Assembly: GCA_001820875.1 (NCBI GenBank) | Contig: MHRF01000007.1 | Span: forward strand, 59,318-118,804 | Direction of reading: 5' to 3' | Source: Candidatus Taylorbacteria bacterium RIFCSPHIGHO2_01_FULL_46_22b | Lineage (GTDB): Bacteria > Patescibacteriota > Minisyncoccia > Phycocordibacterales > DSPV01 | DNA length: 59,487 nt | Shown here: piece by piece, positions 1 through 59,487 of the stretch | How the letters are laid out: the number at the start of each line of letters is the position of its first letter | Numbering within the stretch: the first letter of the stretch is position 1 | The notes under the pieces: generated by a model | What the model was told of the DNA's origin: nothing | What the model saw: the letters and a program-made list of their open reading frames with translations, nothing else | The model's database searches: none | Made by a program: the position numbers and the translations under genes

Positions 1-13
1 ATATAGTTACTCT

Positions 14-298
14 ATGGAATCACTCATAAAGGCAGATATTTTTTTCTTCATAGCTTCGATTGCGACGATTGTGTTGACGGTGCTTGTGTCTATTCTCTTA
101 TTTTATTTCATTAAAGCGGGAAAGAACCTGTACGCACTTTCAGAGGCACTCAAAGAAGGTTTTAAGGGGTCGGAAGAGTTTGTCATGGAGCTCAAAGAAC
201 GGCTGGAAGATAATATTGTATTTCGACTCTTTTTCCCTCCCTCGCGCAAACGGCGCAGGACGGCATTAAAAAACGATAGCATTAAGGATAGTCATTAA
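14..298 (+). CDS. small membrane protein, unknown function
   Basis: 94-aa ORF. One N-terminal hydrophobic helix (FFFIASIATIVLTVLVSILLFYFI) followed by a charged tail. No family recognised. Confidence 0.45.
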   Translation: MESLIKADIFFFIASIATIVLTVLVSILLFYFIKAGKNLYALSEALKEGFKGSEEFVMELKERLEDNIVFRLFFPPSRKRRRTALKNDSIKDSH

Positions 299-322
299 CC
301 GAACGAAGTAATTTAAAAGATA

Positions 323-715
323 ATGAAAAAGAAGAACGCAGGAAAAAGTTCTGATGCGGTGAAGGTTGCCGTAATCGGTGTGAGTGTCGCCGCACTCGCG
401 GCGACCGCCTACTTTTTTCTAGGCCCTAACGGAAAAAAACGTCAGAAACAGGTACGGGCGTGGGCAATCAAGATGAAAGGTGATGTAGTTGAGAAACTTG
501 AGCAGGTTCGCGAGGTCAGCGAGCCCGTGTATCATGAGATCATTGATTCAGTGGCGGCAGAATACGAGAAGGGAAAGAAGGCAAGCCGAGAAGAGATAAC
601 AGACTTGGCGCGAGATTTGAAAAAACATTGGAAAACGATTGGCGATTCAGTGCGAGTAGTTAGGCGAGATGTCGTGAGAGGTGTAAAGCGGGTTGGAAAA
701 AAGGCGAAGCTTTAG
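323..715 (+). CDS. YtxH-like membrane-anchored helical protein
   Basis: 130-aa ORF. A TM helix is followed by LGPNGKKRQKQVR, resembling the YtxH motif (xAPKSGKETR). The rest is charged and helical. Confidence 0.55.
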   Translation: MKKKNAGKSSDAVKVAVIGVSVAALAATAYFFLGPNGKKRQKQVRAWAIKMKGDVVEKLEQVREVSEPVYHEIIDSVAAEYEKGKKASREEITDLARDLKKHWKTIGDSVRVVRRDVVRGVKRVGKKAKL

Positions 716-809
716 ACACACGCTTGTTTTTTTGTGCCAATTTTGTTGAAGATTTGGCACGACATATGTTTACGAAAACACCACGGCGTGTTGTGTTGTA
801 GCTATCCAC

Positions 810-839
810 TTGACCAGTGAACGTTCGTTCACCTATACT
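810..839 (+). promoter_or_regulatory. sigma70-type promoter with embedded LexA (SOS) box
   Basis: TTGACC (810-815), 18 nt, TATACT (834-839). The spacer holds the palindrome GTGAACGTTCGTTCAC (817-832), which contains GAAC-N4-GTTC, the Gram-positive-type LexA box. Confidence 0.6.
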
Positions 840-845
840 GTTTGT

Positions 846-1040
846 ATGTCACAGAGAGAGCACAACAAAGCAGTCATCAGCGAACTCCAGAAGATTAATG
901 AGATGATTGACCGCAAAATTATCAGGGGTGAAAACTACCGCATGGAGTCGAAGCGACACTTTGAACTTTTGCGTATGCTCAAGCGCGCTCGCTCACGCTG
1001 GAATTTGCATAACCTGCTTTCGGCGCTGACCCTTTTCTAA
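846..1040 (+). CDS. small SOS-box-controlled protein, unknown function (64 aa)
   Basis: The in-frame ATG at 846 lies 6 nt after the -10 box, so the mRNA is probably leaderless. The stop at 1038-1040 sits 1 nt before the lexA ATG. The protein is basic and helical with a hydrophobic C-terminus. Confidence 0.5.
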   Translation: MSQREHNKAVISELQKINEMIDRKIIRGENYRMESKRHFELLRMLKRARSRWNLHNLLSALTLF

Positions 1041-1041
1041 T

Positions 1042-1608
1042 ATGTATAACGAATATCAAGATAAGATTGTCTCATTTTTTAAGCAATACAAGCGTCTGCC
1101 TTCGTATCGCGAAGTGATGAAGCTTGTCGGGTTTAAGTCAAAAAATTCCGTTCATAAATTGATGAGCAAATTGGTAGAAGCGGGGATTCTCACTCGCGAT
1201 TCAAATGGAAAGTATGCGCCGAGCAATATCTTCGGCGAAGTTGCGGTGCTCGGTTTGGTGAAAGCGGGCCTCCCTGCTCCTGCAGAAGAAAGTGTTCAAG
1301 ACACGATGAGCTTGGATGATTACCTTATAGAGGGGACCGGATCAAGTTATCTGCTTGAAGTAGATGGAGACTCAATGATAGACGCCCATATTGCGGAGGG
1401 GGATATGGTGTTGGTTGAACGGACAAATAAGGCGAAGGACGGAGAGATTGTTATTGCCGAAGTCGATGGAGATTTTACGATGAAATATTTCAGACAGTCG
1501 GGGAACAAGGTATGGCTTGAACCGGCAAACAAAAACTACAAACCGATTTATCCTACTGAAAGTCTAAACATTACTGCAAAAGTAAAAGCGGTGATCAGGA
1601 AGTTTTAG
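1042..1608 (+). CDS. lexA: LexA repressor (wHTH plus S24 autopeptidase)
   Basis: N-terminal winged-helix region. Ala-Gly cleavage-site context VKAGLPAP, Ser motif DGDSM and Lys in FTMKYF. The length of 188 aa is typical. Confidence 0.85.
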   Translation: MYNEYQDKIVSFFKQYKRLPSYREVMKLVGFKSKNSVHKLMSKLVEAGILTRDSNGKYAPSNIFGEVAVLGLVKAGLPAPAEESVQDTMSLDDYLIEGTGSSYLLEVDGDSMIDAHIAEGDMVLVERTNKAKDGEIVIAEVDGDFTMKYFRQSGNKVWLEPANKNYKPIYPTESLNITAKVKAVIRKF

Positions 1609-1611
1609 GGG

Positions 1612-1798
1612 GGAGATGAGGGAAGAGGAATCGAGTCACGCATAATTTTCTGCTGAAAATTTGCGCGACCCCGTCTCGCGCCGCCGCGCTCCGACCGTTC
1701 GATTCCGCCCGCAAGCAAAGCAGCGACCAAAATATCTTGAGTACAGCGATTAGAGATTTGAAGTATCCTTGTGGTGTTTGCTTGCTCCATCTCCACCA
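1612..1798 (+). repeat. segment closed by an ssrA-type acceptor-like helix with encoded ACCA
   Basis: GGAGATG (1612-1618) can pair with CATCTCC (1788-1794), followed by ACCA. An internal GTTCGATTCC lies at 1697-1706 and a long-range stem CAAGCAAA/TTTGCTTG at 1712-1719/1777-1784. A terminator hairpin follows directly. No canonical tRNA or tmRNA fold could be derived. Confidence 0.3.
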
Positions 1799-1800
1799 AA

Positions 1801-1832
1801 CAAAAAAGGCACGCTTGCGCGTGCTCATTTTT
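1801..1832. terminator. bidirectional intrinsic terminator hairpin
   Basis: AAAAAAGGCACGC-TTGC-GCGTGCTCATTTTT, with an A-run upstream and a T-run downstream. It is flanked by the 12-nt inverted repeat CCATCTCCACCA (1787-1798) / TGGTGGAGATGG (1837-1848). Confidence 0.6.
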
Positions 1833-1865
1833 GAACTGGTGGAGATGGGCGGACGCTTGCGAGAC

Positions 1866-1983
1866 GCTTCGCTATCTCACACTTTGGAAACCCTCGGTTT
1901 TCCAACACTCGCCGACTCATTTCCTTCCTCCACGGGAAAGAATTCTCTTTCCCGACCCCTTTCTGTTCGATTCTCGCCATCTC
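1866..1983 (+). repeat. two-hairpin repeat motif, copy A (beside ssrA)
   Basis: Hairpins at 1884-1905 and 1933-1954, then the shared TTTCCCGACCCCTT (1948-1961). It ends in GTTCGATTCTCGCCATCTC (1965-1983), the reverse complement of the ssrA 3' end. Homologous to 6036-6153. Confidence 0.5.
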
Positions 1984-1997
1984 AAAATCTACAAATC

Positions 1998-2023
1998 AAA
2001 ACGCCCACTTTCGTGGGCGTTTT
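1998..2023. terminator. bidirectional intrinsic terminator downstream of ssrA
   Basis: AAAACGCCCAC-TTTC-GTGGGCGTTTT. It lies 9 nt past the ssrA 3' end on the minus strand. Confidence 0.7.
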
Positions 2024-2031
2024 GGAATTTT

Positions 2032-2425
2032 TGGAGATGGCGAGAATCGAACTCGCGTGCAAGAGAAAGAGGTGAATTGTTCTACAACATCTAGTTGGTC
2101 TGATTTTTTCGGCTCATGGGCTCAAGGCCAACAAAAAACACATGAGTATAGTTCTGTTCCCGCCGTGAGGCGATTCGGACGTGTTCCAGAACGGTAACAC
2201 ATCCTATCCCGAGATTATTATGCCCAAGCCAATGTATCGGAAGTCAATTGGTTGAACAGTGTGCGGTTTTTAAGCGTACACAAACGCAAAGTCCTTCGCA
2301 CCGAAGTACGGAGAAACTCGCGCTACTGCATTTTTGGCAGTTATAGTTTCCAGCCGTTTTAGGAGTTACTGGAGCTCCACGTTGCCCAAGACAACTCGTT
2401 TCTTTTGTCTATGCCGATCATCCCC
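2032..2425 (-). ncRNA. ssrA: tmRNA (SsrA), one-piece
   Basis: The minus-strand RNA starts GGGGATGATCGGCATAGAC and ends GCGAGTTCGATTCTCGCCATCTCCA. The 7-bp acceptor GGGGATG/CATCTCC carries the G3:U70 alanine identity pair, and the T-arm is GCGAG-TTCGATT-CTCGC. About 394 nt, adjacent to smpB. CCA is not encoded. Confidence 0.85.
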
Positions 2426-2496
2426 TTATGAAAAGCGACAAGCGATGAGCGAATAGCGATTAGGGTGACACCCCACTTTTCGCTGTTCGCTTTTCG

Positions 2497-2949
2497 CTAC
2501 TCACTATACTTTGTCAAAGTTCTCTGCATGTCGCGTTCGGCATCGCGTTTCTTCAGCGTTTCGCGCTTGTCGAATTTCTTCTTGCCTCGCGCAGTGGCTA
2601 TGGCCACTTTGATCCGCTTCCCCTTATTATACATCGAAACTGCCACAATTGTCAATCTCTTGGTACGCTCAATATCGCCAAGTTCAATAATTTCCTTTTT
2701 GGTAAGCAAGAGTTTTCGGTTTCTATCGGGGAAGTAGTGTTTGGGGGTGTTACTTGGCTGGTAGGGGGAGATGGTGGCGCCAAGCAGATAGGCCTCGCCA
2801 CCGCGTATAGTGACATGTGCACCATCGAGGTGGGCAAAACCGGAGCGGACAGCTCGAACTTCAAATCCAAGCAATTCAATACCCGCCTCGTAGGTATCGA
2901 GTAATTCATAGTTAAAACGGGCTTTTTTGTTGGTGGCGAGTTCTGCCAT
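2497..2949 (-). CDS. smpB: SsrA-binding protein SmpB
   Basis: 150 aa. KKARFNYEL...GIELLGFEV...LLLTKKEI and a basic C-terminal tail are typical of SmpB. Located next to ssrA. Confidence 0.95.
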   Translation of the reverse strand: MAELATNKKARFNYELLDTYEAGIELLGFEVRAVRSGFAHLDGAHVTIRGGEAYLLGATISPYQPSNTPKHYFPDRNRKLLLTKKEIIELGDIERTKRLTIVAVSMYNKGKRIKVAIATARGKKKFDKRETLKKRDAERDMQRTLTKYSE

Positions 2950-3084
2950 AGCGCTATACTAACAAATTTAGTGGTTATTGACGAGAGGTATATTTCCATG
3001 GTACTCTACGAGTCGGCTTTAGTTCTTCGTCACACGAAGAATCTGCCAGAACTCAACCCCAAACCCCAAACTACGGAGGAACCT

Positions 3085-3222
3085 ATGTTAGCAGACCTCG
3101 GCGGCAATATACTTGCCCTGTGTTGCGTGATCGGATTGTTGTATGTTTTGTTTTGGTGCCCCAAATCGGGTCACTCATCGAAGCGCATAGTTCCACCACC
3201 TCCTCACAACGAAGGCCCTTAA
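3085..3222 (+). CDS. small membrane protein (45 aa)
   Basis: The ATG is preceded by GGAGGA at 5-nt spacing. One TM helix (ILALCCVIGLLYVLFW). The longer ORF from 2971 has no RBS. Confidence 0.4.
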   Translation: MLADLGGNILALCCVIGLLYVLFWCPKSGHSSKRIVPPPPHNEGP

Positions 3223-3239
3223 CCGAAGGAGGAGGAGCT

Positions 3240-3548
3240 ATGGAAATAACAGTAACGCTGATAGCAGTTTGCACTGTCGCGCTGGTCTGGGGGGACCAGT
3301 ATCGGAAGCACAAGGCTTTTTTACGAAGATGCCCTCACTGCGATGACCCCAAGGTGATTCGTCGCCCCTACAAGTGGCGCGTACATCCATGGAACACATT
3401 CTACTGTGAGTGTACGATGGGACGTGAGTGCACCAACCCCGAATGTTCCCAGTGTGGTGTGGAGACAGAGGAACCCACTTACACAAAAGTTTTCTCCCCG
3501 TTTGAAATTAAGTGGAGGCAGAAGGTGAAGCGGGAGAAGATCGCTTGA
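3240..3548 (+). CDS. membrane-anchored zinc-ribbon protein (102 aa)
   Basis: The ATG is preceded by GGAGGAGGAG. An N-terminal TM helix is followed by the Cys pairs CPHCDD...CECTMGRECTNPECSQC. A terminator follows. Confidence 0.55.
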   Translation: MEITVTLIAVCTVALVWGDQYRKHKAFLRRCPHCDDPKVIRRPYKWRVHPWNTFYCECTMGRECTNPECSQCGVETEEPTYTKVFSPFEIKWRQKVKREKIA

Positions 3549-3555
3549 TTTGACT

Positions 3556-3592
3556 GGGCGGCGAACGCATGCGTTCGCCGCCCTCTTCTTTT
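3556..3592 (+). terminator. intrinsic terminator
   Basis: GGGCGGCGAACGC-AT-GCGTTCGCCGCCC followed by TCTTCTTTT. Confidence 0.7.
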
Positions 3593-3644
3593 CCCGAAAT
3601 CTTCTATTTCCCTTGTGTTTGTGTATAATACCTCTACTTCACAT

Positions 3645-5528
3645 ATGGAAACTGGTAAACCCAAAAAACCTCGTCTATTGTTCAATATTTCGACTGCGAT
3701 TATTATTTTTTTCGCATTAACGCTTGGGTACTCTCTTTTGACTGAAAATCAAGCACCGGCCAACCAGATTTCATTGTCCGAATTGGTTACTGATATCAAT
3801 GCAGGTAAAGTCTCGGCACTTTCTATCAACGGTGATGCGGTTGAAGTTACCTATACCGGTGAGACACCAGAAGTGAAAGCTGTGCGTAAAGAAGATAGCG
3901 TCTCTATACTTGATTCGCTCAAAAATTTAGGTGTTGATTCGAAAAAACTTTCGGCGATTGGTGTGACAGTCAAGACGCCCTCGGGATTTTCATTCTGGTT
4001 TTTCAATCTCGCACCATTCATTCTTCCGCTCGTGTTCATTCTTGTGTTTATCTGGTTTCTCTCGCGCCAAGTACGCGGGGCGGGGATGCAAGCATTCTCC
4101 TTTGGACAGTCAAAGGCACGTATGATCGCGCCTGATGACAAGCGTCAGCGTGTAACTTTTAAAGATGTTGCAGGTGTCAAAGAAGCAAAAGAAGAATTGA
4201 GCGAGGTGGTTGATTTTCTAAAAAACCCGCGGAAATTTTTTGAAATCGGAGCGCGGATCCCGAAAGGTATGCTTTTGATGGGTGCTCCCGGAACCGGAAA
4301 GACGCTTTTGGCGCGCGCAGTGGCGGGTGAGGCAGGTGTGGCATTTTTCTCAATTTCTGGATCGGAGTTTGTCGAGATGTTTGTGGGTGTTGGTGCAAGT
4401 CGCGTGCGGGATCTTTTTAAACTTGCTAAGCACACGGCGCCAGCGATTATTTTCATTGATGAAATTGATGCGGTAGGGCGCGTGCGAGGAACCGGTGTTG
4501 GTGGAGGAAATGACGAACGTGAGCAGACACTCAACCAAATCTTGGTGGAGATGGATGGATTTGAACCAACCGAGAAGGTAATTGTGATGGCAGCGACGAA
4601 TCGTCCTGATGTGCTTGATCCGGCACTTTTGCGTCCCGGACGTTTTGATCGCCGCGTGATACTCGATTTGCCTGATCGCAATGATCGCGAGGAGATTTTG
4701 AAGTTGCATTCACGCAAGAAACCGTTTGCCGAAGATGTGAATTTGCGGGTGATAGCCGAGCGAACTCCCGGATTCTCTGGCGCCGATCTTTATTCTCTGA
4801 TGAATGAAGGAGCGATTCTTGCTGCACGCGAAAATCGCACCAAAGTGTCGCAATATGATTTGATTCGGGCGATTGAGAAAGTGATGTTGGGTCCTGAACG
4901 CAAGAGCCATTTGTTGTCGGTGAAAGAAAAAGAGATTACCGCGTATCACGAAGCAGGGCACGCACTAGTTGCCTCGGTACTCCCATTTGCCGATCCGGTG
5001 CATAAGATTTCAATTATTTCTCGCGGACGGGCGGGAGGATACACGCTTAAACTTCCGCTTGAAGATCGCCGTCTCCAGTCTCGCAGAGAATTTCTGGATG
5101 ATATTTCTGTTTCGCTTGCCGGTTTTGTTGCGGAGCAAATGATGTTTAATGACGTAACGACTGGTCCCTCAAATGATTTGCAGGTGGCAAGTGCGCTGAC
5201 GCGCGACATGGTGACTAAATATGGCATGTCGGAGAAACTCGGTCCGATTGCCTATGAAGCATCAGCAGGAGTGCTCTACGGTAAACCATTTGCAGAGCGT
5301 GAATATTCCGAACGGATAAGTGCCGAGATTGATTCAGAGGTGTCTCATATTGTCGAAGGTGCTCTGAAGAAAGCGACTGATGTTTTGACAAAGCATAAAA
5401 AAGCACTGCAAGCGATTGCGGGGCGATTGATTGAAGTGGAGACAATCGAGCGCGATGATTTTGAAAAACTATTGATTGCAAACGGTATTGTGCCGAAACG
5501 AAAAGCGGAGATTGAGCACAAGGTGTAG
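3645..5528 (+). CDS. ftsH: ATP-dependent zinc metalloprotease FtsH
   Basis: Walker A GAPGTGKT, Walker B IIFIDEID, the SRH region and the HEAGH zinc motif. Two N-terminal TM helices. The ATG at 3645 was chosen because TGTGTATAAT (extended -10, 3620-3629) lies inside the longer ORF. Confidence 0.95.
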
Positions 5529-5619
5529 TGTTGACGTTTGAAAAGCCTATGTGATAAGGTGTGGATTGGTTTTGTCGTATCTACACTCCAAACTCCAACC
5601 TCAACTCCAGTCAAAACCT

Positions 5620-5916
5620 ATGACGACCCTAACTGTTCCTTGTTCGCAATGGAAGAACCTTTTGGACGAAGCCGCGGATCTGACAGCTGCGGAAGCAGTG
5701 ATACAAAGAGCCCTGCTCGCATCTCGGGAGGAACTGCTCGAGTTCCTTCACGCATTGTTTCTCGAATACGTTGGCCCTGATGGGGCCGGTGGAGGGTGCA
5801 ATGGCACTCGCGACCGCATCCAACAGGTTGCTCGGGTGATTCACCTGAACGACGTTGACCTCGAAGGTCTCGGTCTCAATCCGCACGATTTTCGTGCGAC
5901 GATCTTCTCTCACTGA
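5620..5916 (+). CDS. hypothetical protein, G+C-rich orphan (98 aa)
   Basis: An ORF with helical-looking sequence, followed by a strong terminator. No clear RBS, and the start is uncertain (5551 GTG is the alternative). The line 5761-5820 counts 39/60 G+C. Confidence 0.4.
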   Translation: MTTLTVPCSQWKNLLDEAADLTAAEAVIQRALLASREELLEFLHALFLEYVGPDGAGGGCNGTRDRIQQVARVIHLNDVDLEGLGLNPHDFRATIFSH

Positions 5917-5937
5917 CTTCGAGTTCTTCTCGTGCGC

Positions 5938-5974
5938 GCCGCGTGCCCTTTCAGGGCCGCGGCGTTTGTTTTTA
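5938..5974 (+). terminator. intrinsic terminator
   Basis: CGCCGCGTGCCCT-TTC-AGGGCCGCGGCG followed by TTTGTTTTT. Confidence 0.7.
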
Positions 5975-6035
5975 TGTATCGTCACGAGTCACAAAGTATT
6001 TTGTCCGCTGTCTTGGAGTCTCACTGCTCGCTCGA

Positions 6036-6153
6036 TTAACTCGCTCCGCTTTGAGAACCCACGGTTCTCAACGTCCCTCGAAGACTCGGGACTGCTCTCC
6101 GACACGGGAAACTCCCGTTTCCCGACCCCTTCCCATCGTTCGAGTCCAAGAGG
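6036..6153 (+). repeat. two-hairpin repeat motif, copy B (beside tRNA-Ile)
   Basis: Hairpins at 6051-6071 and 6105-6124, then TTTCCCGACCCCTT (6118-6131). It ends in GTTCGAGTCCAAGAGG (6138-6153), the reverse complement of the tRNA-Ile T-arm. Homologous to 1866-1983. Confidence 0.5.
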
Positions 6154-6190
6154 ACTCACTCGCTTCGCTCATTCCGCCCTCTTGGACTCG
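6138..6190. repeat. hairpin formed by an inverted and a direct partial copy of the tRNA-Ile 3' end
   Basis: CGAGTCCAAGAGG (6141-6153) pairs with CCTCTTGGACTCG (6178-6190). The stretch 6174-6190, CCGCCCTCTTGGACTCG, is identical to 6339-6355 inside the tRNA gene. Confidence 0.6.
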
Positions 6191-6274
6191 CCCGCGACTC
6201 AAAATTCGCTACCGCTCATTTTGGTCTGGGCACCAGCTCGCTTGTTTTTTCTATCGAAAAAACATAGCTCCGCT

Positions 6275-6310
6275 GTTCGAGTCCAGACGCAACTGAAGAA
6301 GTTCAGTTGC
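6275..6310. repeat. degenerate inverted T-arm copy plus hairpin just downstream of tRNA-Ile
   Basis: GTTCGAGTCCAGA (6275-6287), then the hairpin GCAACTGAA-GAAG-TTCAGTTGC (6289-6310). Confidence 0.5.
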
Positions 6311-6336
6311 TTAGGTCTGATACTCGCCGACTCGTA

Positions 6337-6410
6337 TCCGCCCTCTTGGACTCGAACCAAGGACCTACGAGGTATAAGCTCGTTGCTCTAACCAGCTGAG
6401 CTAAGGGCGG
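6337..6410 (-). tRNA. tRNA-Ile, anticodon UAU
   Basis: Folded by hand: acceptor CCGCCCT/AGGGCGG, D-arm GCTC-AGCTGGTTA-GAGC, anticodon arm ACGAG-CTTATAC-CTCGT (anticodon TAT), T-arm CTTGG-TTCGAGT-CCAAG, discriminator A. CCA is not encoded. Confidence 0.8.
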
Positions 6411-6519
6411 GTGTGTAGAAAAGAGTATAGCAGTAAATTTTTTAAAGCAAACTTTTTGTCTTTTGTTAAGTTGCTTAATCAAGCTGGCGGGAGTAGTCTT
6501 CTTGGTTAGGAGGTGAATT

Positions 6520-6888
6520 ATGAATCCCAAAGTGTTCTATAGGTATTGCAGGGAACTGGTTATGCTCCCTCAATCTCGATGGGTAGTCCGATTCGGTCCA
6601 AAGCTTGAGATCCGTCTCATGCCGACTCTCGGTACCGTCCCGGAGTTGTTTGATCCGGTACTCCCACTCTTGGCGGTTGCGATTGATGTTAAAGGTGAGA
6701 GAGAAATATACAAGGATGATCCGTGGATTGCCGCAGACGCTCTTGAACTTCCTTCCACTTTTGCTTCGCGGTTGATCATTGCTTCTACGCAAGCGAAAGG
6801 TCTTTCAAGTCCGATTTGTGAGGAGAGGGAGAATTTGATTTCTGCGCTTTGTGTCAGAACGAATCGAGTGCCACGGTGTGCGAATTAG
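6520..6888 (+). CDS. hypothetical protein (122 aa)
   Basis: The ATG is preceded by AGGAGGTG, and a terminator follows at 6911-6935. No family recognised. Confidence 0.55.
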   Translation: MNPKVFYRYCRELVMLPQSRWVVRFGPKLEIRLMPTLGTVPELFDPVLPLLAVAIDVKGEREIYKDDPWIAADALELPSTFASRLIIASTQAKGLSSPICEERENLISALCVRTNRVPRCAN

Positions 6889-6910
6889 CCACAAGGTGTT
6901 TGTGCGTTTT

Positions 6911-6935
6911 GGGCGCCCTGCAATGCAGGGCGCCC
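6911..6935. terminator. bidirectional terminator hairpin between convergent genes
   Basis: GGGCGCCCTG-CAATG-CAGGGCGCCC, with TTTT upstream and ATTCC downstream. Confidence 0.65.
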
Positions 6936-6949
6936 ATTCCTTTCTCTAA

Positions 6950-9109
6950 CTATTCGAAATGAATCGCATCTTGCCGTTCGAGTCTCTCTTTCAAAAGGGA
7001 ATGTTTTGTGAGCATCGGATCTGTATCTATAATCGCTCGCGCTTCGGTTCGTGCAGCTTCCACCATTTTGATATTTTGCAAGGCTTCCATTGCAACGTCA
7101 GATACTCCCCATTGTTTTCGTCCGTATAGTTCACCGGTGCCACGAAACTCAAGATCGCGCTCTGCAAGCTCGAATCCGTTTTTTGCCGTTTGTAGTGCTT
7201 TGAGGCGAGCAAGCGCAGTTTTTGTCTTGCTTTCGGTGAATACGTAACAGTACGCCTGATCATTTGATCGGATGATGCGCCCGCGCAATTGGTGAAGTTG
7301 GGCAAGTCCGAATCGTTCTGCACCCTCGATAATCATGACGGTTGCATTCGGGACGTTTACGCCGACTTCAACCACTGAAGTTGAAACGAGAATTTTTTTC
7401 CGTCCGTCTTTAAACATATCCATCACTTTTTCTTTGTCGTCATTTTTCATTTTGCTGTGGAGTATGTCAATTTCATATTCGGGAAATACTTCTTTTTTCA
7501 GACGGGTTGCTTCAGCGATGGCGGATTTTGCCTGCAGTGCAAGTTCTTTTGTCGGATCGGGTTCGTCAATACGAGGGCAGATCACAAATGCCTGACGTCC
7601 TAGAGCAAGTTGTTTTCGCACTTTTTCGTACACTTCATTTCGATTTTCGGGATCGATGATTTCGGTGATAACCGGTTTTCGCCCTACAGGCATTTCATCC
7701 AATACTGATAAATCGAGATCGCCGTAAATGGTGAGTGCGAGTGTGCGCGGAATTGGAGTTGCGGTCATGGAAAGGAGGTGTGGTTTCAACTCTTCTTTGG
7801 TGGTGAGTTTTTGTCTCTGCAGAGTGCCAAACCGATGTTGTTCATCGATAATCACAAATGCGAGGTGTTTGAACTTCACACTTTTTTGAATCAGGGCATG
7901 TGTGCCGACAAGAATTGGAATCTCTCCATTACCCACCCATTTAAGCAGTTGTGTGCGCGATATGTCGGTTGATCCGTGCGGATTTACTTTTGAGGGGAAT
8001 TTCCGACAACCACTTCCGGTAATGAGGCCAACATTGACCCCAAGATGCGCGAAATATCCCACAAATGATTCAAACTGTTGTTTCGCAAGAACTTCGGTTG
8101 GGACCATGTAAGCAACTTGTAGATGCCCAAAATCTTGTCCCGAAGGGCGACTGGTGATGACGGCATATGCGGTTGTGGCGGCCACTGCCGTTTTTCCCGA
8201 TCCAACATCTCCTTCAAGGAGTCGTGCCATCGGGTGTCCGCGTTTGAAATCAGAAAGAATTGTTTGTATAGACGAGTGTTGTCCTTTGGTTGGAGAGAAT
8301 GGAAAACGAGATATGAATGATTGCAGAGATTCTTTTGATGGCTCGATTACGAATGCCTTTTCGCGCTCGAATTCTTTCCGCGCGCGCTGTTTCTCAAGTT
8401 GTATGAAAAATATTTCTTCAAATGCGAATCGTTTTCTTGCCGCCTGCGCATCCTTTTCGTTTTTTGGGGTATGAATCCAGATAAGCGCCGTGCGGAGAGT
8501 GGGGAGGTGATAGCGCGCTAGTATTTCTTCAGGAATATCTTCAGTGAGCCTGTCGAGTATTCCTGCTTGGAGAACTTTTTGTACGGCGTGATAGAGCCAA
8601 TTTGACGTGATCCCTCTCGTCTCGGGATATACCGGATGGAGCGCGTGGAGTTCGTGCTCGGCGCCGAACAAGTTTTCTGAAGTTGAAGGAATCCGTTCAA
8701 CTCGCTCGGCTTTTGGGTTTGAGAAATATTTTACTCCTTTGCGTTCCGCAACATTTCCTTCAATGCGCACGAGTGTTCCTTCGCCGAGCATTTTTGCCAG
8801 ATACGGCTGGTGAAACCAGATTATTTTTATCGAGCCCGTGTCATCGGTCAGGATTCCTTCCGCCATAGGGATTCGTTTGTGAAATGCTTTGAGGGTTTTC
8901 AGTCCGTGGATTCTGCCGTAGACGACGGCGCTTGAACCGGTTTGAAGCGAGGCTATGGTTTTTGTCTCCGAATTTTTTTCGTAGCGGGAAGGAAAGTGAT
9001 GCAAGAGGTCGTCAGCGGTTTGTATACCGAGCTTCGTGAGAGCCTTTTTCTGCGCGGGGCGGATTTGGAGCAGTGTATCGAGGGGAGTCGGGGAGTGCAT
9101 AACAGACAT
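6950..9109 (-). CDS. recG: ATP-dependent DNA helicase RecG
   Basis: An OB/wedge-type N-terminus. Helicase motifs GDVGSGKT and DEQHRFG, plus RGRIIRS in the C-terminal domain. The start was set at MSVMHSP (9109); the ORF extends to 9172. Confidence 0.9.
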   Translation of the reverse strand: MSVMHSPTPLDTLLQIRPAQKKALTKLGIQTADDLLHHFPSRYEKNSETKTIASLQTGSSAVVYGRIHGLKTLKAFHKRIPMAEGILTDDTGSIKIIWFHQPYLAKMLGEGTLVRIEGNVAERKGVKYFSNPKAERVERIPSTSENLFGAEHELHALHPVYPETRGITSNWLYHAVQKVLQAGILDRLTEDIPEEILARYHLPTLRTALIWIHTPKNEKDAQAARKRFAFEEIFFIQLEKQRARKEFEREKAFVIEPSKESLQSFISRFPFSPTKGQHSSIQTILSDFKRGHPMARLLEGDVGSGKTAVAATTAYAVITSRPSGQDFGHLQVAYMVPTEVLAKQQFESFVGYFAHLGVNVGLITGSGCRKFPSKVNPHGSTDISRTQLLKWVGNGEIPILVGTHALIQKSVKFKHLAFVIIDEQHRFGTLQRQKLTTKEELKPHLLSMTATPIPRTLALTIYGDLDLSVLDEMPVGRKPVITEIIDPENRNEVYEKVRKQLALGRQAFVICPRIDEPDPTKELALQAKSAIAEATRLKKEVFPEYEIDILHSKMKNDDKEKVMDMFKDGRKKILVSTSVVEVGVNVPNATVMIIEGAERFGLAQLHQLRGRIIRSNDQAYCYVFTESKTKTALARLKALQTAKNGFELAERDLEFRGTGELYGRKQWGVSDVAMEALQNIKMVEAARTEARAIIDTDPMLTKHSLLKERLERQDAIHFE

Positions 9110-9222
9110 TGTACCGCGTCTGACGCCGGATTCTCTAGGTGTATCCCGAGTCGATGCTTTTCCACAACACACCTCGTAGTATCTATTGTAGACTTAGAAA
9201 GTTACTAGCTCTCTTTTTGTAT

Positions 9223-10653
9223 ATGGGAAACCAGCGATATATACAAGCAGTAGCGGGGACTTTCTTGTTTCTGCTTATGTTTTGTGGCGTCTCCGTTGTC
9301 TATGCATCGGATGATCACGATTCTCATTGGGATTGGGGCGATCAGGGTGGTCGATATTCTTTTTGTGATCAAAATTGGGGCGGGTGGTGGAATAGGTTTA
9401 ATTTTTGCAATGATAGGCACAGTGAAAAGCCGCCGCTTGTATATTTGTTTGCTACTAAATATGCGATTAAAGCAGGAAAGTCGACGACCTTGTATTGGGA
9501 TGCAAAGCGCGCTGACAGCTGTACTGTTTCAGGAAGCGGGTGGAGTGGTAGTCGGCCTATAAAGGCAGAAGAAATTGTTAGTCCTGCAGTTACCACTACC
9601 TACATAATTACTTGTACCAACACATTTGGAAGTTATACCGATTCGGCTACGATTACCGTTAAAGGAGTAATTCCGCCACCCCCACCTCCTCCTGCGCCAG
9701 AACTTTCTCTGGGCGCTCTTCCGCTTATTGTGATTGTGGGCAACACATCGACATTGTCGTGGTCTTCGACAAATGCAACTACTTGTGAAGCTTCAGGCGG
9801 CTGGAGTGGTACGAAAATTTTGTCGAGCAATGAAATTGTTGCTATTTCTGCCACTACGACATATTCGCTTGCCTGCGGCAATGGAATTGCGACAACCAGC
9901 AAATCGGTAACCGTTGATGCTGTTATTCCTCCGCCTCCTCCAGTTGATGCGTGCCTCAATATCGAAGGAGTGCAGGAAACTATTCCCAATGGATATCATC
10001 TCGATAGCGGTCAATGTGTCCCAGATATACCCGAGACTCTTGATCTTTGTTCAAATATTGAAGGAGAACAGACGACTATTCCGGACGGGTATCACGCAGA
10101 GGGAAGCGAGTGTCTTCCAGATGCGGTGCCCCCAACAGGTATAGATCATGTGGTGATTAATGAAGTGTATTACGATGTGGATGCTGTGCATGGAGTTGAG
10201 ACTACTGGTTCAAACAATAATGAATGGATTGAGTTGTATAACGGCACAGGCGCACCGGTTGATATTGGCGGATGGAAGATTTCTGACGCGAACGCCACTG
10301 ATACATTGCCGAGCATTATTTTACCGGACGGCGGTTCTGTAATCATTACAGGGACTTCTACCACCGCTTCATTCTGGGATTTCCACGGGGCACCCGTTAT
10401 CGTACTCAACAGTGCTATTGGCAATAGTCTTTCGAACACAGGGGATGTAGTCTATCTCTCAAATATATCAGGCGTAGTGGACGCGGTAAGTTATGGGGAA
10501 AACACAGATGCTTTTAGTCCTTCTGTGATAGATGTTGTTGAGGGGCACTCAATACAGCGTATTGATCCAGATGTTGATACTGACACAGCGACTGATTGGG
10601 AGGGTTCTGAAGTTCCCACATCAGGGAGTTTAGGGCCGGTGGTGCCGATTTAG
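9223..10653 (+). CDS. secreted protein with Ig-like repeats, polyproline linkers and a C-terminal lamin-tail (LTD) domain
   Basis: Signal-like N-terminus from MGNQRY. Repeats of the type S.L.W....A.SC..SGGWSG....TTTY.L.C. PPPPPPP linkers. INEVYYD...NEWIELYN...DIGGWKISD is typical of LTD. Confidence 0.75.
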   Translation: MGNQRYIQAVAGTFLFLLMFCGVSVVYASDDHDSHWDWGDQGGRYSFCDQNWGGWWNRFNFCNDRHSEKPPLVYLFATKYAIKAGKSTTLYWDAKRADSCTVSGSGWSGSRPIKAEEIVSPAVTTTYIITCTNTFGSYTDSATITVKGVIPPPPPPPAPELSLGALPLIVIVGNTSTLSWSSTNATTCEASGGWSGTKILSSNEIVAISATTTYSLACGNGIATTSKSVTVDAVIPPPPPVDACLNIEGVQETIPNGYHLDSGQCVPDIPETLDLCSNIEGEQTTIPDGYHAEGSECLPDAVPPTGIDHVVINEVYYDVDAVHGVETTGSNNNEWIELYNGTGAPVDIGGWKISDANATDTLPSIILPDGGSVIITGTSTTASFWDFHGAPVIVLNSAIGNSLSNTGDVVYLSNISGVVDAVSYGENTDAFSPSVIDVVEGHSIQRIDPDVDTDTATDWEGSEVPTSGSLGPVVPI

Positions 10654-10665
10654 AGAATTCTGAAG

Positions 10666-10962
10666 CTAAAGTTGTAACGAGAAAACCATCACGATTGGGA
10701 GGAGTGCAACAATAATTTGGAGCGCCAAGATCATAGACGTTTGTTTTGGTGCGTGGGGAAACCATTTAACGGCAAAGAATCCCAACATAAAAGGTTCAAG
10801 TAAGAGCCAGAGTTGGAAGAGATGCGCGCCGACACCTTCGTCTGCGTTTGGATCAGGGGTCGGCATACCGTTTAATGCAATGTAGGGGAGAATATATGCG
10901 AGAAACAGGAGAGGAATTATTATTGGGATCCACGCGCTCGGTTTTTTGAGGAGAGAAAGCAT
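10666..10962 (-). CDS. membrane protein, unknown function
   Basis: 98 aa with three predicted hydrophobic helices. Confidence 0.5.
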   Translation of the reverse strand: MLSLLKKPSAWIPIIIPLLFLAYILPYIALNGMPTPDPNADEGVGAHLFQLWLLLEPFMLGFFAVKWFPHAPKQTSMILALQIIVALLPIVMVFSLQL

Positions 10963-11018
10963 GTCCTTATTGTAACGCTTTTTGAGATTCTTTGGTTACG
11001 TGGTTATTGTGAAGGTTA

Positions 11019-11048
11019 TTGACCAAGTGGCATTATTTATGTTATAAT
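11019..11048 (+). promoter_or_regulatory. sigma70-type promoter
   Basis: TTGACC (11019-11024), 18 nt, TATAAT (11043-11048), upstream of the lipoprotein gene. Confidence 0.55.
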
Positions 11049-11108
11049 TATATCAGACTTCAGACAACCTGAATTCTTTTGCAACAACCCCGAAAGGAAA
11101 AAAAGAAA

Positions 11109-11600
11109 GTGAAAGCTCAAAAACTACTCTCGCTGGTGACTGCAGTCGTCGCCCTCGTCGCTACTGGCTGCCAAGAAACTCGGATCGAACAGTCGAGTGT
11201 CCTCTATGAGTCGGCAACGATCCTGTCCGCGGTGCACACACCCTCACATCACAAATTGGGGGTCAAGGCCACCACGGCCGACAAAGAAGATTTGGTTGGC
11301 ATTGATTTTGGCGGCAACCTCGGGCTGAATTTGGGGAACGGCATGCAGGTGAGCGCTGTTGAGGTCCCTGAAAAGTTTGCCGTCGTCTTTGACTGCGAAC
11401 ACGGTCAATTTATCGTCCAACGCAAAGAGCTCTACGATAAGCTCAAAGGCGTCGTCGGGAAACGAGTGGTTGTCTCCTACAAGGAGAACTACCGAGTCAC
11501 CTACGACAAGGATGATACGGGGAAGAAAGTTGAGACCTCGCGGGTCTTAATTGGCTACGATTTCATCAATGCATCTGTCGTCGAGAAGGCGGAAAAGTAA
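11109..11600 (+). CDS. lipoprotein, unknown function
   Basis: A GTG start after AAAGGAAA. The signal peptide has the lipobox LVATGC. A hairpin follows the stop. Confidence 0.6.
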   Translation: MKAQKLLSLVTAVVALVATGCQETRIEQSSVLYESATILSAVHTPSHHKLGVKATTADKEDLVGIDFGGNLGLNLGNGMQVSAVEVPEKFAVVFDCEHGQFIVQRKELYDKLKGVVGKRVVVSYKENYRVTYDKDDTGKKVETSRVLIGYDFINASVVEKAEK

Positions 11601-11747
11601 CGTCGGTTGGTTCGTGCAGACCCTGCTTTTAGCGCAAGCTATCGGCAGGGTTTTTGTTTAGACACGAAAGATAGTGGAAAAGGCCCTGAAGTGTCTTGTA
11701 TAAACGAAGTTTGGTAATATAGAATAATAGAATAACAGTATTAAAAT

Positions 11748-12224
11748 ATGACGCCAAAAAATACAATTTGTCTCTGGTTTAATAAAGATGCGGAAACTGC
11801 AGCGAATTTTTATGCCGCTACTTTTCCCGAGAGTTATATAGGTGCTGTTTTTCATGCGCCCAGCGATTTTCCGAGTGGCAAGAAAGGCGACGTGCTGACG
11901 GTTGAGTTCACCGTCTGCGGAATTCCGTGTGTCGGTCTGAATGGTGGTCCGGCATTCAAACAAAGTGAAGCATTTTCCTTTCAGATTGCAACGGACAATC
12001 AGGAAGAAACTGATCGCTATTGGAACGCAATTGTTCAGAATGGCGGTCAGGAGAGCGAGTGCGGGTGGTGCAAAGACCGCTGGGGAGTATCATGGCAAAT
12101 TACGCCGCGCACACTAGTTCAGGCATTCACAGCTGGTGGTGCAGAAGCAAAACGTGCTTTTGACGCAATGATGACAATGGGCAAAATCGACGTCTCTGCT
12201 ATTGATGCTGCGCGGCGAGGCTAA
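11748..12224 (+). CDS. VOC/PhnB-like protein (3-demethylubiquinone-9 3-methyltransferase domain family)
   Basis: ICLWFNKDAETAANFY...FTVCG...LNGGP.F....AFSFQI......ETDRYW......GG.ES.CGWCKDRWGVSWQI matches this family closely. Confidence 0.8.
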   Translation: MTPKNTICLWFNKDAETAANFYAATFPESYIGAVFHAPSDFPSGKKGDVLTVEFTVCGIPCVGLNGGPAFKQSEAFSFQIATDNQEETDRYWNAIVQNGGQESECGWCKDRWGVSWQITPRTLVQAFTAGGAEAKRAFDAMMTMGKIDVSAIDAARRG

Positions 12225-12343
12225 AATCGTCCGCCAATTGTGCAAGAAAATTTATTTTATTGTTTTCTCTGTTCAACAAAAAACGCCCTGAAGGGTTATT
12301 TTTGGATAAGGTGAGTTGAAGTTGGAGTTTGTTCTTACGTCAA

Positions 12344-12619
12344 TTAGAACGGTTTTGCAATCTTTTCCTCATCCACTTTTACTTGGTGTGAATCAATCAA
12401 TGACTTCAGATGACTCCTGAAAGCTTGCATCGAAATTTTTCCTTCTCTTGCGTCGGAGAGAACTTGAAAACTTTCAGCCTTATTTAGTTTTAACCCAAGC
12501 GCGATGACACCCATATTGAAACCAAGCTGAACCTTTCTCTCTTCGGATAGATCATCCCAATGTTCTACTTGTGTAAAACGAAGCACTTGTTCGCACCCAT
12601 GAATAATAAAATCATCCAT
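12344..12619 (-). CDS. hypothetical protein (91 aa)
   Basis: ORF with the start set at MDDFIIHG, which has AGAAAGG upstream. No family recognised. Confidence 0.4.
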   Translation of the reverse strand: MDDFIIHGCEQVLRFTQVEHWDDLSEERKVQLGFNMGVIALGLKLNKAESFQVLSDAREGKISMQAFRSHLKSLIDSHQVKVDEEKIAKPF

Positions 12620-12682
12620 ACCGATAAAGGTAACCTTTCTTACGAAGAATATCAATTACGCAATACCAGATTTTCTTGGCAG

Positions 12683-12811
12683 GGAGAGTGGAAGTTTCGA
12701 AGCTTACAGCTTCAGTATCCGTTTCTGATTTTTTATTCGCCTTCGGCTCTAAAAAATCTAGAGAACGGCTTCGAATCCCACACGCAGGCATAACATGCCT
12801 GCTCCTCTCCG
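12683..12811 (+). pseudogene. degenerate tRNA-Ser-like element in inverted orientation to the tRNA-Ser gene
   Basis: CTTCGAATCCCAC (12769-12781), a 22-nt hairpin insert ACGCAGGCATAACATGCCTGCT, then CCTCTCCG (12804-12811). Compare GTTCGAATCCCAC-CCTCTCCG at the 3' end of tRNA-Ser (30741-30827). The 5' GGAGAG (12683-12688) can pair with CTCTCC. The hairpin GCCGC-TTGC-GCGGC follows. Confidence 0.4.
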
Positions 12812-12998
12812 TTAACAAAATTGGCCGCTTGCGCGGCTCAATTTTCGTAAAAACGGGCTACTCGGGTATGGTACCCAGAGATTTAAGCCTTGTAATGGTA
12901 TTCTAGCGCATTTTCTGCTGAGACGCCGAGGTACGTGGGTCGGGGGGTCTAGTTTCCAGAAAGTTACAAAAGTGACACAGGAACGGGACACTCATGTG

Positions 12999-13721
12999 TC
13001 ACTTTTTTATCCCATCAAACAGAGAACTAAAATCGAGACCTAGTCGGAGCATTTCGCTACGAAGATGGAGCAGTCCTTGCCACGCTTTCTTGTGGCACAC
13101 CCGGAATGGCTTCCCTGAACCGCACAAACAGGACCGTTCCGCGCTTGGTTTTCGTAGTTGCTTATGGTACTCCTTCCAATTCAGATCCTTCCGCATCGAC
13201 GGTAAAACCTCCGCAATGTCCTCTACCGTTTGAGGAGTAGTATCTTCTGCATAAAATTCAAGTAACCCCATGCTGCCATGTGAATAGTCGCCCCATGGCC
13301 AAATGCGATGGTGTTCATAGTGAACGAGTCCATACAAATACGGTACCGCCAGTTCCTCAACAAATACAAATAGGTCTGAACTCGGCGGAAACTTTCGCTT
13401 TTCAATTTGTTTTACACATACACACACAGTGCCATCCTTATTTCGATGAAGCGTTCGCAAATCAGTTAGCCCTAACTTTTCGGCGATGACTTCAGTGCGT
13501 CCTCCGATTTCATACAGTGCTGGCACACGACTCGAGTTAGGATTTGTTGCCGTGATTCGTACTTGAAAACTATCCTTTAGCGGCTTGCCATCATAAACCG
13601 CATCCATCTCCAGAGTGCCCTCTACCGTGCCAGACCCTGTTCTTTTAAGTCCTGGATATCGTGTTTTTACTGCCGATATTTCTTCATCGGAGAATGCCGT
13701 GGACATGGCTACTGTGCCCAA
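12999..13721 (-). CDS. SEC-C motif protein, N-terminal domain unknown (possible E2/UBC-like)
   Basis: C-terminal CLCGSGKPFRVCH is a SEC-C metal-binding motif. The N-terminal beta-rich region is followed by LHRNKDGTVCVCV. The gene overlaps the upstream TIR gene by 13 nt. Confidence 0.7.
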   Translation of the reverse strand: MGTVAMSTAFSDEEISAVKTRYPGLKRTGSGTVEGTLEMDAVYDGKPLKDSFQVRITATNPNSSRVPALYEIGGRTEVIAEKLGLTDLRTLHRNKDGTVCVCVKQIEKRKFPPSSDLFVFVEELAVPYLYGLVHYEHHRIWPWGDYSHGSMGLLEFYAEDTTPQTVEDIAEVLPSMRKDLNWKEYHKQLRKPSAERSCLCGSGKPFRVCHKKAWQGLLHLRSEMLRLGLDFSSLFDGIKK

Positions 13722-14317
13722 GGACCGGATGGATTATTGATAACAGTAGGACCGGTTGTCGCATAAGACTTTTGTGACAACGGCGTTGCTGTGGAATGGC
13801 GGTCAAGAGTACCCGCCTTAAGCGTGATCTCGCCCTTGTATTGTGTTCGTGCACTCGCCGCTTCATCTGCCCATGTACCTAGGTTGTTGCGGCCATCGTT
13901 GTTTACCCAATCGTAGGTTTTGCAGACCGAGGAAAGCGGCTGTCCGTTTGCTAGGTAGATATTATCTAGCGGATTGATACCTTGCGCATCAGTTTTGTTC
14001 TCTTGGTCTTTGACGTTATGAATGTAGAGGCCAATAATTGCATTGCCGCGCTCCCAGCTGGTGCGGATTTCATAATCGACCCATGGGCGCTGTGATGTCT
14101 CTGCGCCAATCAGCACAACCGTAACCGAGGTGCCTTCAAGTTGTTCCTTAATCCAGTTTTCTATTGCCTTATCGCCCTTGCGTTTAATTTCCTCCCATGC
14201 CGCAGCGTCAATGAATCCGTACTCGTCCTCGTTTGGAAGAAGGTCACTGTTGCGTACCTGGCCAGCTCGCCAGGCATCGCGCTCGTAATGGAAACTGAAG
14301 AATATTTTTCGAGTCAT
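13709..14317 (-). CDS. TIR-like protein of the ThsB / DUF1863 type
   Basis: KIFFSFHYERD...VTVVLIG..T..RPWVDYEI...ERGNAIIG..IHN and the C-terminal YDWVNNDG all match the Thoeris ThsB-type TIR family. The conserved Glu lies in WVDYEI. Confidence 0.85.
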   Translation of the reverse strand: MTRKIFFSFHYERDAWRAGQVRNSDLLPNEDEYGFIDAAAWEEIKRKGDKAIENWIKEQLEGTSVTVVLIGAETSQRPWVDYEIRTSWERGNAIIGLYIHNVKDQENKTDAQGINPLDNIYLANGQPLSSVCKTYDWVNNDGRNNLGTWADEAASARTQYKGEITLKAGTLDRHSTATPLSQKSYATTGPTVINNPSGPWAQ

Positions 14318-14321
14318 AGTT

Positions 14322-14714
14322 TTAGATAAATATAAATATAATAATGTGCGCTACTGCCAACCCTCCGTAGAACAGCCGCATCGTTTCCGAGAATGCACAT
14401 CCACCGACAGTTACCTCCTTCTCAAATGGCTTCGTGTTCATAGAGAAATCTGTGTTGTCACCTTCCGATGTGCTTACGCGCTCGTAGAGTTTGATGAATA
14501 AACGTTCTCGGGAAAGATAGTAGCTATCAAGTCGCCAAAACAGGACGAGGACTACCAATGAGATTAGGAGGTATAACGGATCCACCTCCTTGAAGGTCAA
14601 TGCGAACAGAGCGCCGACAATGGTGACCGCCCAGCCCTTCAGTAGAAACGAGTTGCCGGCCATCCGGTTGATGGTCGACTGAATGAATTCGAGGTGTTTG
14701 AGTTTTGCTTCCAT
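14322..14714 (-). CDS. small 3-TM membrane protein, candidate effector (SLATT-like topology)
   Basis: 130 aa. An amphipathic N-helix, two adjacent TM helices (WAVTIVGALFALTF and LYLLISLVVLVLFW), a helical stretch YYLSRERLFIKLYERV, then a C-terminal TM. Gaps of 4 nt to both neighbouring genes. Confidence 0.6.
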   Translation of the reverse strand: MEAKLKHLEFIQSTINRMAGNSFLLKGWAVTIVGALFALTFKEVDPLYLLISLVVLVLFWRLDSYYLSRERLFIKLYERVSTSEGDNTDFSMNTKPFEKEVTVGGCAFSETMRLFYGGLAVAHIIIFIFI

Positions 14715-14718
14715 ATGT

Positions 14719-15354
14719 TTAGTACAGGTCAGGCGGCAGAACTCCCATCACCACACCTTGAATAATGCAGTTATCTGTTAATACGATCGGCGTGTGCGGA
14801 TCGGACGACTTCGGGCGAAGAATCACCACGCCGTTTTTTCGTTCCAGTATCTTTACCGTCGCTTCGTCGTTGATGAGCGCGACAACGATCTGGCCGTCGT
14901 CTGCGGACCCCTGCTGACGGACGAGCACGATACTTCCATCATCAATACTCACACCGCTAACCCTCGCTTGGTTCATCGACGTACCGACTACACGGAGCAA
15001 AAAGTACGTAGACCCGGGACGTGCAAGCGCGGTTGAGACCGATATGATTGCTTCGACATTTTCCTCCGCAAGCATAGGTGCACCGGCGGCGATGCCGCCG
15101 ACAAGTGGCACCTCAACGGTGGAGACCGAGGAGTTGGATTCGAGACTCGGACTAGTGAGTCGAATTCTTCGTCCTGCGCGCCGAATCAGTCCGGCCTTCT
15201 CAAGACGCTCAAGAGAAAGGACGGCAGAGCGCGGGGACGATCGCTCGGTGACCTCGTTTATCTCCCGCAGGGTAGGCGCATCAAGACCGTGAACCAGGCG
15301 GTTCCGGATGAGGGTATAGACCTTCTTATCGCTCTCGCTGAGGTGATCTAGCAT
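14719..15354 (-). CDS. LexA-like / cI-like S24 repressor (second paralogue)
   Basis: A wHTH N-terminus. Ala-Gly site GIAAGAP, Ser motif VGTSM and Lys in ATVKILERK. The start was set at MLDHLSE (15354), directly behind a TTGCAA-17-TATACT promoter. The ORF extension to 15750 was rejected. Confidence 0.8.
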   Translation of the reverse strand: MLDHLSESDKKVYTLIRNRLVHGLDAPTLREINEVTERSSPRSAVLSLERLEKAGLIRRAGRRIRLTSPSLESNSSVSTVEVPLVGGIAAGAPMLAEENVEAIISVSTALARPGSTYFLLRVVGTSMNQARVSGVSIDDGSIVLVRQQGSADDGQIVVALINDEATVKILERKNGVVILRPKSSDPHTPIVLTDNCIIQGVVMGVLPPDLY

Positions 15355-15414
15355 AGGTATAAACAAGTATACACCCAAGTGGACTTTTTTGCAAGGGCTT
15401 GCTAGACTATAGAT
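15355..15414. promoter_or_regulatory. divergent promoter/operator region
   Basis: On the minus strand: TTGCAA (15389-15394), 17 nt, TATACT (15367-15372). The palindrome GTATA-N6-TATAC (15357-15372) overlaps that -10 box. On the plus strand: GTGGAC, 18 nt, TAGACT (15403-15408), 6 nt before the ATG at 15415. Confidence 0.5.
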
Positions 15415-15768
15415 ATGGCAAAACAGCGCATTTACCTCACTGACATCATGTGCCATGTCCGAAATCACCACCAAACCGGCAGTTTTGCCAAGGCCACAAA
15501 AAAGGGGCGCATGTATTCGCCTCTGCCTGAAAATTACGCAAAGACAGATGTTGACCCCGTAAACCACACCTTCAAATTTCGGTTTCAGCTCCCTTCTGAT
15601 CTGGTCGACCTCATTAAGCGTGGCGAAGCCGAGTTGGTCATGCCGAAAGATGGCCTGTTTATTTTTGCCGGACCAGACACGCAGGAAATGGTTAAGAAAA
15701 TGGGTCGAAAGGAACGCCGTCAACTTATCCACCGCAGCCGTACTTGGCACGCTGATAAGAAAGAGTAA
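15415..15768 (+). CDS. hypothetical protein divergent from the repressor (cro-position gene)
   Basis: A 117-aa ORF filling an otherwise empty 0.5-kb gap. Its position mirrors early genes of temperate phages. No HTH was recognised. Confidence 0.4.
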   Translation: MAKQRIYLTDIMCHVRNHHQTGSFAKATKKGRMYSPLPENYAKTDVDPVNHTFKFRFQLPSDLVDLIKRGEAELVMPKDGLFIFAGPDTQEMVKKMGRKERRQLIHRSRTWHADKKE

Positions 15769-15920
15769 AATGTAAGTATAACTGAATATTACAGGTGGTG
15801 CCTCGCACTCGTTGCCACGCCCACTTCGTAGAGAAAGCCTGATGAATCAGCATTGCTGGTTCCCCGAGTCTTCTTAGCGAAGTGGGCTTTCTCGTTATTA
15901 GCAAATTAATAACGCGAAAT

Positions 15921-17192
15921 ATGAGCAAAGACATAAACATTGTGTACGTGCCGGTCAAAGATCTTAAACCGGCAACTTACAACCCTCGCAAAATCTCCGA
16001 CGAAGCGCTCGCACAACTCAAAGAGAGCATCACGAGATTCAAAATGGTCGATCCGATCATCGTGAATTCAGCGCCAAAACGAGATGGCGTTGTGGTCGGC
16101 GGCCACCAGCGGCTCCGCGCCGCTAAAGAGCTGGGACATAAAACCGTACCAGTCGTGTACGTGAACATTCCAAGCATCGAGAAAGAAAAGGAATTAAATC
16201 TCCGCCTCAATCGTAATACCGGTGAGTGGGATTTCTCCAAGCTAAAGGCCTTCGACCTAGAGCTGTTGCTCGACATCGGATTCGACGACAGCGACCTCAC
16301 CAACATCTGGGATGAGAATCTCGAAACTGAGGACGACGGTTTCGACGTCGAAAAGGAACTCGCCAAAATCACGAAGCCGAAAACGAAACTCGGCGACCTC
16401 TATCAGCTCGGAGCGCATCGCCTCATCTGCGGTGACTCCACCGATCCAACGGTGCTTAAAAAACTCATCGGCAAGGATGCGGTGTCGATGATATACAGCG
16501 ACCCCGTGTACAACATCGGTATCGACTACAACAAAGGCATCGGTGGCAAGAAGTCATACGGCGGCACTGTGAATGACAAGCGCACGGACACTGAGTACAA
16601 AACATTTCTCCGCACAACATTGGTTAACGCGCTTGCCGTCTCCAAGCCCGACACGCATGTGTATTACTGGTGCGACGAATCGTACATCTGGCTCATCCAA
16701 GAGCTGTACCGCGAACTCGGTATAGAGAATAAACGCGTATGCATGTGGATCAAGAACGGCCACAATCCGACTCCGGGTGTCGCGTTCAACAAGTGCTACG
16801 AGCCCTGTGTGTATGGCGTGCGCGGAAGACCCTATCTCACCAAAGGCATCGACAATCTCAACGAGGTGTTCAACAAGGAACTCACGACTGGCAACCGGCT
16901 CATCGATGACATTCTCGACCTTCTTAACATCTGGCTCGTAAAGCGGATGGCAGGACAGGACTACCAGCACGCCACGGCAAAACCGCCCACTCTCCACGAA
17001 AAAGCCATCCGGCGTTGCACTTGTCCGAGTGATCTCATTCTCGATTCGTTCGGTGGATCGGGCAGCACCTTAATAGCAGCAGAACAACTGAAGCGACGCT
17101 CCGCCCTAGTCGAATTGGAGCCGATATTCTGCGACCTCATCATCAAGCGATATGAAGCACTCACTCACACAAAAGCCAAAAAGCTCAATTAA
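15921..17192 (+). CDS. ParB-like nuclease domain fused to a DNA methyltransferase (beta-class N6A/N4C)
   Basis: ParB-type N-terminus (VPVKDLKPATYNPR...GGHQRLRAAKELG). Methyltransferase motif IV-like SDPVYN and motif I FGGSGST. The start was set at MSKDINIVYV. Confidence 0.85.
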   Translation: MSKDINIVYVPVKDLKPATYNPRKISDEALAQLKESITRFKMVDPIIVNSAPKRDGVVVGGHQRLRAAKELGHKTVPVVYVNIPSIEKEKELNLRLNRNTGEWDFSKLKAFDLELLLDIGFDDSDLTNIWDENLETEDDGFDVEKELAKITKPKTKLGDLYQLGAHRLICGDSTDPTVLKKLIGKDAVSMIYSDPVYNIGIDYNKGIGGKKSYGGTVNDKRTDTEYKTFLRTTLVNALAVSKPDTHVYYWCDESYIWLIQELYRELGIENKRVCMWIKNGHNPTPGVAFNKCYEPCVYGVRGRPYLTKGIDNLNEVFNKELTTGNRLIDDILDLLNIWLVKRMAGQDYQHATAKPPTLHEKAIRRCTCPSDLILDSFGGSGSTLIAAEQLKRRSALVELEPIFCDLIIKRYEALTHTKAKKLN

Positions 17193-17925
17193 GGTCGGCG
17201 ATGTCTTCCGCATTGGCGATCACATACTCGGTTGCGGCGATGCCCGCGATGCGGACTTCGTGAATCACCTTGTAGGCAAAGCAAAGATCGCCCTCATTCT
17301 GAGTGACCCGCCGTATGGGGTGGCGTTCGTCGAGAGCAAGGAGTCGTTTATGAACATCAAAGTGCAAAAAAAGATTCTCAACGACGGGATCGTCTCAGAA
17401 TCACAGTACGCGCAATTCACCAAGGACTGGCTCGTGCCGATCATGCCACATCTCGCAAGCAAGAACAGCGTTTACATCTTCAACTCTGACAAAATGCTTT
17501 TCGCTCTGCGCGAGGGCATGGAGCGCTCCGGCATTCGCTTTTCACAGCTACTTGTATGGATCAAAAACCACGCCATCGTCGGACGTAAGGATTATCTCCC
17601 CCAACACGAACTGGTGGCATACGGCTGGCACGGCACGCACGAGTTCAAAAAAGCAAAAGATAAATCCATCCTCATCTACCCAAAACCCAACAAGAGCCCG
17701 CTGCACCCGACTCAAAAACCAGTGGGATTACTGCGTCGTCTTGTGCTCAACAGCTCCGACATTAAAAGCGTGGTGTACGACTGTTTCGCAGGGTCGGGGT
17801 CGACCGGAATCGCGGCGGAGCAATGCAAACGTCGGAGCATTCTCATCGAGCGGGACGAGGAATACTGCCAGACCATTATAAACCGCTTCGAGCGTGAGTT
17901 CGGGTTTAAAGCAACAAAGGTATGA
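17152..17925 (+). CDS. DNA methyltransferase (beta-class N6A/N4C)
   Basis: SDPPYG (motif IV) comes before FAGSGSTGIAAE (motif I). It overlaps the previous gene by 41 nt and is paralogous to that gene's methyltransferase half. Confidence 0.85.
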   Translation: MKHSLTQKPKSSIKVGDVFRIGDHILGCGDARDADFVNHLVGKAKIALILSDPPYGVAFVESKESFMNIKVQKKILNDGIVSESQYAQFTKDWLVPIMPHLASKNSVYIFNSDKMLFALREGMERSGIRFSQLLVWIKNHAIVGRKDYLPQHELVAYGWHGTHEFKKAKDKSILIYPKPNKSPLHPTQKPVGLLRRLVLNSSDIKSVVYDCFAGSGSTGIAAEQCKRRSILIERDEEYCQTIINRFEREFGFKATKV

Positions 17926-18332
17926 AAAAAGACAAGACAGGAGACCTTTTCTTAGAACAGCTCCGAAAAATACCGATTGTACAGGTCGCATGTGAGAAAG
18001 TCGGCGTCTCTCGCAATACCGTATATCGATGGCGAAAGGAAGATCCAGAGTTTGCAAAAACAATGGACGAGGCCCTTGCCGACGGCGAAGCGGTCATCAA
18101 CGATATGAGCGAGTCGCAGCTCCTCTCCAAGATTAAGAATGGCGAGTGGCCGCCGATTGCGTTTTGGCTTCGTAAGCGACACCCGAAATTCAAGGATCGT
18201 CTTGAGGTCGTCTCGACCATTGCGGCGCAGGAAGAACTAACTGATGAAGAGGAAGCTGTTGTCAGAGTAGCGTTGCGCCTGGGATCGGTATCAATCAAAC
18301 CGCCACCTTCAGAGGAAGATAAAAAAACATGA
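17922..18332 (+). CDS. terminase small subunit-like HTH protein
   Basis: HTH VGVSRNTVYRWRKEDPEF. It sits immediately upstream of TerL, with 4-nt overlaps (ATGA) on both sides. Confidence 0.6.
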   Translation: MKKDKTGDLFLEQLRKIPIVQVACEKVGVSRNTVYRWRKEDPEFAKTMDEALADGEAVINDMSESQLLSKIKNGEWPPIAFWLRKRHPKFKDRLEVVSTIAAQEELTDEEEAVVRVALRLGSVSIKPPPSEEDKKT

Positions 18333-19807
18333 GCCAAGTAGCTAACAAGCAAAATAATACTCTTCCGGCGGATATTGCCGACAGAATGTTCCATGATCGG
18401 CGGATTCGCACTGCCATTACCCGACAGAGCCACTTCATGTTTTTTCACTTCTACTTTGCTCACTACGTGAAATACCAGACGGCAGATTTCCAGCGCGAGA
18501 TGTTTGCGCTTACCGAACAACAGGAGATACGAAACTTATTCGTCGTAGCGTTTCGCGGATCGGCAAAATCGACCATCTTCACCACCTCCTACCCCGTCTG
18601 GGCAATCCTCGGTGAACAGCAGAAAAAGTTCGTTCTGATCTTGTGCCAAACACAGGCACAAGCAAAACAGCACATGATGAATCTACGGAGAGAGTTGGAA
18701 AATAATTCATTGCTAAAAAATGACCTCGGCCCTTTCCAGGAAGAAAATAATGAGTGGGGATCTTCGTCGTTAGTCTTTTCTAACCACGACGCACGCATCA
18801 CTGCCGTATCATCTGAACAAAGTATCCGCGGATTGCGCCATAACCAGTATCGCCCCGACCTCATCATCGGCGACGATCTTGAAGATATCGCCTCCACTAA
18901 AACGCGCGAGGGACGAAATAAGACATATCAGTGGCTCACCGGCGAGGTGGTTCCTGCTGGTGACCGAAATACACGACTGGTGATTGTCGGAAACCTTCTC
19001 CATGAGGATTCAACACTGATGCGGCTAAGAGAAGATATTGAAAAGAGCCGGCTCACTGGAGTTTTTAAAATGTATCCGCTCATAAAAGACGGAGTCATTC
19101 TCTGGCCAGGCAAGTACCCGGAAATGAAAGATGTGGAGGAAGAAAAGCAGAAAGCCGCCAATGAGTACGCATGGCAAAGAGAATATCTGCTCAATATTGT
19201 TCCGAGCGACGAGCAGGTAATCCACCGCGAGTGGATACGATGCTACGATGTTGTTCCGCCACCAATTCGATTCCGTAGCGGATATTCATCACATATGGAA
19301 ATCAGGATTGGCATCGATCCGGCAATATCAAAGAACGACGCGGCAGATTATACGGCGATGGTGCCAGGTCTTCTATATGAATTAGAGGACGGATATCGAA
19401 TCTATATTCTCCCCAAAATTATCAACCGTCGGATGAGCTTCCCTGAAACAGTGGAGATGTGCAAAACACTCGACAAAAGTTATAGCGAGGACGGTAACCG
19501 ACCAACATTTGTGATTGAAGATGTGGCGTATCAGAAAGCACTCCCACAGCAGTTGGAAAACGAGGGGCTATGGAATGTGAAAACGACACGTCCAGGCAAT
19601 CATGATAAACGTAGTCGGCTGGCTCTTACCGGAAATCTCATCAAAACTGGCAAGATACTCTTCCCCCGAGAAGGCGCGGAACAACTTATCCAGCAACTTG
19701 TGCATTTCACTGTTGAGAGGCATGACGATCTTGCCGATGCCTTTGCAAATTTAGTGCTTAGTGCCACCGAAGATCCGCCATGTGTTCCGCGCATATACTT
19801 TCTGTAG
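18329..19807 (+). CDS. phage terminase large subunit
   Basis: Walker A-like FRGSAKST and Walker B LIIGDDLED. The C-terminal RNase H-like nuclease acidic residues lie in IGIDPA, VIEDVAYQ and HDDLADA. Confidence 0.8.
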   Translation: MSQVANKQNNTLPADIADRMFHDRRIRTAITRQSHFMFFHFYFAHYVKYQTADFQREMFALTEQQEIRNLFVVAFRGSAKSTIFTTSYPVWAILGEQQKKFVLILCQTQAQAKQHMMNLRRELENNSLLKNDLGPFQEENNEWGSSSLVFSNHDARITAVSSEQSIRGLRHNQYRPDLIIGDDLEDIASTKTREGRNKTYQWLTGEVVPAGDRNTRLVIVGNLLHEDSTLMRLREDIEKSRLTGVFKMYPLIKDGVILWPGKYPEMKDVEEEKQKAANEYAWQREYLLNIVPSDEQVIHREWIRCYDVVPPPIRFRSGYSSHMEIRIGIDPAISKNDAADYTAMVPGLLYELEDGYRIYILPKIINRRMSFPETVEMCKTLDKSYSEDGNRPTFVIEDVAYQKALPQQLENEGLWNVKTTRPGNHDKRSRLALTGNLIKTGKILFPREGAEQLIQQLVHFTVERHDDLADAFANLVLSATEDPPCVPRIYFL

Positions 19808-19839
19808 TTGAGATGAACTTTCTTTCCAGCACATAATGT

Positions 19840-21018
19840 CTAAGGTTCTACTGAATTTTTCCTCATACTGTTTTGACCGTGCTCTACTCGTATTTCTCTA
19901 TATAGTTCAAGCAATTTATCAGCAATCGCTCCGCTACGAAATTGCTCGGCTGTTTTGCGTGCCGCTCCAGCCATCGCAAGTCGCTTCTCAGGATTAGAAA
20001 TGAGATCCCGCACTCTTTCTTGTGCCTCCTCGTTTGAGGAAACCAAAAAGCCGTTTTCTCCATTCTTGATTATCTCCGGGGCCACGCCAACAGAATACGA
20101 TATTGGCACAAGACCCTGCGACATCCCCTCAATGAGACTCAGAGAAAATCCTTCATACCGAGATGAGATAAAGAGAATACTTCCATAACGACGGGACAAA
20201 ACATCAGGAATGAGATCTTTGCGTATGTTGGTATGCATATAGTGGGCCGGAAATGCGACCCGCAACCACTCTTTTAGTTTTTTATTAGTTGTCATGCAAA
20301 TCGTCGTCTTGGGTATATCTGGAAAAGATCGGTAAAGTCCGATTAAACGATCGAGACCTTTGAGCTTGAGCGTAAAAACGTCTCCGCCGAGACGGCCAAG
20401 AAAAACGATATGCGGATCAGAGGCAACGGGCGATTCTTTTCTTTCGAACCAGTAATCTTCAATCGCGTTATGAACAACTTTGATCCTCTCCGGCAATACT
20501 CCCATATCAGTAAGTTCTCCTTGTACGTGTTCTGAAGTTGCTATACATCTCGTCACACGCGTGGCTACCAACTTTTCCATATCAGCGATATCTCGGAGTG
20601 GCCGGAAGGTCTCAAGCTCAAGGCCCGAAATGATACCGAGGTCACGTAGCTCGTGCCAAATCGCTATCTCGTTCGATAAAAGTGCGGATGTTTTTGGTGT
20701 ACTTTGGAGAAACCCGATAGTCGTAGAACCGAAATGACTGACCAGTGGTGTTTTGAAAGAGAGGAACGGCAAGGGTGTGTATGTAGTTCCTTGAATTATG
20801 TGATATCGCAAAATATCATCTTTATGTTCAAGCAAAGAATGAAAGAAGAGAATATTTGAAAGCCCCCGCATATGTATTGGCGCATCGGCAAGCTGCCAGC
20901 GCGGATAAAAATTGCGGACGGTAGCACCCCGCTCTTTGAGAGCCATCGCCATAATCTGATTTATATGATGCGCTCCGGTTGCGATACGTTTTTCATTGTG
21001 GATCATCGCCACCTTCAT
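19840..21018 (-). CDS. glycosyltransferase family 4
   Basis: GT-B fold signature EGFSLSLIEGMSQGLVPIS (E-x7-E). The start was set at MKVAMIH; the ORF extends to 21141 through a basic, low-complexity stretch. Confidence 0.8.
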   Translation of the reverse strand: MKVAMIHNEKRIATGAHHINQIMAMALKERGATVRNFYPRWQLADAPIHMRGLSNILFFHSLLEHKDDILRYHIIQGTTYTPLPFLSFKTPLVSHFGSTTIGFLQSTPKTSALLSNEIAIWHELRDLGIISGLELETFRPLRDIADMEKLVATRVTRCIATSEHVQGELTDMGVLPERIKVVHNAIEDYWFERKESPVASDPHIVFLGRLGGDVFTLKLKGLDRLIGLYRSFPDIPKTTICMTTNKKLKEWLRVAFPAHYMHTNIRKDLIPDVLSRRYGSILFISSRYEGFSLSLIEGMSQGLVPISYSVGVAPEIIKNGENGFLVSSNEEAQERVRDLISNPEKRLAMAGAARKTAEQFRSGAIADKLLELYREIRVEHGQNSMRKNSVEP

Positions 21019-21149
21019 GCCATTTCCCGGTTTTGGCGCGTTTTCACTCTTCCGGCTGGATAAGTGGCGCAATCCTCTCATAAAGGAATTTGTTGCTTTA
21101 TATGCCCGACGAGTCAGGCTGTGATTTGTTTTTGTGTTCATAAAATAAT

Positions 21150-23834
21150 TTACGCACTTCTTACCGAAAGTTTTCTTCGGTAAAAGAATTTACGCAATTC
21201 CTCGGCAACAATTACTGATGCCGCTACCGGAATGATCAGAAGCCACTCCGAAAGTTCAAGCGGAACGGTGCGAAGAATCTTTTGCATAACTGGAGCATAT
21301 ATAGCAGCTATTTGGAGCGCGATAACTACAAAGGTTGCGCCGACCAAATATTTGTTTGAGAACCAATCCATACTGAATATCGACTTATTTTCTGAACGGC
21401 AATTCCACGCATTGAACCATTGAAAGGCGGCGAGTACGGTAAGCGATATCGTCCATGCTTTGGCAATATCAGTTTCAAAATGCTGGCTGAAAAGAAAGAG
21501 GGTTCCGATCATCATGGGTAGTGCCATGAAAGCCATTCGTTGAATCATGAGCGAGTCAACAATGTACTTTTTCGGATGCTCAAATCTTCCTGATAAAAGC
21601 CCCTCCTCCTTCGGTTCCATAGCCAGAGCTACATCAAGAAATCCGTCGGTTACGAAGTTGAGCCAGATAATCTGAGCCGCAAGAATTGGCAATGGATATC
21701 CAAGAAAAAGGGCGACTGAAATCACCAGAACTTCGCCGGTACTGGTCGAGAAGAGATATAGGATGACCTTTTTTATCGTCTTGTATATGCTCCTACCTTC
21801 CTCAATTGCCGAAATAATGCTCCCAAAATTATCATCGAGCAGAACTATGTCCGAAGCTTCTTTTGCAACTTCTGTGCCGATCTTGCCCATAGAAACTCCG
21901 AGATCAGCGGCAACGAGGGATGGAGCGTCATTAACCCCGTCTCCAGTCATCGCAACAATTTCGCCACGCTTCTTGTAGGCGTTGATAATCTGCATCTTGT
22001 GTTCCGGCGTCACCCTAGCAAAAACCGTTGTACTCGCGAGCTTGTCGGCAAGTTCAACATCATACATTTTTTCAATTTCGTCTCCGGTCAAAACCGTATC
22101 TCCGTCTTGATATATACCCGCCTCTTTGGCGATAGCTCGTGCAGTTATCTTATGATCCCCCGTAATCATCACCACCCTAATACCGGCGTCTTTCGCACGT
22201 TGCATCGCTCCCTTCACTTCAGGTCGGAGCGTATCTTGCATACCGAAGAACCCGACGAAAGAAAGTGAGTGAATTGCTTCGGTTTTCAACTGTTTCGGTG
22301 CCTCATGACGAACCGCAACAGCTATAACGCGGAGTCCCTCTTCGGACATGCGGATAAATGTCATCTCAAGCTTATCTTTTTCATTCTTTGAAAGTGGATG
22401 ATTCTTACCATCACGTCTGATTTCGGTACAAAGCGCGAGTATTGTTTCTGGAGCGCCAGCAACGGTTAAGAGAAGGTTTCCTTCAGTTTGATGGACGGTG
22501 GCGTGATACTTCAATTTGTAGTCAAAAGGAATTTCTGAAATAAGAGGTGCTTCTCGTAAAAGATCGTCTTTATGAAAGCCTATCTTCTCGGCAAAAACGA
22601 GCATAGCAGCTTCGGTCGGATCTCCAGCGATTCGCCACTCTTTTGCTTCTTCGGCGTACAAAAGCCTAGCGCTGGCGACGAGCGAAGCGACTTTCCCTAG
22701 ATATAGCAATTCATTGTGGTTTGCCGAATTGACAATGTTCTCATCAAGTTTGATTTCACCTTTGGGCTCATACCCGATGCCACCGATTTCAAAGAGATAG
22801 CCATCCGTCCATGCTTTGCGAATGACGAGTTCATTTTTCGTAATGGTTCCCGTTTTATCAACCGCGATCACTCGCGCTTGTCCGAGAGCCTCAACTGCTT
22901 GGAGTTTCTTCACAAGCGCATTCCGCTTCGACATACGCCAGACGCCAGTTGCAAGCACAAGTGTCATGACAATCGGAAGTCCTTCAGGAATAATTGAAAC
23001 GGAAAGAGAAACAACCGTCGTAAACATTTCTTTGACTGAGTGGCCAGATAGAATGCCAACGGTAAAAAGGACTGCGCTGATTACAAAAACGGTGACAATA
23101 ATTGCTCGCGAGAGATAACGAATATTCGCCTTGAGTGGGATTTCCGTATCAATTGTTGAAATTTGTTTTGCAATTCCGCCGATGACTGTTCCAAGACCTG
23201 TGGCGACGACAATAGCCCTACCATTTCCAGAAACGATGTTAGTGCCTTTCCAAACCATATTTTTCTGCTCGGCTGTCGGTAAGTCATTACGTTCCAGTAC
23301 CTCAGTATTTTTGTATATTGGTTCGGACTCTCCGGTAAGAGAAGCCTCGTCTATCTTTAGACTCTGTGAAAGAATGACCCGGGCATCAGATGGGATCCGT
23401 TCTCCCTCCTGGAGAATAAGTATGTCACCAGGAACGAGTTCGCGATCAGGAATGATGAACTCTTTCCCGTCTCGAAGAACCGTCGCATTTGTTTCCACAA
23501 ATTTCTTGAGAGCAAGAAGTGTGTTTTGTGCTTTGCCTTCCTGAATAACACCGACGATGGCGTTAAATAAAAGAACAGCAAGAATGATAGAGCCGTCTAT
23601 GGTCTCGCCCATAGCAAAAACAACTCCGCTAGCCGCAAGGAGGATGTATATAAGCGGACTTTGGAACTGACTTAAAAAGAGCCGCAGTTTTGAGTGCGGC
23701 TTTTCTTCGGGGAGACTGTTTGCGCCGTATTGCTTGAGACGTTCGCTTGCTACCTCAAGAGATAGACCTCGATCTGAACTCTCAAGCTTCTCGAATGTTT
23801 TCTCTAATGTAAATGAATACCATGGTCGTGCCAT
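21150..23834 (-). CDS. cation-transporting P-type ATPase (P2-type, Ca2+/Mg2+-like)
   Basis: TGES, DKTGTIT, MITGDH and TGDGVNDAPSL motifs. Ten predicted TM segments, 894 aa. Confidence 0.95.
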   Translation of the reverse strand: MARPWYSFTLEKTFEKLESSDRGLSLEVASERLKQYGANSLPEEKPHSKLRLFLSQFQSPLIYILLAASGVVFAMGETIDGSIILAVLLFNAIVGVIQEGKAQNTLLALKKFVETNATVLRDGKEFIIPDRELVPGDILILQEGERIPSDARVILSQSLKIDEASLTGESEPIYKNTEVLERNDLPTAEQKNMVWKGTNIVSGNGRAIVVATGLGTVIGGIAKQISTIDTEIPLKANIRYLSRAIIVTVFVISAVLFTVGILSGHSVKEMFTTVVSLSVSIIPEGLPIVMTLVLATGVWRMSKRNALVKKLQAVEALGQARVIAVDKTGTITKNELVIRKAWTDGYLFEIGGIGYEPKGEIKLDENIVNSANHNELLYLGKVASLVASARLLYAEEAKEWRIAGDPTEAAMLVFAEKIGFHKDDLLREAPLISEIPFDYKLKYHATVHQTEGNLLLTVAGAPETILALCTEIRRDGKNHPLSKNEKDKLEMTFIRMSEEGLRVIAVAVRHEAPKQLKTEAIHSLSFVGFFGMQDTLRPEVKGAMQRAKDAGIRVVMITGDHKITARAIAKEAGIYQDGDTVLTGDEIEKMYDVELADKLASTTVFARVTPEHKMQIINAYKKRGEIVAMTGDGVNDAPSLVAADLGVSMGKIGTEVAKEASDIVLLDDNFGSIISAIEEGRSIYKTIKKVILYLFSTSTGEVLVISVALFLGYPLPILAAQIIWLNFVTDGFLDVALAMEPKEEGLLSGRFEHPKKYIVDSLMIQRMAFMALPMMIGTLFLFSQHFETDIAKAWTISLTVLAAFQWFNAWNCRSENKSIFSMDWFSNKYLVGATFVVIALQIAAIYAPVMQKILRTVPLELSEWLLIIPVAASVIVAEELRKFFYRRKLSVRSA

Positions 23835-23875
23835 GATATGAATTATAGCTGAATTTCACTTTTATTTCAGCAGAT

Positions 23876-24058
23876 CTATTTCTTGAACCACACAAACCCT
23901 AAGTAGATGCCGATAACGACGGCGACTACCACGAGCATCGTTGTGTACCCAACAAATACCTGCGGCCAATTCGCTCCGATTACGATACCGATCGCAAGCA
24001 TCGAGAGCTTCAAGAGACCAATCTGCCGCCACTTGTACGAACCATTAAAAATGTTCAT
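23876..24058 (-). CDS. small membrane protein (60 aa)
   Basis: Two hydrophobic helices. The start was set at MNIFNGSYKW. Confidence 0.35.
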   Translation of the reverse strand: MNIFNGSYKWRQIGLLKLSMLAIGIVIGANWPQVFVGYTTMLVVVAVVIGIYLGFVWFKK

Positions 24059-24134
24059 ACTTATAGTATATACCCTCCGAATTAATACTGATAGATAAGA
24101 AAGTGGTTTTGGGTGGATAGAACTCAAATCTATC

Positions 24135-24686
24135 TCATAGCGCGGATGCCAACGAAACAACTATAAAAATCCCCACGGCGTTCAGTACGAACGCGAGAAG
24201 CATAAACTGCCAGAACTTTATCTTTGAAAGACCCATGAGTCCTATCCCTATCTCATCAGGAAACGGGGACGCGATAATAATCGCCCCAAGCACAGGAAGA
24301 AGCCATGCGAAGTAAGGTGTCTTAAATACACTCGATACGTAAGAGTTTCCAAACTTTCTGAATAAAGGCGCGAGCTCTTCAAAGACGCGATCTTTAAGAA
24401 AACGGAAGATAAGCAGATCTCCGATGGCTGCGCCAGCTCCTGCGTAAAGTGCAATAAGTATAGGGTTAAACTCCTGAGCGAGATGGAAAAGCACTACTGA
24501 AGCAGGTGCAACCGTAAATGTTGAGACAAAGAAGATACCGGTGATTGCGGCACCGAGATAACCATAGCTCCCAATCTGTTTGATGAGCGCGTGAGCAACT
24601 GCTGTATCAGCAAGAAAGATAAGCGCAACCAAACTCAGTATGAGAAGCGTTGTATTTTTATATCTCCATTTAGTGGTCTTTTTCAT
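24135..24686 (-). CDS. multi-pass membrane protein
   Basis: 183 aa with five or six hydrophobic helices. No family assigned with confidence. Confidence 0.55.
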   Translation of the reverse strand: MKKTTKWRYKNTTLLILSLVALIFLADTAVAHALIKQIGSYGYLGAAITGIFFVSTFTVAPASVVLFHLAQEFNPILIALYAGAGAAIGDLLIFRFLKDRVFEELAPLFRKFGNSYVSSVFKTPYFAWLLPVLGAIIIASPFPDEIGIGLMGLSKIKFWQFMLLAFVLNAVGIFIVVSLASAL

Positions 24687-24975
24687 TTTTAGTATTGAGG
24701 CCCCACTGCCAGCGTGGTTTTTCTCCTTTTTTATAGCAGACGCGGATAAGGAGGATTGTCAGGAATAAAATCGGCAAGATGAATGTAAACGCAACTTCTC
24801 GGGGAGGAGAATTTTCATCTAAGGTGAGTGCAAAGAATGCGACCGAAATCAACCACAGGCCGATGGCGGCCCACCCTTGCCACATCACAGGAACCCAACC
24901 CCAGCCGTAGAGCTTTCGCTTAAACCAGTAGTGTTCTGGATTGTCCCTTAAATAAGCTAGGTACTCTTTAAACAT
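24670..24975 (-). CDS. membrane protein
   Basis: 101 aa, Trp-rich, two TM helices. It overlaps the downstream gene by 17 nt. Confidence 0.5.
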   Translation of the reverse strand: MFKEYLAYLRDNPEHYWFKRKLYGWGWVPVMWQGWAAIGLWLISVAFFALTLDENSPPREVAFTFILPILFLTILLIRVCYKKGEKPRWQWGLNTKNEKDH

Positions 24976-25359
24976 TTACGCAAAGTAGCCTACCCACGAG
25001 AGGTATGCACCAGCTAGGAGCATGAGACCACCCGCAAACGGGATGAGCTTTAAACTTACCCATTTATCTCCGGCACGATCAACAAAACCCGGGGCGACAA
25101 CAAACAAAGTTCCCTTGATGAGAAGGCTCCACCCCAAAAGGGTTACTAGTATCTGTGGGAACGTACCCCACACATTGTGTGCGAGTACATGGGCGATACC
25201 GACCACCATGCCGACCATACCGAAAAGAAGTACCGCGAGCGCATCCTTCTCGAGCTCACGATAGATCTTGATGTAATATGTGCGGCTTACAAAAACACCG
25301 ATTGCCACAGCGGAGATGACAGGTCCCCAAAGTTGGGCGAGAAATATTGTTATATCCAT
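24976..25359 (-). CDS. membrane protein
   Basis: 127 aa with four hydrophobic helices. It abuts the next gene. Confidence 0.55.
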   Translation of the reverse strand: MDITIFLAQLWGPVISAVAIGVFVSRTYYIKIYRELEKDALAVLLFGMVGMVVGIAHVLAHNVWGTFPQILVTLLGWSLLIKGTLFVVAPGFVDRAGDKWVSLKLIPFAGGLMLLAGAYLSWVGYFA

Positions 25360-25406
25360 ACAAATATAAAGATTAAACTAATAATTAATTATATATCCTT
25401 TTGAAA

Positions 25407-25874
25407 TCATGAGTTCTTTCCTACAGAACTCATTGCATGCCCGATTGCGGTCTCAAGTTCTTGAGGGATATCCGTGCCTATACGGCACATTTTTCCATTT
25501 TTCATGATCAGTTCAACCGCATCAAAACCGGACACGTTATAAATCCACATATAGGGCCAGAACCATAGGCGTATGCCCCAACCGTAATACCAATGATTTT
25601 TTACCTGTTTTACCGAACCAATCTCGCTCACCAAAAAGCGTTTGCGAAAAATGCCGTAGCCAAATTTGATTGCCACATTTTGCTCGTCAACGCTTACCTT
25701 TAGTGTCCCAAAAGATGCAAGTATGAATACAACAAACACCATAACACCAATTGCAAAGTTGGGCATGTTTGTCTCCGCCGTTATGACTCCGTAAATCCAT
25801 ATGAAGAATGCCAGAGCAACGCACAGAACACCGAGCATGAGATACCCAATTTGAGTGTGTTTGTAGGGAATCAT
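25407..25874 (-). CDS. membrane protein with a C-terminal soluble domain
   Basis: 155 aa. Two N-terminal TM helices, then a beta-rich, Trp-rich domain. Confidence 0.55.
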   Translation of the reverse strand: MIPYKHTQIGYLMLGVLCVALAFFIWIYGVITAETNMPNFAIGVMVFVVFILASFGTLKVSVDEQNVAIKFGYGIFRKRFLVSEIGSVKQVKNHWYYGWGIRLWFWPYMWIYNVSGFDAVELIMKNGKMCRIGTDIPQELETAIGHAMSSVGKNS

Positions 25875-25941
25875 GTTTTCATTTTCTCATAATCCAGCAT
25901 CATTGGATAGTATTACGGATTACCTTATTCACCCTCTACGG

Positions 25942-26802
25942 CTAAAACTTAATCGCCTCGTAGTAGTTATTCCGATCATCGATTCTACTTTCTGATTTAA
26001 GAAGCGTAGGTAGATCACGGTGGTTGAAATTACTCCAGTTTATTTTGGCAAAAAGCGGTCGGGCAATTGAATACACGATGGCCGTCCCGTCTTTCACATT
26101 ACCGTATTGATCTTTAACCGGAAGTTGAGACCAGATAATAATGTCGCCAATGGTTGAATTGAGAGGAAAAATCGCTTGAGCTGTTTTTGTTGCCTCGTTA
26201 TGCATTGTTCCTTTCTGGAGATTGGTCGTGAGATTTTCGTCAGAGTTTATTTTTATGAGAACTCCGGTTACTGATTCTCCGCCCTTGTATCCATATTCAG
26301 TGAGCATAGACGGTTTATATGGATCAAGTATTACTTCAACTACCCTCGGCTTTTTGGTGTTGGTCTGCGAACCAAGCGATGTGTTAATGGTGCTCGTTAT
26401 TCTTTCTTCTAGAGTTTTAGGTTTCGCTGCCACTTGTTCTATCGGGGCAACAGTGGTTTGCGTGCTCTCAGATTCTTGGGCTTGTCCTGCTGAATTATTC
26501 GAGGCCACATCCTGACGTGGTTTTGTCTCCATCGTGGCTCCAGCGATAACCAAAAACAGAACCGCAATTCCAATTTTAATCGACCGTCCTATTTGTATTG
26601 GAATCTTACTCATCACAAACTGACGCGTTGGCTTGAGAATTACTAAAGCGGCGAGTAAGAGGAAGAGTCCGGGAATAAGGTCTGAGAACAGGGATACGAA
26701 GCCGGTGAGAGCCAATAGCACCCCAACGACCCAGCTGATAATTGTGAGGGATTTATTTTTGGTCTTACCCTCTAAAGACACATTTTCGTTTTCCATAAGC
26801 AA
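25942..26802 (-). CDS. membrane-anchored extracytoplasmic protein
   Basis: 286 aa. Three N-terminal TM helices, a low-complexity linker, then a globular C-terminal domain. Confidence 0.55.
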   Translation of the reverse strand: MLMENENVSLEGKTKNKSLTIISWVVGVLLALTGFVSLFSDLIPGLFLLLAALVILKPTRQFVMSKIPIQIGRSIKIGIAVLFLVIAGATMETKPRQDVASNNSAGQAQESESTQTTVAPIEQVAAKPKTLEERITSTINTSLGSQTNTKKPRVVEVILDPYKPSMLTEYGYKGGESVTGVLIKINSDENLTTNLQKGTMHNEATKTAQAIFPLNSTIGDIIIWSQLPVKDQYGNVKDGTAIVYSIARPLFAKINWSNFNHRDLPTLLKSESRIDDRNNYYEAIKF

Positions 26803-26896
26803 ATAAATTATCTTGATAATGACCCGTACCTTAGCTTCGATTCGGACCCTTGCGAAGCTCGAGTTACCAACAGCTCTTTTGTGAGGGAAATTGGGC

Positions 26897-27808
26897 TCAT
26901 TTATTGTAGGTATAGCTCTGTTTGATAAGGGACATTATTTTGGGAATGTCCTCCTCGCGTTCAAGCTTTACTTCATAGTCCCCATTGCCCCAGTGGCCGA
27001 TTGGCTTCGGTTTCGTGAGGTCGCGAGCGATAGTATCCGGATCATCAAGCTCGCCGCTTGGGATATTGAGAAAAATCTTGAGGGCATCACGAAGTATCAC
27101 CACATCGCAGAAATTGGTGGTTAGTTTATACGCAATATACTTCGCTTTTGCTTCCTCAATAATCGATTCATCAAGAGCGGAGATCTGCTCCTTGAGCATG
27201 GAGAATATTTCTTGCAATTTTGGACTCGCAGATTTGAGATGATCGGCAACGGTATAGTGAATATGATCCTTGAATTCTCGCTTCTGTTTTTCTCCTCGCT
27301 CAAATACTTCTGAGGTAGAGATTTTCACCTTTCGTTGAACCTCCGGCTCAACAAGTAAAATATTGTTCTCGTATAGCTGGTAGCGCAGGAGCTCAATGTT
27401 CATCGGCAAAAGGTCTGCGGTATCGAGATCGAATTTGTTGTAGCTTTCGGCAACGCAGATCACTCGCGGCGAGGCCCAATCAATATCGGCATCGATATTC
27501 ATCTTGCGGACAAGTGCTTCAAAATCAGCTTTATGATCCAAGAGCCAGCGAAGATATGAGAGTCCTTGGTTGATGACACTGTCATTCTGTCCCTTCTTGT
27601 ATTCGATGATTACCGGCGAGCCGTTGTTATCGATTCCGAGGCTGTCGATTCTTCCACCAAAGCTCGTGGAATATTCGGTGGCTAAAAATTTGATATTCAA
27701 AATCTCCTCTAAGTTTTTCTCAAAGAGTTTCTGTACGTCTTTTTCAAGACCCACTTTGACAGGGGGTATCTTTTTTGCGGTCTCGTTTTTGGTAAAAAAT
27801 ATAGCCAT
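26897..27808 (-). CDS. PD-(D/E)xK nuclease-like (NucS/DUF91-type core) protein with a DUF5655-like C-terminus
   Basis: GRIDSLGIDNNGSPVIIEYKKG matches the D...(D/E)xK core of the NucS/DUF91 family. The C-terminal half resembles DUF5655. Confidence 0.65.
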   Translation of the reverse strand: MAIFFTKNETAKKIPPVKVGLEKDVQKLFEKNLEEILNIKFLATEYSTSFGGRIDSLGIDNNGSPVIIEYKKGQNDSVINQGLSYLRWLLDHKADFEALVRKMNIDADIDWASPRVICVAESYNKFDLDTADLLPMNIELLRYQLYENNILLVEPEVQRKVKISTSEVFERGEKQKREFKDHIHYTVADHLKSASPKLQEIFSMLKEQISALDESIIEEAKAKYIAYKLTTNFCDVVILRDALKIFLNIPSGELDDPDTIARDLTKPKPIGHWGNGDYEVKLEREEDIPKIMSLIKQSYTYNK

Positions 27809-27892
27809 GAGTATTCATGGCGCGGGGCTTTTCAGGCAACACTAAGCCCCACGCTAGCTTCAGGCCTTGCGGCCCCATACCAGTTTCCCGAT

Positions 27893-27953
27893 ATGGCCCT
27901 TGGAAGAGTCGCTGAACGTGGGGTTCAGTATCTTCCAAGGGTCTTTGGGCCAT
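27893..27953. repeat. 61-bp nested imperfect palindrome upstream of the serine recombinase gene
   Basis: ATGGCCC/GGGCCAT on the outside, CCTTGGAAGA/TCTTCCAAGG in the middle and CTGAAC/GTTCAG inside. Confidence 0.6.
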
Positions 27954-28135
27954 GCCCGCCGGATACATCCAGACAAGTTTAGGCCACTCCTATTCAGTTG
28001 TACTTCATTAGAATATCAAAATTTTCTTCACAAAACAATGATTCCGGAGGGCTGTGTAAGGATAAAAGTTACCAACTTCTTACCTACTCGGGACGCTCTG
28101 GACTCCTGGGGAGGGTTGCGTCATTCCTTAGGTGT

Positions 28136-29467
28136 ATGAAGATAAAAAATCCAACACAAGGGGAAGATTATGAGAAACCAAGGGTCGAGCCAAAGAAAAT
28201 CAGATACTGCCTGTATGCAAGAAAATCGACAGAATCTGAGGAACGCCAAGTCCTCTCAATTGATAGCCAGATAAAGGAGATGCTTCAACTGGCAGATCGA
28301 GAAGGTCTTGAGGTAGTAACAATGAAGCGTGAATCGCACTCGGCCAAGGAGACTGGGCAACGTCCAATTTTTAACGAGATTATCGAAGAACTCAAGCAGG
28401 AGAAATTCAACGCCATACTGACATGGGCACCGGATCGTATCAGCAGAAATGCGGGCGACCTCGGAAAGATCGTGGATTTAATGGATGCAGGGAAACTGCA
28501 CATGATACGAACTTTTGGGCAGACATTCGGAAACAATCCGAATGAGAAATTCCTTCTGATGATTTTAGGTAGCCAAGCAAAACTGGAAAATGACAATAGG
28601 GGAATAAATGTAAAACGAGGATTGCGAACAAGAGTTGAAATGGGACTATGGCCTGGAATGGCACCGCTCGGATATCTCAATCAGAAACTGATGGACCGTA
28701 AATGTCAGATAATTATTGACCCGGAGCGTGCACCGATTATCAAGAAAATGTTTGAGAAAGTTGCGTACGAAGGATGGAGTGGAAGAAAAGTATACAACTG
28801 GCTCAGATTTGATCTGAACTTCTACACCCGAGGAAATAAACCTCTGACTCTATCGGGTGTGTACCGTATATTTGATATGCCTATCTACTACGGACCATTC
28901 GAGTATCCAAGAAAATCTGATAATTGGTATCAAGGGACACATGAACCCATCATTACCAAAGAACTTTACGAAAAAGCACAGGAGCATCTCAAGAGAGATA
29001 AGATAGTGCGAGAAAATAGAGAGTTTGCATTCACTAAATTATTTACCTGCGGTATGTGCCAGTCAGGGATAACAGCACAAGAAAAATACAAAGAGCTTAA
29101 AGACGGCACAACCGCGAAATATGTTTACTACTCCTGCTCAAAAGCGAAAGATAGAAATTGTCCGAACAAATATATTCGGGAGGAAGAACTAATCGAGGAA
29201 TTGTTCAAAGTAATAGACAAGGTAGACATCAACGAGCTTGGAATGAGAATGAAGCTTGAAGAAGAAATAAAAAGATTTAACAGACTTCAAAGACTGTCGA
29301 CCAAGGGGACACCTAAATACAGCATCAACGAAGATGACGTAAACACGAGAGAGTACGCCAAGTATGTGTTGCGCGAGGGCACACCACTTGAAAAGCGAGA
29401 ATTGATGGGACACTTACGATCGAGGCTTGTCCTGAACGACAAAAAGATTACTTTGTTGAAGGAATAA
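28136..29467 (+). CDS. large serine recombinase
   Basis: Resolvase-type N-terminus (CLYARKSTESEERQ...DRISRN), a recombinase domain and the zinc ribbon CGMC...YYSCS. A C-terminal coiled coil follows. The start was set at MKIKNPT. Confidence 0.9.
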   Translation: MKIKNPTQGEDYEKPRVEPKKIRYCLYARKSTESEERQVLSIDSQIKEMLQLADREGLEVVTMKRESHSAKETGQRPIFNEIIEELKQEKFNAILTWAPDRISRNAGDLGKIVDLMDAGKLHMIRTFGQTFGNNPNEKFLLMILGSQAKLENDNRGINVKRGLRTRVEMGLWPGMAPLGYLNQKLMDRKCQIIIDPERAPIIKKMFEKVAYEGWSGRKVYNWLRFDLNFYTRGNKPLTLSGVYRIFDMPIYYGPFEYPRKSDNWYQGTHEPIITKELYEKAQEHLKRDKIVRENREFAFTKLFTCGMCQSGITAQEKYKELKDGTTAKYVYYSCSKAKDRNCPNKYIREEELIEELFKVIDKVDINELGMRMKLEEEIKRFNRLQRLSTKGTPKYSINEDDVNTREYAKYVLREGTPLEKRELMGHLRSRLVLNDKKITLLKE

Positions 29468-29549
29468 TTAGTGCCGCAAGAGTGCAATGTCATTTTCGGA
29501 GCCATTCTACTTACTCAAAGAGTCGAATTTTTGCTAAAATAAAGAAATC

Positions 29550-30080
29550 ATGAACATCTATATTCTCGTCGGAATTATCATCGCAGTAGCAATCGTACTT
29601 GCAATCCTCAAGGCGGTTGTTGAAGGTGATAGCGACGAACATGAGAAGCCGAAGTATCGCTATGCCCGTAAACAGTTCTTCCTCACCCGAGCCGAGCATG
29701 AGTTCTACGATGTCCTCATTGCCGCCGTTGGCGATAAGTACTATGTCTTCGCACAGGTGCATCTTCCAACGATTCTCGACAACAAAGTGAAAGGACAAGA
29801 CTGGCGTGCCGCACTCGCGCACATCAATCGCAAGTCTGTTGACTTCGTCCTCTGTGACAAAACGTACATTTCGCCCAAGCTCGCCATTGAGCTGGACGAT
29901 AAGAGCCACGAACGACCCGACCGACAAGAGCGAGACAAGGAAGTTGAGCGCATTCTGGCTGATGCAGGCGTGCAACTGCTCCGCATAGAGAACAAGGGTC
30001 ACTTTGATCCTGCTGAACTAGCCCAGCGCATAAACGAATATGAGCAACGAAATCAAGTCACATCTACTGATAGGCAATAA
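29550..30080 (+). CDS. DUF2726-like (PD-(D/E)xK/NERD-like) membrane-anchored nuclease-family protein
   Basis: N-terminal TM helix. LTRAEHEFY...VFAQV...SVDFVLCD......AIELDD.SH...R..RD matches the DUF2726 pattern. Confidence 0.7.
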   Translation: MNIYILVGIIIAVAIVLAILKAVVEGDSDEHEKPKYRYARKQFFLTRAEHEFYDVLIAAVGDKYYVFAQVHLPTILDNKVKGQDWRAALAHINRKSVDFVLCDKTYISPKLAIELDDKSHERPDRQERDKEVERILADAGVQLLRIENKGHFDPAELAQRINEYEQRNQVTSTDRQ

Positions 30081-30630
30081 ATACCTCGGTTCGCTCCTGT
30101 ACTTCAAGGACGCGCAGGGACGCGGCTGTCTCAAACTCTCTTTCAAGAACATGGTAGCCGATCTGACGAAAGGCACGGACGTGCCGACCATGTTGCCTGT
30201 GCCTATCAAGCGCACCGACCCGACAACCCTCGACATCTCGTACAAGTTCCCAGACAACCTGCTCGAAGTGAAAGAGATTGTGAACGGCAAGACGGAACGA
30301 GCATTTTACAAAGTACCCCTACCTGTCTCAGGTATGCTCTTTATGATTCGCATAAAGGACTGGCAGACGCTCGACAACGACCAGCCGAAGCCAAACCCGC
30401 TTGTGCTTACGCCGCCGACCAACACGAACAATGTTGTTATTATCTTTTCCTTTCTCGGGGAGAATGGTCTGCCGTTTACAGCAGGAGGATATCAACCAAC
30501 GGAAGGGATGGGTACGATAGACCTACCGGAAAATCCGCTTAATACGTTCTGCATTGGTCTTGCCGAGGATCCGAACAACAACACCGCGAATGGCTTTGAG
30601 CTAGTGGTTCCGTTACCGAAGGCAAATTAA
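30040..30630 (+). CDS. hypothetical protein overlapping the DUF2726-like gene
   Basis: 196-aa ORF. It overlaps the upstream gene by 41 nt, and a terminator follows. No family recognised. Confidence 0.5.
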   Translation: MSNEIKSHLLIGNKYLGSLLYFKDAQGRGCLKLSFKNMVADLTKGTDVPTMLPVPIKRTDPTTLDISYKFPDNLLEVKEIVNGKTERAFYKVPLPVSGMLFMIRIKDWQTLDNDQPKPNPLVLTPPTNTNNVVIIFSFLGENGLPFTAGGYQPTEGMGTIDLPENPLNTFCIGLAEDPNNNTANGFELVVPLPKAN

Positions 30631-30640
30631 GTAGCAAAAG

Positions 30641-30667
30641 AAAAAGAGCGATTGTTCGCTCTTTTTC
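30641..30667. terminator. bidirectional intrinsic terminator
   Basis: AAAAAGAGCGA-TTGT-TCGCTCTTTTTC. Confidence 0.7.
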
Positions 30668-30740
30668 TTACAACTGTAGCTTTGTGGGTCACAGCTCGGC
30701 ATCGAGCATATGGGACAACAAAACTAACAGGTTGTCAATG

Positions 30741-30827
30741 CGGAGAGGGTGGGATTCGAACCCACGAGAGGATTGCTCCCCTAACACCTTAGCACGGTGC
30801 CGCTTTCGGCCACTCAGCCACCTCTCC
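30741..30827 (-). tRNA. tRNA-Ser, anticodon GCU
   Basis: Folded by hand: acceptor GGAGAGG/CCTCTCC, a long variable arm, anticodon loop GTGCTAA, T-arm GTGGG-TTCGAAT-CCCAC, discriminator G. 87 nt. Confidence 0.9.
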
Positions 30828-30950
30828 ATGTAAACTTGCTCACGCACGTATTTTTCAAACGAGGCTTCGCCCCCTCGGGCTTCCCTAGAATCAGCCTCTC
30901 CAGTGGCATTTACCTTATCACAATTTCTTTTTCATTTCTACCAAATTTTT

Positions 30951-31604
30951 TCAATGTGCAAGTGTCAGGCCAGTCACTTTTTTCGCGCCGGCTGCCAAGA
31001 GGACCTTTCGGATTTCCTGAACGGTGCTTCCGGTTGTAGTAACGTCATCAAGTATGATGAGAGTTTTCCCAGTAACGAGAGATGAGTCAATCACTTCAAA
31101 CGCATCACGCAGATTCTTTTCCCGTTCCGCACGATTTTTTATGCTTGTTTGTACCTTTGTTTCTCGTACACGTTTGACTGCGCATATCACAGAGAAATTT
31201 TTCCTCCCATCAAGTTTCTCCATTTCATCCGCCAAACGCTCTGTTTGGTTGAAACCTCGTTCCCGATTACGTCCGAGCGATAGGGGAACGGGAACAATAA
31301 TAGGTTGATCAGTGTTCGAAAAAAGATGTGTATCCGACAAATCTGCGATTAAATGATCATACAAGAGAGTTGCGGCAAGTTTAGTCAACTGCAAATTTCC
31401 TCTGAATTTTATTTCCCAGACCAATTGTTTCATCAGCGGATCACGGTAGTCAAAAAGGGACTCGGTATTGGGCAACTGTCTCTGTGTCCGCCGTGCTCGG
31501 TGTACAATTTCGGATGTGTCTAGGTGCATGAGCTCACGCGCCATTCCCGATTGCGGGAGGAGAAGATTGAGGAATGCTTCCCATAGTTTCTTTAGTGCAA
31601 ACAT
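30951..31604 (-). CDS. comFC: ComF family phosphoribosyltransferase-like competence protein
   Basis: PRTase motif LIILDDVTTTGST. ComF-like middle region. The start was set at MFALKKLW to avoid overlapping pilM. The N-terminal zinc-finger cysteines are absent. Confidence 0.75.
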   Translation of the reverse strand: MFALKKLWEAFLNLLLPQSGMARELMHLDTSEIVHRARRTQRQLPNTESLFDYRDPLMKQLVWEIKFRGNLQLTKLAATLLYDHLIADLSDTHLFSNTDQPIIVPVPLSLGRNRERGFNQTERLADEMEKLDGRKNFSVICAVKRVRETKVQTSIKNRAEREKNLRDAFEVIDSSLVTGKTLIILDDVTTTGSTVQEIRKVLLAAGAKKVTGLTLAH

Positions 31605-31655
31605 GTGTGGCTGAATAGAAAGACCGTCAATGCTATAATTATACACATATAACAT

Positions 31656-32822
31656 ATGCAAAATCCGTTCAAGGACATTATGCGTCTCTTTCAGGGCGGC
31701 GGGGGAAGTGCACTCGGAATTGATTTCGGGTCTTCGGCCGTGAAGGTGGTGCAGTTACGCAAGACGCACGGACATGCGGTACTTGAAACGTATGGAGAAC
31801 TAGCTGTTGGCCCCTATGGCAATGCCGAAATCGGACAATCGGTACGTCTTTCTGTTGCCCGCATGTCAGAAGCACTGACGGACGTACTGCGCGAATCGAA
31901 GGTGAGCGGTCGCGATTGCGGTGTTGCAATTCCGATTTCTTCAAGTCTAGTTACTACCATTGAGATGCCTTTGGTGGATGACAAGCAGTTTGCACAGATG
32001 GTTCCGATTGAAGCCAGAAAATATATTCCAGTCCCTATTTCAGAAGTTGCACTTGATTGGTGGGTGATTCCAAAAGAAAACGGGGAAGTGACCTATCCAC
32101 TTGCAGGAGAAGCAACCGCGGGAGCTCCGGCAGGGACGCCGGCGTCTGAAGCAGGAAAAGATCTCAAGTCAGGGCGCTTGGTAGACGTTTTGCTTGCAGT
32201 GATACACAATGACGCAATCAGCAACTATCAGAGCTTGGTTAAATCAGCTGGACTCACCTCGACCTTCTACGAAGTAGAGATTTTCAGCACGTTGCGCGCC
32301 TCGCTTTCACAGGAGACGAAACCCGTTATGATTCTTGATATGGGAGCGGCGACGACGAAACTCTATATTGTAGATCGCGGTATTGTGAAAAGTTCGCATA
32401 TGGTGAATCGGGGATCGCAAGACATCACGATGTCGATATCGCGCGCACTCAATATATCTGTCAAAGAGGCGGAGTTGTTGAAACGTAATGTGGGGTTAGA
32501 TATGGCAAGCGGGCGTAAGGATATTTACGATATCGCTTCAACCACCCTTTCCTACATTCTTTCGGAAGCAAATCGAGTCGTTTTCAATTATGAAAAACGC
32601 ACCGGACAGAGTTTAAGCCGGATTATTTTGACCGGAGGAGGGGTGTTGTTGAAAGAATTTTATGGATTTGCTCAGCGGTTTTTTGAGACAGAAGCGGTTA
32701 TGGCGGATCCATTTGCGAAAGTCGAGTCTCCGGCATTTTTGGACAACATTTTAAAGCGTGCTGGTCCTGAATTTGCCGTTGCAATTGGGCTGGCGCTCCG
32801 GAAACTCCAAGAATTGCCCTAA
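31656..32822 (+). CDS. pilM: type IV pilus assembly protein PilM
   Basis: Actin-like ATPase fold signature GIDFGSSAVKVVQL. Correct length and first position in the pil cluster. Confidence 0.85.
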   Translation: MQNPFKDIMRLFQGGGGSALGIDFGSSAVKVVQLRKTHGHAVLETYGELAVGPYGNAEIGQSVRLSVARMSEALTDVLRESKVSGRDCGVAIPISSSLVTTIEMPLVDDKQFAQMVPIEARKYIPVPISEVALDWWVIPKENGEVTYPLAGEATAGAPAGTPASEAGKDLKSGRLVDVLLAVIHNDAISNYQSLVKSAGLTSTFYEVEIFSTLRASLSQETKPVMILDMGAATTKLYIVDRGIVKSSHMVNRGSQDITMSISRALNISVKEAELLKRNVGLDMASGRKDIYDIASTTLSYILSEANRVVFNYEKRTGQSLSRIILTGGGVLLKEFYGFAQRFFETEAVMADPFAKVESPAFLDNILKRAGPEFAVAIGLALRKLQELP

Positions 32823-32918
32823 TTTGAGGTTACAGAACCCGTTTGTCCTCACTTTTTCGGCTTTTCTCATGGCGTTTTACCGCTTTCACGTTGTATAATG
32901 GAGAGGAACTAAGCGCTT

Positions 32919-33503
32919 ATGGACGCCAAATTTCAACCTTCATTTATTCCCAAACAGCCTGTTTCTGTCCCCACGCAAACACGGGTGGGATACATCAGTC
33001 TTTTATTTGTTGTGGGACTCATTGTCTTTATTCTGACCATTGGATTGATTGCCGCTGAACTGATTGCAGAAAAGGTGTTGAGTCGTGATATTGCCAATCT
33101 CAATCGTAGTCTTGTTGAAGCTAAGAGTTCGCTTGAACTTTCGACCATTGATGAGCTTAAGAAAACAGCAAGCCGCACAGGACTTGCAATGACGCTTATA
33201 ACAGCACACATTGCTCCATCAAAACTACTTGAAGCGATTGAGCAGTCGGTTTTTGCAAATGTTTCGTTGAGCGGACTTTCTCTTGCACAATCTGAATCAG
33301 GAGGATATCAATTGAATACTACCGGTGTGGCAGGAAGTTATAACTCATTGCAATTGCAATCTGAATTTCTCTCTACTGCACCGTTTCTCTCTAATCCCGC
33401 TTTCTCAAATTTTAAACTTGATCCTTCTGGGCGAGTCTCGTTTTCCTTTTCTGCTGAAGTATCACCCAAACTTGTGAATTACTCGACATATGTGAGCAAT
33501 TAA
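32919..33503 (+). CDS. pilN: PilN-like pilus assembly protein
   Basis: A single TM helix followed by a coiled coil, and the position after pilM. Sequence similarity is weak. Confidence 0.55.
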   Translation: MDAKFQPSFIPKQPVSVPTQTRVGYISLLFVVGLIVFILTIGLIAAELIAEKVLSRDIANLNRSLVEAKSSLELSTIDELKKTASRTGLAMTLITAHIAPSKLLEAIEQSVFANVSLSGLSLAQSESGGYQLNTTGVAGSYNSLQLQSEFLSTAPFLSNPAFSNFKLDPSGRVSFSFSAEVSPKLVNYSTYVSN

Positions 33504-33506
33504 CTT

Positions 33507-34178
33507 ATGTCTTTTTACGGAAGAAATTTGTTGCCAGTTCTTATGATCATTGTTTCGGTGCTTGCTTTCTTTTTATTTCTTCGTCCGCACTATGCGACTA
33601 TCAAAGATCTTCAAGCTGAAAAACAAGAATATGAGCGAGCGGTGAACAACGCAAATGAAGCGCGGGCGCTTCGGAGCAGGTTGTTGGCAACCCGAGATTC
33701 ATTTTCGCCTGAAGATTGGAAAAAACTTGAGATATTACTGCCGGCTAAGGCGGATGGGGTAGGTCTGGCACGTATGGTAAGCAGTGTCGCGTCTATTTTT
33801 GGTATTTCAGTCGACAGTTTCAGTTTCAGTGAGGGAGGAGCTTCATCTGGTGCCGCAGCGTCTGTCCCTGCAGTGACACCGACCAGTTCCGGTTTTGGCA
33901 CTTCGCCTGAAGGAGGTTCAAGCTCTGCGGCTCCCATCTCATTTACTGATATAGAGAAGCAGACTATGAATCTCAAAGTTACTTTCAAAGCGCGCTATCA
34001 GGATTTCACCAGCTTTGTCCGAGCACTCGAGAAAAGTTTGACGCTCCTTGATATTACCGACCTCTCTATTATGGGGAATGCGCCGACAGGTGGTACTAGT
34101 GGAGGAAGTAACAAGACGGTTCCGTCAAACGGAGTATACAACTTCAATCTTGGCATCGATACATATTGGATTCAATAG
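33507..34178 (+). CDS. pilO: PilO-like pilus assembly protein
   Basis: N-terminal TM helix, a coiled coil and a C-terminal alpha/beta domain. The call rests on position. Confidence 0.5.
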   Translation: MSFYGRNLLPVLMIIVSVLAFFLFLRPHYATIKDLQAEKQEYERAVNNANEARALRSRLLATRDSFSPEDWKKLEILLPAKADGVGLARMVSSVASIFGISVDSFSFSEGGASSGAAASVPAVTPTSSGFGTSPEGGSSSAAPISFTDIEKQTMNLKVTFKARYQDFTSFVRALEKSLTLLDITDLSIMGNAPTGGTSGGSNKTVPSNGVYNFNLGIDTYWIQ

Positions 34179-34180
34179 AT

Positions 34181-34516
34181 ATGGAATTTATAAAGAAAAA
34201 TAAGAATATTCTTTTGGGAGCCGCAATACTCATTCTCGTATTTACGGGGTATGGAATGTGGAGCAGAAACAGTTCCTCAAATGATTCAAGTTCGGGTCTT
34301 ACATTCACCGATAGCCCGATTGCCGTTGATACGGTAGGCGGACAAGAAATTCTCAATGTGTTGAATCAGCTTCGACATCTTTCAATTGACAGCAGTATTT
34401 TTGAAAGCCCTGCTTTTTTGAGTTTGATGGACTATACCGTGGCGACCAGTTCAGAACCTCTTGGTCGTCCCGATCCGTTTGCTCCATTACCAGCAACCTC
34501 TACAAAGACACAATAA
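34181..34516 (+). CDS. small membrane-anchored protein in the pilus cluster
   Basis: The ATG at 34181 lies just after the pilO-like stop. One TM helix. The ORF may start earlier, at TTG 34166. Confidence 0.45.
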   Translation: MEFIKKNKNILLGAAILILVFTGYGMWSRNSSSNDSSSGLTFTDSPIAVDTVGGQEILNVLNQLRHLSIDSSIFESPAFLSLMDYTVATSSEPLGRPDPFAPLPATSTKTQ

Positions 34517-34520
34517 TTCC

Positions 34521-36239
34521 ATGACACTCCTTGAAGCATTGGTAGAAAAAAAGATGGTCCAACAATCGGATGTGTCTGCTATCCGAAAAGAGATGTCCGT
34601 TCCGAATTCGTCTCTTGAAGACATATTGGTTAGACGAGGTGTGCGTCCCGAAGATATTTTAGATGTTCGGGGAGAGCTGTTCGGCATGCCTCCCGCGCAT
34701 CTCGGGAATCGCAATATTCCCTACGAGGTGCTCAAATATGTTCCTGAAGAGTCGGCAGTATATTATCATTTTGTCCCTATAGGTCTCAAAAACGGAACGC
34801 TTGAAGTGGGTATTGTAAATCCTGAAAATGTTGAAGCGCTCGATGCGTTGAATTTTATTTCTTCTAAGAGTGCTCTACCCTATCAAATCTTTTTGATTAC
34901 TGAAGCAGATTTTAAACGGGTGGTTGAACTCTATAAGAGCCTCTCTGGAGAAGTTAATAAAGCACTTTCTGAACTTGAAACAGAACTTTCCGGTTCAGGG
35001 AAAAAAGAAGAGGATGAATATATTGAGGGAGGGGAAATGGAGGGAGAAACCCGTATTATTGAAGATGCGCCGGTTACTAAAATTGTTGCGACCATTTTGC
35101 ATTATGCGACTGAAGGGAATGCCTCGGACATTCATATTGAACCGATGATTGATAAGGTGCGCGTTCGGTTTCGTGTCGATGGAGTGCTAGCCACCAGTTT
35201 GATCCTTCCTCAAAAGGTGCATCAAGCAGTGGTCGCCCGCATAAAAATTCTTTCTAATATGCGTTTGGATGAACGGCGCAAACCACAGGACGGGCGGTTT
35301 AGTGCGACGATTGATCGGCGAAAAGTTGATTTCCGTGTTTCGACATTCCCCGCATATTACGGCGAGAAGATCGTGATGCGTATTTTGGATTCTGATCGCG
35401 GGGTTAAAAAAATGGATGAATTGAAATTGAGTGATCGAAACCTGAAACTCTTGCGCGCCGCGCTTTCTCGACCCTATGGCATGGTGCTCATCTCAGGTCC
35501 GACCGGATCGGGAAAATCAACCACGCTGTACTCAATGCTTAATGAGCTTGATCGCGATCATAAAAATGTGTTGAGTCTGGAAGATCCGGTTGAATACAGC
35601 ATTTCAGGCATGAGCCAGTCGCAAGTTCGTCCGGAGATCGGATATACGTTTGCCAATGGTTTGCGCACCACCTTGCGCCAAGACCCCGACATTATTATGG
35701 TTGGGGAGATCCGCGATAAAGAAACTGCACAGCTTGCTGTGCAGGCAGCTCTGACAGGACATTTGGTCTTTTCTACTATTCACACCAACAGTGCCGCTGG
35801 AGTGATCCCGCGTCTGATTGATATGGGTGTTGATCCCTACCTGATCGCCCCCACGCTTATTCTTGCTGCTGCGCAACGCTTGGTTGTCCAGTTGTGCGAA
35901 GGAGGAGGGAAGCCGATACCGGTGCAGGGGAGTATAAAAATGTTGTATGACCGACAATTTGAGGATGTGCCAGAAGAATTTCGTCGTACGCTTCCCAAAC
36001 CGGAGTTTGTCTATGAGGCAACTCCTATGCCGGATTGTCCGAAAGGAGTGCGTGGGCGCGCGGCGGTTTTCGAGGTGCTTGAAATGAATCATGAACTTGA
36101 AGCGGCTATCTTAAAAAATGCCCCCGAGTCTGAATTATTGAAAGTGGCTCGAAGACAGGGCATGCTTACCATGAAAGAGGACGCTATGATTAAGGCGCTG
36201 ACTCGAGTCATTCCTTTTGAGGAAGTTGGAGGTTTGTAG
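34521..36239 (+). CDS. pilB: type IV pilus extension ATPase PilB (GspE family)
   Basis: N-terminal GSPII-type domain, Walker A GPTGSGKSTT, Asp and His boxes, and a partial Cys motif. The start was set at MTLLEAL. Confidence 0.9.
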   Translation: MTLLEALVEKKMVQQSDVSAIRKEMSVPNSSLEDILVRRGVRPEDILDVRGELFGMPPAHLGNRNIPYEVLKYVPEESAVYYHFVPIGLKNGTLEVGIVNPENVEALDALNFISSKSALPYQIFLITEADFKRVVELYKSLSGEVNKALSELETELSGSGKKEEDEYIEGGEMEGETRIIEDAPVTKIVATILHYATEGNASDIHIEPMIDKVRVRFRVDGVLATSLILPQKVHQAVVARIKILSNMRLDERRKPQDGRFSATIDRRKVDFRVSTFPAYYGEKIVMRILDSDRGVKKMDELKLSDRNLKLLRAALSRPYGMVLISGPTGSGKSTTLYSMLNELDRDHKNVLSLEDPVEYSISGMSQSQVRPEIGYTFANGLRTTLRQDPDIIMVGEIRDKETAQLAVQAALTGHLVFSTIHTNSAAGVIPRLIDMGVDPYLIAPTLILAAAQRLVVQLCEGGGKPIPVQGSIKMLYDRQFEDVPEEFRRTLPKPEFVYEATPMPDCPKGVRGRAAVFEVLEMNHELEAAILKNAPESELLKVARRQGMLTMKEDAMIKALTRVIPFEEVGGL

Positions 36240-36274
36240 GAGCGCGTTACTATTCTTGTTATACTAACTACATA

Positions 36275-36676
36275 ATGGCAGAAGAAAAAAAATACAAAGT
36301 ATTGGTGGTTGATGATGATGAGTTTCTGTTAAACATGTACTCGGTAAAATTCACTAAGAGTGGTCTTGATGTGCACACCTGTGCTTCCAGCGAGAAGGCC
36401 CTCCAGATCTTAAAAGAAGGATTTGTTCCTGATGCATTGGTGCTTGATATTGTTATGCCTGGAATGGATGGATTTGAATTGTTGGAAAAGATTCGCGCGG
36501 ATAAACTTGCCCCGAAAGTACCCGTGCTTTTTCTGACGAATCAAGGACAATCGAGCGATATTGAACATGCAAAAAAACTTGGCGCTCAAGGATATATTGT
36601 GAAAGCAAGCACGATTCCTTCTGAAGTGCTTTCAGAGGTAATGAAGTATATCAAGGAAGCAAAGGCCTCGGCGTAA
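36275..36676 (+). CDS. stand-alone response regulator receiver (CheY-like)
   Basis: VLVVDDDEF, the phospho-acceptor context LDIVMPGMDG, and the conserved Lys in GYIVKA. No output domain. Confidence 0.85.
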   Translation: MAEEKKYKVLVVDDDEFLLNMYSVKFTKSGLDVHTCASSEKALQILKEGFVPDALVLDIVMPGMDGFELLEKIRADKLAPKVPVLFLTNQGQSSDIEHAKKLGAQGYIVKASTIPSEVLSEVMKYIKEAKASA

Positions 36677-36706
36677 CACCTGTATAAAATCAATCGTTGA
36701 AATATC

Positions 36707-37768
36707 ATGGATTACAAACGAGAACTCGATGATTATGTTGCTGTATTGGTCCGCGAGGGAGGATCAGATCTGCACTTAGCAGAAAACAGATATCCCATGA
36801 TTCGCGTCGGAGGATTTTTAGTTCCTTTAGTAAAGAAGGGGTTGTTATCCCGTGCGGCAATAGATGAGTTTCTTGCACTACTTGTTTCTGCCCCCAATCG
36901 GGAGATCTTTGCACAAGAGCGGGAGGTAGATTTTTCTTTTACGTTTAAAAACGGTATTCGGTTTCGTGGTAACGCATATCAGCGTATGGGGCAGGTTTCA
37001 ATCGCACTTCGTCTTATTCCCAATCGAATTCGAACACTTGATGAACTTCGGCTTCCTCCTGCGCTTGCGACTTTTACCCGCCACCAGCAGGGATTTTTCT
37101 TGGTAGTAGGTCCCGTGGGGCATGGGAAGACAACCACACTTGCTTCGCTCATTGAGCTTATCAATGCGGAGCGAGCTGAACATATTATTACCGTTGAAGA
37201 CCCAGTCGAGTATGTGTTCGAGCCGAAGAAATCAATGATTGATCAACGCGAAGTTCGTACTGATACGAAAGATTTTCATTCAGGCCTCATCAACATGCTT
37301 CGACAAGATGTTGATGTGGTGATGATTGGAGAAATGCGTGGGACGGATACGATGCAGACTGCTGTCACTGCGGCAGAGACTGGACACTTGGTTTTCTCAA
37401 CTTTGCATACCAACAATGCAGCGCAGACGATAGACCGTATTATTGACACCTTTCCCTCTGGACAGCATGATCAGATCAAGATACAGCTTTCGAGTAGTTT
37501 GCTCGGCATTTTTTCACAGAGGCTTATTCCGCGCGTTTCCGGAGGGTTAATTCCTGCGTTTGAATTACTGATTAATAATGCGGCAGTTTCCAACCTGATT
37601 CGCGAAGGCCGAACGCATGAAATTAGCACGGTAATTGAGACTGGTATGGATCAGGGCATGATTGATATTAACAGGTCGCTTGCCGAATTAGTTCGCTCGG
37701 GAGAAATTACTGTCGACAATGCCTATCAGTATTCTCTCAATCCGAAATCACTCGATCGGTTTTTATAA
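36707..37768 (+). CDS. pilT: type IV pilus retraction ATPase PilT
   Basis: Walker A GPVGHGKTTT, the AIRNLIREGK-like motif AVSNLIREGR, and 353 aa. Confidence 0.9.
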   Translation: MDYKRELDDYVAVLVREGGSDLHLAENRYPMIRVGGFLVPLVKKGLLSRAAIDEFLALLVSAPNREIFAQEREVDFSFTFKNGIRFRGNAYQRMGQVSIALRLIPNRIRTLDELRLPPALATFTRHQQGFFLVVGPVGHGKTTTLASLIELINAERAEHIITVEDPVEYVFEPKKSMIDQREVRTDTKDFHSGLINMLRQDVDVVMIGEMRGTDTMQTAVTAAETGHLVFSTLHTNNAAQTIDRIIDTFPSGQHDQIKIQLSSSLLGIFSQRLIPRVSGGLIPAFELLINNAAVSNLIREGRTHEISTVIETGMDQGMIDINRSLAELVRSGEITVDNAYQYSLNPKSLDRFL

Positions 37769-37865
37769 GTGAATTATGAAGCAAGAATAATGAATATAGA
37801 AGACATCTATTTTTTGAAGTTGCTTCTTCCTACATTCGTCATTCGTAATCCTAAATTCCATATTC

Positions 37866-39074
37866 ATGTTGTTTAAATACGAAGCAGTTGATCCAAGAGG
37901 AGATCGTCAGCAGGGAACGATAGACGCATACAGTGCGGACGCGGCTATCAATGCTATTCAGCATCGAGGGCTGGTGATCACTTCTATCAAAGGAGCGGGA
38001 GAGAGCTCTTTCATGAAGCTTGAAGTCTCGCTTCTCAATCGAGTGTCTAACAAAGACATTGTCATTTTGTCGCGTCAAATGTCGACTCTGTTTAATGCAC
38101 AGGTGTCAGCACTTCGTGTGTTTTCGCTTTTGGCAGCTGAAAGTCATAACCCCGAGTTGCGTAAACACATGGTAGAGGTTGCTGACGATTTGCAGGCAGG
38201 CAGTTCTATTTCGAAAGCACTTTCGAAACATCCGAAAATTTTTTCCGATTTTTACGTCAACATGGTGAGAGCAGGCGAGGAGTCAGGGAAACTTGATCAG
38301 ACGTTTAGTTATCTTGCCGATTATCTCGATCGAACCTATGAGGTAACTTCAAAAGTGAAGAATGCGCTTGTATACCCTGCATTCGTGGTGTTTGTATTTA
38401 TCGGCGTGATGGTGTTCATGCTTACAAGCATTATTCCGAAGATCAGCGAAATTATTGAAAGTGCCGGCCAAGATATACCGATCTATACAAAGATTGTTAT
38501 TGGGATAAGTCGTTTGCTGACAGAATATGGTTTGTGGGTGCTTATAGTTTTAGTGATTGGTGGCATTTTCACTTTTCGTTACGGACGCACTGAATCAGGA
38601 AAATTTTTCTTTTCAAAGCTACGCCTTTCGACCCCTTATTTAGGCGATTTGTATCGAAAGATGTATTTGTCGCGTATTGCAGATAACATGAATACCATGC
38701 TTTCAAGTGCGATTCCTATAGTTAAAACTTTGGATGTTACTGCTGCTGTGGTGGGGGATGTGACGTATGAAAAAATCATAAAGGAGGTAGTTGATGCAGT
38801 GCGCGTAGGGAGCTCGGTCTCGCTTGCTTTTTCTGCCCATAAAGAAGTTCCTACTATCTTGGTGCAAATGATCAAAGTAGGAGAGGAAACTGGCGAATTG
38901 GGTAATATTCTTAATACATTGGCAAAATTCTATACCCGAGAGGTTAATAATGCCGTAGATACGGTTATTAGCCTTATTGAGCCAGCTATGATTATCCTCC
39001 TTGCGGTAGGTGTAGGTATACTACTTGCATCTGTTTTGGTCCCTATCTACAACCTGACTTCGAGCATCAATTAA
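37866..39074 (+). CDS. pilC: type IV pilus platform protein PilC (T2SS F family)
   Basis: Two T2SSF repeats and three TM segments. 402 aa. Confidence 0.9.
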   Translation: MLFKYEAVDPRGDRQQGTIDAYSADAAINAIQHRGLVITSIKGAGESSFMKLEVSLLNRVSNKDIVILSRQMSTLFNAQVSALRVFSLLAAESHNPELRKHMVEVADDLQAGSSISKALSKHPKIFSDFYVNMVRAGEESGKLDQTFSYLADYLDRTYEVTSKVKNALVYPAFVVFVFIGVMVFMLTSIIPKISEIIESAGQDIPIYTKIVIGISRLLTEYGLWVLIVLVIGGIFTFRYGRTESGKFFFSKLRLSTPYLGDLYRKMYLSRIADNMNTMLSSAIPIVKTLDVTAAVVGDVTYEKIIKEVVDAVRVGSSVSLAFSAHKEVPTILVQMIKVGEETGELGNILNTLAKFYTREVNNAVDTVISLIEPAMIILLAVGVGILLASVLVPIYNLTSSIN

Positions 39075-39366
39075 AGAAAGAGTCTAAAACCCCTCTATTT
39101 TAGTGAGATTAGCTATCCACAAGAGGGTTGTGGCTTATTGAGTAATGGGATTATAATACGGGGGTACCTAATAAGTAACCAATGTGTCAGTCTCGACTGG
39201 CATGAGGGATAAAAAACAGGTCGGCGTCTCGTTCCCATCTTAGTACGGCGCGGGTCGCAATTATTGCCTAGTGGAGCGAGGGAAAAGAAATGGTCTTTTC
39301 TTTTCCGAGTGAACGACGGCAACAAGAGGTCCTTAGACCAATTATTAATTCTTAGTAAGAGTTTAC

Positions 39367-39813
39367 ATGAAAAAGACAAGAGGTTTTACGCTCATCGAAT
39401 TGTTGGTGGTCATTGCGATTATTGGTATCTTGGCGTCTGTCGTGCTCGCCAGCTTGAATACTGCCCGTGGCAAAGCATCGAATGCGGCAATCAAAGCTGA
39501 TCTTTCACAGGTTCGCACGCAGATGGAAATTGCTTATGATACTGCTGGTTCGTATGCAGCGGTGTGTGCAAGCAGTGTATTTGCTGCCGGCCAGACAGTT
39601 CTGTTGCAGATTGCAACTCATGTTTTGAGTCAGAATAATGGTGCAGCAGGTGTAGCAGCTGGATATGTTTGTCAGAGCACAGGAAGTGCGTATGCAGTAC
39701 AAGCGGCTCTCAAGCAGGATGAAGGCACTCTTTCATACTACTGTGTAGATAGCACAGGAGTTGCAAGACTTACCGACACAGTGCTTGGTACCAATACCGC
39801 CTGTCAGCCGTAG
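39367..39813 (+). CDS. major type IV pilin
   Basis: Prepilin leader MKKTRG/FTLIELLVVIAIIGILA, with Glu at +5 and C-terminal cysteines. A strong terminator follows. Confidence 0.85.
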   Translation: MKKTRGFTLIELLVVIAIIGILASVVLASLNTARGKASNAAIKADLSQVRTQMEIAYDTAGSYAAVCASSVFAAGQTVLLQIATHVLSQNNGAAGVAAGYVCQSTGSAYAVQAALKQDEGTLSYYCVDSTGVARLTDTVLGTNTACQP

Positions 39814-39841
39814 TCTTCTTAGAATATATTTCTGTTATCTA

Positions 39842-39875
39842 CAACACCCGCCTTTAGGCGGGTGTTGTGTATTTG
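39842..39875 (+). terminator. intrinsic terminator after the pilin gene
   Basis: CAACACCCGCC-TTTA-GGCGGGTGTTG followed by TGTATTTG. Confidence 0.7.
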
Positions 39876-39915
39876 TACCTTGTCGCAGTGTATCTAGGCT
39901 TGTTATACTTTCTAT

Positions 39916-42120
39916 ATGAAACGACTCCTTTGGAAGAGTTCACTGATTCTCCTCATGTTTTTTTTGCTGATCGGGGGAATATCTTTTTCTCAACCGGCGC
40001 AAGCTTTTGTCTGTCTTCCTCCACCTGACCAGAATGTTTGTGGACTTGATCCGCTTCAGGTTACTTGTTCTGCGACTCCCAAAAATAAAGTAACCCAGCA
40101 GACATTTGGGGAGGCAGTTGCAGTGACGTGGACTGTGGAGGCAAAAGACGGTATTGGCACGGCACCTTATACATACTCTTGGAGCACCCCATGGGGACTT
40201 TCTGGAACGAGTAATACGCTCGCAACCGCAATCACAATCCCGGGGACATATCGTGCGACCGCAGTTGTTTCGCACGGGACAGAATCGCCAAAATCTTGTT
40301 ATGCCGAAGTAGTTATCGATCCGCCACCTGCTCCGTTTATCACATTTAGTGCTGACGATACAACAATCGAATATAATACCTCAACTAATCTTTCGTGGAC
40401 CGTGCAGAATGCAACCTCGTGCACTGCATCAGGTGGATGGTCGGGAGATAAAAATGCAACCGGCGGGGTTGAATCGACAGGCCTTCTCACTGCTACAAAG
40501 ACATATACGCTTTTGTGCAGAGGTCCCAAACAGAATCTTTCGCGATCAGTAACAGTAACTGTTAACCCCCCGCCCGCCCCTATTGTTAATTTCCGCGCAT
40601 TTCCAACAACCGTTGATTACAACGATACCTCAACTCTGTCTTGGGAAGTTGAAGGTACAATATCTGGTGGATGTCGTGCGTCAGGAGCGTCGGGCTGGTC
40701 AGGTAACAAAGATTCTACGGGCTCTGAAGAAACACGTCCGCTTACTGCCAATCAAACGTACACGCTTACCTGTAGAGGGGCTAGGGAAGATACTGTTCGG
40801 AGTGTAACCGTGACGGTCACCCCCCCTCCTCCAGCAGCCGTAACCCTCACCGACGATCAAAATGGCAATCCAGTTGCTCCCAATACTGATGTCGAGCTAT
40901 CTTGGGAAGCTGAAAATGCAAAACAGTGCACCGGAACGCGTTTTTCAACAGGAAGTGCAAAACCAACTTCGGGTTCTGTGGTGGTGAGGCCGACAGAAAC
41001 AACCACCTACTCAATTTCTTGTGATCCGCTGCAAGGTTCAACAAAAGCTTCAGACAGTGTCACCATTACCGTCTCAAATACCAACCTTCCTTCTGGATCT
41101 TCTTGTACTGCTTCAAACCAATGTCAGAGCCCTCTGATTTGTAATATTCCTTCAGGACAAACTTCTGGCACTTGCGGTGTTCCCTCATGCACCTATACAT
41201 ATTCTTGGGGTGCTTGTCTAAACGGCAAACAATCTGCAACAGTAACTGGCAGTTCGCCTTCCGGATGTACAGGAACCCCACTGACGCAGCGGGATTGTAC
41301 AGCTCAATTGCAGGTAAGCTGTGAAGTGAGTCCTTCCAGTGTTGCTACCGGTGAGAATACGAATTGGATCTTGCGTGTAACATCAGCTGGCCCGTCAGGA
41401 AGTATGAGTGGGACTTATTCTTGGGTTTGGAGCGGGGGAGCAAATCCACCTGCACCAGAGACGAGCGCTGCAAATTATGCTGGTCCAAGTTACGGTGCTG
41501 CAAAACAATTTCCCACTACTGGCAGGTGGACAGGAACTGGAACAGTTACCACGCAGGATGGGCCTAAGAGTTGTAGTAGGCAGATTGATGTAAAAGAGTG
41601 CAATCCAAGTACGTTTGTGGGACAGTGTGGAGACCAAAGAGGGGTTACTAAATGCAACACTAGTCAGATATCACGTTGCAATGCCGCTGGAATATATTGT
41701 CAGACAGATTCAGTCAGTTGTAATCCTAATAATCCTAACAACCCCAATAACCCAAACAATCCCAACAATCCTAACAATCCTAACAACCCCAATAACCCGA
41801 ATAATCCTAACAACCCCAACAACGCCAATTGTCCTCCTGGGACTCTTTGCAACCCACTTGGTCCCAACGGTGAACCGATCAACAATATCAACACACTTGT
41901 CGCCACTGCTCTCAAGACGTTTGTAAGTATTCTGATCCCGATTATCGTTTTGTTTTATGTGATTACGGGTTTGATGTTTATCACTGCGCGTGGGAATCCT
42001 GAAAAACTCTCGACTGCAAAAACTGCATTCCTTTTCACCACAATCGGCGCCGGTGTAGTGCTTGGCGCATGGGTATTTGCACAATTAATTTCAGAGACTA
42101 TTACCTCTGTCAGAGGATAG
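39916..42120 (+). CDS. large surface protein: Ig-like repeats, Cys-rich region, PNN linker, C-terminal two-helix pilin-like anchor
   Basis: Signal peptide. Repeats of the type S.LSW....A.SC.ASGGWSG....T.TYTL.CRG, also seen in 9223-10653. An 11-unit PNN tract. The C-terminus ATALKTFVSILIPIIVLFYVITGLMFITARGNPEKLSTAKTAFLFTTIGAGVVL resembles the small pilin family linked to CPR type IV secretion systems (recalled from memory). Confidence 0.8.
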   Translation: MKRLLWKSSLILLMFFLLIGGISFSQPAQAFVCLPPPDQNVCGLDPLQVTCSATPKNKVTQQTFGEAVAVTWTVEAKDGIGTAPYTYSWSTPWGLSGTSNTLATAITIPGTYRATAVVSHGTESPKSCYAEVVIDPPPAPFITFSADDTTIEYNTSTNLSWTVQNATSCTASGGWSGDKNATGGVESTGLLTATKTYTLLCRGPKQNLSRSVTVTVNPPPAPIVNFRAFPTTVDYNDTSTLSWEVEGTISGGCRASGASGWSGNKDSTGSEETRPLTANQTYTLTCRGAREDTVRSVTVTVTPPPPAAVTLTDDQNGNPVAPNTDVELSWEAENAKQCTGTRFSTGSAKPTSGSVVVRPTETTTYSISCDPLQGSTKASDSVTITVSNTNLPSGSSCTASNQCQSPLICNIPSGQTSGTCGVPSCTYTYSWGACLNGKQSATVTGSSPSGCTGTPLTQRDCTAQLQVSCEVSPSSVATGENTNWILRVTSAGPSGSMSGTYSWVWSGGANPPAPETSAANYAGPSYGAAKQFPTTGRWTGTGTVTTQDGPKSCSRQIDVKECNPSTFVGQCGDQRGVTKCNTSQISRCNAAGIYCQTDSVSCNPNNPNNPNNPNNPNNPNNPNNPNNPNNPNNPNNANCPPGTLCNPLGPNGEPINNINTLVATALKTFVSILIPIIVLFYVITGLMFITARGNPEKLSTAKTAFLFTTIGAGVVLGAWVFAQLISETITSVRG
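41722..41829 (+). repeat. 9-bp tandem repeat (12 units) encoding the (NPN)n linker
   Basis: AATCCTAAT AATCCTAAC AACCCCAAT ... read directly from the sequence. The units are imperfect at third codon positions. Confidence 0.9.
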
Positions 42121-42177
42121 AGAGTAAATCCTTCGTATAACTTTGAATTCGAGCCGTTTGTTGGGATAATACAGGAG

Positions 42178-42984
42178 ATGTCATCTCTACTTCTTTTCTA
42201 CAGTGTCATATTAGGTGCGATTATAGGAAGTTTTTTGAACGTGGTTATTTTCCGATTTCACACCGGCCGATCGATCGGAGGACGTTCTTCATGCGCGACC
42301 TGTGCCCACAGGCTCAAATGGTTTGATTTGATACCGATAGTAAGCTTTGTTATTTTAGGGGGGAAATGCCGATCGTGTCACTCGCGTATCTCGTGGCAAT
42401 ACCCTTTGATTGAATTGCTTACAGCCGCGGTATTTTTCTGTATTACTGCTAATTTTTTGGAAAATCCAAATACTATAGCAGAGTGGACTGTCCTTGGCTT
42501 CTCACTTGTTGTCTGGCCTTTGCTCATTGTGATTCTTGGATACGATCTTCGTCATAAAATTATTCCAGACGCATTGGTCTATACAGTTGCGCTCGGCACA
42601 CTTTTATTCCGCTTAATTATGATTGCGTTTGCGGGCGAAGGGGGATCTTGGATTGATCTCTTGGCCGGTCCGATTTTTTTTATCCCGTTTTTTCTTTTGT
42701 GGTTTCTTTCAAATGGACGCTGGATGGGGCTCGGTGACGGCAAATTATCGCTTGGTATCGGGTGGTTGTTAGGCATGTACGGAGGAATTTCAGCTCTCGT
42801 GTTCGGTTTTTGGGCAGGTGCAATAGTGGGACTCTTTTTGGTCGCAATTACATCAGTGCAATCCCGATTGAAGAGGGGGAGCAAAGCGGTTACTATGAAG
42901 AGCGAACTTCCTTTTGCCCCATTTTTGATTGCTGGCATGTGCGCGGTTCAATTTTTCAATTTCTCGCTTTTTGCAGGATTGTAA
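42178..42984 (+). CDS. pilD: prepilin peptidase PilD (A24 family)
   Basis: CATCAHRLKWFDLIPIVSF...CRSC zinc motif. The two Asp-site contexts include MGLGDGKL. Multi-pass membrane protein. Confidence 0.9.
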   Translation: MSSLLLFYSVILGAIIGSFLNVVIFRFHTGRSIGGRSSCATCAHRLKWFDLIPIVSFVILGGKCRSCHSRISWQYPLIELLTAAVFFCITANFLENPNTIAEWTVLGFSLVVWPLLIVILGYDLRHKIIPDALVYTVALGTLLFRLIMIAFAGEGGSWIDLLAGPIFFIPFFLLWFLSNGRWMGLGDGKLSLGIGWLLGMYGGISALVFGFWAGAIVGLFLVAITSVQSRLKRGSKAVTMKSELPFAPFLIAGMCAVQFFNFSLFAGL

Positions 42985-42985
42985 T

Positions 42986-43648
42986 ATGACTTTCCATTTG
43001 AAAGAGAAAAGAAATAGCGTACGGCGCGGGTTCACCCTCATCGAACTTTTGGTGGTACTCTCTATCATTATGGTGATTACGGTGATTGCAAGTTATGGAA
43101 AAACCAGATACGAGAGGTCAATTTATCTCACCAACCTTTCTTACGATGTAGCCCTTGCAGTACGCGAAGCGCAGTTATATGGAGTCAATGTCCGTCGAGG
43201 TGTTGGAGCTGATTATGATTATGGCTACGGTGTCCATTTTTCAACGAGCCAGCCATCAAGCTTCCAGTTATTTGTTGATAGCGACAATGATCATTATTAT
43301 GACGGAGTGTCTGAATTAGTTCGCAATTATGGCGTTACTAATAATCATCGAGTTTCGGCGCTCTGTACGGTCGCCGTTGGTTCAAGTCTGTGTGTCGCCG
43401 TAACCACGCTCGATATTACGTTTCGGCGCCCTGATCCTGACGCCTGCATAAACACAGGTGTTTCCTATTGCAGTGTGGGTCCTGCAACTGCGACGTGTAT
43501 TCCCTCCAATCAGACTGCCAAACTTTCTTCTTCGTGCATTGTTGCGACTGCAAAATCGGAAGGCCGTATTACGGTCAGTTCTGATGATCCTTCTGTCCCG
43601 ACGCACACGATTAAGGTTTATTCAACTGGACAGATATCAGTGCAATGA
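42986..43648 (+). CDS. minor pilin / pseudopilin
   Basis: Prepilin N-terminus RRGFTLIELLVVLSIIMV. The ATG lies 1 nt after the pilD stop. Confidence 0.75.
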   Translation: MTFHLKEKRNSVRRGFTLIELLVVLSIIMVITVIASYGKTRYERSIYLTNLSYDVALAVREAQLYGVNVRRGVGADYDYGYGVHFSTSQPSSFQLFVDSDNDHYYDGVSELVRNYGVTNNHRVSALCTVAVGSSLCVAVTTLDITFRRPDPDACINTGVSYCSVGPATATCIPSNQTAKLSSSCIVATAKSEGRITVSSDDPSVPTHTIKVYSTGQISVQ

Positions 43649-44271
43649 AGATATCTATGCCAAAAAACAAAGGGTTCTCAACAATTGAAATGATGGTAGC
43701 AGTCGCACTCTTTGCGATGGTTATGCTTATGTCGGCCGCCGCGATGGTGACATTAGTGAATGCTAATCAAAAAGCTCGGTCGGTAAAAACGGCAGTTGAT
43801 AACTTGAATTTCGTGGTGGAAACTATTAGCCGTTCACTGCGTGTAGGGAGCCACTATTATTGCCAGCCGACGACTAATTCAAGTGGCATTGTTATTAACC
43901 ACAATACGCAAAATTGTCCGATTGATCTCAATAATTCTAATTCAGGCGGTACCTATATGGGGTTTAGTGATCGAAACGGGAAGTTGGTTTTTTATCGATA
44001 CAATGGATCTTGTATCCAACGAAAGGTAACCAATGTTGATTGGGTTTCAGCGGCACCATATGTGGACGATCTAAATAGTGGGTATGATTGTATTACTCCT
44101 GCAGATATCACCATTACTCGATTTCGTTTCTATGTATACAACACAGGTATCGCTTCTCCGAAACAGCCGTTTGTGACACTGGTGATTAGTGGTACGGTCG
44201 GTGCAAAGCAGTCCACGCAGACCAATTTTAATCTCATGACTTCAGTTACCCAACGTATCCCACAAGAATAA
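43645..44271 (+). CDS. minor pilin
   Basis: Prepilin-like N-terminus KGFSTIEMMVAVALFAMV. 4-nt overlap with the upstream gene. Confidence 0.7.
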   Translation: MKISMPKNKGFSTIEMMVAVALFAMVMLMSAAAMVTLVNANQKARSVKTAVDNLNFVVETISRSLRVGSHYYCQPTTNSSGIVINHNTQNCPIDLNNSNSGGTYMGFSDRNGKLVFYRYNGSCIQRKVTNVDWVSAAPYVDDLNSGYDCITPADITITRFRFYVYNTGIASPKQPFVTLVISGTVGAKQSTQTNFNLMTSVTQRIPQE

Positions 44272-44840
44272 TGCGGAAGTGTTTACAAAGAAAAATATAC
44301 TGGCAGAGGAAAGGCGAACAAGGATTTACCTTGGTCGAAACACTGCTTGCTATCGCCATTTTGTCGATGGCAGTGCTCGGGCCTCTCGGGATTGCTTCAA
44401 GTGGGATTTCTGCAGCGACGATCGGGAAAGATCGCTTGATTGCAGTTGCACTTGGGCAAGATGTATTTGAATATGTGAGGGGGGTGAGAGATGCGAACCG
44501 CCTTTTGAATGTAGATGGAAATCCATCGAACGATGTTCCGTGGCTCTCTGGTATTTCTCTGTGTACTGCACCGCTTGGGTGTAAAGTAGACACCACAGCA
44601 GCAAGCAATAACATTGTTAAGATAAATTCAAATACGAGTGAAGGGCTTCTGAAATTTGATAAAAATGTTACAAAGCTCTATGGGTATAATGGTTCGTGGG
44701 GGGATTCAGCCTTTACGCGTTGGTTTACGGTAGAGGAATTAGTTGCCAATCGCGAAGCAAGGATTATTGTTACGGTGACATGGCGTACACTGTTTAGCAC
44801 TAAGAATGTGATAGTGAGTGGGAATCTTATGAATTGGTAA
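44271..44840 (+). CDS. minor pilin
   Basis: Prepilin-like N-terminus QGFTLVETLLAIAILSMAV. TAATG overlap with the upstream gene. Confidence 0.7.
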   Translation: MRKCLQRKIYWQRKGEQGFTLVETLLAIAILSMAVLGPLGIASSGISAATIGKDRLIAVALGQDVFEYVRGVRDANRLLNVDGNPSNDVPWLSGISLCTAPLGCKVDTTAASNNIVKINSNTSEGLLKFDKNVTKLYGYNGSWGDSAFTRWFTVEELVANREARIIVTVTWRTLFSTKNVIVSGNLMNW

Positions 44841-44842
44841 AT

Positions 44843-47499
<2,657 letters not shown>

Positions 47500-47510
47500 A
47501 TAAGAGATGC

Positions 47511-48053
47511 ATGTTCCTAGATAAGATGCAAAAAAGAACATACTCTGTTGAGCCCTATAATCCAATATGGGTATCAAAGTTTGGTGAAATCAAGGCAATG
47601 CTACAAAAAGTTTTTGCTTCAAAAGCTTTGTCTATAGAACACATTGGGAGCACATCAATTCCTCATATGAGTGCTAAACCAGTGATTGATGTATTGGTTG
47701 TTGTCTCAAGGATGGAACCCTTTGTGAAAGAAAAAGAAGAAATGGGTAGGTATGGATATCAGAGTGCTGATAATTATATTGCTCCCGATACCGTAATCTT
47801 TTTCAAGACTGAAATGGGAGATAGAAAGATTGAGAATATACATATTTGTGTGAAAGATTCTCCTAAAGCAGTTCAATTTATTACCACAAGAGATTTTTTA
47901 AGAGCTCATCCAGAAAGAGCAAAACAATATTCTGATCTGAAAGAGAAATTAAATAAAAAGTTTCCAGATGATTATCCTGCGTATAGAAAAGCAAAACAGA
48001 GTTTTCTTGGCGAGACCGAAAGATTAACTCAAAAGTGGCTTAAACAAGATTGA
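47511..48053 (+). CDS. GrpB family protein
   Basis: EHIGSTSIPHMSAKPVIDVLVVV and HIC...FRD.LR..P...Y..LK are typical of GrpB/UPF0157. Confidence 0.8.
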   Translation: MFLDKMQKRTYSVEPYNPIWVSKFGEIKAMLQKVFASKALSIEHIGSTSIPHMSAKPVIDVLVVVSRMEPFVKEKEEMGRYGYQSADNYIAPDTVIFFKTEMGDRKIENIHICVKDSPKAVQFITTRDFLRAHPERAKQYSDLKEKLNKKFPDDYPAYRKAKQSFLGETERLTQKWLKQD

Positions 48054-48127
48054 AGTATAGAAATGCAAGTCGATTCGACTCGCTGCAGAGTATTTTCGAT
48101 GTGTTCACTTAGTGTTATGATTGCGGT

Positions 48128-48409
48128 ATGTTATCCCCCAAAGATATAGATAATTTGGCTGAATTAGCCCGTTTGGATATTCCTGCAGATGAGAAAGAGA
48201 CCTTGCGAAAAGAGGTCGATGCTATTTTGGGTTATGTCAGTGAAGTGCAAAAATTATCAGGAGGAGAGGTAAAGAAAGTAGCTGGGGAAGTTCGCAATGT
48301 AATGCGCGAGGATGTGAATCCTCATCTGTCAGGCGCATATACCGAGGAATTGCTTGCGGAAGCTCCTCGTCGGCAGGACAATTTTGTGAAGGTAAAAAAG
48401 ATTCTTTAA
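48128..48409 (+). CDS. gatC: Asp/Glu-tRNA amidotransferase subunit C
   Basis: 93 aa. LAELARLDI..DE and the position directly upstream of gatA. Confidence 0.9.
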   Translation: MLSPKDIDNLAELARLDIPADEKETLRKEVDAILGYVSEVQKLSGGEVKKVAGEVRNVMREDVNPHLSGAYTEELLAEAPRRQDNFVKVKKIL

Positions 48410-48413
48410 ACGC

Positions 48414-49853
48414 ATGAAGATTGATTTGTCGAAACTTTCTATTACGACTGCGCATGAGCACCTGACTCGGGGTGATTTTTCCGCGCGAGAACTTGCCGAG
48501 GGGTATCTCTCGGTTATTGAAAAGAAAAATCCTGAAATTAATGCCTATCTTGAGGTGTTTGATGATGTTTTGGATCAAGCACACGAGGCGGATAAACGTA
48601 TCGCGGATAAAAAAGAGGTGGGACTTTTGACCGGTATCCCGCTTGCCGTCAAAGATAATATTTTGATCAAAGGTTACCGGTGTGGTGCTGCTTCGAAGAT
48701 TCTTGAAGGATATCACGCACCGTATGACTCAACAGTGATTCAGAAATTAAAAGCGCAGGGGGCAGTATTTCTCGGTCGCACCAATATGGATGAGTTTGCT
48801 ATGGGTAGTTCGACTGAAAATTCTGCGTACGGGCCAACCAAAAACCCTCATGATACATCTCGAGTTCCTGGGGGTTCGTCCGGAGGAAGTGCAGCGGCAG
48901 TGGCGATGGATGGCGCGCTTGCGGCATTGGGATCTGACACTGGGGGGTCAATTCGGCAACCGGCGGCATTTTGCGGTTTGGTTGGATTTAAGCCGACTTA
49001 CGGAGCAGTCTCGCGTCATGGATTGATGGCAATGGGATCTTCGCTTGATCAAATTGGGCCGCTGACCAAGACAGTGGGGGATGCAGAGATTATTTTTAAC
49101 GCAATTCGTGGAAAGGATCCCAATGATAGTACCTCACGAGATTTTCCTGATAGCTCAAAAAAACCATTGCGAGTGGGAGTATTGACACATTTTCTCCACG
49201 AGTCACAGGCGAGAAGTATAGATAAGCAGGTTTTTGACAATTTAGGCGAAGCAGCCAAGATAGTTGGCGATTTTGGAGAGACAGTGGATATCAAATTATC
49301 GGATAACCCACCTTTAGGCTACTCTCTAGCAACCTACTACATCATTATGCCCGCCGAAGTGTCTTCCAATCTTGCCCGTTTTGATGGAATGAAGTTCGGT
49401 GCTCTCGAAGAGGGTGGCAATCTTATGGAGGATTATTTCAAAACTCGTGGACGATTGTTTGGAAAAGAGGTTCGTCGTCGAATCATTCTTGGAACTTATG
49501 TACTCTCGTCGGGTTATTACGATGCGTATTACAACAAAGCAAATGTGGTTCGAAGTCTTATTCAAAAAACGTTTGAAAATATCTGGGAAAAGGTTGACGT
49601 ACTTATGACGCCAACAACCCCTACACCAGCATTCAAGATTGGAGAGAAAACAAACGACCCGATGCAGATGTATCTTGCCGATATTTTTACGGTGACGGCA
49701 AATATCGCTGGCGTTCCCGCCATCTCTATCCCATCGGGATTTGCGGAGGTGGACGGAAAGAAACTACCACTTGGCATCCAATTTATGGCTCCCCACGGAA
49801 GGGAAGATATACTCTTTGAAATAGGGAAGAAGTTTGAGAAAATTAGCTCCTAG
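48414..49853 (+). CDS. gatA: Asp/Glu-tRNA amidotransferase subunit A
   Basis: Amidase signature GGSSGGSAAAVA and the KDNI Lys. 479 aa. Confidence 0.95.
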   Translation: MKIDLSKLSITTAHEHLTRGDFSARELAEGYLSVIEKKNPEINAYLEVFDDVLDQAHEADKRIADKKEVGLLTGIPLAVKDNILIKGYRCGAASKILEGYHAPYDSTVIQKLKAQGAVFLGRTNMDEFAMGSSTENSAYGPTKNPHDTSRVPGGSSGGSAAAVAMDGALAALGSDTGGSIRQPAAFCGLVGFKPTYGAVSRHGLMAMGSSLDQIGPLTKTVGDAEIIFNAIRGKDPNDSTSRDFPDSSKKPLRVGVLTHFLHESQARSIDKQVFDNLGEAAKIVGDFGETVDIKLSDNPPLGYSLATYYIIMPAEVSSNLARFDGMKFGALEEGGNLMEDYFKTRGRLFGKEVRRRIILGTYVLSSGYYDAYYNKANVVRSLIQKTFENIWEKVDVLMTPTTPTPAFKIGEKTNDPMQMYLADIFTVTANIAGVPAISIPSGFAEVDGKKLPLGIQFMAPHGREDILFEIGKKFEKISS

Positions 49854-49854
49854 C

Positions 49855-51258
49855 ATGGCAGAAGAAAAAAAATTCTCCTCAAAAAAACCAGCCCCGAGTT
49901 CTTCTGGGTGGTTTAGTGGTGGTTCGGACGAGCGGGCAATGGAAGTTTTATTTTTCTTCCTTATTCTGGTTGCAGTGTTTGGTAGTGTAAGTCAATTCTT
50001 AAGCACACACACACTTACATCCACCTTGTTGCCCAAATCCTCTGGACCTAACTCTTTTGCTGATGTAAAAACTCCCATTGGAAAACCCGTTTCACTTGGA
50101 GGTCCGACAGACGTTTTTTCTTCGCCTGGTGGCCCATCAATAGGTTCACAACCCGCTGATGCAAAAGGAGTCGTTACTGCAGGACCTGAATATATAAATG
50201 GAGAACGTTATTGGTATGTTGATTTTATTTCAGGTCCTGACGGCTGGGTTCCAGAGAGGATATTGCGTAACGGTTCAGGAGGAGCTTTTGATCCGGGCGA
50301 CACTCCAGTTGGGTCTTCGGTTAAAACTAAAGGAGATACGAGTGTATTAGGGTCCCCTGGAGGCCCGTCAGTTGGTTCGCAACCTTCGGGCGCTAAAGGA
50401 ACTGTCACCAAAGGTCCATTGTATGCAAATGGACAGAGGTACTGGTTTGTCGACTTTGAATCAGGTCCTGACGGCTGGGTTAGCGAAGAATCTCTTTTGA
50501 ATGGCAATGGCGGCAATTTTAATCCGGGTTCTACTGCAGTGGGTTCTCGAATCAAGGCTGTGCAGAATCCCACTAGGGTATATGACGCTGCTGGAGGATC
50601 TTCTGTTGGTACACAGAGGGCAGGTGCAGAAGGTACTATCACTGCAGGACCAGTATATAAAAATGGCGTGCGCTATTGGTATGTGGATTTTGAGTCGGGA
50701 CCCGACGGATGGGTTGCTGAAGCAGATATGCAGATAGTAAAGTCCGAGAATGTTATTTCCAAAACAATTCGTATTATTGGAAACTTCTTCAAGATACTTT
50801 CGATCATTCTTTCTTTACTTTTTTTGTCAGGTATTATTTATTCAGTTATTCGATCAAGTCAGATTGCCGCCGAAGAGCATAAGAAGGAAAAGGAGGGAGA
50901 GAAAAAGGCTGCACAGGGAGGAACAGCATCTCACACAGACCATCTGAATCGCCGCTGGGACAGAGTGATTACTCATGTGCAGTCGGAAAATCCGTCAGAT
51001 TGGAGGTTGTCAATTTTGGAAGCAGATATCATTTTGTCGGAGCTTTTGGATCGTATGGGGTATTCCGGAGAGAATGTAGGAGAGAAACTTCAGCGTATTG
51101 AGAAAAGCGATTTCAATACACTCGATGATGCATGGGAAGCGCATAAAGTTCGCAATTTGATTGCCCACCAAGGTTCTGACTATGTCTTGTCACAACGAGA
51201 GGCCCAACGAGTGGTTTCTCTCTACGCAAACACATTTCGAGAATTCAAATACTTGTAA
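49855..51258 (+). CDS. two-TM membrane protein with three tandem ~85-aa extracytoplasmic repeats and a cytoplasmic helical domain
   Basis: The repeat GGPS.GSQP..AKG.VT.GP.Y.NG.RYW.VDF.SGPDGWV.E occurs three times and looks SH3b-like. The start was set at MAEEKKF, right after the gatA stop. Confidence 0.7.
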   Translation: MAEEKKFSSKKPAPSSSGWFSGGSDERAMEVLFFFLILVAVFGSVSQFLSTHTLTSTLLPKSSGPNSFADVKTPIGKPVSLGGPTDVFSSPGGPSIGSQPADAKGVVTAGPEYINGERYWYVDFISGPDGWVPERILRNGSGGAFDPGDTPVGSSVKTKGDTSVLGSPGGPSVGSQPSGAKGTVTKGPLYANGQRYWFVDFESGPDGWVSEESLLNGNGGNFNPGSTAVGSRIKAVQNPTRVYDAAGGSSVGTQRAGAEGTITAGPVYKNGVRYWYVDFESGPDGWVAEADMQIVKSENVISKTIRIIGNFFKILSIILSLLFLSGIIYSVIRSSQIAAEEHKKEKEGEKKAAQGGTASHTDHLNRRWDRVITHVQSENPSDWRLSILEADIILSELLDRMGYSGENVGEKLQRIEKSDFNTLDDAWEAHKVRNLIAHQGSDYVLSQREAQRVVSLYANTFREFKYL

Positions 51259-51301
51259 TTTGTAGGAGCAAATTTTCTGTGGTACAGTGTTAACTTCGCA
51301 T

Positions 51302-51372
51302 AGCGGGGTAGAGTAACAGTAATTCGTCAGGCTCATAACCTGAAGATGCCCGTGCAATTCGGGCCCCCGCAA
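51302..51372 (+). tRNA. initiator-like tRNA-Met (CAU) with atypical D- and T-loops
   Basis: AGCGGGG...CCCCGCA-A resembles E. coli tRNA-fMet. Features: 1:72 mismatch (A:A), A11:U24, anticodon loop CTCATAA. The D-loop AACAGTA lacks GG, and the T-loop is TGCAATT instead of TTCRANY. Confidence 0.6.
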
Positions 51373-51444
51373 CAAGCATGTACCGTTGTTGAATCCATTG
51401 GACGTATAGAGTACAATAGGAGTGTATTCGTTTAATTTACTTAT

Positions 51445-51657
51445 ATGGATGTTCAATTTGGAGACGAAGAAAATCAGAGAGAGATATATCAATTCAAATC
51501 GAAAGCGGTCCTAGGGGATTCACGGACGCCGCACATGGCGCGTTGGTTAGTGAAGACAGGTATTGTAAAGAGTGAGAAATCAGCAGGCACTTTAATGTTG
51601 CTTATTACGATCGCGTGTTTCATTGCTGCTGGAATAATTCTCTGGTCCCTATTTTAA
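51445..51657 (+). CDS. small C-tail-anchored membrane protein (70 aa)
   Basis: An ORF with a C-terminal TM helix, followed by a strong terminator. Confidence 0.5.
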   Translation: MDVQFGDEENQREIYQFKSKAVLGDSRTPHMARWLVKTGIVKSEKSAGTLMLLITIACFIAAGIILWSLF

Positions 51658-51668
51658 ATTTGTTTTGT

Positions 51669-51704
51669 AAAAGGCCTCCGCGTGTTGCACGCGGAGGCCT
51701 TTTA
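51669..51704 (+). terminator. intrinsic terminator
   Basis: AAAAGGCCTCCGCGTG-TTGC-ACGCGGAGGCCTTTT. Confidence 0.8.
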
Positions 51705-51774
51705 CTTTATTGTTAAGGCGTCAGGAAGGGTGTGTTTAGGCTGGGAAACAGAGGATTTTCTCTTTGTTAGAACT

Positions 51775-51847
51775 GACGGAGTAGCTCAGTTGGTAGAGCA
51801 CGGGACTCATAAGCCCGGGGTCGTGGGTTCAATCCCCACCTCCGTCA
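51775..51847 (+). tRNA. tRNA with CAU anticodon (elongator Met type; Ile2 not excluded)
   Basis: Folded by hand: acceptor GACGGAG/CTCCGTC with G1:C72 paired, D-arm GCTC-AGTTGGTA-GAGC, anticodon loop CTCATAA, T-arm GTGGG-TTCAATC-CCCAC, discriminator A. Confidence 0.85.
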
Positions 51848-51885
51848 CACGAAGCGAGTAGGAAGGAAGCTTTGCCCTTCGGCAA
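51826..51885 (+). repeat. 60-nt direct repeat, copy 1 (tRNA 3' end plus 38 nt of trailer)
   Basis: GGTTCAATCCCCACCTCCGTCACACGAAGCGAGTAGGAAGGAAGCTTTGCCCTTCGGCAA, identical to 51971-52030. Confidence 0.9.
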
Positions 51886-51970
51886 AGCGCGGAGGGGATT
51901 GAAAAGCTTCTCCCATATTTTTGAGGCATTCTGATGACGAAAAAATGGGAAAGCTGTACTGAACCGGTAC

Positions 51971-52030
51971 GGTTCAATCCCCACCTCCGTCACACGAAGC
52001 GAGTAGGAAGGAAGCTTTGCCCTTCGGCAA
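51971..52030 (+). repeat. 60-nt direct repeat, copy 2
   Basis: Identical to 51826-51885 and 145 nt downstream of it. No 5' tRNA half is present. Confidence 0.9.
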
Positions 52031-52096
52031 GCATGTGGGTCGGAATCAATTATTGATCCACACAAATGCTCTGTGCCCTGCTTGTCCTTTGGTTTC

Positions 52097-55000
52097 ATGT
52101 TCAGAATAGCCTATACTATAGTTGTGTTTGCTATTCAAAATAGTTCGTATCTCATCTCTCGCTCCGCGGTATTGATCGGAACTATTTTTTTAGCTTTCTT
52201 TGTATTTTTTATTACGCCTTTCTCCACGCATGCCGCGATAGTGAATTTTGATGATTTGTCGAGAACATATCGTTCTAGTAGCCCGATACCAACATCTTAT
52301 GGGGGGTTAAATTGGAGTGGTTTCAGGTATACCACTACTGCTGATTACAGCACAATTCCAAGCGGGCGTTCTGTGGCTGCGACTTCCTTACCCAATGCAA
52401 TTTTTTATGATGCGGTTATCTCTCCACATGCAATCAGTTCACTTGAGAATTTTGATTTGATATCGGCGAAGCTTACTTCTGTATGGAAGGACAATCTGCA
52501 AGTGAATGCGAGAGGCTATAGTGACGGAGTATTGAAATATAACAATACCTATACACTAAGCGCTACCACACCCGTTCAGATTGATTTTAACTTTACTGGA
52601 ATCAATCGTGTCGAGTTTGTTCCTTCGGGCGGTGTACAGCATTATGCATTTATACCCAATCCAGCTGACGCCACTGATTTTTACATAGATGATCTTACAT
52701 ATTCCGTAAACAATTGTGTGAAGCTTGAATTAGATATTGGAGGAAATGGGCCAAAGAAGATTGTATTTATGAGAGGGGATGGTTGGAACTCGAGTGTGAA
52801 TGATTTCCTATCAAACGCAAAAATCATTCGAGACAGACTTCTCACTATTGAGCCGTTTGAAACCTATCAAGGACAGTTTTCATTTTACGCCGATCTAAAG
52901 AAGCATAGTCAATCAAGCTCTTTTACTGGCAGTTCTGACTTTGTAAAATCTCAATCAAGTTGTGGAACAGACGGATTTACCTACGTCTATTTTTTCCAGG
53001 ATGCCAATAGGGAAGCTTGGTCAATTCAAGGTAAAGGAGTTTCCTTTCTGGATTACCCTCATTTTGTTGAAGACCCTCTTGATGTAATTCACGAGATGGG
53101 TCATGCCATCGGCAATTTGGATGATGAATATTACAGTAGTACCTACACGCCTGCTTTTCCTCCTGAAGAGACAAATTGCGCATCAGACCCATTTGATACG
53201 TATCGGAATCCTGTTACGAACCGTATGTACGGAGCGGCGCAGCAAGTGGGTTGTTATTATAAGAATGATACATACTATCGCGCAAACGACGAGAGTTTAA
53301 TGGGGAATAATTATGATTCATCTAAAATAGATATACCTGCTAACAAATTTAACGTGCCAAGTTGCGCGCGCCTTGTTGTGGCCATCAAAGGTGAGACTCC
53401 CACTAAAGCCAATGCTGCACAATATTGGCCTGAATGTTTTGTGCTTGATACGGCAAAGAATAGTATTCCTCCAATTCTACCCGCACCAATTATTTCCAGC
53501 ATCACCGGAGGTCCCCCTGGGGGAATGGCCACGATGAAGGGTTCAGGATTTACCCAGACCGGCAACAGCGTTCAATTTATTAGTCCGGTGGACGGTGGAA
53601 TATTTGAGACGACAAATGTACCAAGTTCCGATGGAACAACCCTAACTTTTACTGTGCCGGCAAACCTACCAACTTTATCCCCATCGTCCTCGGGCTATTC
53701 ATTTAAAGCGGGCGCCTTAAATAGTCCGTGGAGTAACCAACTAAACTTACCGAGTTTGCCAAATCTGGGTATGTATCGGGAAAAATTTTCTAAATTACAA
53801 ACCAGCATCCTTGTCGCTATTGATTCTCTTAAGAAAAAACAGACTGCGGCCTTGGCTAATCTTAAGGCCGGAGAAGTGCAAAGAGGCAACCCTCAAATTG
53901 ATGTACCGCTCCAGCTTTTGACGAGAATGAAAAAGAATCTGGAAACTGATGCAAATGGCAGTCTGAAAGATCAAGCGGGCATGGTAAGATTTTTCACTTA
54001 CTTTAAATCTTTGAGTAATTATACTGATTTGGCCTTGGCCGAAGTATTTCTGCGCACTAATGAATTGGCCGGATTTTCATATTTATTCCCGCCTTCTCCG
54101 GATAAACCGATACTGATAAGCTTGCCTGGATCCGGTGGTGAGGGAGGCTGGCGCGGCTCATTCGAGCTTCTTCAAGGAGAAGCTTCAAAATTTAATATTG
54201 TTGTGTATACATACGATTCCGCAACTTTAACGAGCGGTGAGATGACGGATATATTTATTGCTAAATTTGTTAGCAATAAATTGCATGAAAGAAATCCGGT
54301 TATCGTCTCACTTTCAATGGGTTCCACGCTTATCCACTCTGCTATTTTAAGAGATGTCTCAGGGGGGAGTTCCGTTTTTTCCAATAGCTATGTGGTAAGT
54401 ACCGGTTTATTGCCGGGTGGTGCGGCAGAATTTTTGGGATGGATGAAAATATTTGTGCCCCTAGCGCCTTATGCGTACCCTATTTCTCGTGGGACTATTA
54501 ACGTGATGAACCCGACAAACCCGATTTACGTTGATATTGCTAATAATATGCCGCGAATCGCCTCAAAAACAAAAGGAATTTCTTATATCCAAGCTCAATT
54601 TGATCATCATACTGATCCGGAGGTTCAGGGAACCACGTATGCTTCCAATCGAGATAAGACCCTAGCTGGAATGGCGGATGTGGTAAACGTGGTACCTCCC
54701 AAAAAGTATATAAACAATAAAAATCAGATTGAGCAAAACAATGATCATATCAATCTTTTATATGCCACCGAGGTAAAGAATAAAATAAGTTACTATCGAA
54801 ATCTTCTAGAAAACTCGTCTCCTCTAAATGCCAAAGAGCTACCGATTGCATCTGGACGAAGTATATCTCGATGGTTGATGGGAATAGTTCAGAATCTGGG
54901 AGCGCATCTTTCACTCGACAAACATGTATTGGTTGCTTCGGCACAATCGCCAGAAGATCCCAACTTTATTCCAAGTTTTTTTGGCGGACCTGATCAGGAC

Positions 55001-56956
55001 ATATGTGAAGTTGCTGCGGACATTTTGGAGGATGCTTTGATAATTCCAGAAATGGATTACGATATTTACGTTTCAAAGCTTGCGGAATACATGCTACTTA
55101 CTGAAGCGACTTGTTCGATTGAAGATGAATCGGAAGAAGCTTTTAGCGATTTGGAAATTTTGCCGGTATCTGAATCGGTTGCTGTATCAGGAACAGAAAT
55201 ATATGCTGTTGATCTTGATCTGTCAGGAATTTCCGGTATTGATTTGGTTGTTGATGGGACTGTGGTAAGCACGGATTCGTCTGGACCGTGGAATTTGAGT
55301 TTTGCTAGCACTAATTTCTCAAACGGGATTCATACGGTATATGCAGTTATACGAACATCTTCGGGGGCATCTCTGAATACAAAATCAGTGCCAATAACCA
55401 TAAACAATAGTACCTCACTCTATTCCTTGTTGATCGATGATTCGGAGACAGGAACAGTGAAGTGTAATAACGTTTCTTGTCCAGCTACGGTAGCTCAAGG
55501 TAGCCAAGTGACTTTAACGGCCCACCCTGATTCAGGTTTTGTTTTTAGCGCTTGGACGGTTTCTCCCTCTCTCCCTGGGACATGTGCAGGCATTCTTTCT
55601 GGGACATTGTCGTGTACTTTTACTATGGATAGCAATAAAACAGTAGGTGCACGTTTTGTTCCTGCTGGAACAGGGGTTTCTAATCCACCACAAAACCCTC
55701 CCGTTGAACCCGCACCAATCCTTAATAAAGTTGCGCCACAATTCATTAGTGGGTCGTACCGCCCACGTTATGTGGCAGGTACGACCAATCAGTCAGTTGT
55801 TATGGGGTTTGTATATCCATCTCCGACATTTCCAATAGCAAGAACTGTTGAAATTGAACGTTCTGACAGTTCCCAGCCTGTCTTTCAGAAAGTCGGCGAA
55901 GTTGCATTAAGTTCGGGTATAACCAGCGATTCTTACGAAGATAAGACCATAGTCCCTACACATGCGTATACGTACCGCCTTCGTGCACTTTATTCAGATG
56001 GCAGTTATTCCAATTACTCTCTTCCCATTTCTGTGATGACATACCCACACCCGACAGAGGCGCCAACTCTTTACCTTAGAGCAGAATCAGACAGTCGGAT
56101 GTCTCTGTATTGGACGATACCAACGACCGAAGGAATAAAATCCTATACTATTTTAGACAAAGCAAATAATCCACCCCTAGTCCAAAATATTTCTCCTACT
56201 ACTTCAGATTATTCAATAACAGGACTCAAAAGTGACACAAGATATTGCTACATTCTTCAACCTATCGCGATTTACGGGACGGGATTTTATGGTGGTGCGC
56301 CGCCCAGTTCTTCCGTGTGCACTAAAACTCTTAAAGTCGGAGAAACAGCCCCCTTGCCACAAGGACCTGGACCCGATCCGCGCGAGAGGTCAGTCAGTGT
56401 GGGTATAAGTGGGGGAGCAGAAGGAACTCATTATAGTCCATATGACATCATGCATATATCGTTTTCTGCATCTGAAGGTGTCGAGAATGTCATTATTTCT
56501 GTGGGGAACCAACAATTCACCTTATTAGTACCGGCAGGTGGCAGTGGTACATTTGATTGGACTATTCCTGAAACATTCCAACCGGGGAACTACATGTTGA
56601 GTGCCGTTCCCCAAGGAGGGGGGAATACTACCATTGTTCCATTTGTGATTGTGGGACAGGCTGCGGGGGAGGGACAACAAAATCAAAATCCAGCTATCAA
56701 TAATCCTGTCTCTTCGAACGATGTATACCAGTTTCTTGCAACTGCACTCAAGACGTTAGTCAAAATCCTTCTCCCAGTCATAGTTATATTTTATGTAGTG
56801 GTAGGTCTCATGTTTATTCTTGCTCGAGGTGATTCAGAAAAACTAGCACTTGCTAAGATGGCGTTTCTCTACACAACGATTGGTACCGGCATTGTTTTGA
56901 GTGCGTGGCTCTTGGCTGATGTTATCAAAAATACCATCAACGTGATTTCAAGTTAG
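52097..56956 (+). CDS. giant multidomain surface protein: M64-like metallopeptidase motif, IPT/Ig, possible alpha/beta-hydrolase, InlB B-repeat-like, FN3-like, C-terminal pilin-like anchor
   Basis: Signal/TM N-terminus. VIHEMGHAIGNLDDEYY resembles the M64 HExxH...DEY motif. The SLSMGS nucleophile-elbow-like motif is present. FN3-like YTYRLRALY and TRYCYILQP. The C-terminus matches that of 39916-42120. A GTG at 52073 is an alternative start. Confidence 0.85.
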   Translation: MFRIAYTIVVFAIQNSSYLISRSAVLIGTIFLAFFVFFITPFSTHAAIVNFDDLSRTYRSSSPIPTSYGGLNWSGFRYTTTADYSTIPSGRSVAATSLPNAIFYDAVISPHAISSLENFDLISAKLTSVWKDNLQVNARGYSDGVLKYNNTYTLSATTPVQIDFNFTGINRVEFVPSGGVQHYAFIPNPADATDFYIDDLTYSVNNCVKLELDIGGNGPKKIVFMRGDGWNSSVNDFLSNAKIIRDRLLTIEPFETYQGQFSFYADLKKHSQSSSFTGSSDFVKSQSSCGTDGFTYVYFFQDANREAWSIQGKGVSFLDYPHFVEDPLDVIHEMGHAIGNLDDEYYSSTYTPAFPPEETNCASDPFDTYRNPVTNRMYGAAQQVGCYYKNDTYYRANDESLMGNNYDSSKIDIPANKFNVPSCARLVVAIKGETPTKANAAQYWPECFVLDTAKNSIPPILPAPIISSITGGPPGGMATMKGSGFTQTGNSVQFISPVDGGIFETTNVPSSDGTTLTFTVPANLPTLSPSSSGYSFKAGALNSPWSNQLNLPSLPNLGMYREKFSKLQTSILVAIDSLKKKQTAALANLKAGEVQRGNPQIDVPLQLLTRMKKNLETDANGSLKDQAGMVRFFTYFKSLSNYTDLALAEVFLRTNELAGFSYLFPPSPDKPILISLPGSGGEGGWRGSFELLQGEASKFNIVVYTYDSATLTSGEMTDIFIAKFVSNKLHERNPVIVSLSMGSTLIHSAILRDVSGGSSVFSNSYVVSTGLLPGGAAEFLGWMKIFVPLAPYAYPISRGTINVMNPTNPIYVDIANNMPRIASKTKGISYIQAQFDHHTDPEVQGTTYASNRDKTLAGMADVVNVVPPKKYINNKNQIEQNNDHINLLYATEVKNKISYYRNLLENSSPLNAKELPIASGRSISRWLMGIVQNLGAHLSLDKHVLVASAQSPEDPNFIPSFFGGPDQDICEVAADILEDALIIPEMDYDIYVSKLAEYMLLTEATCSIEDESEEAFSDLEILPVSESVAVSGTEIYAVDLDLSGISGIDLVVDGTVVSTDSSGPWNLSFASTNFSNGIHTVYAVIRTSSGASLNTKSVPITINNSTSLYSLLIDDSETGTVKCNNVSCPATVAQGSQVTLTAHPDSGFVFSAWTVSPSLPGTCAGILSGTLSCTFTMDSNKTVGARFVPAGTGVSNPPQNPPVEPAPILNKVAPQFISGSYRPRYVAGTTNQSVVMGFVYPSPTFPIARTVEIERSDSSQPVFQKVGEVALSSGITSDSYEDKTIVPTHAYTYRLRALYSDGSYSNYSLPISVMTYPHPTEAPTLYLRAESDSRMSLYWTIPTTEGIKSYTILDKANNPPLVQNISPTTSDYSITGLKSDTRYCYILQPIAIYGTGFYGGAPPSSSVCTKTLKVGETAPLPQGPGPDPRERSVSVGISGGAEGTHYSPYDIMHISFSASEGVENVIISVGNQQFTLLVPAGGSGTFDWTIPETFQPGNYMLSAVPQGGGNTTIVPFVIVGQAAGEGQQNQNPAINNPVSSNDVYQFLATALKTLVKILLPVIVIFYVVVGLMFILARGDSEKLALAKMAFLYTTIGTGIVLSAWLLADVIKNTINVISS

Positions 56957-57011
56957 TAGGGGAGCGGGTTTGGTTGATGAGATCCAGAAAATCTGGTACA
57001 GTCTTTTTACT

Positions 57012-57085
57012 GCGGTCGTAGCTCAGCTGGTTAGAGCGCTCCCCTGTCACGGGAGAGGTCGCCGGTTCAAATCCGGTCGACCGCG
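57012..57085 (+). tRNA. tRNA-Asp, anticodon GUC
   Basis: Folded by hand: acceptor GCGGTCG/CGACCGC, anticodon loop CTGTCAC, T-arm GCCGG-TTCAAAT-CCGGT, discriminator G. Confidence 0.9.
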
Positions 57086-57120
57086 CAAGCAAATCGCCGA
57101 AAGGCGATTTTTGCTTGCGC
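57083..57120 (+). terminator. long terminator hairpin overlapping the tRNA-Asp 3' end (repeat copy 1)
   Basis: GCGCAAGCAAATCGCC-GAAA-GGCGATTTTTGCTTGCGC. Its first 33 nt recur at 58012-58044. Confidence 0.65.
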
Positions 57121-57163
57121 GGTTGGAGCGAGCAAACTGCTTTGCTCGCGTCCGGATTTGAAC
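57118..57163. repeat. inverted copy of the tRNA-Asp T-arm/acceptor, split by an inserted hairpin
   Basis: CGCGGT, then the insert TGGAGCGAGCAAACTGCTTTGCTCGCGT, then CCGGATTTGAAC. The reverse complement of the tRNA 3' end is CGCGGTCGACCGGATTTGAAC. Confidence 0.6.
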
Positions 57164-57260
57164 AAGCGGAGACATGTCGCTTGCGACAGGCGAGCTCGGG
57201 GAGGAAGTTCTTAGTAAAATTGAGTTTGCAGAACGAAAATTTTACTTAGAAACTTGACCC

Positions 57261-57279
57261 TCAAATCCGGTCGACCGCG
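57261..57279 (+). repeat. 19-nt direct copy of the tRNA-Asp 3' end
   Basis: TCAAATCCGGTCGACCGCG, identical to 57067-57085. Confidence 0.85.
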
Positions 57280-57349
57280 TCAAATAACCGTAGATTGGTT
57301 CAAGACACACACATGGTGACGACATACGTGTCTTGCTATAATCAAAGCG

Positions 57350-57916
57350 ATGAAAAAGGAGATGCCGGTCGCAATCATTATTTATGGAATGGTTGCAGTG
57401 GGTAAACTCACTGTCGCAAAAGCTCTTCAAAAGGAGCTTGGATACAAACTTACGCACAATCATCTCGTAAGCGATTTGGTCTGGAGCATCTTTGACCGAG
57501 GAACTCTAGAAGGGAACCGTCTTATTGAGAGACTTCGCTATGAGTTATACGAGGAGGCAATCAATCAAGGAGTGAGTGTAATAATCACACATTGCTATTC
57601 TCATGACTACGTCTCTCCTACAGGACTCTCCGACCCAGATTATTTGAAAACGCTTGAAGAAAAGTTAGAAGCTTCCGGTGCAAAGACACTATTTATCCAT
57701 TTGCAGGCCGACAATCAAGTGCTCCTCGAACGAGTGCAGGGAGAATCAAGACATGAGTACAGGAAACTCACAGATGTGGCAAAGATGTCAGAGTACCTAG
57801 AGGATAAAAAACTTGATGTCAGGACGTCAGCGCCAGTCAAGAACAATTTAGTGATAGATAATACGAACATGTCAGTGGAAGATGTAGTCAAGCTAATCCG
57901 AACAGCAGTAATGTAG
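57350..57916 (+). CDS. P-loop kinase-like ATPase (AAA_33-type)
   Basis: Walker A YGMVAVGKLT near the N-terminus. 188 aa, with the size and layout of small nucleotide or antibiotic kinases. Confidence 0.65.
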   Translation: MKKEMPVAIIIYGMVAVGKLTVAKALQKELGYKLTHNHLVSDLVWSIFDRGTLEGNRLIERLRYELYEEAINQGVSVIITHCYSHDYVSPTGLSDPDYLKTLEEKLEASGAKTLFIHLQADNQVLLERVQGESRHEYRKLTDVAKMSEYLEDKKLDVRTSAPVKNNLVIDNTNMSVEDVVKLIRTAVM

Positions 57917-58011
57917 TTATGAGTTCGGTGGTGTGATATTGGGAATATATATATGCACTGTCCTTCAGTCAGTGTCTTTCTTATCTTAGTTCCAACAGCG
58001 TCCACTACGGT

Positions 58012-58061
58012 GCGCAAGCAAATCGCCGAAAGGCGATTTTTGCTCGCGTTCGGCTTTGAAC
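58012..58061 (+). repeat. second copy of the tRNA-Asp trailer hairpin plus degenerate inverted T-arm
   Basis: GCGCAAGCAAATCGCCGAAAGGCGATTTTTGCT, then CGCGTTCGGCTTTGAAC. Compare GCGTCCGGATTTGAAC at 57148-57163. Confidence 0.7.
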
Positions 58062-58311
58062 CCCCCTTCTTTCCCCTAGGGGAAAGTTTGAAATCGGAGG
58101 CACCTATTTTTGCTTGAATATAAGCTGCTACTTTAGTTTTAAGGAGTGTAATAATTGTGGGCCTGCAACGGCGAATGTTATAGCCACACATGTAATAAGT
58201 TCGTCATCTTGTCCTTTTGAACACCATTCTTCATGAATAAATCATCCGCATGAGGGTGCTATAAGATTATAAAAGGAGTTTTTATGGTCGGAAATATAAG
58301 TTTAAATATAT

Positions 58312-58788
58312 ATGCAGATGAATAATAAAAATATAATTATTACCATTCTTGTTCTCATCGTACTTGGGTTCGCTGGTTATTTCTTATTTGCCGCTGGAGA
58401 TGCATCAAAAGAAATTTCATCCACCACATCAACAAATTCTAATTCAAATCCACCAGCTATTCCACAAGAAAAGCCGGATGCCCCTATTGTGCAGACTGAT
58501 TCAGATGTTAGTCCGTCAAATTCAACTGCTATAGCGAAGGGTCGGGTAACTCCGAATGGTGCTCTAACGGATTTTTGGTTCGAGTACAGTGAAGATTCAC
58601 TACTGGGGAATATCATTGGTACCGTTACGCCAACTCAATCTGCAAGCAATGGTCTAAACTCGATTGCCATATCTGCTTCTGTCGGAGATTTAAGTGATAA
58701 CACAAGGTATTTCTATCGGGTAGTAGGGAGAAATCAGTACGGCACTGTTCGAGGAGATGTTGTTTCATTTAGAACAAGACCTGAATAA
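58312..58788 (+). CDS. membrane-anchored extracytoplasmic protein with an FN3-like domain
   Basis: N-terminal TM helix, an S/T/N-rich linker and a beta-rich domain (TRYFYRVVGRNQYG). Confidence 0.6.
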   Translation: MQMNNKNIIITILVLIVLGFAGYFLFAAGDASKEISSTTSTNSNSNPPAIPQEKPDAPIVQTDSDVSPSNSTAIAKGRVTPNGALTDFWFEYSEDSLLGNIIGTVTPTQSASNGLNSIAISASVGDLSDNTRYFYRVVGRNQYGTVRGDVVSFRTRPE

Positions 58789-59045
58789 TCTCGAGATAAA
58801 TTCAAAGTTACTGTTAACATCAGATTGCCAAATAGAAATAAGGTCGGTACGTTGTGCCGACCTGATTGAGTTCGTTGGGTTTATGCGAGTTCTGCCGAGA
58901 AGATGATTCCTGGGGCAATTTCAACCCCGCATTTGGTGAACAGCGCCATGCTCGCCTTGTTGTGAGGCTGAATCCATGCAAAACAGAGAATTGTTTTTCC
59001 ATACTTTTTCTGCTAGCGTTGATAGTGAAAGGAGACCGATGTCCC

Positions 59046-59487
59046 ATGAAACTCCACCTAATTGTTCTCCCTTTGCTCGTTGTTCTTTTCACCGGATGCA
59101 GGTCGATGACCACTCATCGTCCCTACGCTCATCAGCCTGTCGTTCGTACCAATCTTACTCCCTACCAGTGGGAGTGGATTAGAGTGTATCGCTGGGCGCG
59201 GGGGATAGTGACTGACACGCTCAAACTTCCTCGCACAATCTCTTCTGAAGAAGTAAGAGTGAATGTTGCTCGTTTGCTCCACGCGCCGGAAAATACGAGT
59301 TGGGAAACTATCTTGGTTCACCCGAGCCTCAAGCAATACGTTGTTCACCTCACAGAATCTCGGCGCTTGAGAATGAATCGCATCTTTGAACTTCCGCCTG
59401 ATACCTCATGGGTTGATCTCATGAGATTTGCGGAGTATTGGAGAATGCGTACCTCACTGGATCAGAAAAAGACTCGCATGCACCTTC
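59046..59487 (+). CDS. lipoprotein, partial (runs off the window end)
   Basis: The ATG lies 11 nt after AAAGGAG. MKLHLIVLPLLVVLFTGC carries a lipobox. The frame stays open for 147 codons to the end of the window. It is missing from the ORF track because no stop codon is present. Confidence 0.5.
   Translation, partial: MKLHLIVLPLLVVLFTGCRSMTTHRPYAHQPVVRTNLTPYQWEWIRVYRWARGIVTDTLKLPRTISSEEVRVNVARLLHAPENTSWETILVHPSLKQYVVHLTESRRLRMNRIFELPPDTSWVDLMRFAEYWRMRTSLDQKKTRMHL

Follow-up and report, generated by a model that had tools for sequence, protein, structure and literature searches.

Copies of gene 3′ ends behind tRNA and tmRNA genes of a Candidatus Taylorbacteria genome as probable flanks of stacked insertion cassettes

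Results

The stretch of DNA analysed here (the window) comprises 59,487 nt from Candidatus Taylorbacteria bacterium RIFCSPHIGHO2_01_FULL_46_22b, a CPR bacterium with a tiny genome of 921 kb. A first-pass annotation had reported that the tmRNA gene and four of the five tRNA genes in the window are accompanied by partial inverted and direct copies of the gene's own 3′ end. Re-examination of the ssrA, Ile, Met, Asp and Ser loci bore out all the coordinates that it listed, and the initiator-like tRNA-Met (51302-51373) carries no copy, as it had said. We call the tail of the gene, from the T-loop to the discriminator, X1, its inverted copy X′ and its direct copy X2; the unit that contains them is called a cassette.

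The tmRNA gene ssrA lies on the minus strand at 2029-2425 (ARAGORN; Rfam RF00023, 94.9 bits), and its tail X1 (GTTCGATTCTCGCCATCTCCA, 2032-2052) does not encode CCA. Behind it on the same strand come a hairpin whose sequence resembles a terminator (1998-2023) and then X′ (GAGATGGCGAGAATCGAAC, 1965-1983), an inverted copy of the T-loop, the T-stem 3′ strand and the acceptor 3′ strand that is complementary to the 3′ end of the gene (2034-2052) at 19 of 19 positions. A core of the F3 type follows (1854-1964; GGGGTCGGGAAA...TTTCCCG hairpin and others; fold z = -2.1), and then X2 (TCCGCCCATCTCCACCA, 1837-1853), a displaced older tmRNA 3′ end. X2 encodes CCA and shares its T-stem, CCGCC, with G002 and G004, two genomes of the same genus, whereas the live gene differs, its T-stem departing from that of the displaced copy on both strands. 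The second palindrome at this locus (1787-1798/1837-1848, around 1802-1832) consists of the displaced end with its own terminator and inverted copy. It belongs to an older cassette (1608-1832, minus strand) made up of the terminator (1802-1832), two inverted pieces, X′a (TGGTGGAGATGG, 1787-1798) and X′b (GGGCGGAATCGAAC, 1697-1710), an F2 core (1635-1696) and a degenerate direct copy, X3 (1608-1634). A cassette lies behind the tmRNA gene in 7 of 24 relatives, and X′ fits each genome's own T-arm.

The tRNA-Ile(UAU) gene (6337-6410, minus strand; X1 6337-6356) is also followed by two cassettes on its own strand. The newest (6173-6310; fold z = -5.7) contains a hairpin (6289-6310), X′b (6275-6287), an F2b core (6191-6274) and an X2 that matches at 18 of 18 positions (6173-6190). 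The older one (6002-6153) contains X′ (6138-6153), an F3 core (6021-6137) and a degenerate X3 (6002-6020), which is a third direct copy additional to those noticed initially. This F3 core is equivalent to the ssrA core and has several matches per genome in the same genus. A related tRNA-Ile cassette is present in G002, where X1, X′ and X2 all bear that genome's own T-loop base; in G004 the whole tRNA-Ile is new. Comparison with two relatives also showed the tRNA-Ile in inverted orientation relative to its flanks.

On the plus strand, the elongator-type tRNA-Met(CAU) gene (51775-51848; X1 51826-51847) is followed by a cassette at 51849-52030 (fold z = -4.9), with a hairpin (51869-51888), X′ (CGGAGGGGATTGAA, 51890-51903) and an F1-type core (51904-51974) that scores 58.7 bits with the covariance model. 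Its X2 and a duplicated trailer (51971-52030) are identical to 51826-51885 at 60 of 60 positions. The tRNA-Asp(GUC) gene (57012-57086, plus strand; X1 57065-57085) has a cassette at 57086-57279 (z = -3.8) that begins with a terminator-like hairpin (57086-57117). Its inverted copy is split into X′a (CGCGGT, 57118-57123) and X′b (57151-57163) around a small hairpin (57126-57149), and an F2 core (57164-57260) leads to an X2 with a 19/19 match (57261-57279). Behind X2 lies the native flank of the ancestral tRNA-Asp 3′ end (TCAAATAACCGTAGATTGG..., 57280-57305, plus strand); its counterpart in G004 (CCAATAACCGTATCTAGG...) stands behind the oldest displaced end. There is one tRNA-Asp cassette here and two in G004, and in both genomes the last direct copy runs into (C/T)CA and the same flank, AATAACCGTA...; in G010 and G012 the tRNA-Asp gene ends in a plain terminator and the site is empty. 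A remnant of an older tRNA-Asp unit (58011-58061, plus strand), comprising TGCG, a copy of the trailer hairpin and a degenerate inverted copy (CGCGTTCGGCTTTGAAC), sits 3′ of a cargo ORF (57350-57916).

The inverted copy belonging to the tRNA-Ser(GCU) gene (30740-30827, minus strand) had been placed 18 kb away from it. We found it at 12770-12781, in a module that forms the far end of an 18-kb island encoding a serine recombinase. The module (12677-12845, minus strand; detected with nhmmer; covariance model 81 bits; fold z = -4.6) copies the tRNA-Ser tail and is complete, with a terminator (12817-12845), X′a (12804-12811), a small hairpin (12783-12803), X′b (12770-12781), an F1 core (12700-12769) and a degenerate X2 ending in CCA (12677-12699). 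The island itself, with inferred borders, extends over about 18 kb between module and gene (12846-30739). Pfam and Rfam matches in it include a large serine recombinase (27998-29467; PF00239), ThsB-TIR, a LexA/S24-like repressor, two DNA methylases, an HTH protein with a terminase large subunit, a glycosyltransferase, a P-type ATPase, DUF5655, DUF2726 and a LOOT RNA (27862-27985). We found no empty site for this island. Another cargo insert, with a 284-aa ORF, ends in a partial module consisting of half an F1 core. The whole genome encodes three large serine recombinases, at least two of them adjoining tRNA genes, and two tyrosine recombinases.

Cassettes are also present after the ribosomal protein gene rplL. 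There the array opens with the new coding end, ...GAGGKVTLK*, and an inverted copy of it that adjoins directly, and continues with an F3-like core, an F1 core and the old end AGGKVALK*.

We then scanned the whole genome, comparing the last 25 nt of each gene with the 300 nt downstream and taking the 99th percentile of shuffles as the cut-off. The pattern reaches far beyond the window: for 28 of the 48 tRNA and tmRNA genes the gene's own tail recurs downstream (21 direct, 24 inverted, 17 both). The upstream control of the same scan put 3 and 1 genes above the cut-off, and permuted pairs of gene and trailer exceeded it in 5.0% (direct) and 3.6% (inverted) of cases. The match rate is thus well above the roughly 1-5% of the upstream, permuted-pair and shuffled controls, and own pairs differ from permuted ones with p = 5e-13 and 4e-11 (Mann-Whitney). 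The 5′ and middle parts of the tRNAs gave no comparable downstream copies, so that copying is limited to the 3′ part of the gene. Order and spacing are fixed: X′ falls at about +30 to +80, and X2 comes after it, at about +100 to +165. None of the nine genes that encode CCA has a cassette, as against 28 of the 39 that do not (p = 1e-4); cassettes appear to accompany loss of the encoded CCA.

The cassettes are stacked units of 100-250 nt without ORFs that stand behind over half of the tRNA genes; all of them are on the tRNA-sense strand, a short way past the 3′ end of the gene. Read in the direction of the tRNA, the layout is X1, hairpin, X′, conserved core and X2, so that the insert has the tRNA 3′ part in direct orientation on either side and does not disrupt the gene. 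In 18 of 43 sampled loci (about 40%) the trailer hairpin resembles a terminator, whereas 25 have no such hairpin before X′. X′ is often split by a small GC hairpin. The core is 60-110 nt long and belongs here to at least three families, F1, F2/F2b and F3. X′ is a closer match to the live tRNA than X2 is (89% versus 74% ungapped; at least 90% in 39 versus 27 loci). The cores behind Leu(UAA) and Leu(UAG) differ by one base, yet X′ fits its own tRNA in each. At Gln(CUG) and Leu(UAG), CCA follows the X2 copy. At one sampled locus the flanks derive from two different tRNAs. We found no published explanation for this layout.

The first-pass annotation had concluded that the copies are not a generic dispersed repeat. 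The target copies are indeed real and gene-specific; they are not free-standing, however, but flank conserved core families that are dispersed, and the F1 profile finds 19 copies in this genome. F1 occurs in 91 of 151 genomes of the order and in 1 of about 190 genomes sampled outside it. A same-strand tRNA lies upstream of F1 in 49 of 60 sampled loci, its end at a median of 69 nt before the core. Several genomes contain identical tandem copies 140-157 nt apart.

The F1 core shows strong covariation. Within this genome pairing holds in 94.5% of alignment cells, with compensatory changes at 19 of 23 pairs; over 74 copies the values rise to 97.2% and 23 of 23, which none of 500 shuffles reached. 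Stem wobbles counted on the tRNA-sense strand comprise 47 G-U and 10 A-C, an excess suggesting that the tRNA-sense strand is the one that folds. Unpaired junction bases (GAA, TTGAG, CGAA, GGTACTGA and a YGTAA loop) are conserved across the order. All five window cassettes fold with X′:X2 as the closing helix (z = -2.1 to -5.7). An Rfam cmscan of the whole window at gathering thresholds returned only tmRNA, tRNAs and LOOT, with no RF00391, and an E-value scan of the tRNA-Met cassette gave nothing relevant. Self-cleaving ribozymes (hammerhead, twister, pistol, hatchet, HDV-like) were rejected as candidates for lack of an Rfam match; compared by eye, the three-way junction also misfits the CUGAUGA / GAAA order of the hammerhead.

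Across the 151 genomes the presence of F1 showed no association with large serine recombinases (odds ratio 0.65, p = 0.23) or with Y1 transposases (counts 54/37/35/25; odds ratio 1.04, p = 1), and both enzymes are missing from twelve F1-bearing genomes. Serine recombinases are lacking in 38 of the 91 F1-bearing genomes, including some with 19 to 29 or more copies and identical tandem pairs. One metagenome scan revealed no strain variant.

Discussion

Taken together, these data suggest that the partial copies are probably target-derived flanks of small, mostly gene-free insertion cassettes that accumulate 3′ of the genes for tRNAs, tmRNA and a few conserved proteins. Among the explanations offered at first, scars of repeated tRNA-targeted integration fit best, given the stacked units, the displaced ends, the empty, single and double sites, and the island end. 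Convergent decoy transcripts, also proposed, find no support; the wobble counts favour a fold of the tRNA-sense strand. In the insertion reading, X1 would be a functional substitute for the gene's 3′ portion, brought by the cassette, and X2 the previous 3′ end, shoved downstream with whatever came after it. Some direct copies keep CCA and the native flank, and relatives differ in the presence of cassettes, with empty, single and double sites. New cassettes would enter beside the live gene, so that arrays run from youngest to oldest and X2 decays with age. We count the identical tandem copies, and the near-identical Leu cores with tRNA-specific X′, as signs of recent activity. Against the insertion reading, slippage between X1 and X2 can yield tandem copies without transposition, gene conversion could explain identical F1 cores within one genome, and structural conservation and sense orientation fit a host-useful RNA equally well.

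The last point leads to the strongest alternative, in which each cassette has a function within its tRNA transcription unit, the trailer being a co-transcribed RNA spread by selection and not by mobility. X′ might pair with the tRNA 3′ half, as one of the initial proposals held, to control maturation, termination or quality, or X′, core and X2 might be released as a stable mimic of the tRNA top half, like the E. coli rtT RNA. The constant tRNA-sense placement close behind the gene, the covarying stems with their G-U bias and the order-wide junction bases all agree with such a role. So do the complementarity of X′ to the live tRNA, its better fit than that of X2, the 25 loci with no terminator-like hairpin before X′, the association with genes lacking an encoded CCA, the failure to detect RNase Z with TIGR02651 and the lack of a recombinase association. 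The E. coli RtT repeats, moreover, are said to be transcribed and processed (Bosl and Kersten, 1991). We nevertheless consider this alternative unlikely. The cassettes are patchy at orthologous genes (the 7 of 24 tmRNA loci; none, one or two units at tRNA-Asp), old copies are stacked and decaying, and the module recurs behind a ribosomal protein gene and closes the 18-kb island. X′ comes after a terminator-like hairpin in 18 of the 43 loci, it could not pair with X1 without unfolding the tRNA, and no Rfam family or ribozyme matches.

Less likely still are attL/attR scars of integrase-borne islands or prophages, made by large serine recombinases, whose end sequence was kept after the loss of cargo and integrase. 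Direct repeats from the T-loop to the 3′ end are reportedly the classical signature of tRNA-targeted integration (Williams, 2002); serine recombinase genes do adjoin tRNA genes here, and both the complete F1 module closing the island and the half core closing a cargo insert fit such an origin. However, many F1-bearing genomes have no serine recombinase, compensatory stem changes are not expected of double-stranded att sites, and deletion scars would neither keep an order-wide three-way junction nor yield a target-matched inverted copy.

Two template switches are known to give direct-inverted-direct arrangements, X1, hairpin and X′ often form one continuous perfect palindrome about the terminator loop (tRNA-Asp, tmRNA) and slippage can lengthen tandem units, but the idea that no element exists, and that template switching during replication at terminator hairpins (palindrome extension) together with unequal crossing-over produced the pattern incidentally, is very improbable: it leaves unexplained the cores common to different tRNA genes and 91 genomes, the covariation and the constant placement of the core after X′ and before X2, and in our view it is refuted as a general account because the core is dispersed and conserved. 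Template switching could still be the origin of X′ in individual units.

How the proposed insertion cassettes would move can only be inferred, since F1 tracks neither serine recombinases nor Y1 transposases. A simple crossover in the T-loop is a misfit, as the tmRNA T-stem has changed on both strands and the whole tRNA-Ile is new in G004. Tentatively, and with the balance against it, we prefer a mobile form that is single-stranded, or an element that acts as a folded single strand. X′ would pair with X to make a double-stranded image of the target atop the three-way-junction core, and a host-encoded enzyme would then recombine the folded element with the tRNA gene; this route predicts the footprint that is seen, namely X1, element body, X′, loop and X2. 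Alternatively, insertion may be mediated by RecA after natural transformation, with X2 as a short right-hand homology arm. A further possibility, somewhat doubtful, is a mobile element without a protein gene whose own nucleic acid sets the landing site. Its X′:X helix would image the target on the three-way junction or, as RNA, mimic the acceptor/T-arm stack of a tRNA, and a housekeeping host enzyme, a recombinase or even a tRNA-processing enzyme, would insert it into the T-loop-to-3′-end region of the matching tRNA gene. The E. coli RtT repeats would then belong to this class as a relic.

If the cassettes are mobile, a minimal element without a gene of its own can colonise the most conserved genes of a streamlined genome harmlessly, by supplying a spare gene end and often a terminator. 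As dispersed repeats they are able to drive rearrangements. For annotation, they account for many "tRNA fragments" and hairpin-rich spacers in CPR genomes.

The closest layout is that of RtT in E. coli MG1655, which we examined at tyrT-tyrV with the same script. Units of 178 bp are repeated in tandem behind the tRNA gene, each with an imperfect inverted copy of the T-arm and acceptor 3′ strand (GGGGAAGGATGAGAAGCTTCGA, about 60 nt past the tRNA end; score 14.5 against the reverse-complemented tRNA tail in a gapped local alignment). Next in each unit come a GC-rich hairpin region and a direct copy, perfect throughout, that spans the T-loop to CCA (AATCCTTCCCCCACCACCA). The order direct, inverted, core, direct, in stacked units, is that of the cassettes. 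The two differ in that there is no sequence or model similarity (RF00391 has no match in the window), in that E. coli has one such locus as against 28 of 48 genes and several core families here, and in that X′ is perfect in most young cassettes. The RtT layout has been a puzzle since the early 1980s, and we know of no explanation for its function and origin; with hundreds of copies that covary, this old question becomes testable.

Integrative islands and prophages that target tRNA or tmRNA 3′ ends by means of tyrosine or serine integrases, and the CIMEs that remain of them without genes, likewise bring a replacement 3′ part and so a direct repeat that begins in the T-loop, displace the old end, form arrays at one gene and leave empty sites in relatives, and the 18-kb island here bears the cassette end module. 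The cassettes, in contrast, are only 100-250 nt long, have no integrase of their own (only the island has a serine recombinase), are independent of serine recombinases and add an inverted target copy and a covarying folded core. REPIN/RAYT elements and MITEs resemble them in being short, gene-free and hairpin-forming and in lying in tens of copies just 3′ of genes, but they make no inverted and direct copies of the target; this genome does have Y1 (RAYT-type) genes, yet these do not co-occur with F1 over the 151 genomes. The attP(+) hairpin of CTXphi and IMEX, which is used by the host XerCD, and the attC of integrons share with the cassettes two inverted site copies around a 60-110-nt loop, structure kept over sequence, conserved unpaired bases and no recombinase of their own, and integration of this kind predicts the cassette footprint and irreversible stacking. 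Their target is dif or attI and not a tRNA gene; the resemblance is one of possible mode and not of membership.

Copies of the gene's own 3' end follow tRNA and tmRNA genes throughout the genome

The first-pass annotation had described partial copies of the gene's own 3' end at ssrA and at four of the five tRNA genes of the window, and when the sequence was re-checked all the elements it listed were present at their positions. The window, C7:59318-118804, contains the tmRNA and five tRNA genes (ARAGORN, Rfam); the genome that holds it (921 kb in 13 contigs, 45% GC, estimated completeness 98.7%) has 47 tRNA genes and the tmRNA. We compared the last 25 nt of every gene with both strands of the 300 nt downstream, taking the 99th percentile of shuffled trailers as the cut-off. 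This whole-genome scan, which the annotation had called for, extended the pattern to 28 of the 48 genes, with a direct copy in 21, an inverted copy in 24 and both in 17. The same tails compared with their own 300 nt upstream gave 3 and 1 genes, and the trailers of other genes gave 5.0% (direct) and 3.6% (inverted). Own pairs differed from permuted pairs with p = 5e-13 (direct) and p = 4e-11 (inverted), and no copies of the first 25 nt or of the middle of tRNAs were found in the same genome. Because the copies of own tails exceed the controls and the 5' and middle parts are not copied, the pattern is specific to the stretch from the T-loop to the 3' end, specific to the own gene, and genome-wide.

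Cassette anatomy and core families

Printed in the tRNA orientation, all 48 trailers showed one layout, whose unit of 100-250 nt we call a cassette. X1, the gene tail from T54 to the discriminator, is followed by a hairpin that is often a terminator (A-tract, GC stem, T-tract) and then by X', the reverse complement of X1, which always ends ...TCGAA(C) and has a sharp border in the T-loop. A small GC hairpin often splits X', either where its acceptor part (X'a) meets its T-stem part (X'b) or a step deeper. The conserved core comes next, and after it a short hairpin whose loop is of the YGTAA type; the unit closes with X2, which repeats the gene in direct orientation from the T-loop as far as the discriminator. 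Positions are about +30 to +80 for the inverted copy and about +100 to +165 for the direct one. A reading of X'b as a direct copy of the 5' strand of the T-stem was rejected, because non-palindromic T-loops (Leu TTCAAGT to ACTTGAA) and X'a are clearly reverse complements.

The F1 core reads GCCCGATTGAG-hairpin-CCAATYGGGkTACTGA-nnnTGTAAnnn, the F2 and F2b cores read RGCCGGAG-hairpin-CGAGnCGGGGTCG-long hairpin-GACC, and the F3 core reads GGGGTCGGGAAA...TTTCCCG with a hairpin of the type TTGGAAAACC...GGTTTCCAA. In the window, tRNA-Met is followed by an F1 cassette, tRNA-Asp by F2, tRNA-Ile by F2b and then F3, and the tmRNA by F3 and then F2; the module that matches tRNA-Ser (12677-12845) is of the F1 type. 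Cassettes also stand behind more than tRNA genes. The coding end of rplL (Pfam-confirmed), ...GAGGKVTLK*, is followed immediately by its reverse complement, then by an F3-like and an F1 core, and then by the old end AGGKVALK*.

X2 is the displaced old gene end

The direct copy X2 is the old end of the gene. Behind tRNA-Asp there is one cassette here and there are two in G004, a genome of the same genus, and in both genomes (C/T)CA and one shared flank, AATAACCGTAGAT..., come after the last direct copy; in two genomes of the same family (G010 and G012) the site is empty, with a plain terminator behind the gene. The displaced copy of the tmRNA end, TCCGCCCATCTCCACCA, has the T-stem of G004 and of G002, another genome of the same genus, together with CCA; the live tmRNA lacks CCA, and its T-stem is a different one, compensated internally. 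CCA also directly follows the X2 of Gln(CUG) and of Leu(UAG), and the flank of the Gln(CUG) X2 equals the trailer that natively follows its paralogue, Gln(UUG). A cassette within 300 nt was found for 0 of 9 genes with an encoded CCA vs 28 of 39 without (Fisher p = 1e-4 with curated classes, p = 0.004 by a crude regex). This exclusion is not a rule, since CCA is present in the older tmRNA cassette, where its X'a complements it.

About 39 of the 48 tRNA-type genes lack an encoded CCA, and an ORF behind tRNA-Arg(UCG) on contig C10 looks by eye like a CCA-adding enzyme. RNase Z was not detected with TIGR02651 in the whole genome; the best match (18 bits, C7:17066-18004) was rejected, as it is a membrane-anchored metallo-beta-lactamase-fold protein. 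As this was the only match, RNase Z counts as not detected rather than as absent.

The 3' end of tRNA-Asp also carries a second kind of insert (57280-58010), which starts (C/T)CAAATAACCGTAGAT..., ends CTTATCTTAGTTCCAACAGCGTCCACTACGG and contains an AAA-kinase-like ORF (57350-57916). The same end sequences surround a different ORF, with a Nudix-like motif by eye, in G004, and the end motif occurs in G002 as well (locus L111).

The copies vary with their own gene among relatives

The first-pass annotation had proposed checking whether the copies co-vary with their genes, and across relatives they do. A cassette is present behind the tmRNA in 7 of 24 relatives, and its X' follows the T-arm of each genome (CCGGG, GCGG, GGGGG, GTGGG and others). 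In G002, tRNA-Ile(UAU) has a related F2b cassette in which the T-loop base is A instead of G, a difference mirrored in X1, X' and X2. Several genomes contain identical tandem units 140-157 nt apart. The cores of Leu(UAA) and Leu(UAG) in our genome differ at one position, and each X' fits its own tRNA. Since the cores are nearly identical but X' matches the gene, X' is renewed at each site and does not drift slowly, be it through re-insertion, gene conversion or selection.

The tRNA-Ile(UAU) gene (6337-6410, minus strand) has a genomically encoded UAU anticodon and is found in G002 and G004 too. Comparison of 5500-6950 with the loci of G002 (L056) and G004 (L057) shows that tRNA-Ile and its cassettes are reversed relative to the conserved flanking genes, which have an ftsH-like end on one side; this local inversion adjoins inverted repeats. 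A chimera was seen at locus L063 (G111:C7), where X' fits the upstream tRNA-Pro and the direct copy behind the F1 core resembles a tRNA-Arg tail, suggesting recombination between F1 cores of different loci. Downstream of the tmRNA at relatives' loci L009, L014, L018, L020 and L022 lies a different element with inverted repeats, TGCTTCGC...GCAGTGCA / ...GAAGCAGTG, followed by a small ORF, MYYVYILKS... (GIY-YIG-like by eye). At tRNA-Pro(GGG) of our genome (C13:18643-18714 and flanks), a perfect 25-nt copy of the 5' end stands upstream, of a quality found at no other gene of the genome, and a nearly complete copy from the T-arm to the 3' end begins 19 nt downstream.

The F1 core is dispersed in the order and has a covarying fold

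A profile built on 12 F1 cores found 19 copies in this genome. The covariance model R1 detected F1 in 91 of the 151 genomes sampled within the order to which this genome belongs, at up to at least 29 copies per genome (31 candidates scored per genome); outside the order, 1 of about 190 genomes sampled from the phylum carried it. Loci were also retrieved from relatives, and in 49 of 60 a same-strand tRNA ends 35-234 nt (median 69) before the F1 core; X' and X2 at those loci match this upstream tRNA. Gapped comparison of the decay of X' and X2 was too permissive a measure for a firm verdict, as permuted controls reached 0.82 and 0.76. The F3 core of the tRNA-Ile locus has several matches (about 3 to 10) per same-genus genome at 75-91% identity; F1 was modelled with more care than F2 and F3.

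For F1 we propose a fold of two stacked helices with a GA-rich internal loop and a short hairpin. In this genome 94.5% of the cells are paired in the proposed fold, with compensatory changes in 19 of 23 pairs; in 74 copies from about 40 genomes the values are 97.2% and 23 of 23. None of 500 shuffles was as good, and slid controls gave 33-55%. Compensatory change means folding of a single strand, which a purely double-stranded protein-binding site does not need. Wobble pairs (47 G-U vs 10 A-C) favour the tRNA-sense strand, a direction in which the model-based alignment itself leans somewhat. In all five folds of the five window cassettes, X' and X2 form the closing helix of a multi-helix junction (z -2.1 to -5.7). 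A reading of the F1 junction as a hammerhead or other ribozyme was rejected, because the order of conserved strands does not fit and Rfam gave no match.

A putative island at tRNA-Ser and other large loci

The inverted copy noticed 18 kb away from tRNA-Ser turned out to be a complete module (12677-12845, on the strand of the tRNA) that runs from a terminator through X'a, a small hairpin and X'b to an F1 core, and closes with a degenerate X2 whose end is CCA. Between the module and tRNA-Ser lie genes for a ThsB-TIR protein, a LexA-like repressor, two methylases, an HTH protein plus terminase, a glycosyltransferase, a P-type ATPase, a large serine recombinase and a DUF2726 nuclease-like protein, as well as a LOOT RNA. 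The region reads as an island, or a composite, integrated at tRNA-Ser, with putative borders and with the same module at its far end as in the mini-cassettes. An empty tRNA-Ser island site was not found. The LOOT RNA (Rfam RF03000, 79.5 bits; 27862-27985, minus strand) is 12 nt from the start of the divergent large serine recombinase gene (27998-29467, plus strand). Two LexA/S24-peptidase-like genes are present in the window (1042-1608, plus strand, and 14719-15750, minus strand), of which one reaches 1 nt into the remnant of the oldest tmRNA cassette and the other lies within the island.

Contig C1 carries, in succession, two F1 cassettes for tRNA-Arg(UCU), a 284-aa ORF and half an F1 core; the ORF (C1:103180-104034, minus strand), which stands between tRNA-Arg(UCU)-type cassettes, has no match in Pfam. 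The tRNA-Arg(UCU) gene itself is at the end of C10, and therefore both contig ends probably join. A tRNA-like gene missed by ARAGORN (C4:67670-67975, minus strand) has its 5' and 3' parts about 230 nt apart, possibly because of a group I intron, and its 3' end adjoins the 3' end of a gene for a 591-aa large serine recombinase.

Candidate mobilising enzymes

The genome encodes three large serine recombinases, two tyrosine recombinases and two Y1 (RAYT-like) proteins. In the 151 genomes, the presence of F1 was independent of the serine-recombinase domain PF07508 (53/38/41/19, odds ratio 0.65, p = 0.23) and of Y1_Tnp (54/37/35/25, odds ratio 1.04, p = 1), and 12 F1-bearing genomes, some with 15-18 copies, have neither. 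A serine recombinase was therefore rejected as the mobiliser, and so was the Y1/RAYT enzyme of this genome. As no element-specific enzyme emerges from these comparisons, what is left is a function that all hosts have, or selection for some reason other than mobility. One scan of metagenome contigs found no strain with an empty tRNA-Met site.

Possible routes of insertion

Taken as a whole, the statement that the cassettes are stacked insertions that displaced old gene ends is well supported and probably correct. The insertion route that we prefer, a folded single strand, is more tentative, and we regard it as possible rather than probable. Pairing of X' with X would restore the duplex of the target on top of a structured loop, in the manner of CTXphi attP(+) or integron attC, and integration of such a fold would yield exactly X1, body, X', loop and X2. 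Integration of a folded strand would be irreversible, which would explain the stacking; a gene of the element would be unnecessary, and the covariation and the strand bias would fit.

A simple crossover in the T-loop is disfavoured by two cases: both strands of the live tmRNA T-stem differ from the displaced copy, and the tRNA-Ile of G004 is new throughout, with a stump of the old 5' half left upstream. Insertion, mediated by RecA, of foreign DNA from transformation suits both cases better, the left arm being the tRNA body and the right arm the 20-nt X2. Such insertion would also account for the most conserved genes being preferred and for the missing dedicated enzyme, but it leaves X' and the core unexplained. 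A less likely rival, that the cassettes act as functional RNA, draws support from their sense orientation, the 25 of 43 sampled loci without a terminator-like hairpin ahead of X', the conserved junction bases, and RNase Z not being detected.

Comparison with known systems

Classical tRNA-targeted islands account for the direct repeats, but they would give neither the inverted copy nor the core, and they do not explain why an integrase is missing. We found no description of such cassettes in the open full-text literature, which is not proof of absence. CTXphi is reportedly treated in Val 2005, attC in Bouvier 2005, RtT repeats in Rossi 1981 and Bosl and Kersten 1991, REPINs in Bertels and Rainey 2011, and the direct repeats of tRNA-targeted integration in Williams 2002. 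The RtT repeats behind tyrT/tyrV of E. coli, among the closest known systems, share no sequence match and no Rfam model match with the cassettes. The same script showed their parts to be arranged as in the cassettes, with a period of 178 bp: an inverted T-arm/acceptor segment stands at +60, a region of GC hairpins comes next, and a direct copy, perfect from the T-loop to CCA, follows.

Follow-up and report, generated by a model that had tools for sequence, protein, structure and literature searches.

Islands driven by an integrase are classically recognised by directly repeated tRNA 3′ ends, by native ends that have been displaced, and by accretion in tandem. The CTX phage (IMEX) has no recombinase of its own and uses the host XerCD on a folded single-stranded hairpin that mimics the target; an inverted copy stays by one junction and the target is regenerated, so that arrays can form. 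In the IS200/IS605 family, the chemistry is that of single-stranded DNA, and the cleavage sites are recognised by pairing with a short internal guide.

Here, we describe a motif, called E, and the short units built around it in the genome of Candidatus Taylorbacteria bacterium RIFCSPHIGHO2_01_FULL_46_22b (G000; 921 kb in 13 contigs, 98.7% complete). The window, that is, the whole stretch of DNA analysed, comprises 59,487 nucleotides (C7:59318–118804). Like integrase islands and prophages, E units appear to be inserted in the 3′ part of RNA genes, to supply a new 3′ end while the native end is displaced, and to form tandem arrays. As in CTX, inverted target-like sequences around a spacer can fold as a target mimic. 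With IS200/IS605 elements, as well as PATE and REPIN elements (the latter with RAYT), they share small size, asymmetric ends, and subterminal hairpins, and Y1 genes are present in the genome. The original prediction had offered two readings of a two-hairpin motif in this window: either it is a functional RNA, or it belongs to a mobile element that adapts its end to the tRNA target. The mobile element fits well, and the interpretation as a whole is borne out in part; displaced target repeats, targets other than tRNA, and the same architecture at 20 of 48 RNA genes lay beyond its scope.

Results

Anatomy of the two loci in the window

Copy A of E lies between lexA (1042–1608, +) and ssrA, with smpB beyond ssrA, and copy B between ftsH (3615–5528, +) and tRNA-Ile(TAT), with recG beyond the tRNA gene (Table 1). 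On the motif strand, a unit reads X, linker, E, arm, spacer (often a terminator), and intact gene terminus. X is a direct repeat of the target end to the left of the linker, whereas the intact copy, T, adjoins the gene body. Every sequence claim made earlier for these loci holds in the letters of the window. The two-hairpin motif is present at both places, with hairpins 1 and 2 at the positions listed in Table 1, and the two copies have in common the 14-mer TTTCCCGACCCCTT (1948–1961 and 6118–6131). Allowing up to two mismatches, this 14-mer has four matches against 0.35 expected, a number reached by none of 100 shuffles. The 3′ extensions of the two copies, GTTCGATTCTCGCCATCTC in arm A and GTTCGAGTCCAAGAGG in arm B, are exact inverted copies of the 3′ ends of ssrA and tRNA-Ile, respectively.

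Three details of the original prediction were in need of refinement. The boundaries that it drew around the units cover the core and arm but omit the left part, which consists of the linker and the displaced repeat. Arm B does match tRNA-Ile; however, its nearest partner is a 3′ fragment at 6173–6190, and the gene itself is 188 nt away. This fragment is identical to 6337–6354 at 18 of 18 positions and pairs with arm B across a 24-nt loop. Lastly, the 12-mer said to occur at both loci, ACTCGCCGACTC, is exact, but its second occurrence is not part of copy B and belongs to the spacer of an adjacent unit with another core. It is thus common to the middle of copy A (1907–1918) and the spacer hairpin of the type 2 unit at tRNA-Ile (about 6317–6336; 12-mer at 6322–6333), and its sharing by these two units is far above chance.

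Table 1 Features of copies A and B of E and of the adjoining units (positions in the window)
Feature	Position	Strand	Basis
Older unit with type 2 core, outside copy A	1611–1836	.	
X_A, displaced antisense tmRNA 3′ end including CCA	1837–1853	+	Repeat analysis
Linker of copy A, with conserved left-end motif GACGCTTCGCTATC	1854–1882	+	
Hairpin 1 of copy A	1883–1905	+	
Middle segment of copy A: 12-mer (1907–1918) and pyrimidine tract TTCCTTCCTCCA	1906–1932	+	
Hairpin 2 of copy A	1933–1954	+	
Conserved tail ACCCCTTTCT of copy A, end of core	1955–1964	+	
Arm A, 19-nt sense copy of tmRNA T-loop, T-stem 3′ strand, and acceptor 3′ strand; reverse complement of the ssrA 3′ end, 2034–2052	1965–1983	+	
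Spacer S_A, with terminator-like hairpin at 1998–2023	1984–2031	.	
ssrA (tmRNA) gene; 3′ end 2034–2052 is the partner of arm A	2029–2425	−	
X_B, degenerate (78%) antisense tRNA-Ile 3′ end	6004–6021	+	Repeat analysis
Linker of copy B	6022–6050	+	
Core of copy B: hairpin 1 (6051–6071), variable middle hairpin (6073–6092), hairpin 2 (6105–6124), tail (6125–6137)	6051–6137	+	
Arm B, 16-nt sense copy of tRNA-Ile T-loop, T-stem 3′ strand, and start of the acceptor strand	6138–6153	+	
Spacer of copy B (6154–6172) and its own tRNA-Ile 3′ fragment (6173–6190)	6154–6190	.	
Later-arriving type 2 unit between copy B and the tRNA gene; arm at about 6265–6288, second 12-mer at 6322–6333	6191–6336	.	
tRNA-Ile(TAT) gene	6337–6410	−	

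E is a dispersed family with a covarying core

The motif had been counted as present twice. In fact, E has 14 copies in G000, all of them intergenic; 13 were found by BLAST and pattern searches, and the 14th by a covariance model built from 13 copies. A model-based search for homologues, as proposed in the original prediction, found between 1 and 14 copies per genome in 28 of the 61 related genomes searched. Of 150 further genomes taken from across the phylum, 11 gave matches. In addition, 81 metagenome stretches contain an 18-mer of the core without a mismatch. Relatives of the SmpB protein bear the names Kaiserbacteria, Paceibacteria, and Parcubacteria, which places the genome in the Patescibacteria. 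A pair without homologues, left by a recent segmental duplication, is clearly not what these searches returned, and segmental duplication is ruled out by a family of 14 copies with unrelated flanks. The reading of E as a dispersed and probably horizontally spread family fits the data well.

No E copy was found at the ssrA/smpB loci of 27 other Patescibacteria, and one exact-pattern scan and one blastn of viral contigs and phage records gave no matches. A scan of the window against Rfam 15 at the gathering threshold gave no match at copies A and B, and a scan by E-value of five other E copies and of the type 3 unit after tRNA-Met (see below) gave chance-level matches only; no known RNA family was found. 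Full-text searching of the literature turned up no paper describing such elements. A protein-coding reading is ruled out, as the length shifts in the middle region are not multiples of three and the stem changes are compensatory.

Across 46 aligned copies, 94.5% of the cells in paired columns are paired and 13 of 18 pairs show double changes, which none of 500 shuffles match; this alignment had been fitted to the model, and the genomes, being related, do not count as independent samples. The compensatory change with retained structure, noted in two copies, is confirmed in both hairpins across the 46. Covariation alone does not distinguish RNA from single-stranded DNA. Hairpin 1 is located about 19 nt from the left boundary and hairpin 2 about 10 to 12 nt before the arm, and between them is a third, variable hairpin, in the place of which copy A has its middle segment. 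The signals for the strand diverge. The mismatches in paired cells comprise 17 A–C versus 8 G–T, favouring the minus strand, whereas plus-strand folds are steadier than shuffled sequence (z of −2.9 and −3.2), favouring the plus strand. No promoter-like site was found for E.

Within G000, the cores are alike, with 97.6% identity over 84 nt between copy B and the copy at hppA, and they resemble one another more than they resemble the cores at orthologous sites in sister genomes. This likeness would require turnover or gene conversion. A long form of E, specific to the genus, was observed at L013, L041, and four G000 positions (C4:91874, C5:5626, C13:132935, and C13:204791). It has a second small module on both flanks, consisting of TTCAT, a GC-rich hairpin, and AATTC, and each flanking module is enclosed by a locus-specific inverted repeat of its own.

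The arm copies the end of the adjoining gene

Similarity among the copies ends right after the conserved tail CCGACCCC(C)TTCCC, and the arm starts at this fixed place after the core. It is 10 to 23 nt long and different at every locus, and the end of the gene terminus is its reverse complement. In 27 of 46 copies, the arm has its reverse complement 3 to 293 nt downstream, with a score of at least 10; it beats all 20 shuffles in 28 copies and fails to do so in 18. An independent metagenome sample gave a similar picture, with an arm score of at least 10 in 24 of 37 evaluable copies and a tRNA on the opposite strand within 300 nt in 20 of the 37. Among the 46 aligned copies, 18 adjoin an oppositely oriented tRNA or tmRNA gene.

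The targets are the 3′ ends of tRNA and tmRNA genes, the 3′ ends of hppA (H+-pyrophosphatase) and rpsI, and the 5′ end of murD, a murD-like gene. At the orthologous hppA sites of G000, G001, and G005, the arm tracks its target with two compensatory double changes. The suggestion that the end of the motif adapts to its tRNA target fits the data in a wider form, in that the 3′ arm matches whichever gene terminus adjoins it.

Displaced gene ends resemble foreign alleles

The copy of the terminus within a unit comprises the terminal 11 to 91 nt of the target gene, and the direct repeats flanking the unit are 11 to 91 nt long; the left flanks have no common motif. Where the target is a protein gene, most differences between X and T fall on third codon positions. 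The synonymous and nonsynonymous codon differences at hppA are 13 and 2 in G000, 19 and 0 in G001, and 9 and 1 in G005, and those at the murD-like sites are 7 and 6, 6 and 3, and 7 and 4. Moreover, the distance between X and T in one genome (17 to 24 of 88 nt) equals that between the orthologues of different species. Since a decaying duplicate would gather replacement changes, X and T look like alleles that both evolved as working ends.

Similar observations were made at RNA genes. Read from the coordinates, the repeat stops within 3 nt of the tRNA end at 9 of 12 tRNA sites, with unlike trailers beyond it, and at the remaining three it extends 10 to 37 nt past that end. At ssrA, X_A has the CCA and a terminator (1808–1825), and its T-stem version is that of the tmRNA genes of G002 and G004, not that of G000; the working end has a different T-stem version and a different terminator (1998–2023). 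At hppA, G000, G001, and G005 have a filled site, G003 a decayed one, and G004 a plain terminator. In the filled genomes, the distal part of the working hppA end belongs to one allele class, whereas the X copies of G000 and G005 cluster with G002 and G004, which lack the element.

From these comparisons, we conclude that the spacer and terminus probably come in with the unit. Together with the tandem stacking described below, the relation of X to T suggests that the integrative units would have been imported, each with a gene end to replace the resident one. Simple duplication of the target site, whether through staggered cuts or through target-primed reverse transcription, is unlikely in view of the synonymous differences and of repeats that mostly end at the end of the RNA gene. 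Over the 39 to 40 nt nearest the junction, X matches T exactly in both G000 and G005, although the two genomes differ from each other there; simple import does not predict such a match. About one-third of the copies have no convincing displaced repeat within 220 nt, mostly copies of the long form with its extra hairpin modules. No pair of empty and filled sites at strain-level identity was seen, and the boundaries and direction of insertion are for this reason drawn from comparisons at about 75% identity.

At the 5′ end of murD (L061 in G005 and L015 in G001), the displaced 5′ copy retains its start codon. In G005, the frame of this copy crosses E and enters the intact gene with no stop codon; in G001, a TAA closes the frame 2 nt ahead of the gene's ATG.

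Units stack in tandem, and unrelated cores share the architecture

Further units adjoin E at both loci. The older unit outside copy A has an interrupted arm (1697–1711 and 1785–1798), its own terminator (1808–1825), and a degenerate third copy of the tmRNA end near 1611–1638, and the ssrA genes of sister genomes have one or two type 2 units on their 3′ side. In the stack at tRNA-Ile, copy B pairs with its own fragment, and the type 2 unit next to the gene was apparently inserted later. Homologues of this unit are found 3′ of the same tRNA-Ile in G002 and G004, where the gene is reversed relative to ftsH and recG. Tandems of E copies whose sequences are unlike were observed too (L036).

The architecture extends well beyond E. 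In G000, the last 26 nt of 20 of the 48 tRNA and tmRNA genes recur in part, as an inverted copy of 11 nt or more, no farther than 450 nt downstream. A direct copy of 11 nt or more, usually farther out, is present at 20 of the 48 as well. At least three unrelated cores share this arrangement, and among RNA genes E itself occurs only at ssrA and tRNA-Ile. Two more cases are present in the window, after tRNA-Met(CAT) (51775–51848) and tRNA-Asp(GTC) (57012–57086).

In these last two units (51849–51993 and 57087–57279), a spacer hairpin is followed by an inverted copy of the T-loop and T-stem (51894–51903 and 57152–57163), a structured core with no relation to E, and the tRNA 3′ end repeated in direct orientation (51971–51993 and 57261–57279). 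A core termed type 3 was observed 3′ of at least 10 tRNA genes of G000, for example, at C1:100097–100171, C13:172074–172146, and C13:174407–174489. Its layout is arm, GCCCGATTGAG, hairpin, CAATCGGGG, TACT, and GAAnnnGTAnnnTTC, which runs into the displaced tRNA end, and its GTA-loop hairpin is made from the T-stem and the start of the T-loop of the target. This core is predicted to fold as a three-way junction that has the insertion point at its branch, and Rfam gave no match for it.

Units contain no genes, and no partner enzyme was found

A unit measures about 150 to 300 nt, and only about 100 to 250 nt separate the gene end from the displaced repeat. No gene or cargo remnant was found in this interval in the 46 aligned copies, the 37 metagenome copies, or the units at about 20 RNA genes of G000; no ORF within the units encodes a recombinase, and G000 has no split E copies with cargo. 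The genome encodes two tyrosine recombinases, three large serine recombinases, and two intact Y1_Tnp genes (C13:10277–10954 and C12:11297–11986), yet no recombinase, reverse transcriptase, or Y1 gene lies beside any of the 14 copies. Genes for Y1 HUH transposases are present in 22 of 28 E-positive versus 18 of 33 E-negative genomes, and reverse transcriptase genes in 15 of 28 versus 12 of 33; G002, which is 99% complete, has E and neither of these genes. The co-occurrence of E with Y1 or reverse transcriptase genes is therefore weak. Searches of G000 for the IS110 DEDD recombinase (PF01548) and for TnpB (PF07282) gave no match.

Four metagenome DNA runs, searched as contigs, contained no excision joint or circle; these contigs break at repeats. 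Joints that skip from 1912 to 6098 were considered as signs of excision and ruled out, as they derive from other E copies with different middles. A link to diversity-generating retroelements (DGRs) was also ruled out, as the differences between X and T are not adenine-specific and the reverse transcriptases belong to ordinary DGRs elsewhere.

G000 has three such DGRs, at C7:124147–127183 (about 5 to 8 kb past the end of the window), C4:61199–63961, and C1:69263–71091. Their template and variable repeats form pairs of 110 to 151 nt with mismatches almost only at template adenines, and one DGR target protein has a C-terminal Lcl_C domain. Elsewhere in the window, a LOOT RNA (RF03000, 79.5 bits; 27862–27985, −) was identified 13 nt upstream of a large serine recombinase (27998–29467, +; 489 aa) with Resolvase, Recombinase, and Zn_ribbon_recom domains. 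With tRNA-Ser(GCT) nearby (30740–30827), this region may be an integrated element.

Discussion

We hold with moderate confidence that E is the conserved structured core of a gene-less miniature integrative element that resides at the ends of conserved genes. This reading builds on the observed anatomy of the units, the family and its covariation, the target-matched arms, the repeats of foreign allele type, and the tandem stacking. A unit, made up of linker, E, arm, spacer, and a copy of the target end, would lie inside the end of a conserved gene, where it supplies the working terminus, and the resident terminus would be pushed outward as the direct repeat X. Such units would pass from one related lineage to another and accumulate as tandem arrays at a single site. 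We infer that a unit may move as a single-stranded DNA or RNA intermediate, in which arm, spacer, and terminus could form a hairpin with a stem that reproduces the target duplex; or else the arm itself may pair with the target. Either pairing would direct a trans-acting enzyme, not encoded by the unit, to recombine at the gene end.

The integrative element has to be weighed against three other explanations. According to one of them, which we regard as unlikely, E is a structured non-coding RNA (an sRNA or cis element) that serves the host: the scaffold would bind a protein, the arm would pair with the end of the neighbouring transcript, for example, in processing, stability, or termination, and recombination near gene ends would have left the target repeats as by-products. 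The covariation of both hairpins and of arm with target across species would suit such an RNA, as would the terminator-like hairpin 3′ of arm A on the motif strand, the plus-strand fold scores, and the occupation of the hppA site since before three species split. However, because the arm is a sense copy opposite the tRNA strand, it can pair with the RNA of the gene only if the minus strand of E is transcribed, and on the choice of strand the A–C excess and the folds conflict. Neither a promoter-like site nor an Rfam match was found for it, and a host RNA leaves unexplained the foreign-type synonymous divergence of the displaced gene ends, the tandem stacks of unlike cores, and the patchy spread over 28 of 61 genomes.

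The tRNA 3′-end repeats, displaced native ends, and tandem accretion, together with the large serine and tyrosine recombinases of G000, would also be expected if the units were remnants of larger prophages or islands that had their own recombinase and were almost wholly deleted, E being an arm of the attachment site. We consider this improbable, as it requires many repeated precise deletions, the short intervals hold no cargo remnant, split copies are absent from G000, and E is absent from the viral contigs and phage records scanned. More improbable still is a passive palindromic repeat of the REP or MITE type, moved by a Y1 transposase (IS200-like or RAYT-like) or by recombination, with ordinary terminator stems for arms and no role in targeting. 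The two intact Y1_Tnp genes, the hairpins near both ends of the core, the intergenic position of every G000 copy, and several short-loop arms that could act as terminators are compatible with it. Against it stand the identity of one partner of the arm, which is the RNA gene itself at ssrA, at tRNA-Ile, and in 20 of 37 metagenome copies, and the start of the arm at a fixed place relative to the core; moreover, no Y1 gene adjoins a copy, Y1 co-occurrence is weak, and there are neither terminal inverted repeats nor short target duplications of fixed length.

A bolder form of the integrative-element reading, which we put forward as a tentative possibility, is that the units are self-contained, programmable integration devices without a protein, in which a single-stranded core and a target-complementary arm recruit host machinery to an arbitrary gene terminus. 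As the spare terminus differs at synonymous sites, the host gene would survive. It is just as tentatively that we extend this to several unrelated cores that would follow the same principle, jointly at about half of the tRNA genes of a minimal genome.

If the integrative element is real, Patescibacteria genomes of less than 1 Mb would hold dozens of gene-less integrative units at the ends of their most conserved genes, each with a built-in target-matching sequence. They would represent a new route by which gene ends, including the 3′ ends of tRNA and tmRNA genes, are exchanged between lineages, as well as a candidate natural system of nucleic acid–directed integration. Whatever the mechanism, the units break assemblies at tRNA loci and give rise to pseudo-fragments of tRNA and protein genes, which annotation pipelines may misread. 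The covariance model of E is a ready marker for surveys.

Comparing E units with the known systems, each likeness comes with clear differences. The direct repeat at the far boundary and the tandem accretion of integrase islands are both present. Unlike these islands, however, E units carry no integrase, other recombinase, or any gene in their short length, have an inverted copy of the target end by a structured core, and also use the termini of protein genes, including a 5′ end. The folding known from CTX has its counterpart in the inverted repeats formed by arm, spacer, and terminus in 27 of 46 aligned and 24 of 37 metagenome copies. Unlike in CTX, the targets are many unrelated gene termini and not dif, the sequence of the stem is locus-specific, and the units have no genes or replication functions.

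Subterminal hairpins at both ends agree with IS200/IS605 elements. In contrast to these, the arm of E is 10 to 23 nt and not 4, the direct target repeats are long where IS200/IS605 elements insert 3′ of a fixed short target without duplicating it, and there is no conserved target tetranucleotide; a Y1 gene is found neither in nor beside the units, and its co-occurrence with E is far from strict. MITEs differ as well, given that the two ends of E are unlike each other and the repeat length varies from 11 to 91 nt. Lastly, neither an IS110 nor a TnpB gene was found in G000, E units do not contain or adjoin a protein gene, and E does not belong with the bridge RNA of IS110 or the omega RNA of TnpB in this genome. 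What E units do share with the bridge RNA and with the omega RNAs of TnpB and IscB is a structured scaffold joined to a locus-specific, target-matching stretch, and, unlike in those guide-bearing RNAs, this stretch pairs with a copy of the target inside its own unit.

Follow-up and report, generated by a model that had tools for sequence, protein, structure and literature searches.

What kind of system is encoded by an operon in which a ThsB-type TIR lies between a small membrane protein and a SEC-C protein, all behind a LexA-type repressor, and what would tie the four products together? We analyzed such an operon in a 59,487-nucleotide stretch of a Candidatus Taylorbacteria contig (the window; all coordinates are positions in it). 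The earlier note on this DNA had described a TIR-based defence module that corresponded to no named system. The defence assignment was supported by PADLOC matches to ThsB and PDC-M50. The lack of a name was not: the membrane protein and the TIR correspond to PADLOC PDC-M50 A and B, the TIR has been catalogued as type V Thoeris, and the fourth gene encodes, by its sequence, a CBASS-type E2. We think it probable that the operon is a membrane-targeting, type V-like Thoeris system with an E2-CBASS-type regulator, located behind a LexA-type repressor.

The four genes are organized as a single operon

Four co-directional, tightly packed open reading frames are called on the minus strand of the window. 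They encode the LexA-like protein (14719-15354; 211 aa from the ATG chosen in the earlier note), the membrane protein (14322-14714; 130 aa), the TIR (13709-14317; 202 aa), and the E2/SEC-C protein (12999-13706 from an ATG, or 12999-13721 from a TTG). The first two intergenic gaps are 4 nt each. The start of the fourth gene is most likely the ATG at 13706, giving 235 aa, because its homologues are 231-236 aa long and can be aligned from MSTAF. This start leaves a 2-nt gap after the TIR gene, and the 13-nt overlap reported previously disappears. With genes 2-4 nt apart, the proposal of a single operon stands. An extended reading frame of 343 aa for the LexA-like gene was rejected as an artefact because it overlaps a conserved 117-aa gene on the opposite strand (15415-15768, plus strand; 56% identical to its counterpart in L028).

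Consensus scans identified candidate ends of the transcript. A promoter-like site (TTGCAA and TATACT separated by 17 nt; 15366-15394, minus strand) ends 11 nt before the ATG of the LexA-like gene and is predicted to drive the operon; near-identical sequence in the same arrangement is found upstream of the LexA-like genes in loci L026 and L008. A predicted terminator-like hairpin (GCCGCGCAAGCGGC followed by a T-run; 12824-12837, minus strand) lies approximately 160 nt past the stop codon of the E2 gene.

The TIR and the membrane protein resemble a type V Thoeris pair

The TIR (13709-14317, minus strand) is of the ThsB type and is a candidate signal generator. It matched Pfam ThsB_TIR (1.5e-26; 93.1 bits against a cutoff of 21.2) and, in PADLOC, both ThsB (8e-66) and PDC-M50B (8.3e-62), so that the original assignment held up to profile searches. 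It is 44% identical to the TIR domain of Bacillus cereus ThsB, with the Glu of the YEI motif aligned (E83, the putative catalytic residue, in WVDYEI), confirming the conserved Glu noted earlier. The absence of a ThsA-type partner was also supported. Over residues 3-150 the protein is 100% identical to the product of IMG gene 2709899069, a gene that Yirmiya et al. (2025) catalogued as 'DUF2270 - Type V' in their Table S1.

The membrane protein (14322-14714, minus strand) is a candidate effector of the PDC-M50A family and is ThsF-like. It matched PADLOC PDC-M50A (1.2e-45), and its AF2 model (pLDDT 90.5) has a three-helix membrane topology, with helices at residues 2-43, 47-82, and 110-129. The predicted order is an N-terminal amphipathic helix leading into TM1, TM2 with a cytosolic extension, a loop containing DFSM, and TM3. 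Its match to DUF2270 (PF10028) was 14.3 bits, below the cutoff of 25, and membership in ThsF therefore rests on the annotation of another group, who named DUF2270 as the partner of this TIR (Yirmiya et al., Table S1). Weak matches to DUF2270 were found in 16 of 31 family members (best, 3.6e-4), and DUF3278 scored equally well; the window protein itself had a weak, sub-threshold match to DUF3278. An exhaustive profile search placed 5173 representative clusters in the family, and no bridge to DUF2270 was found among the best 150 of the 5173, all of which were close relatives. Fusion proteins among the family matches listed had an 8xMP partner, and none had a TIR.

The earlier suggestion that the membrane protein is SLATT-like was not supported: no SLATT family profile matched the window protein or the 31 family members at E<=1. 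Foldseek comparison of the model to the PDB returned only generic helical hairpins (E>1), and neither Pfam nor Foldseek recognized a ligand-binding domain in its 130 residues.

The pairing is conserved across unrelated genomes. Of 80 metagenome loci, many of which are short contigs, 55 had adjacent genes for the membrane protein and the TIR, as did several genome loci. At least 20 loci, distributed over Patescibacteria, Alphaproteobacteria, Desulfobulbaceae, and Acidobacteriota, contained all three of the genes that had been proposed to co-occur (membrane protein, TIR, and SEC-C protein), in identical order. The closest loci are in metagenome-assembled genomes of Patescibacteria.

The fourth gene encodes a stand-alone E2-like protein

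The 235-aa product of the fourth gene (12999-13706, minus strand) had been described as a 240-aa protein with an unknown N-terminal domain and a SEC-C motif. The SEC-C motif was confirmed. The N-terminal domain, judged from sequence, is a CBASS-type E2/UBC-like domain: PADLOC models for the CBASS 'E2' matched at 6e-32 to 5e-31, with weaker matches to the E1-E2 models, and residues H87, N89, C95, C97, W138, and H143 are invariant in an alignment of 25 sequences. The PADLOC search proposed in the earlier note matched both the PDC-M50A/B pair and this E2. The residues of the SEC-C motif (C193, C195, C204, and H205; nt 13092-13130) scored below threshold in Pfam (15.5 bits), and the pattern C-x-C...C-H is invariant across the 25 homologues. 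Both the E2 and the SEC-C motifs were kept in all 25 genome loci.

Structure prediction was consistent with this assignment. The AF2 model (pLDDT 89.3) was placed by Foldseek near a UFC1-like fold, with UFC1, the UEV domain of TSG101, and Rad6b as the top matches, all of them modest (E about 6e-3, TM 0.3-0.4, probability 0.84-1.0). When PDB chains were searched with the E2 profile, the matches were confined to the SEC-C peptide of SecA and YchJ; no E2 was among them.

The E2 family is shared with CBASS. Other members of the family are encoded in operons with the order LexA, effector, CD-NTase, E2, and in a distance tree the E2s linked to TIRs are interleaved with those linked to CD-NTases. In the window, the gene preceding that for the E2 had no cyclase (CD-NTase) match in Pfam or PADLOC and is that for the ThsB TIR. 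Based on ORF calls, Pfam, and PADLOC, no E1 or JAB is encoded in the operon or among the neighbouring genes, and the operon contains no additional gene.

TIRs encoded next to the E2 gene have a conserved C-terminal tail

The TIR ends in a tail (TGPTVINNPSGPWAQ; aa 188-202, nt 13712-13756, minus strand) that we propose is a tag for recognition and conjugation by the E2. An ending of the form P-x-x-P-W-[ACSG]-x was present in all 23 TIRs encoded next to an E2 and in none of the 29 TIRs without one (Fisher p=2.8e-15, for loci that were not de-duplicated and that include the near-identical L001-3 and L020/21). CD-NTases encoded beside the same E2 family have the same P-x-x-P-W-[ACSG] ending. Among the 120 closest TIR homologues, 91 had the tail, and 68 of these 91 had exactly one residue trailing the motif. 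The residue after the Trp was mostly Ala, Cys, or Ser; in characterized systems this residue is Gly. These patterns suggest that the tail marks the TIR as a client of the E2, and that Ala201 would be the acyl donor once Gln202 is removed.

A LexA-type repressor precedes the cassette

The first gene (14719-15354, minus strand) encodes a putatively autocleavable LexA-type repressor with a winged-helix DNA-binding domain and an S24 peptidase domain. It matched TIGR00498 (138.9 bits against a cutoff of 110.95), Pfam Peptidase_S24 (3e-24), and LexA_DNA_bind, and its PHROG match is a transcriptional repressor. At the sequence level all of the expected parts are present: the winged-helix domain, an Ala-Gly site in IAAG (aa 88-91), and a dyad formed by the Ser of GTSM (aa 124-127) and the Lys of TVKI (aa 166-169). 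Aligned with Escherichia coli LexA, it is 34% identical, and the cleavage site and the Ser/Lys dyad align. The E. coli residues A84-G85, S119, and K156 pair with IAAG, GTSM, and TVK. The description of this gene as a complete LexA-type repressor of the autocleavable type was borne out by TIGR00498, Pfam, and the intact cleavage and catalytic residues.

A candidate operator (GTATAAACAAGTATAC, a palindrome of the form GTATA-N6-TATAC; 15357-15372) overlaps the -10 box and the transcript start of the predicted promoter and is conserved in L026 and L008. We have low confidence that this palindrome is a LexA-like operator. The window contains two exact matches to GTATA-N6-TATAC, the second inside a distant gene region, and four matches when one mismatch is allowed, for which chance alone would give 0.73. 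With two exact sites in the window, a regulon cannot be claimed.

The operon faces a phage-like module

Divergent from the operon is a phage-like module on the plus strand (15415-19807) that extends from the conserved 117-aa gene to a large terminase. Based on Pfam and PHROGs, it includes a ParB-N6/N4 methylase (15882-17192), a second methylase (17152-17925), and small (terS, 17922-18332) and large (terL, 18329-19807) terminase genes. The other flank of the operon contains genes for RecG, a lamin-tail protein, and a PhnB-like protein (Pfam and PHROGs). The module faces a unit of LexA and cassette in seven related loci (L007, L008, L011, L013, L018, L026, and L028), and sister loci with the LexA, effector, CD-NTase, E2 layout lie opposite the same methylase-terminase genes. 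The elements in L026 and L028 also contain a serine recombinase. The comparison drawn earlier to the layout of lambda cI-rexA-rexB holds in this respect: in relatives a repressor with its cassette faces methylase-terS-terL, and a serine recombinase is present.

There were no recombinase or structural phage genes flanking the window copy. A blastn search of positions 12000-19000 against GenBank phages gave no matches, and the E2 profile found no relatives among IMG/VR viral contigs. Given these results, a direct phage origin is without support.

A model for the operon and its alternatives

We infer the following biochemical steps, signal, and regulatory logic. The ThsB-type TIR would sense infection and produce an NAD-derived signal, probably an isomer of cADPR. 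The signal would open or assemble the 130-aa three-helix membrane protein, causing cell death or arrest (abortive infection). The stand-alone E2 would recognize the tail of the TIR (...NPSGPW-A-Q) and remove the last residue, and the exposed small residue would be linked to the catalytic Cys of the E2 (C95 or C97, with H87 and H143). By passing the end of the TIR to lysines, the E2 would generate covalent TIR-E2 or TIR-TIR linkages that prime or activate the TIR. The operon would belong to a small phage-like integrative element, as a cargo cassette placed after the LexA-type repressor of that element. Its expression would accompany that of the repressor and be under the repressor's autoregulation, with further derepression on RecA-stimulated self-cleavage during DNA damage or infection. 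The LexA-like protein could also be merely the repressor of the element, with no functional tie to defence.

This model has competitors for the roles of both the E2 and the TIR. The operon could be a plain two-gene type V Thoeris or PDC-M50 system of membrane protein and TIR, in which the E2 and the LexA-like protein are cargo and regulator of a mobile element with no mechanistic tie to the TIR. This would fit the absence of the E2 from most of the membrane protein-TIR pairs (29 loci with room to judge), the variable cassette behind LexA (CBASS or Thoeris), and the divergent orientation of LexA and cassette in L023, L031, L044, and L045. However, the tail occurs only where the E2 adjoins the TIR and is also found on the CD-NTases beside the same E2 family, and the genes in the window are spaced 2-4 nt apart. 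Overall we consider this explanation unlikely, and as applied to the E2 it is hard to hold. It is likewise unlikely, in our judgment, that the TIR is instead an NAD-depleting effector, with the E2 as its activating switch and the small membrane protein as an accessory or anchor. Many bacterial TIRs are NADase effectors, and the membrane protein has no recognizable ligand-binding domain, but the window TIR is of the ThsB type and similar to the signalling TIR of B. cereus, homologous pairs are classed as type V, in which the product of the TIR triggers the membrane effector, and in the sister operons the tailed partner of the E2 is always a signal generator (CD-NTase) and never an effector.

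A third possibility concerns regulation and beneficiary only, and fits the same biochemistry. The operon might serve mainly the mobile element, a prophage- or satellite-like island of a Patescibacteria host, for example through superinfection exclusion or addiction, and be expressed constitutively with the repressor without SOS induction, as rexAB is expressed constitutively with lambda cI. The immunity-region layout (repressor, then cassette, divergent from methylase-terS-terL), the serine recombinase in L026 and L028, and the position of the repressor gene as the first of a predicted shared transcript are all consistent with this. The lack of flanking recombinase or structural phage genes at the window copy and the lack of viral relatives of the E2 family in IMG/VR argue against it, and we regard it as somewhat doubtful.

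We also propose, more tentatively than the type V-like assignment itself, that the E2-only 'super-enzyme' mechanism reaches beyond CD-NTases. The tag P-x-x-P-W-[A/C/S]-x, with a non-glycine acyl donor, may have moved repeatedly among CD-NTases, ThsB TIRs, and at least one third enzyme (L025), with one SEC-C-bearing E2 subfamily priming chemically unrelated immune signal generators by linking them covalently to themselves. This module, in Patescibacteria, may be cargo that is exchanged on a satellite-like element gated by LexA and carrying terminase genes. Should the E2 indeed conjugate the TIR, ubiquitin-like priming would be a general add-on for CD-NTase and TIR signal generators that operates without an E1 or JAB. 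Self-association is what activates TIR enzymes, and covalent chaining by the E2 would be a simple route to it. The shared tail motif would provide a sequence rule for finding more E2 clients. Judging from the arrangement of LexA and cassette, small phage-like elements of Patescibacteria may carry CBASS or Thoeris cargo interchangeably behind a repressor, which bears on the regulation and spread of defence genes in reduced genomes. The appropriate annotation for the operon is type V-like Thoeris plus E2, rather than an unknown system.

Comparison with known systems

Type V Thoeris (ThsB with ThsF/DUF2270; Yirmiya et al., bioRxiv 10.64898/2025.12.03.692087), which corresponds here to PADLOC PDC-M50, is similar in that a ThsB-type TIR adjoins a small three-helix membrane protein. 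The window operon differs by the addition of a stand-alone E2 and a LexA-type repressor, by a TIR that is approximately 40 aa longer and bears a conserved C-terminal tag missing from E2-less members, and by a membrane protein below the Pfam threshold for DUF2270. Defence by type V ThsB/ThsF has been shown for Bacillus representatives, with 3'cADPR and a 3-TM DUF2270 effector. One of the two type V systems tested gave no response to 3'cADPR (bioRxiv 10.64898/2025.12.03.692087), and the identity of the signal is therefore uncertain.

The likeness to E2-CBASS (type II-short; Serratia marcescens cGAS-E2; Yan et al., bioRxiv 10.1101/2022.05.25.493364; Xiao et al. 2026, PMC12948482) includes an E2-only composition with an invariant Cys and two His, an aromatic-small-X ending on the signal generator, usually with one trailing residue, and the gene order of effector, signal generator, and E2; the sister loci of the window E2 family are true CD-NTase operons. 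In E2-only CBASS, the E2 trims and conjugates the cGAS tail, priming the enzyme by covalent linkage; S. marcescens cGAS ends in G406-E407 and tolerates G406A, and C101 and H87 of its E2 are essential (bioRxiv 10.1101/2022.05.25.493364; PMC12948482). In contrast, the window signal generator is a TIR and not a CD-NTase, the small residue of the tail is more often Ala, Cys, or Ser than Gly in the window family, and the window E2, which bears a SEC-C zinc motif, cannot be matched by sequence to any solved structure.

Thoeris TIRs with conjugation tails have been reported in association with Cap2 and Cap3 (Yirmiya et al. 2025, Fig. 6F/S10A; bioRxiv 10.64898/2025.12.03.692087). These systems likewise combine a tailed TIR with CBASS-derived ubiquitin-like transfer machinery. 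They use an E1-E2 fusion, a JAB peptidase, and a conserved Gly, whereas the window operon has a lone 235-aa E2.

Lambda cI-rexA-rexB and the CapH/CapP and CapW CBASS systems also combine a damage-responsive repressor with defence genes in an immunity-region layout. The window operon has no homology to RexAB, and its repressor is LexA-like (wHTH and S24), whereas CapH/CapP is an HTH/metalloprotease pair and CapW is a WYL factor. Our literature search yielded no paper that connects LexA with CBASS or Thoeris, none describing an E2-only Thoeris (without E1 or JAB) or the shared tail motif, and nothing relevant on PDC-M50. Based on these comparisons, we conclude that the pair of membrane protein and TIR is already known, and that what is new is the E2-only version of Thoeris, the tail motif shared with CD-NTases, and the coupling to LexA.

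Organization of the operon

Region 12999-15354 of the window contains four ORFs, all on the minus strand and in the same direction: a LexA-like gene (14719-15354), a gene for a 130-aa membrane (TM) protein (14322-14714), a gene for a 202-aa TIR protein (13709-14317), and a gene for a SEC-C protein with its stop at 12999. The four-gene set described in an earlier sequence-only note was confirmed, with small corrections. The LexA/TM and TM/TIR junctions are 4 nt each. The 13-nt TIR/SEC-C overlap in that note rested on a TTG at 13721; because 88 homologues of the SEC-C protein are 231-236 aa long and align from MSTAF, the start is likely the ATG at 13706, 2 nt past the TIR stop codon. A promoter-like site (TTGCAA-17-TATACT, 15394..15366, minus strand) is predicted upstream of the LexA ATG, and a terminator-like hairpin (12837..12824, minus strand) beyond the last gene. 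We rejected a 343-aa form of the LexA ORF as an artefact because it overlaps a conserved 117-aa gene on the opposite strand (15415-15768), whose counterpart in the equivalent place of L028, one of the related loci (L numbers) from our genome and metagenome scans, shows 56% identity.

The membrane protein and TIR resemble type V Thoeris

The TIR is of the ThsB type (Pfam, 1.5e-26; PADLOC ThsB, 8e-66); it aligns with the TIR domain of B. cereus ThsB at 44% identity, and the catalytic Glu falls in register. The LexA-like protein scored 138.9 bits, above the NCBI LexA equivalog cutoff of 110.95. The proposal of a TIR defence operon headed by a repressor was borne out.

The gene combination had been considered unnamed, but the PADLOC candidate-system models PDC-M50B and PDC-M50A match the TIR (8e-62) and the membrane protein (1e-45), respectively. 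Thoeris types V-XI were defined by Yirmiya et al. (bioRxiv 10.64898/2025.12.03.692087); type V pairs ThsB with ThsF, a three-helix membrane protein of the DUF2270 family, and is triggered by 3'cADPR in one Bacillus system. Judging from sequence, the TM-TIR pair is a putative representative, in this clade, of that known system (type V Thoeris, also PDC-M50), because IMG gene 2709899069 in their Table S1, labelled 'DUF2270 - Type V', has a TIR-domain sequence that matches the window TIR exactly over residues 3-150. Of 80 loci that the TM profile picked out in metagenomes, the majority have a plain TM-TIR pair, and an E2 was added in the subset nearest the window.

The membrane protein was not assigned to a family by a Pfam search. 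With its relatives, it gave only sub-threshold matches to DUF2270 and DUF3278 and, contrary to the SLATT-like topology suggested in the earlier note, no SLATT match in a profile search. Its AF2 model (pLDDT 90.5) has a long helix (2-43), a second helix (47-82), a loop, and a third helix (110-129); comparison with PDB structures gave no informative neighbour. The family (window 14322-14714) matches phrog_19896, of unknown function (2e-32), and therefore has members encoded in sequenced phages. Among the results of an exhaustive family search, P0278 (351 aa) and P0269 (362 aa) are longer proteins that carry the TM-family domain as their C-terminal portion; P0278 has an 8xMP domain (octameric membrane protein, PF24838) N-terminal to it.

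The SEC-C protein is a predicted stand-alone E2

The SEC-C protein, previously given an unknown N-terminal domain, matches PADLOC CBASS 'E2' models (6e-32), and its AF2 model (pLDDT 89.3) is nearest to E2-like UFC1, the TSG101 UEV domain, and Rad6b. The Foldseek matches reached a probability of 1.0 but an E-value of only ~6e-3, and a search of PDB chains with the E2 sequence profile found a SEC-C peptide and no E2. Residues H87, N89, C95, C97, W138, and H143 are invariant in a 25-sequence alignment, as are C193, C195, C204, and H205 of the SEC-C motif.

Among 25 loci found by scanning genomes with the E2 profile, a TIR precedes the E2 in 13. Six of these have an adjoining TM-family gene, five as TM-TIR-E2 and one (L023) as TIR-E2-TM. 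The remaining E2s, in the loci tested, have a CD-NTase directly upstream (L025 differs), preceded, where scanned, by an endonuclease (SAVED-HNH-type), phospholipase, or TM effector. Because of these neighbours, we identify the E2 subfamily of the window, by gene content, as the one that serves E2-only (type II-short) CBASS. Regardless of partner, its members all keep the WPW..HG and SEC-C motifs, and the His..Cys-x-Cys pattern is found in 23 of 25 (exceptions, L013 and L025). E2s from TIR and CD-NTase loci are interleaved in a rough distance tree without support values, which suggests that the subfamily swapped partners several times.

Several loci differ from this pattern. In L025 (Actinomycetes MAG JAJZQT010000011.1), the E2 is preceded by a gene (4845-5819, 324 aa) for neither a TIR nor a CD-NTase; its product matches PDC-M48B, RTasMBL, and LmuA models at the N-terminus, ends in ...FTPPKPYYDANK, and may represent a further, third class of tailed E2 clients. 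Upstream of it are genes for a Csx27/tm_4-like membrane protein and a LexA homologue. Reyranella/Enhydrobacter loci (L002:2828-3942, L004:10659-11678, L016:5409-8783) have a tailed TIR-E2 pair with no adjoining TM gene, and a second, tail-less TIR paired with a TM-family gene 1.5-5 kb away; in L016, four TIR genes surround one E2. A single effector may be fed by several TIR sensors there. An extra gene overlaps or abuts the E2 stop in L026 (10693-11946, 417 aa), L007 (6693-7349, 218 aa), L008 (6719-7141, 140 aa), and L009 (2035-2442, 135 aa), and has no counterpart in the window. The three shorter products had no match in a Pfam scan, and the 417-aa product had none in PADLOC and PHROG searches; these genes may be added components of some variants.

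TIRs next to an E2 carry a C-terminal tail

E2-linked TIRs are ~200 aa, compared to ~160 aa otherwise, and all E2-adjacent TIRs end in P-x-x-[PQ]-[WY]-[ACSG] plus 1-8 residues (TGPTVINNPSGPWAQ in the window). The tail was present in 23 of 23 TIRs with an E2 and in none of 29 without one and with room downstream (Fisher p = 2.8e-15, near-duplicate loci included, so that independent cases are fewer). CD-NTases adjoining the same E2 family have like endings, e.g., PTIIRNPSKPWAQ, SSPSKPWCNV, and FTPRAPWAHEVD. Among the 120 nearest TIR homologues, 91 have the motif (small residue Ala in 55, Cys in 16, Ser in 15, Gly in 5), with exactly one residue after it in 68, and ~24 more have the variant P-x-x-P-H-[SC].

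The cGAS of S. marcescens E2-CBASS ends in ...Y405-G406-E407; its E2 cleaves off E407 and joins G406 first to C101 and subsequently to lysines, with H87 indispensable and the G406A change tolerated (Yan et al., bioRxiv 10.1101/2022.05.25.493364; Xiao et al. 2026, PMC12948482). The poly-cGASylation that this linkage yields is reported to activate the cyclase. The window TIR shares the aromatic-small-X ending with a single trailing residue. From this common ending and the co-occurrence of tail and E2, we infer, by analogy, that the E2 would process the TIR tail and then conjugate it.

The cassette lies behind a LexA-like repressor

The LexA-like protein has LexA_DNA_bind and Peptidase_S24 domains (Pfam) and aligns with E. 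coli LexA at 34% identity, with both its Ala-Gly site and its Ser/Lys dyad conserved. A LexA homologue is upstream of the cassette in TIR-type loci L006, L007, L026, L028, L032, and L037 and CBASS-type loci L008, L010, L013, L014, L018, L019, and L025, and divergent to it in TIR-type loci L023, L031, and L044. The LexA promoter region, including GTATAAACAAGTATAC across the -10 box, is near-identical in L026 and similar in L008, and GTATAAACAAGTATAC is a candidate operator. The motif AAGTGG[AG]C lies between the -35 and -10 boxes (15377-15387) and recurs as an inverted pair, GCCCACTTCG ... CGAAGTGGGC (15819-15828, 15880-15890), right before the ParB-methylase start; in L006, L032, and L037, a related GTGGAC/GTGAAC is at the equivalent place in the promoter. 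This motif may represent another type of operator. Pfam and PHROG searches gave no match for the conserved 117-aa gene (15415-15768, plus strand), which separates the LexA promoter from the ParB-methylase gene and, from its position, could encode a Cro- or antirepressor-like regulator.

On the side of LexA away from the cassette, Patescibacteria loci L007, L008, L013, and L018 and MAG locus L011 have an N6/N4 DNA methylase gene, whose product begins with a ParB domain in L011 and L013; L008 was also confirmed to have a small terminase-like gene. The window module at 15415-19807 matches this methylase/terminase flank. L026 and L028, on Patescibacteria-type contigs, have terminase-sized genes, both large and small, together with a large serine recombinase inside ~10-13 kb, and neither element showed capsid or tail genes. 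The L026 element (2029-11946) comprises the serine recombinase, terL, terS, DNA methylase(s), LexA-like repressor, and defence cassette, and the L028 element (3506-16084) has the same set plus an RM-like MTase+ResIII pair. This unit resembles a satellite or a minimal integrative element whose defence cargo is exchangeable. Because the cassette recurs facing methylase/terminase genes, with the serine recombinase in L026 and L028, we read repressor and cassette as forming the 'immunity region' of a small element that is phage-like and perhaps satellite-like. The layout of repressor then cassette parallels lambda cI-rexAB, a comparison already drawn and now strengthened by the recurrence of LexA-first cassettes in this setting in relatives.

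No recombinase lies near the window copy, whose flanks are chromosomal (RecG, glycosyltransferases). Beside RecG is a gene for a 504-aa lamin-tail-domain protein (9139-10653, plus strand). Rfam detected a LOOT RNA (27862-27985, minus strand, 79.5 bits), a tmRNA (2029-2425, minus strand, 94.9 bits), and five tRNAs, with no relation to the operon.

Comparison with known systems

Our best reading is that the operon is a type V-like Thoeris that would be regulated by an E2-CBASS-type E2 through a portable tag common to TIRs and CD-NTases, and that a LexA-type repressor precedes the cassette on a small mobile element, probably in a Patescibacteria genome, judging from the nearest loci. In the literature searched, we found no E2-only Thoeris, no P-x-x-[PQ]-[WY]-[ACSG] tail motif, and no link of LexA to CBASS or to Thoeris. 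Three features are apparently undescribed and testable: an E2 acting alone, a non-glycine tag common to different enzyme classes, and the placing of the cargo behind a LexA gate.

The window operon has the E2-CBASS order of effector, signal generator, and E2, but with a TIR in place of the cyclase. The E2/TIR link was partly foreshadowed by Thoeris operons with Cap2 and Cap3 (E1-E2 fusion and JAB), reported along with others that have Cap9-11 (Yirmiya et al., bioRxiv 10.64898/2025.12.03.692087). The TIR tail in the Cap2/Cap3 operons has a conserved Gly, in contrast to the mostly non-glycine tag of the window family.
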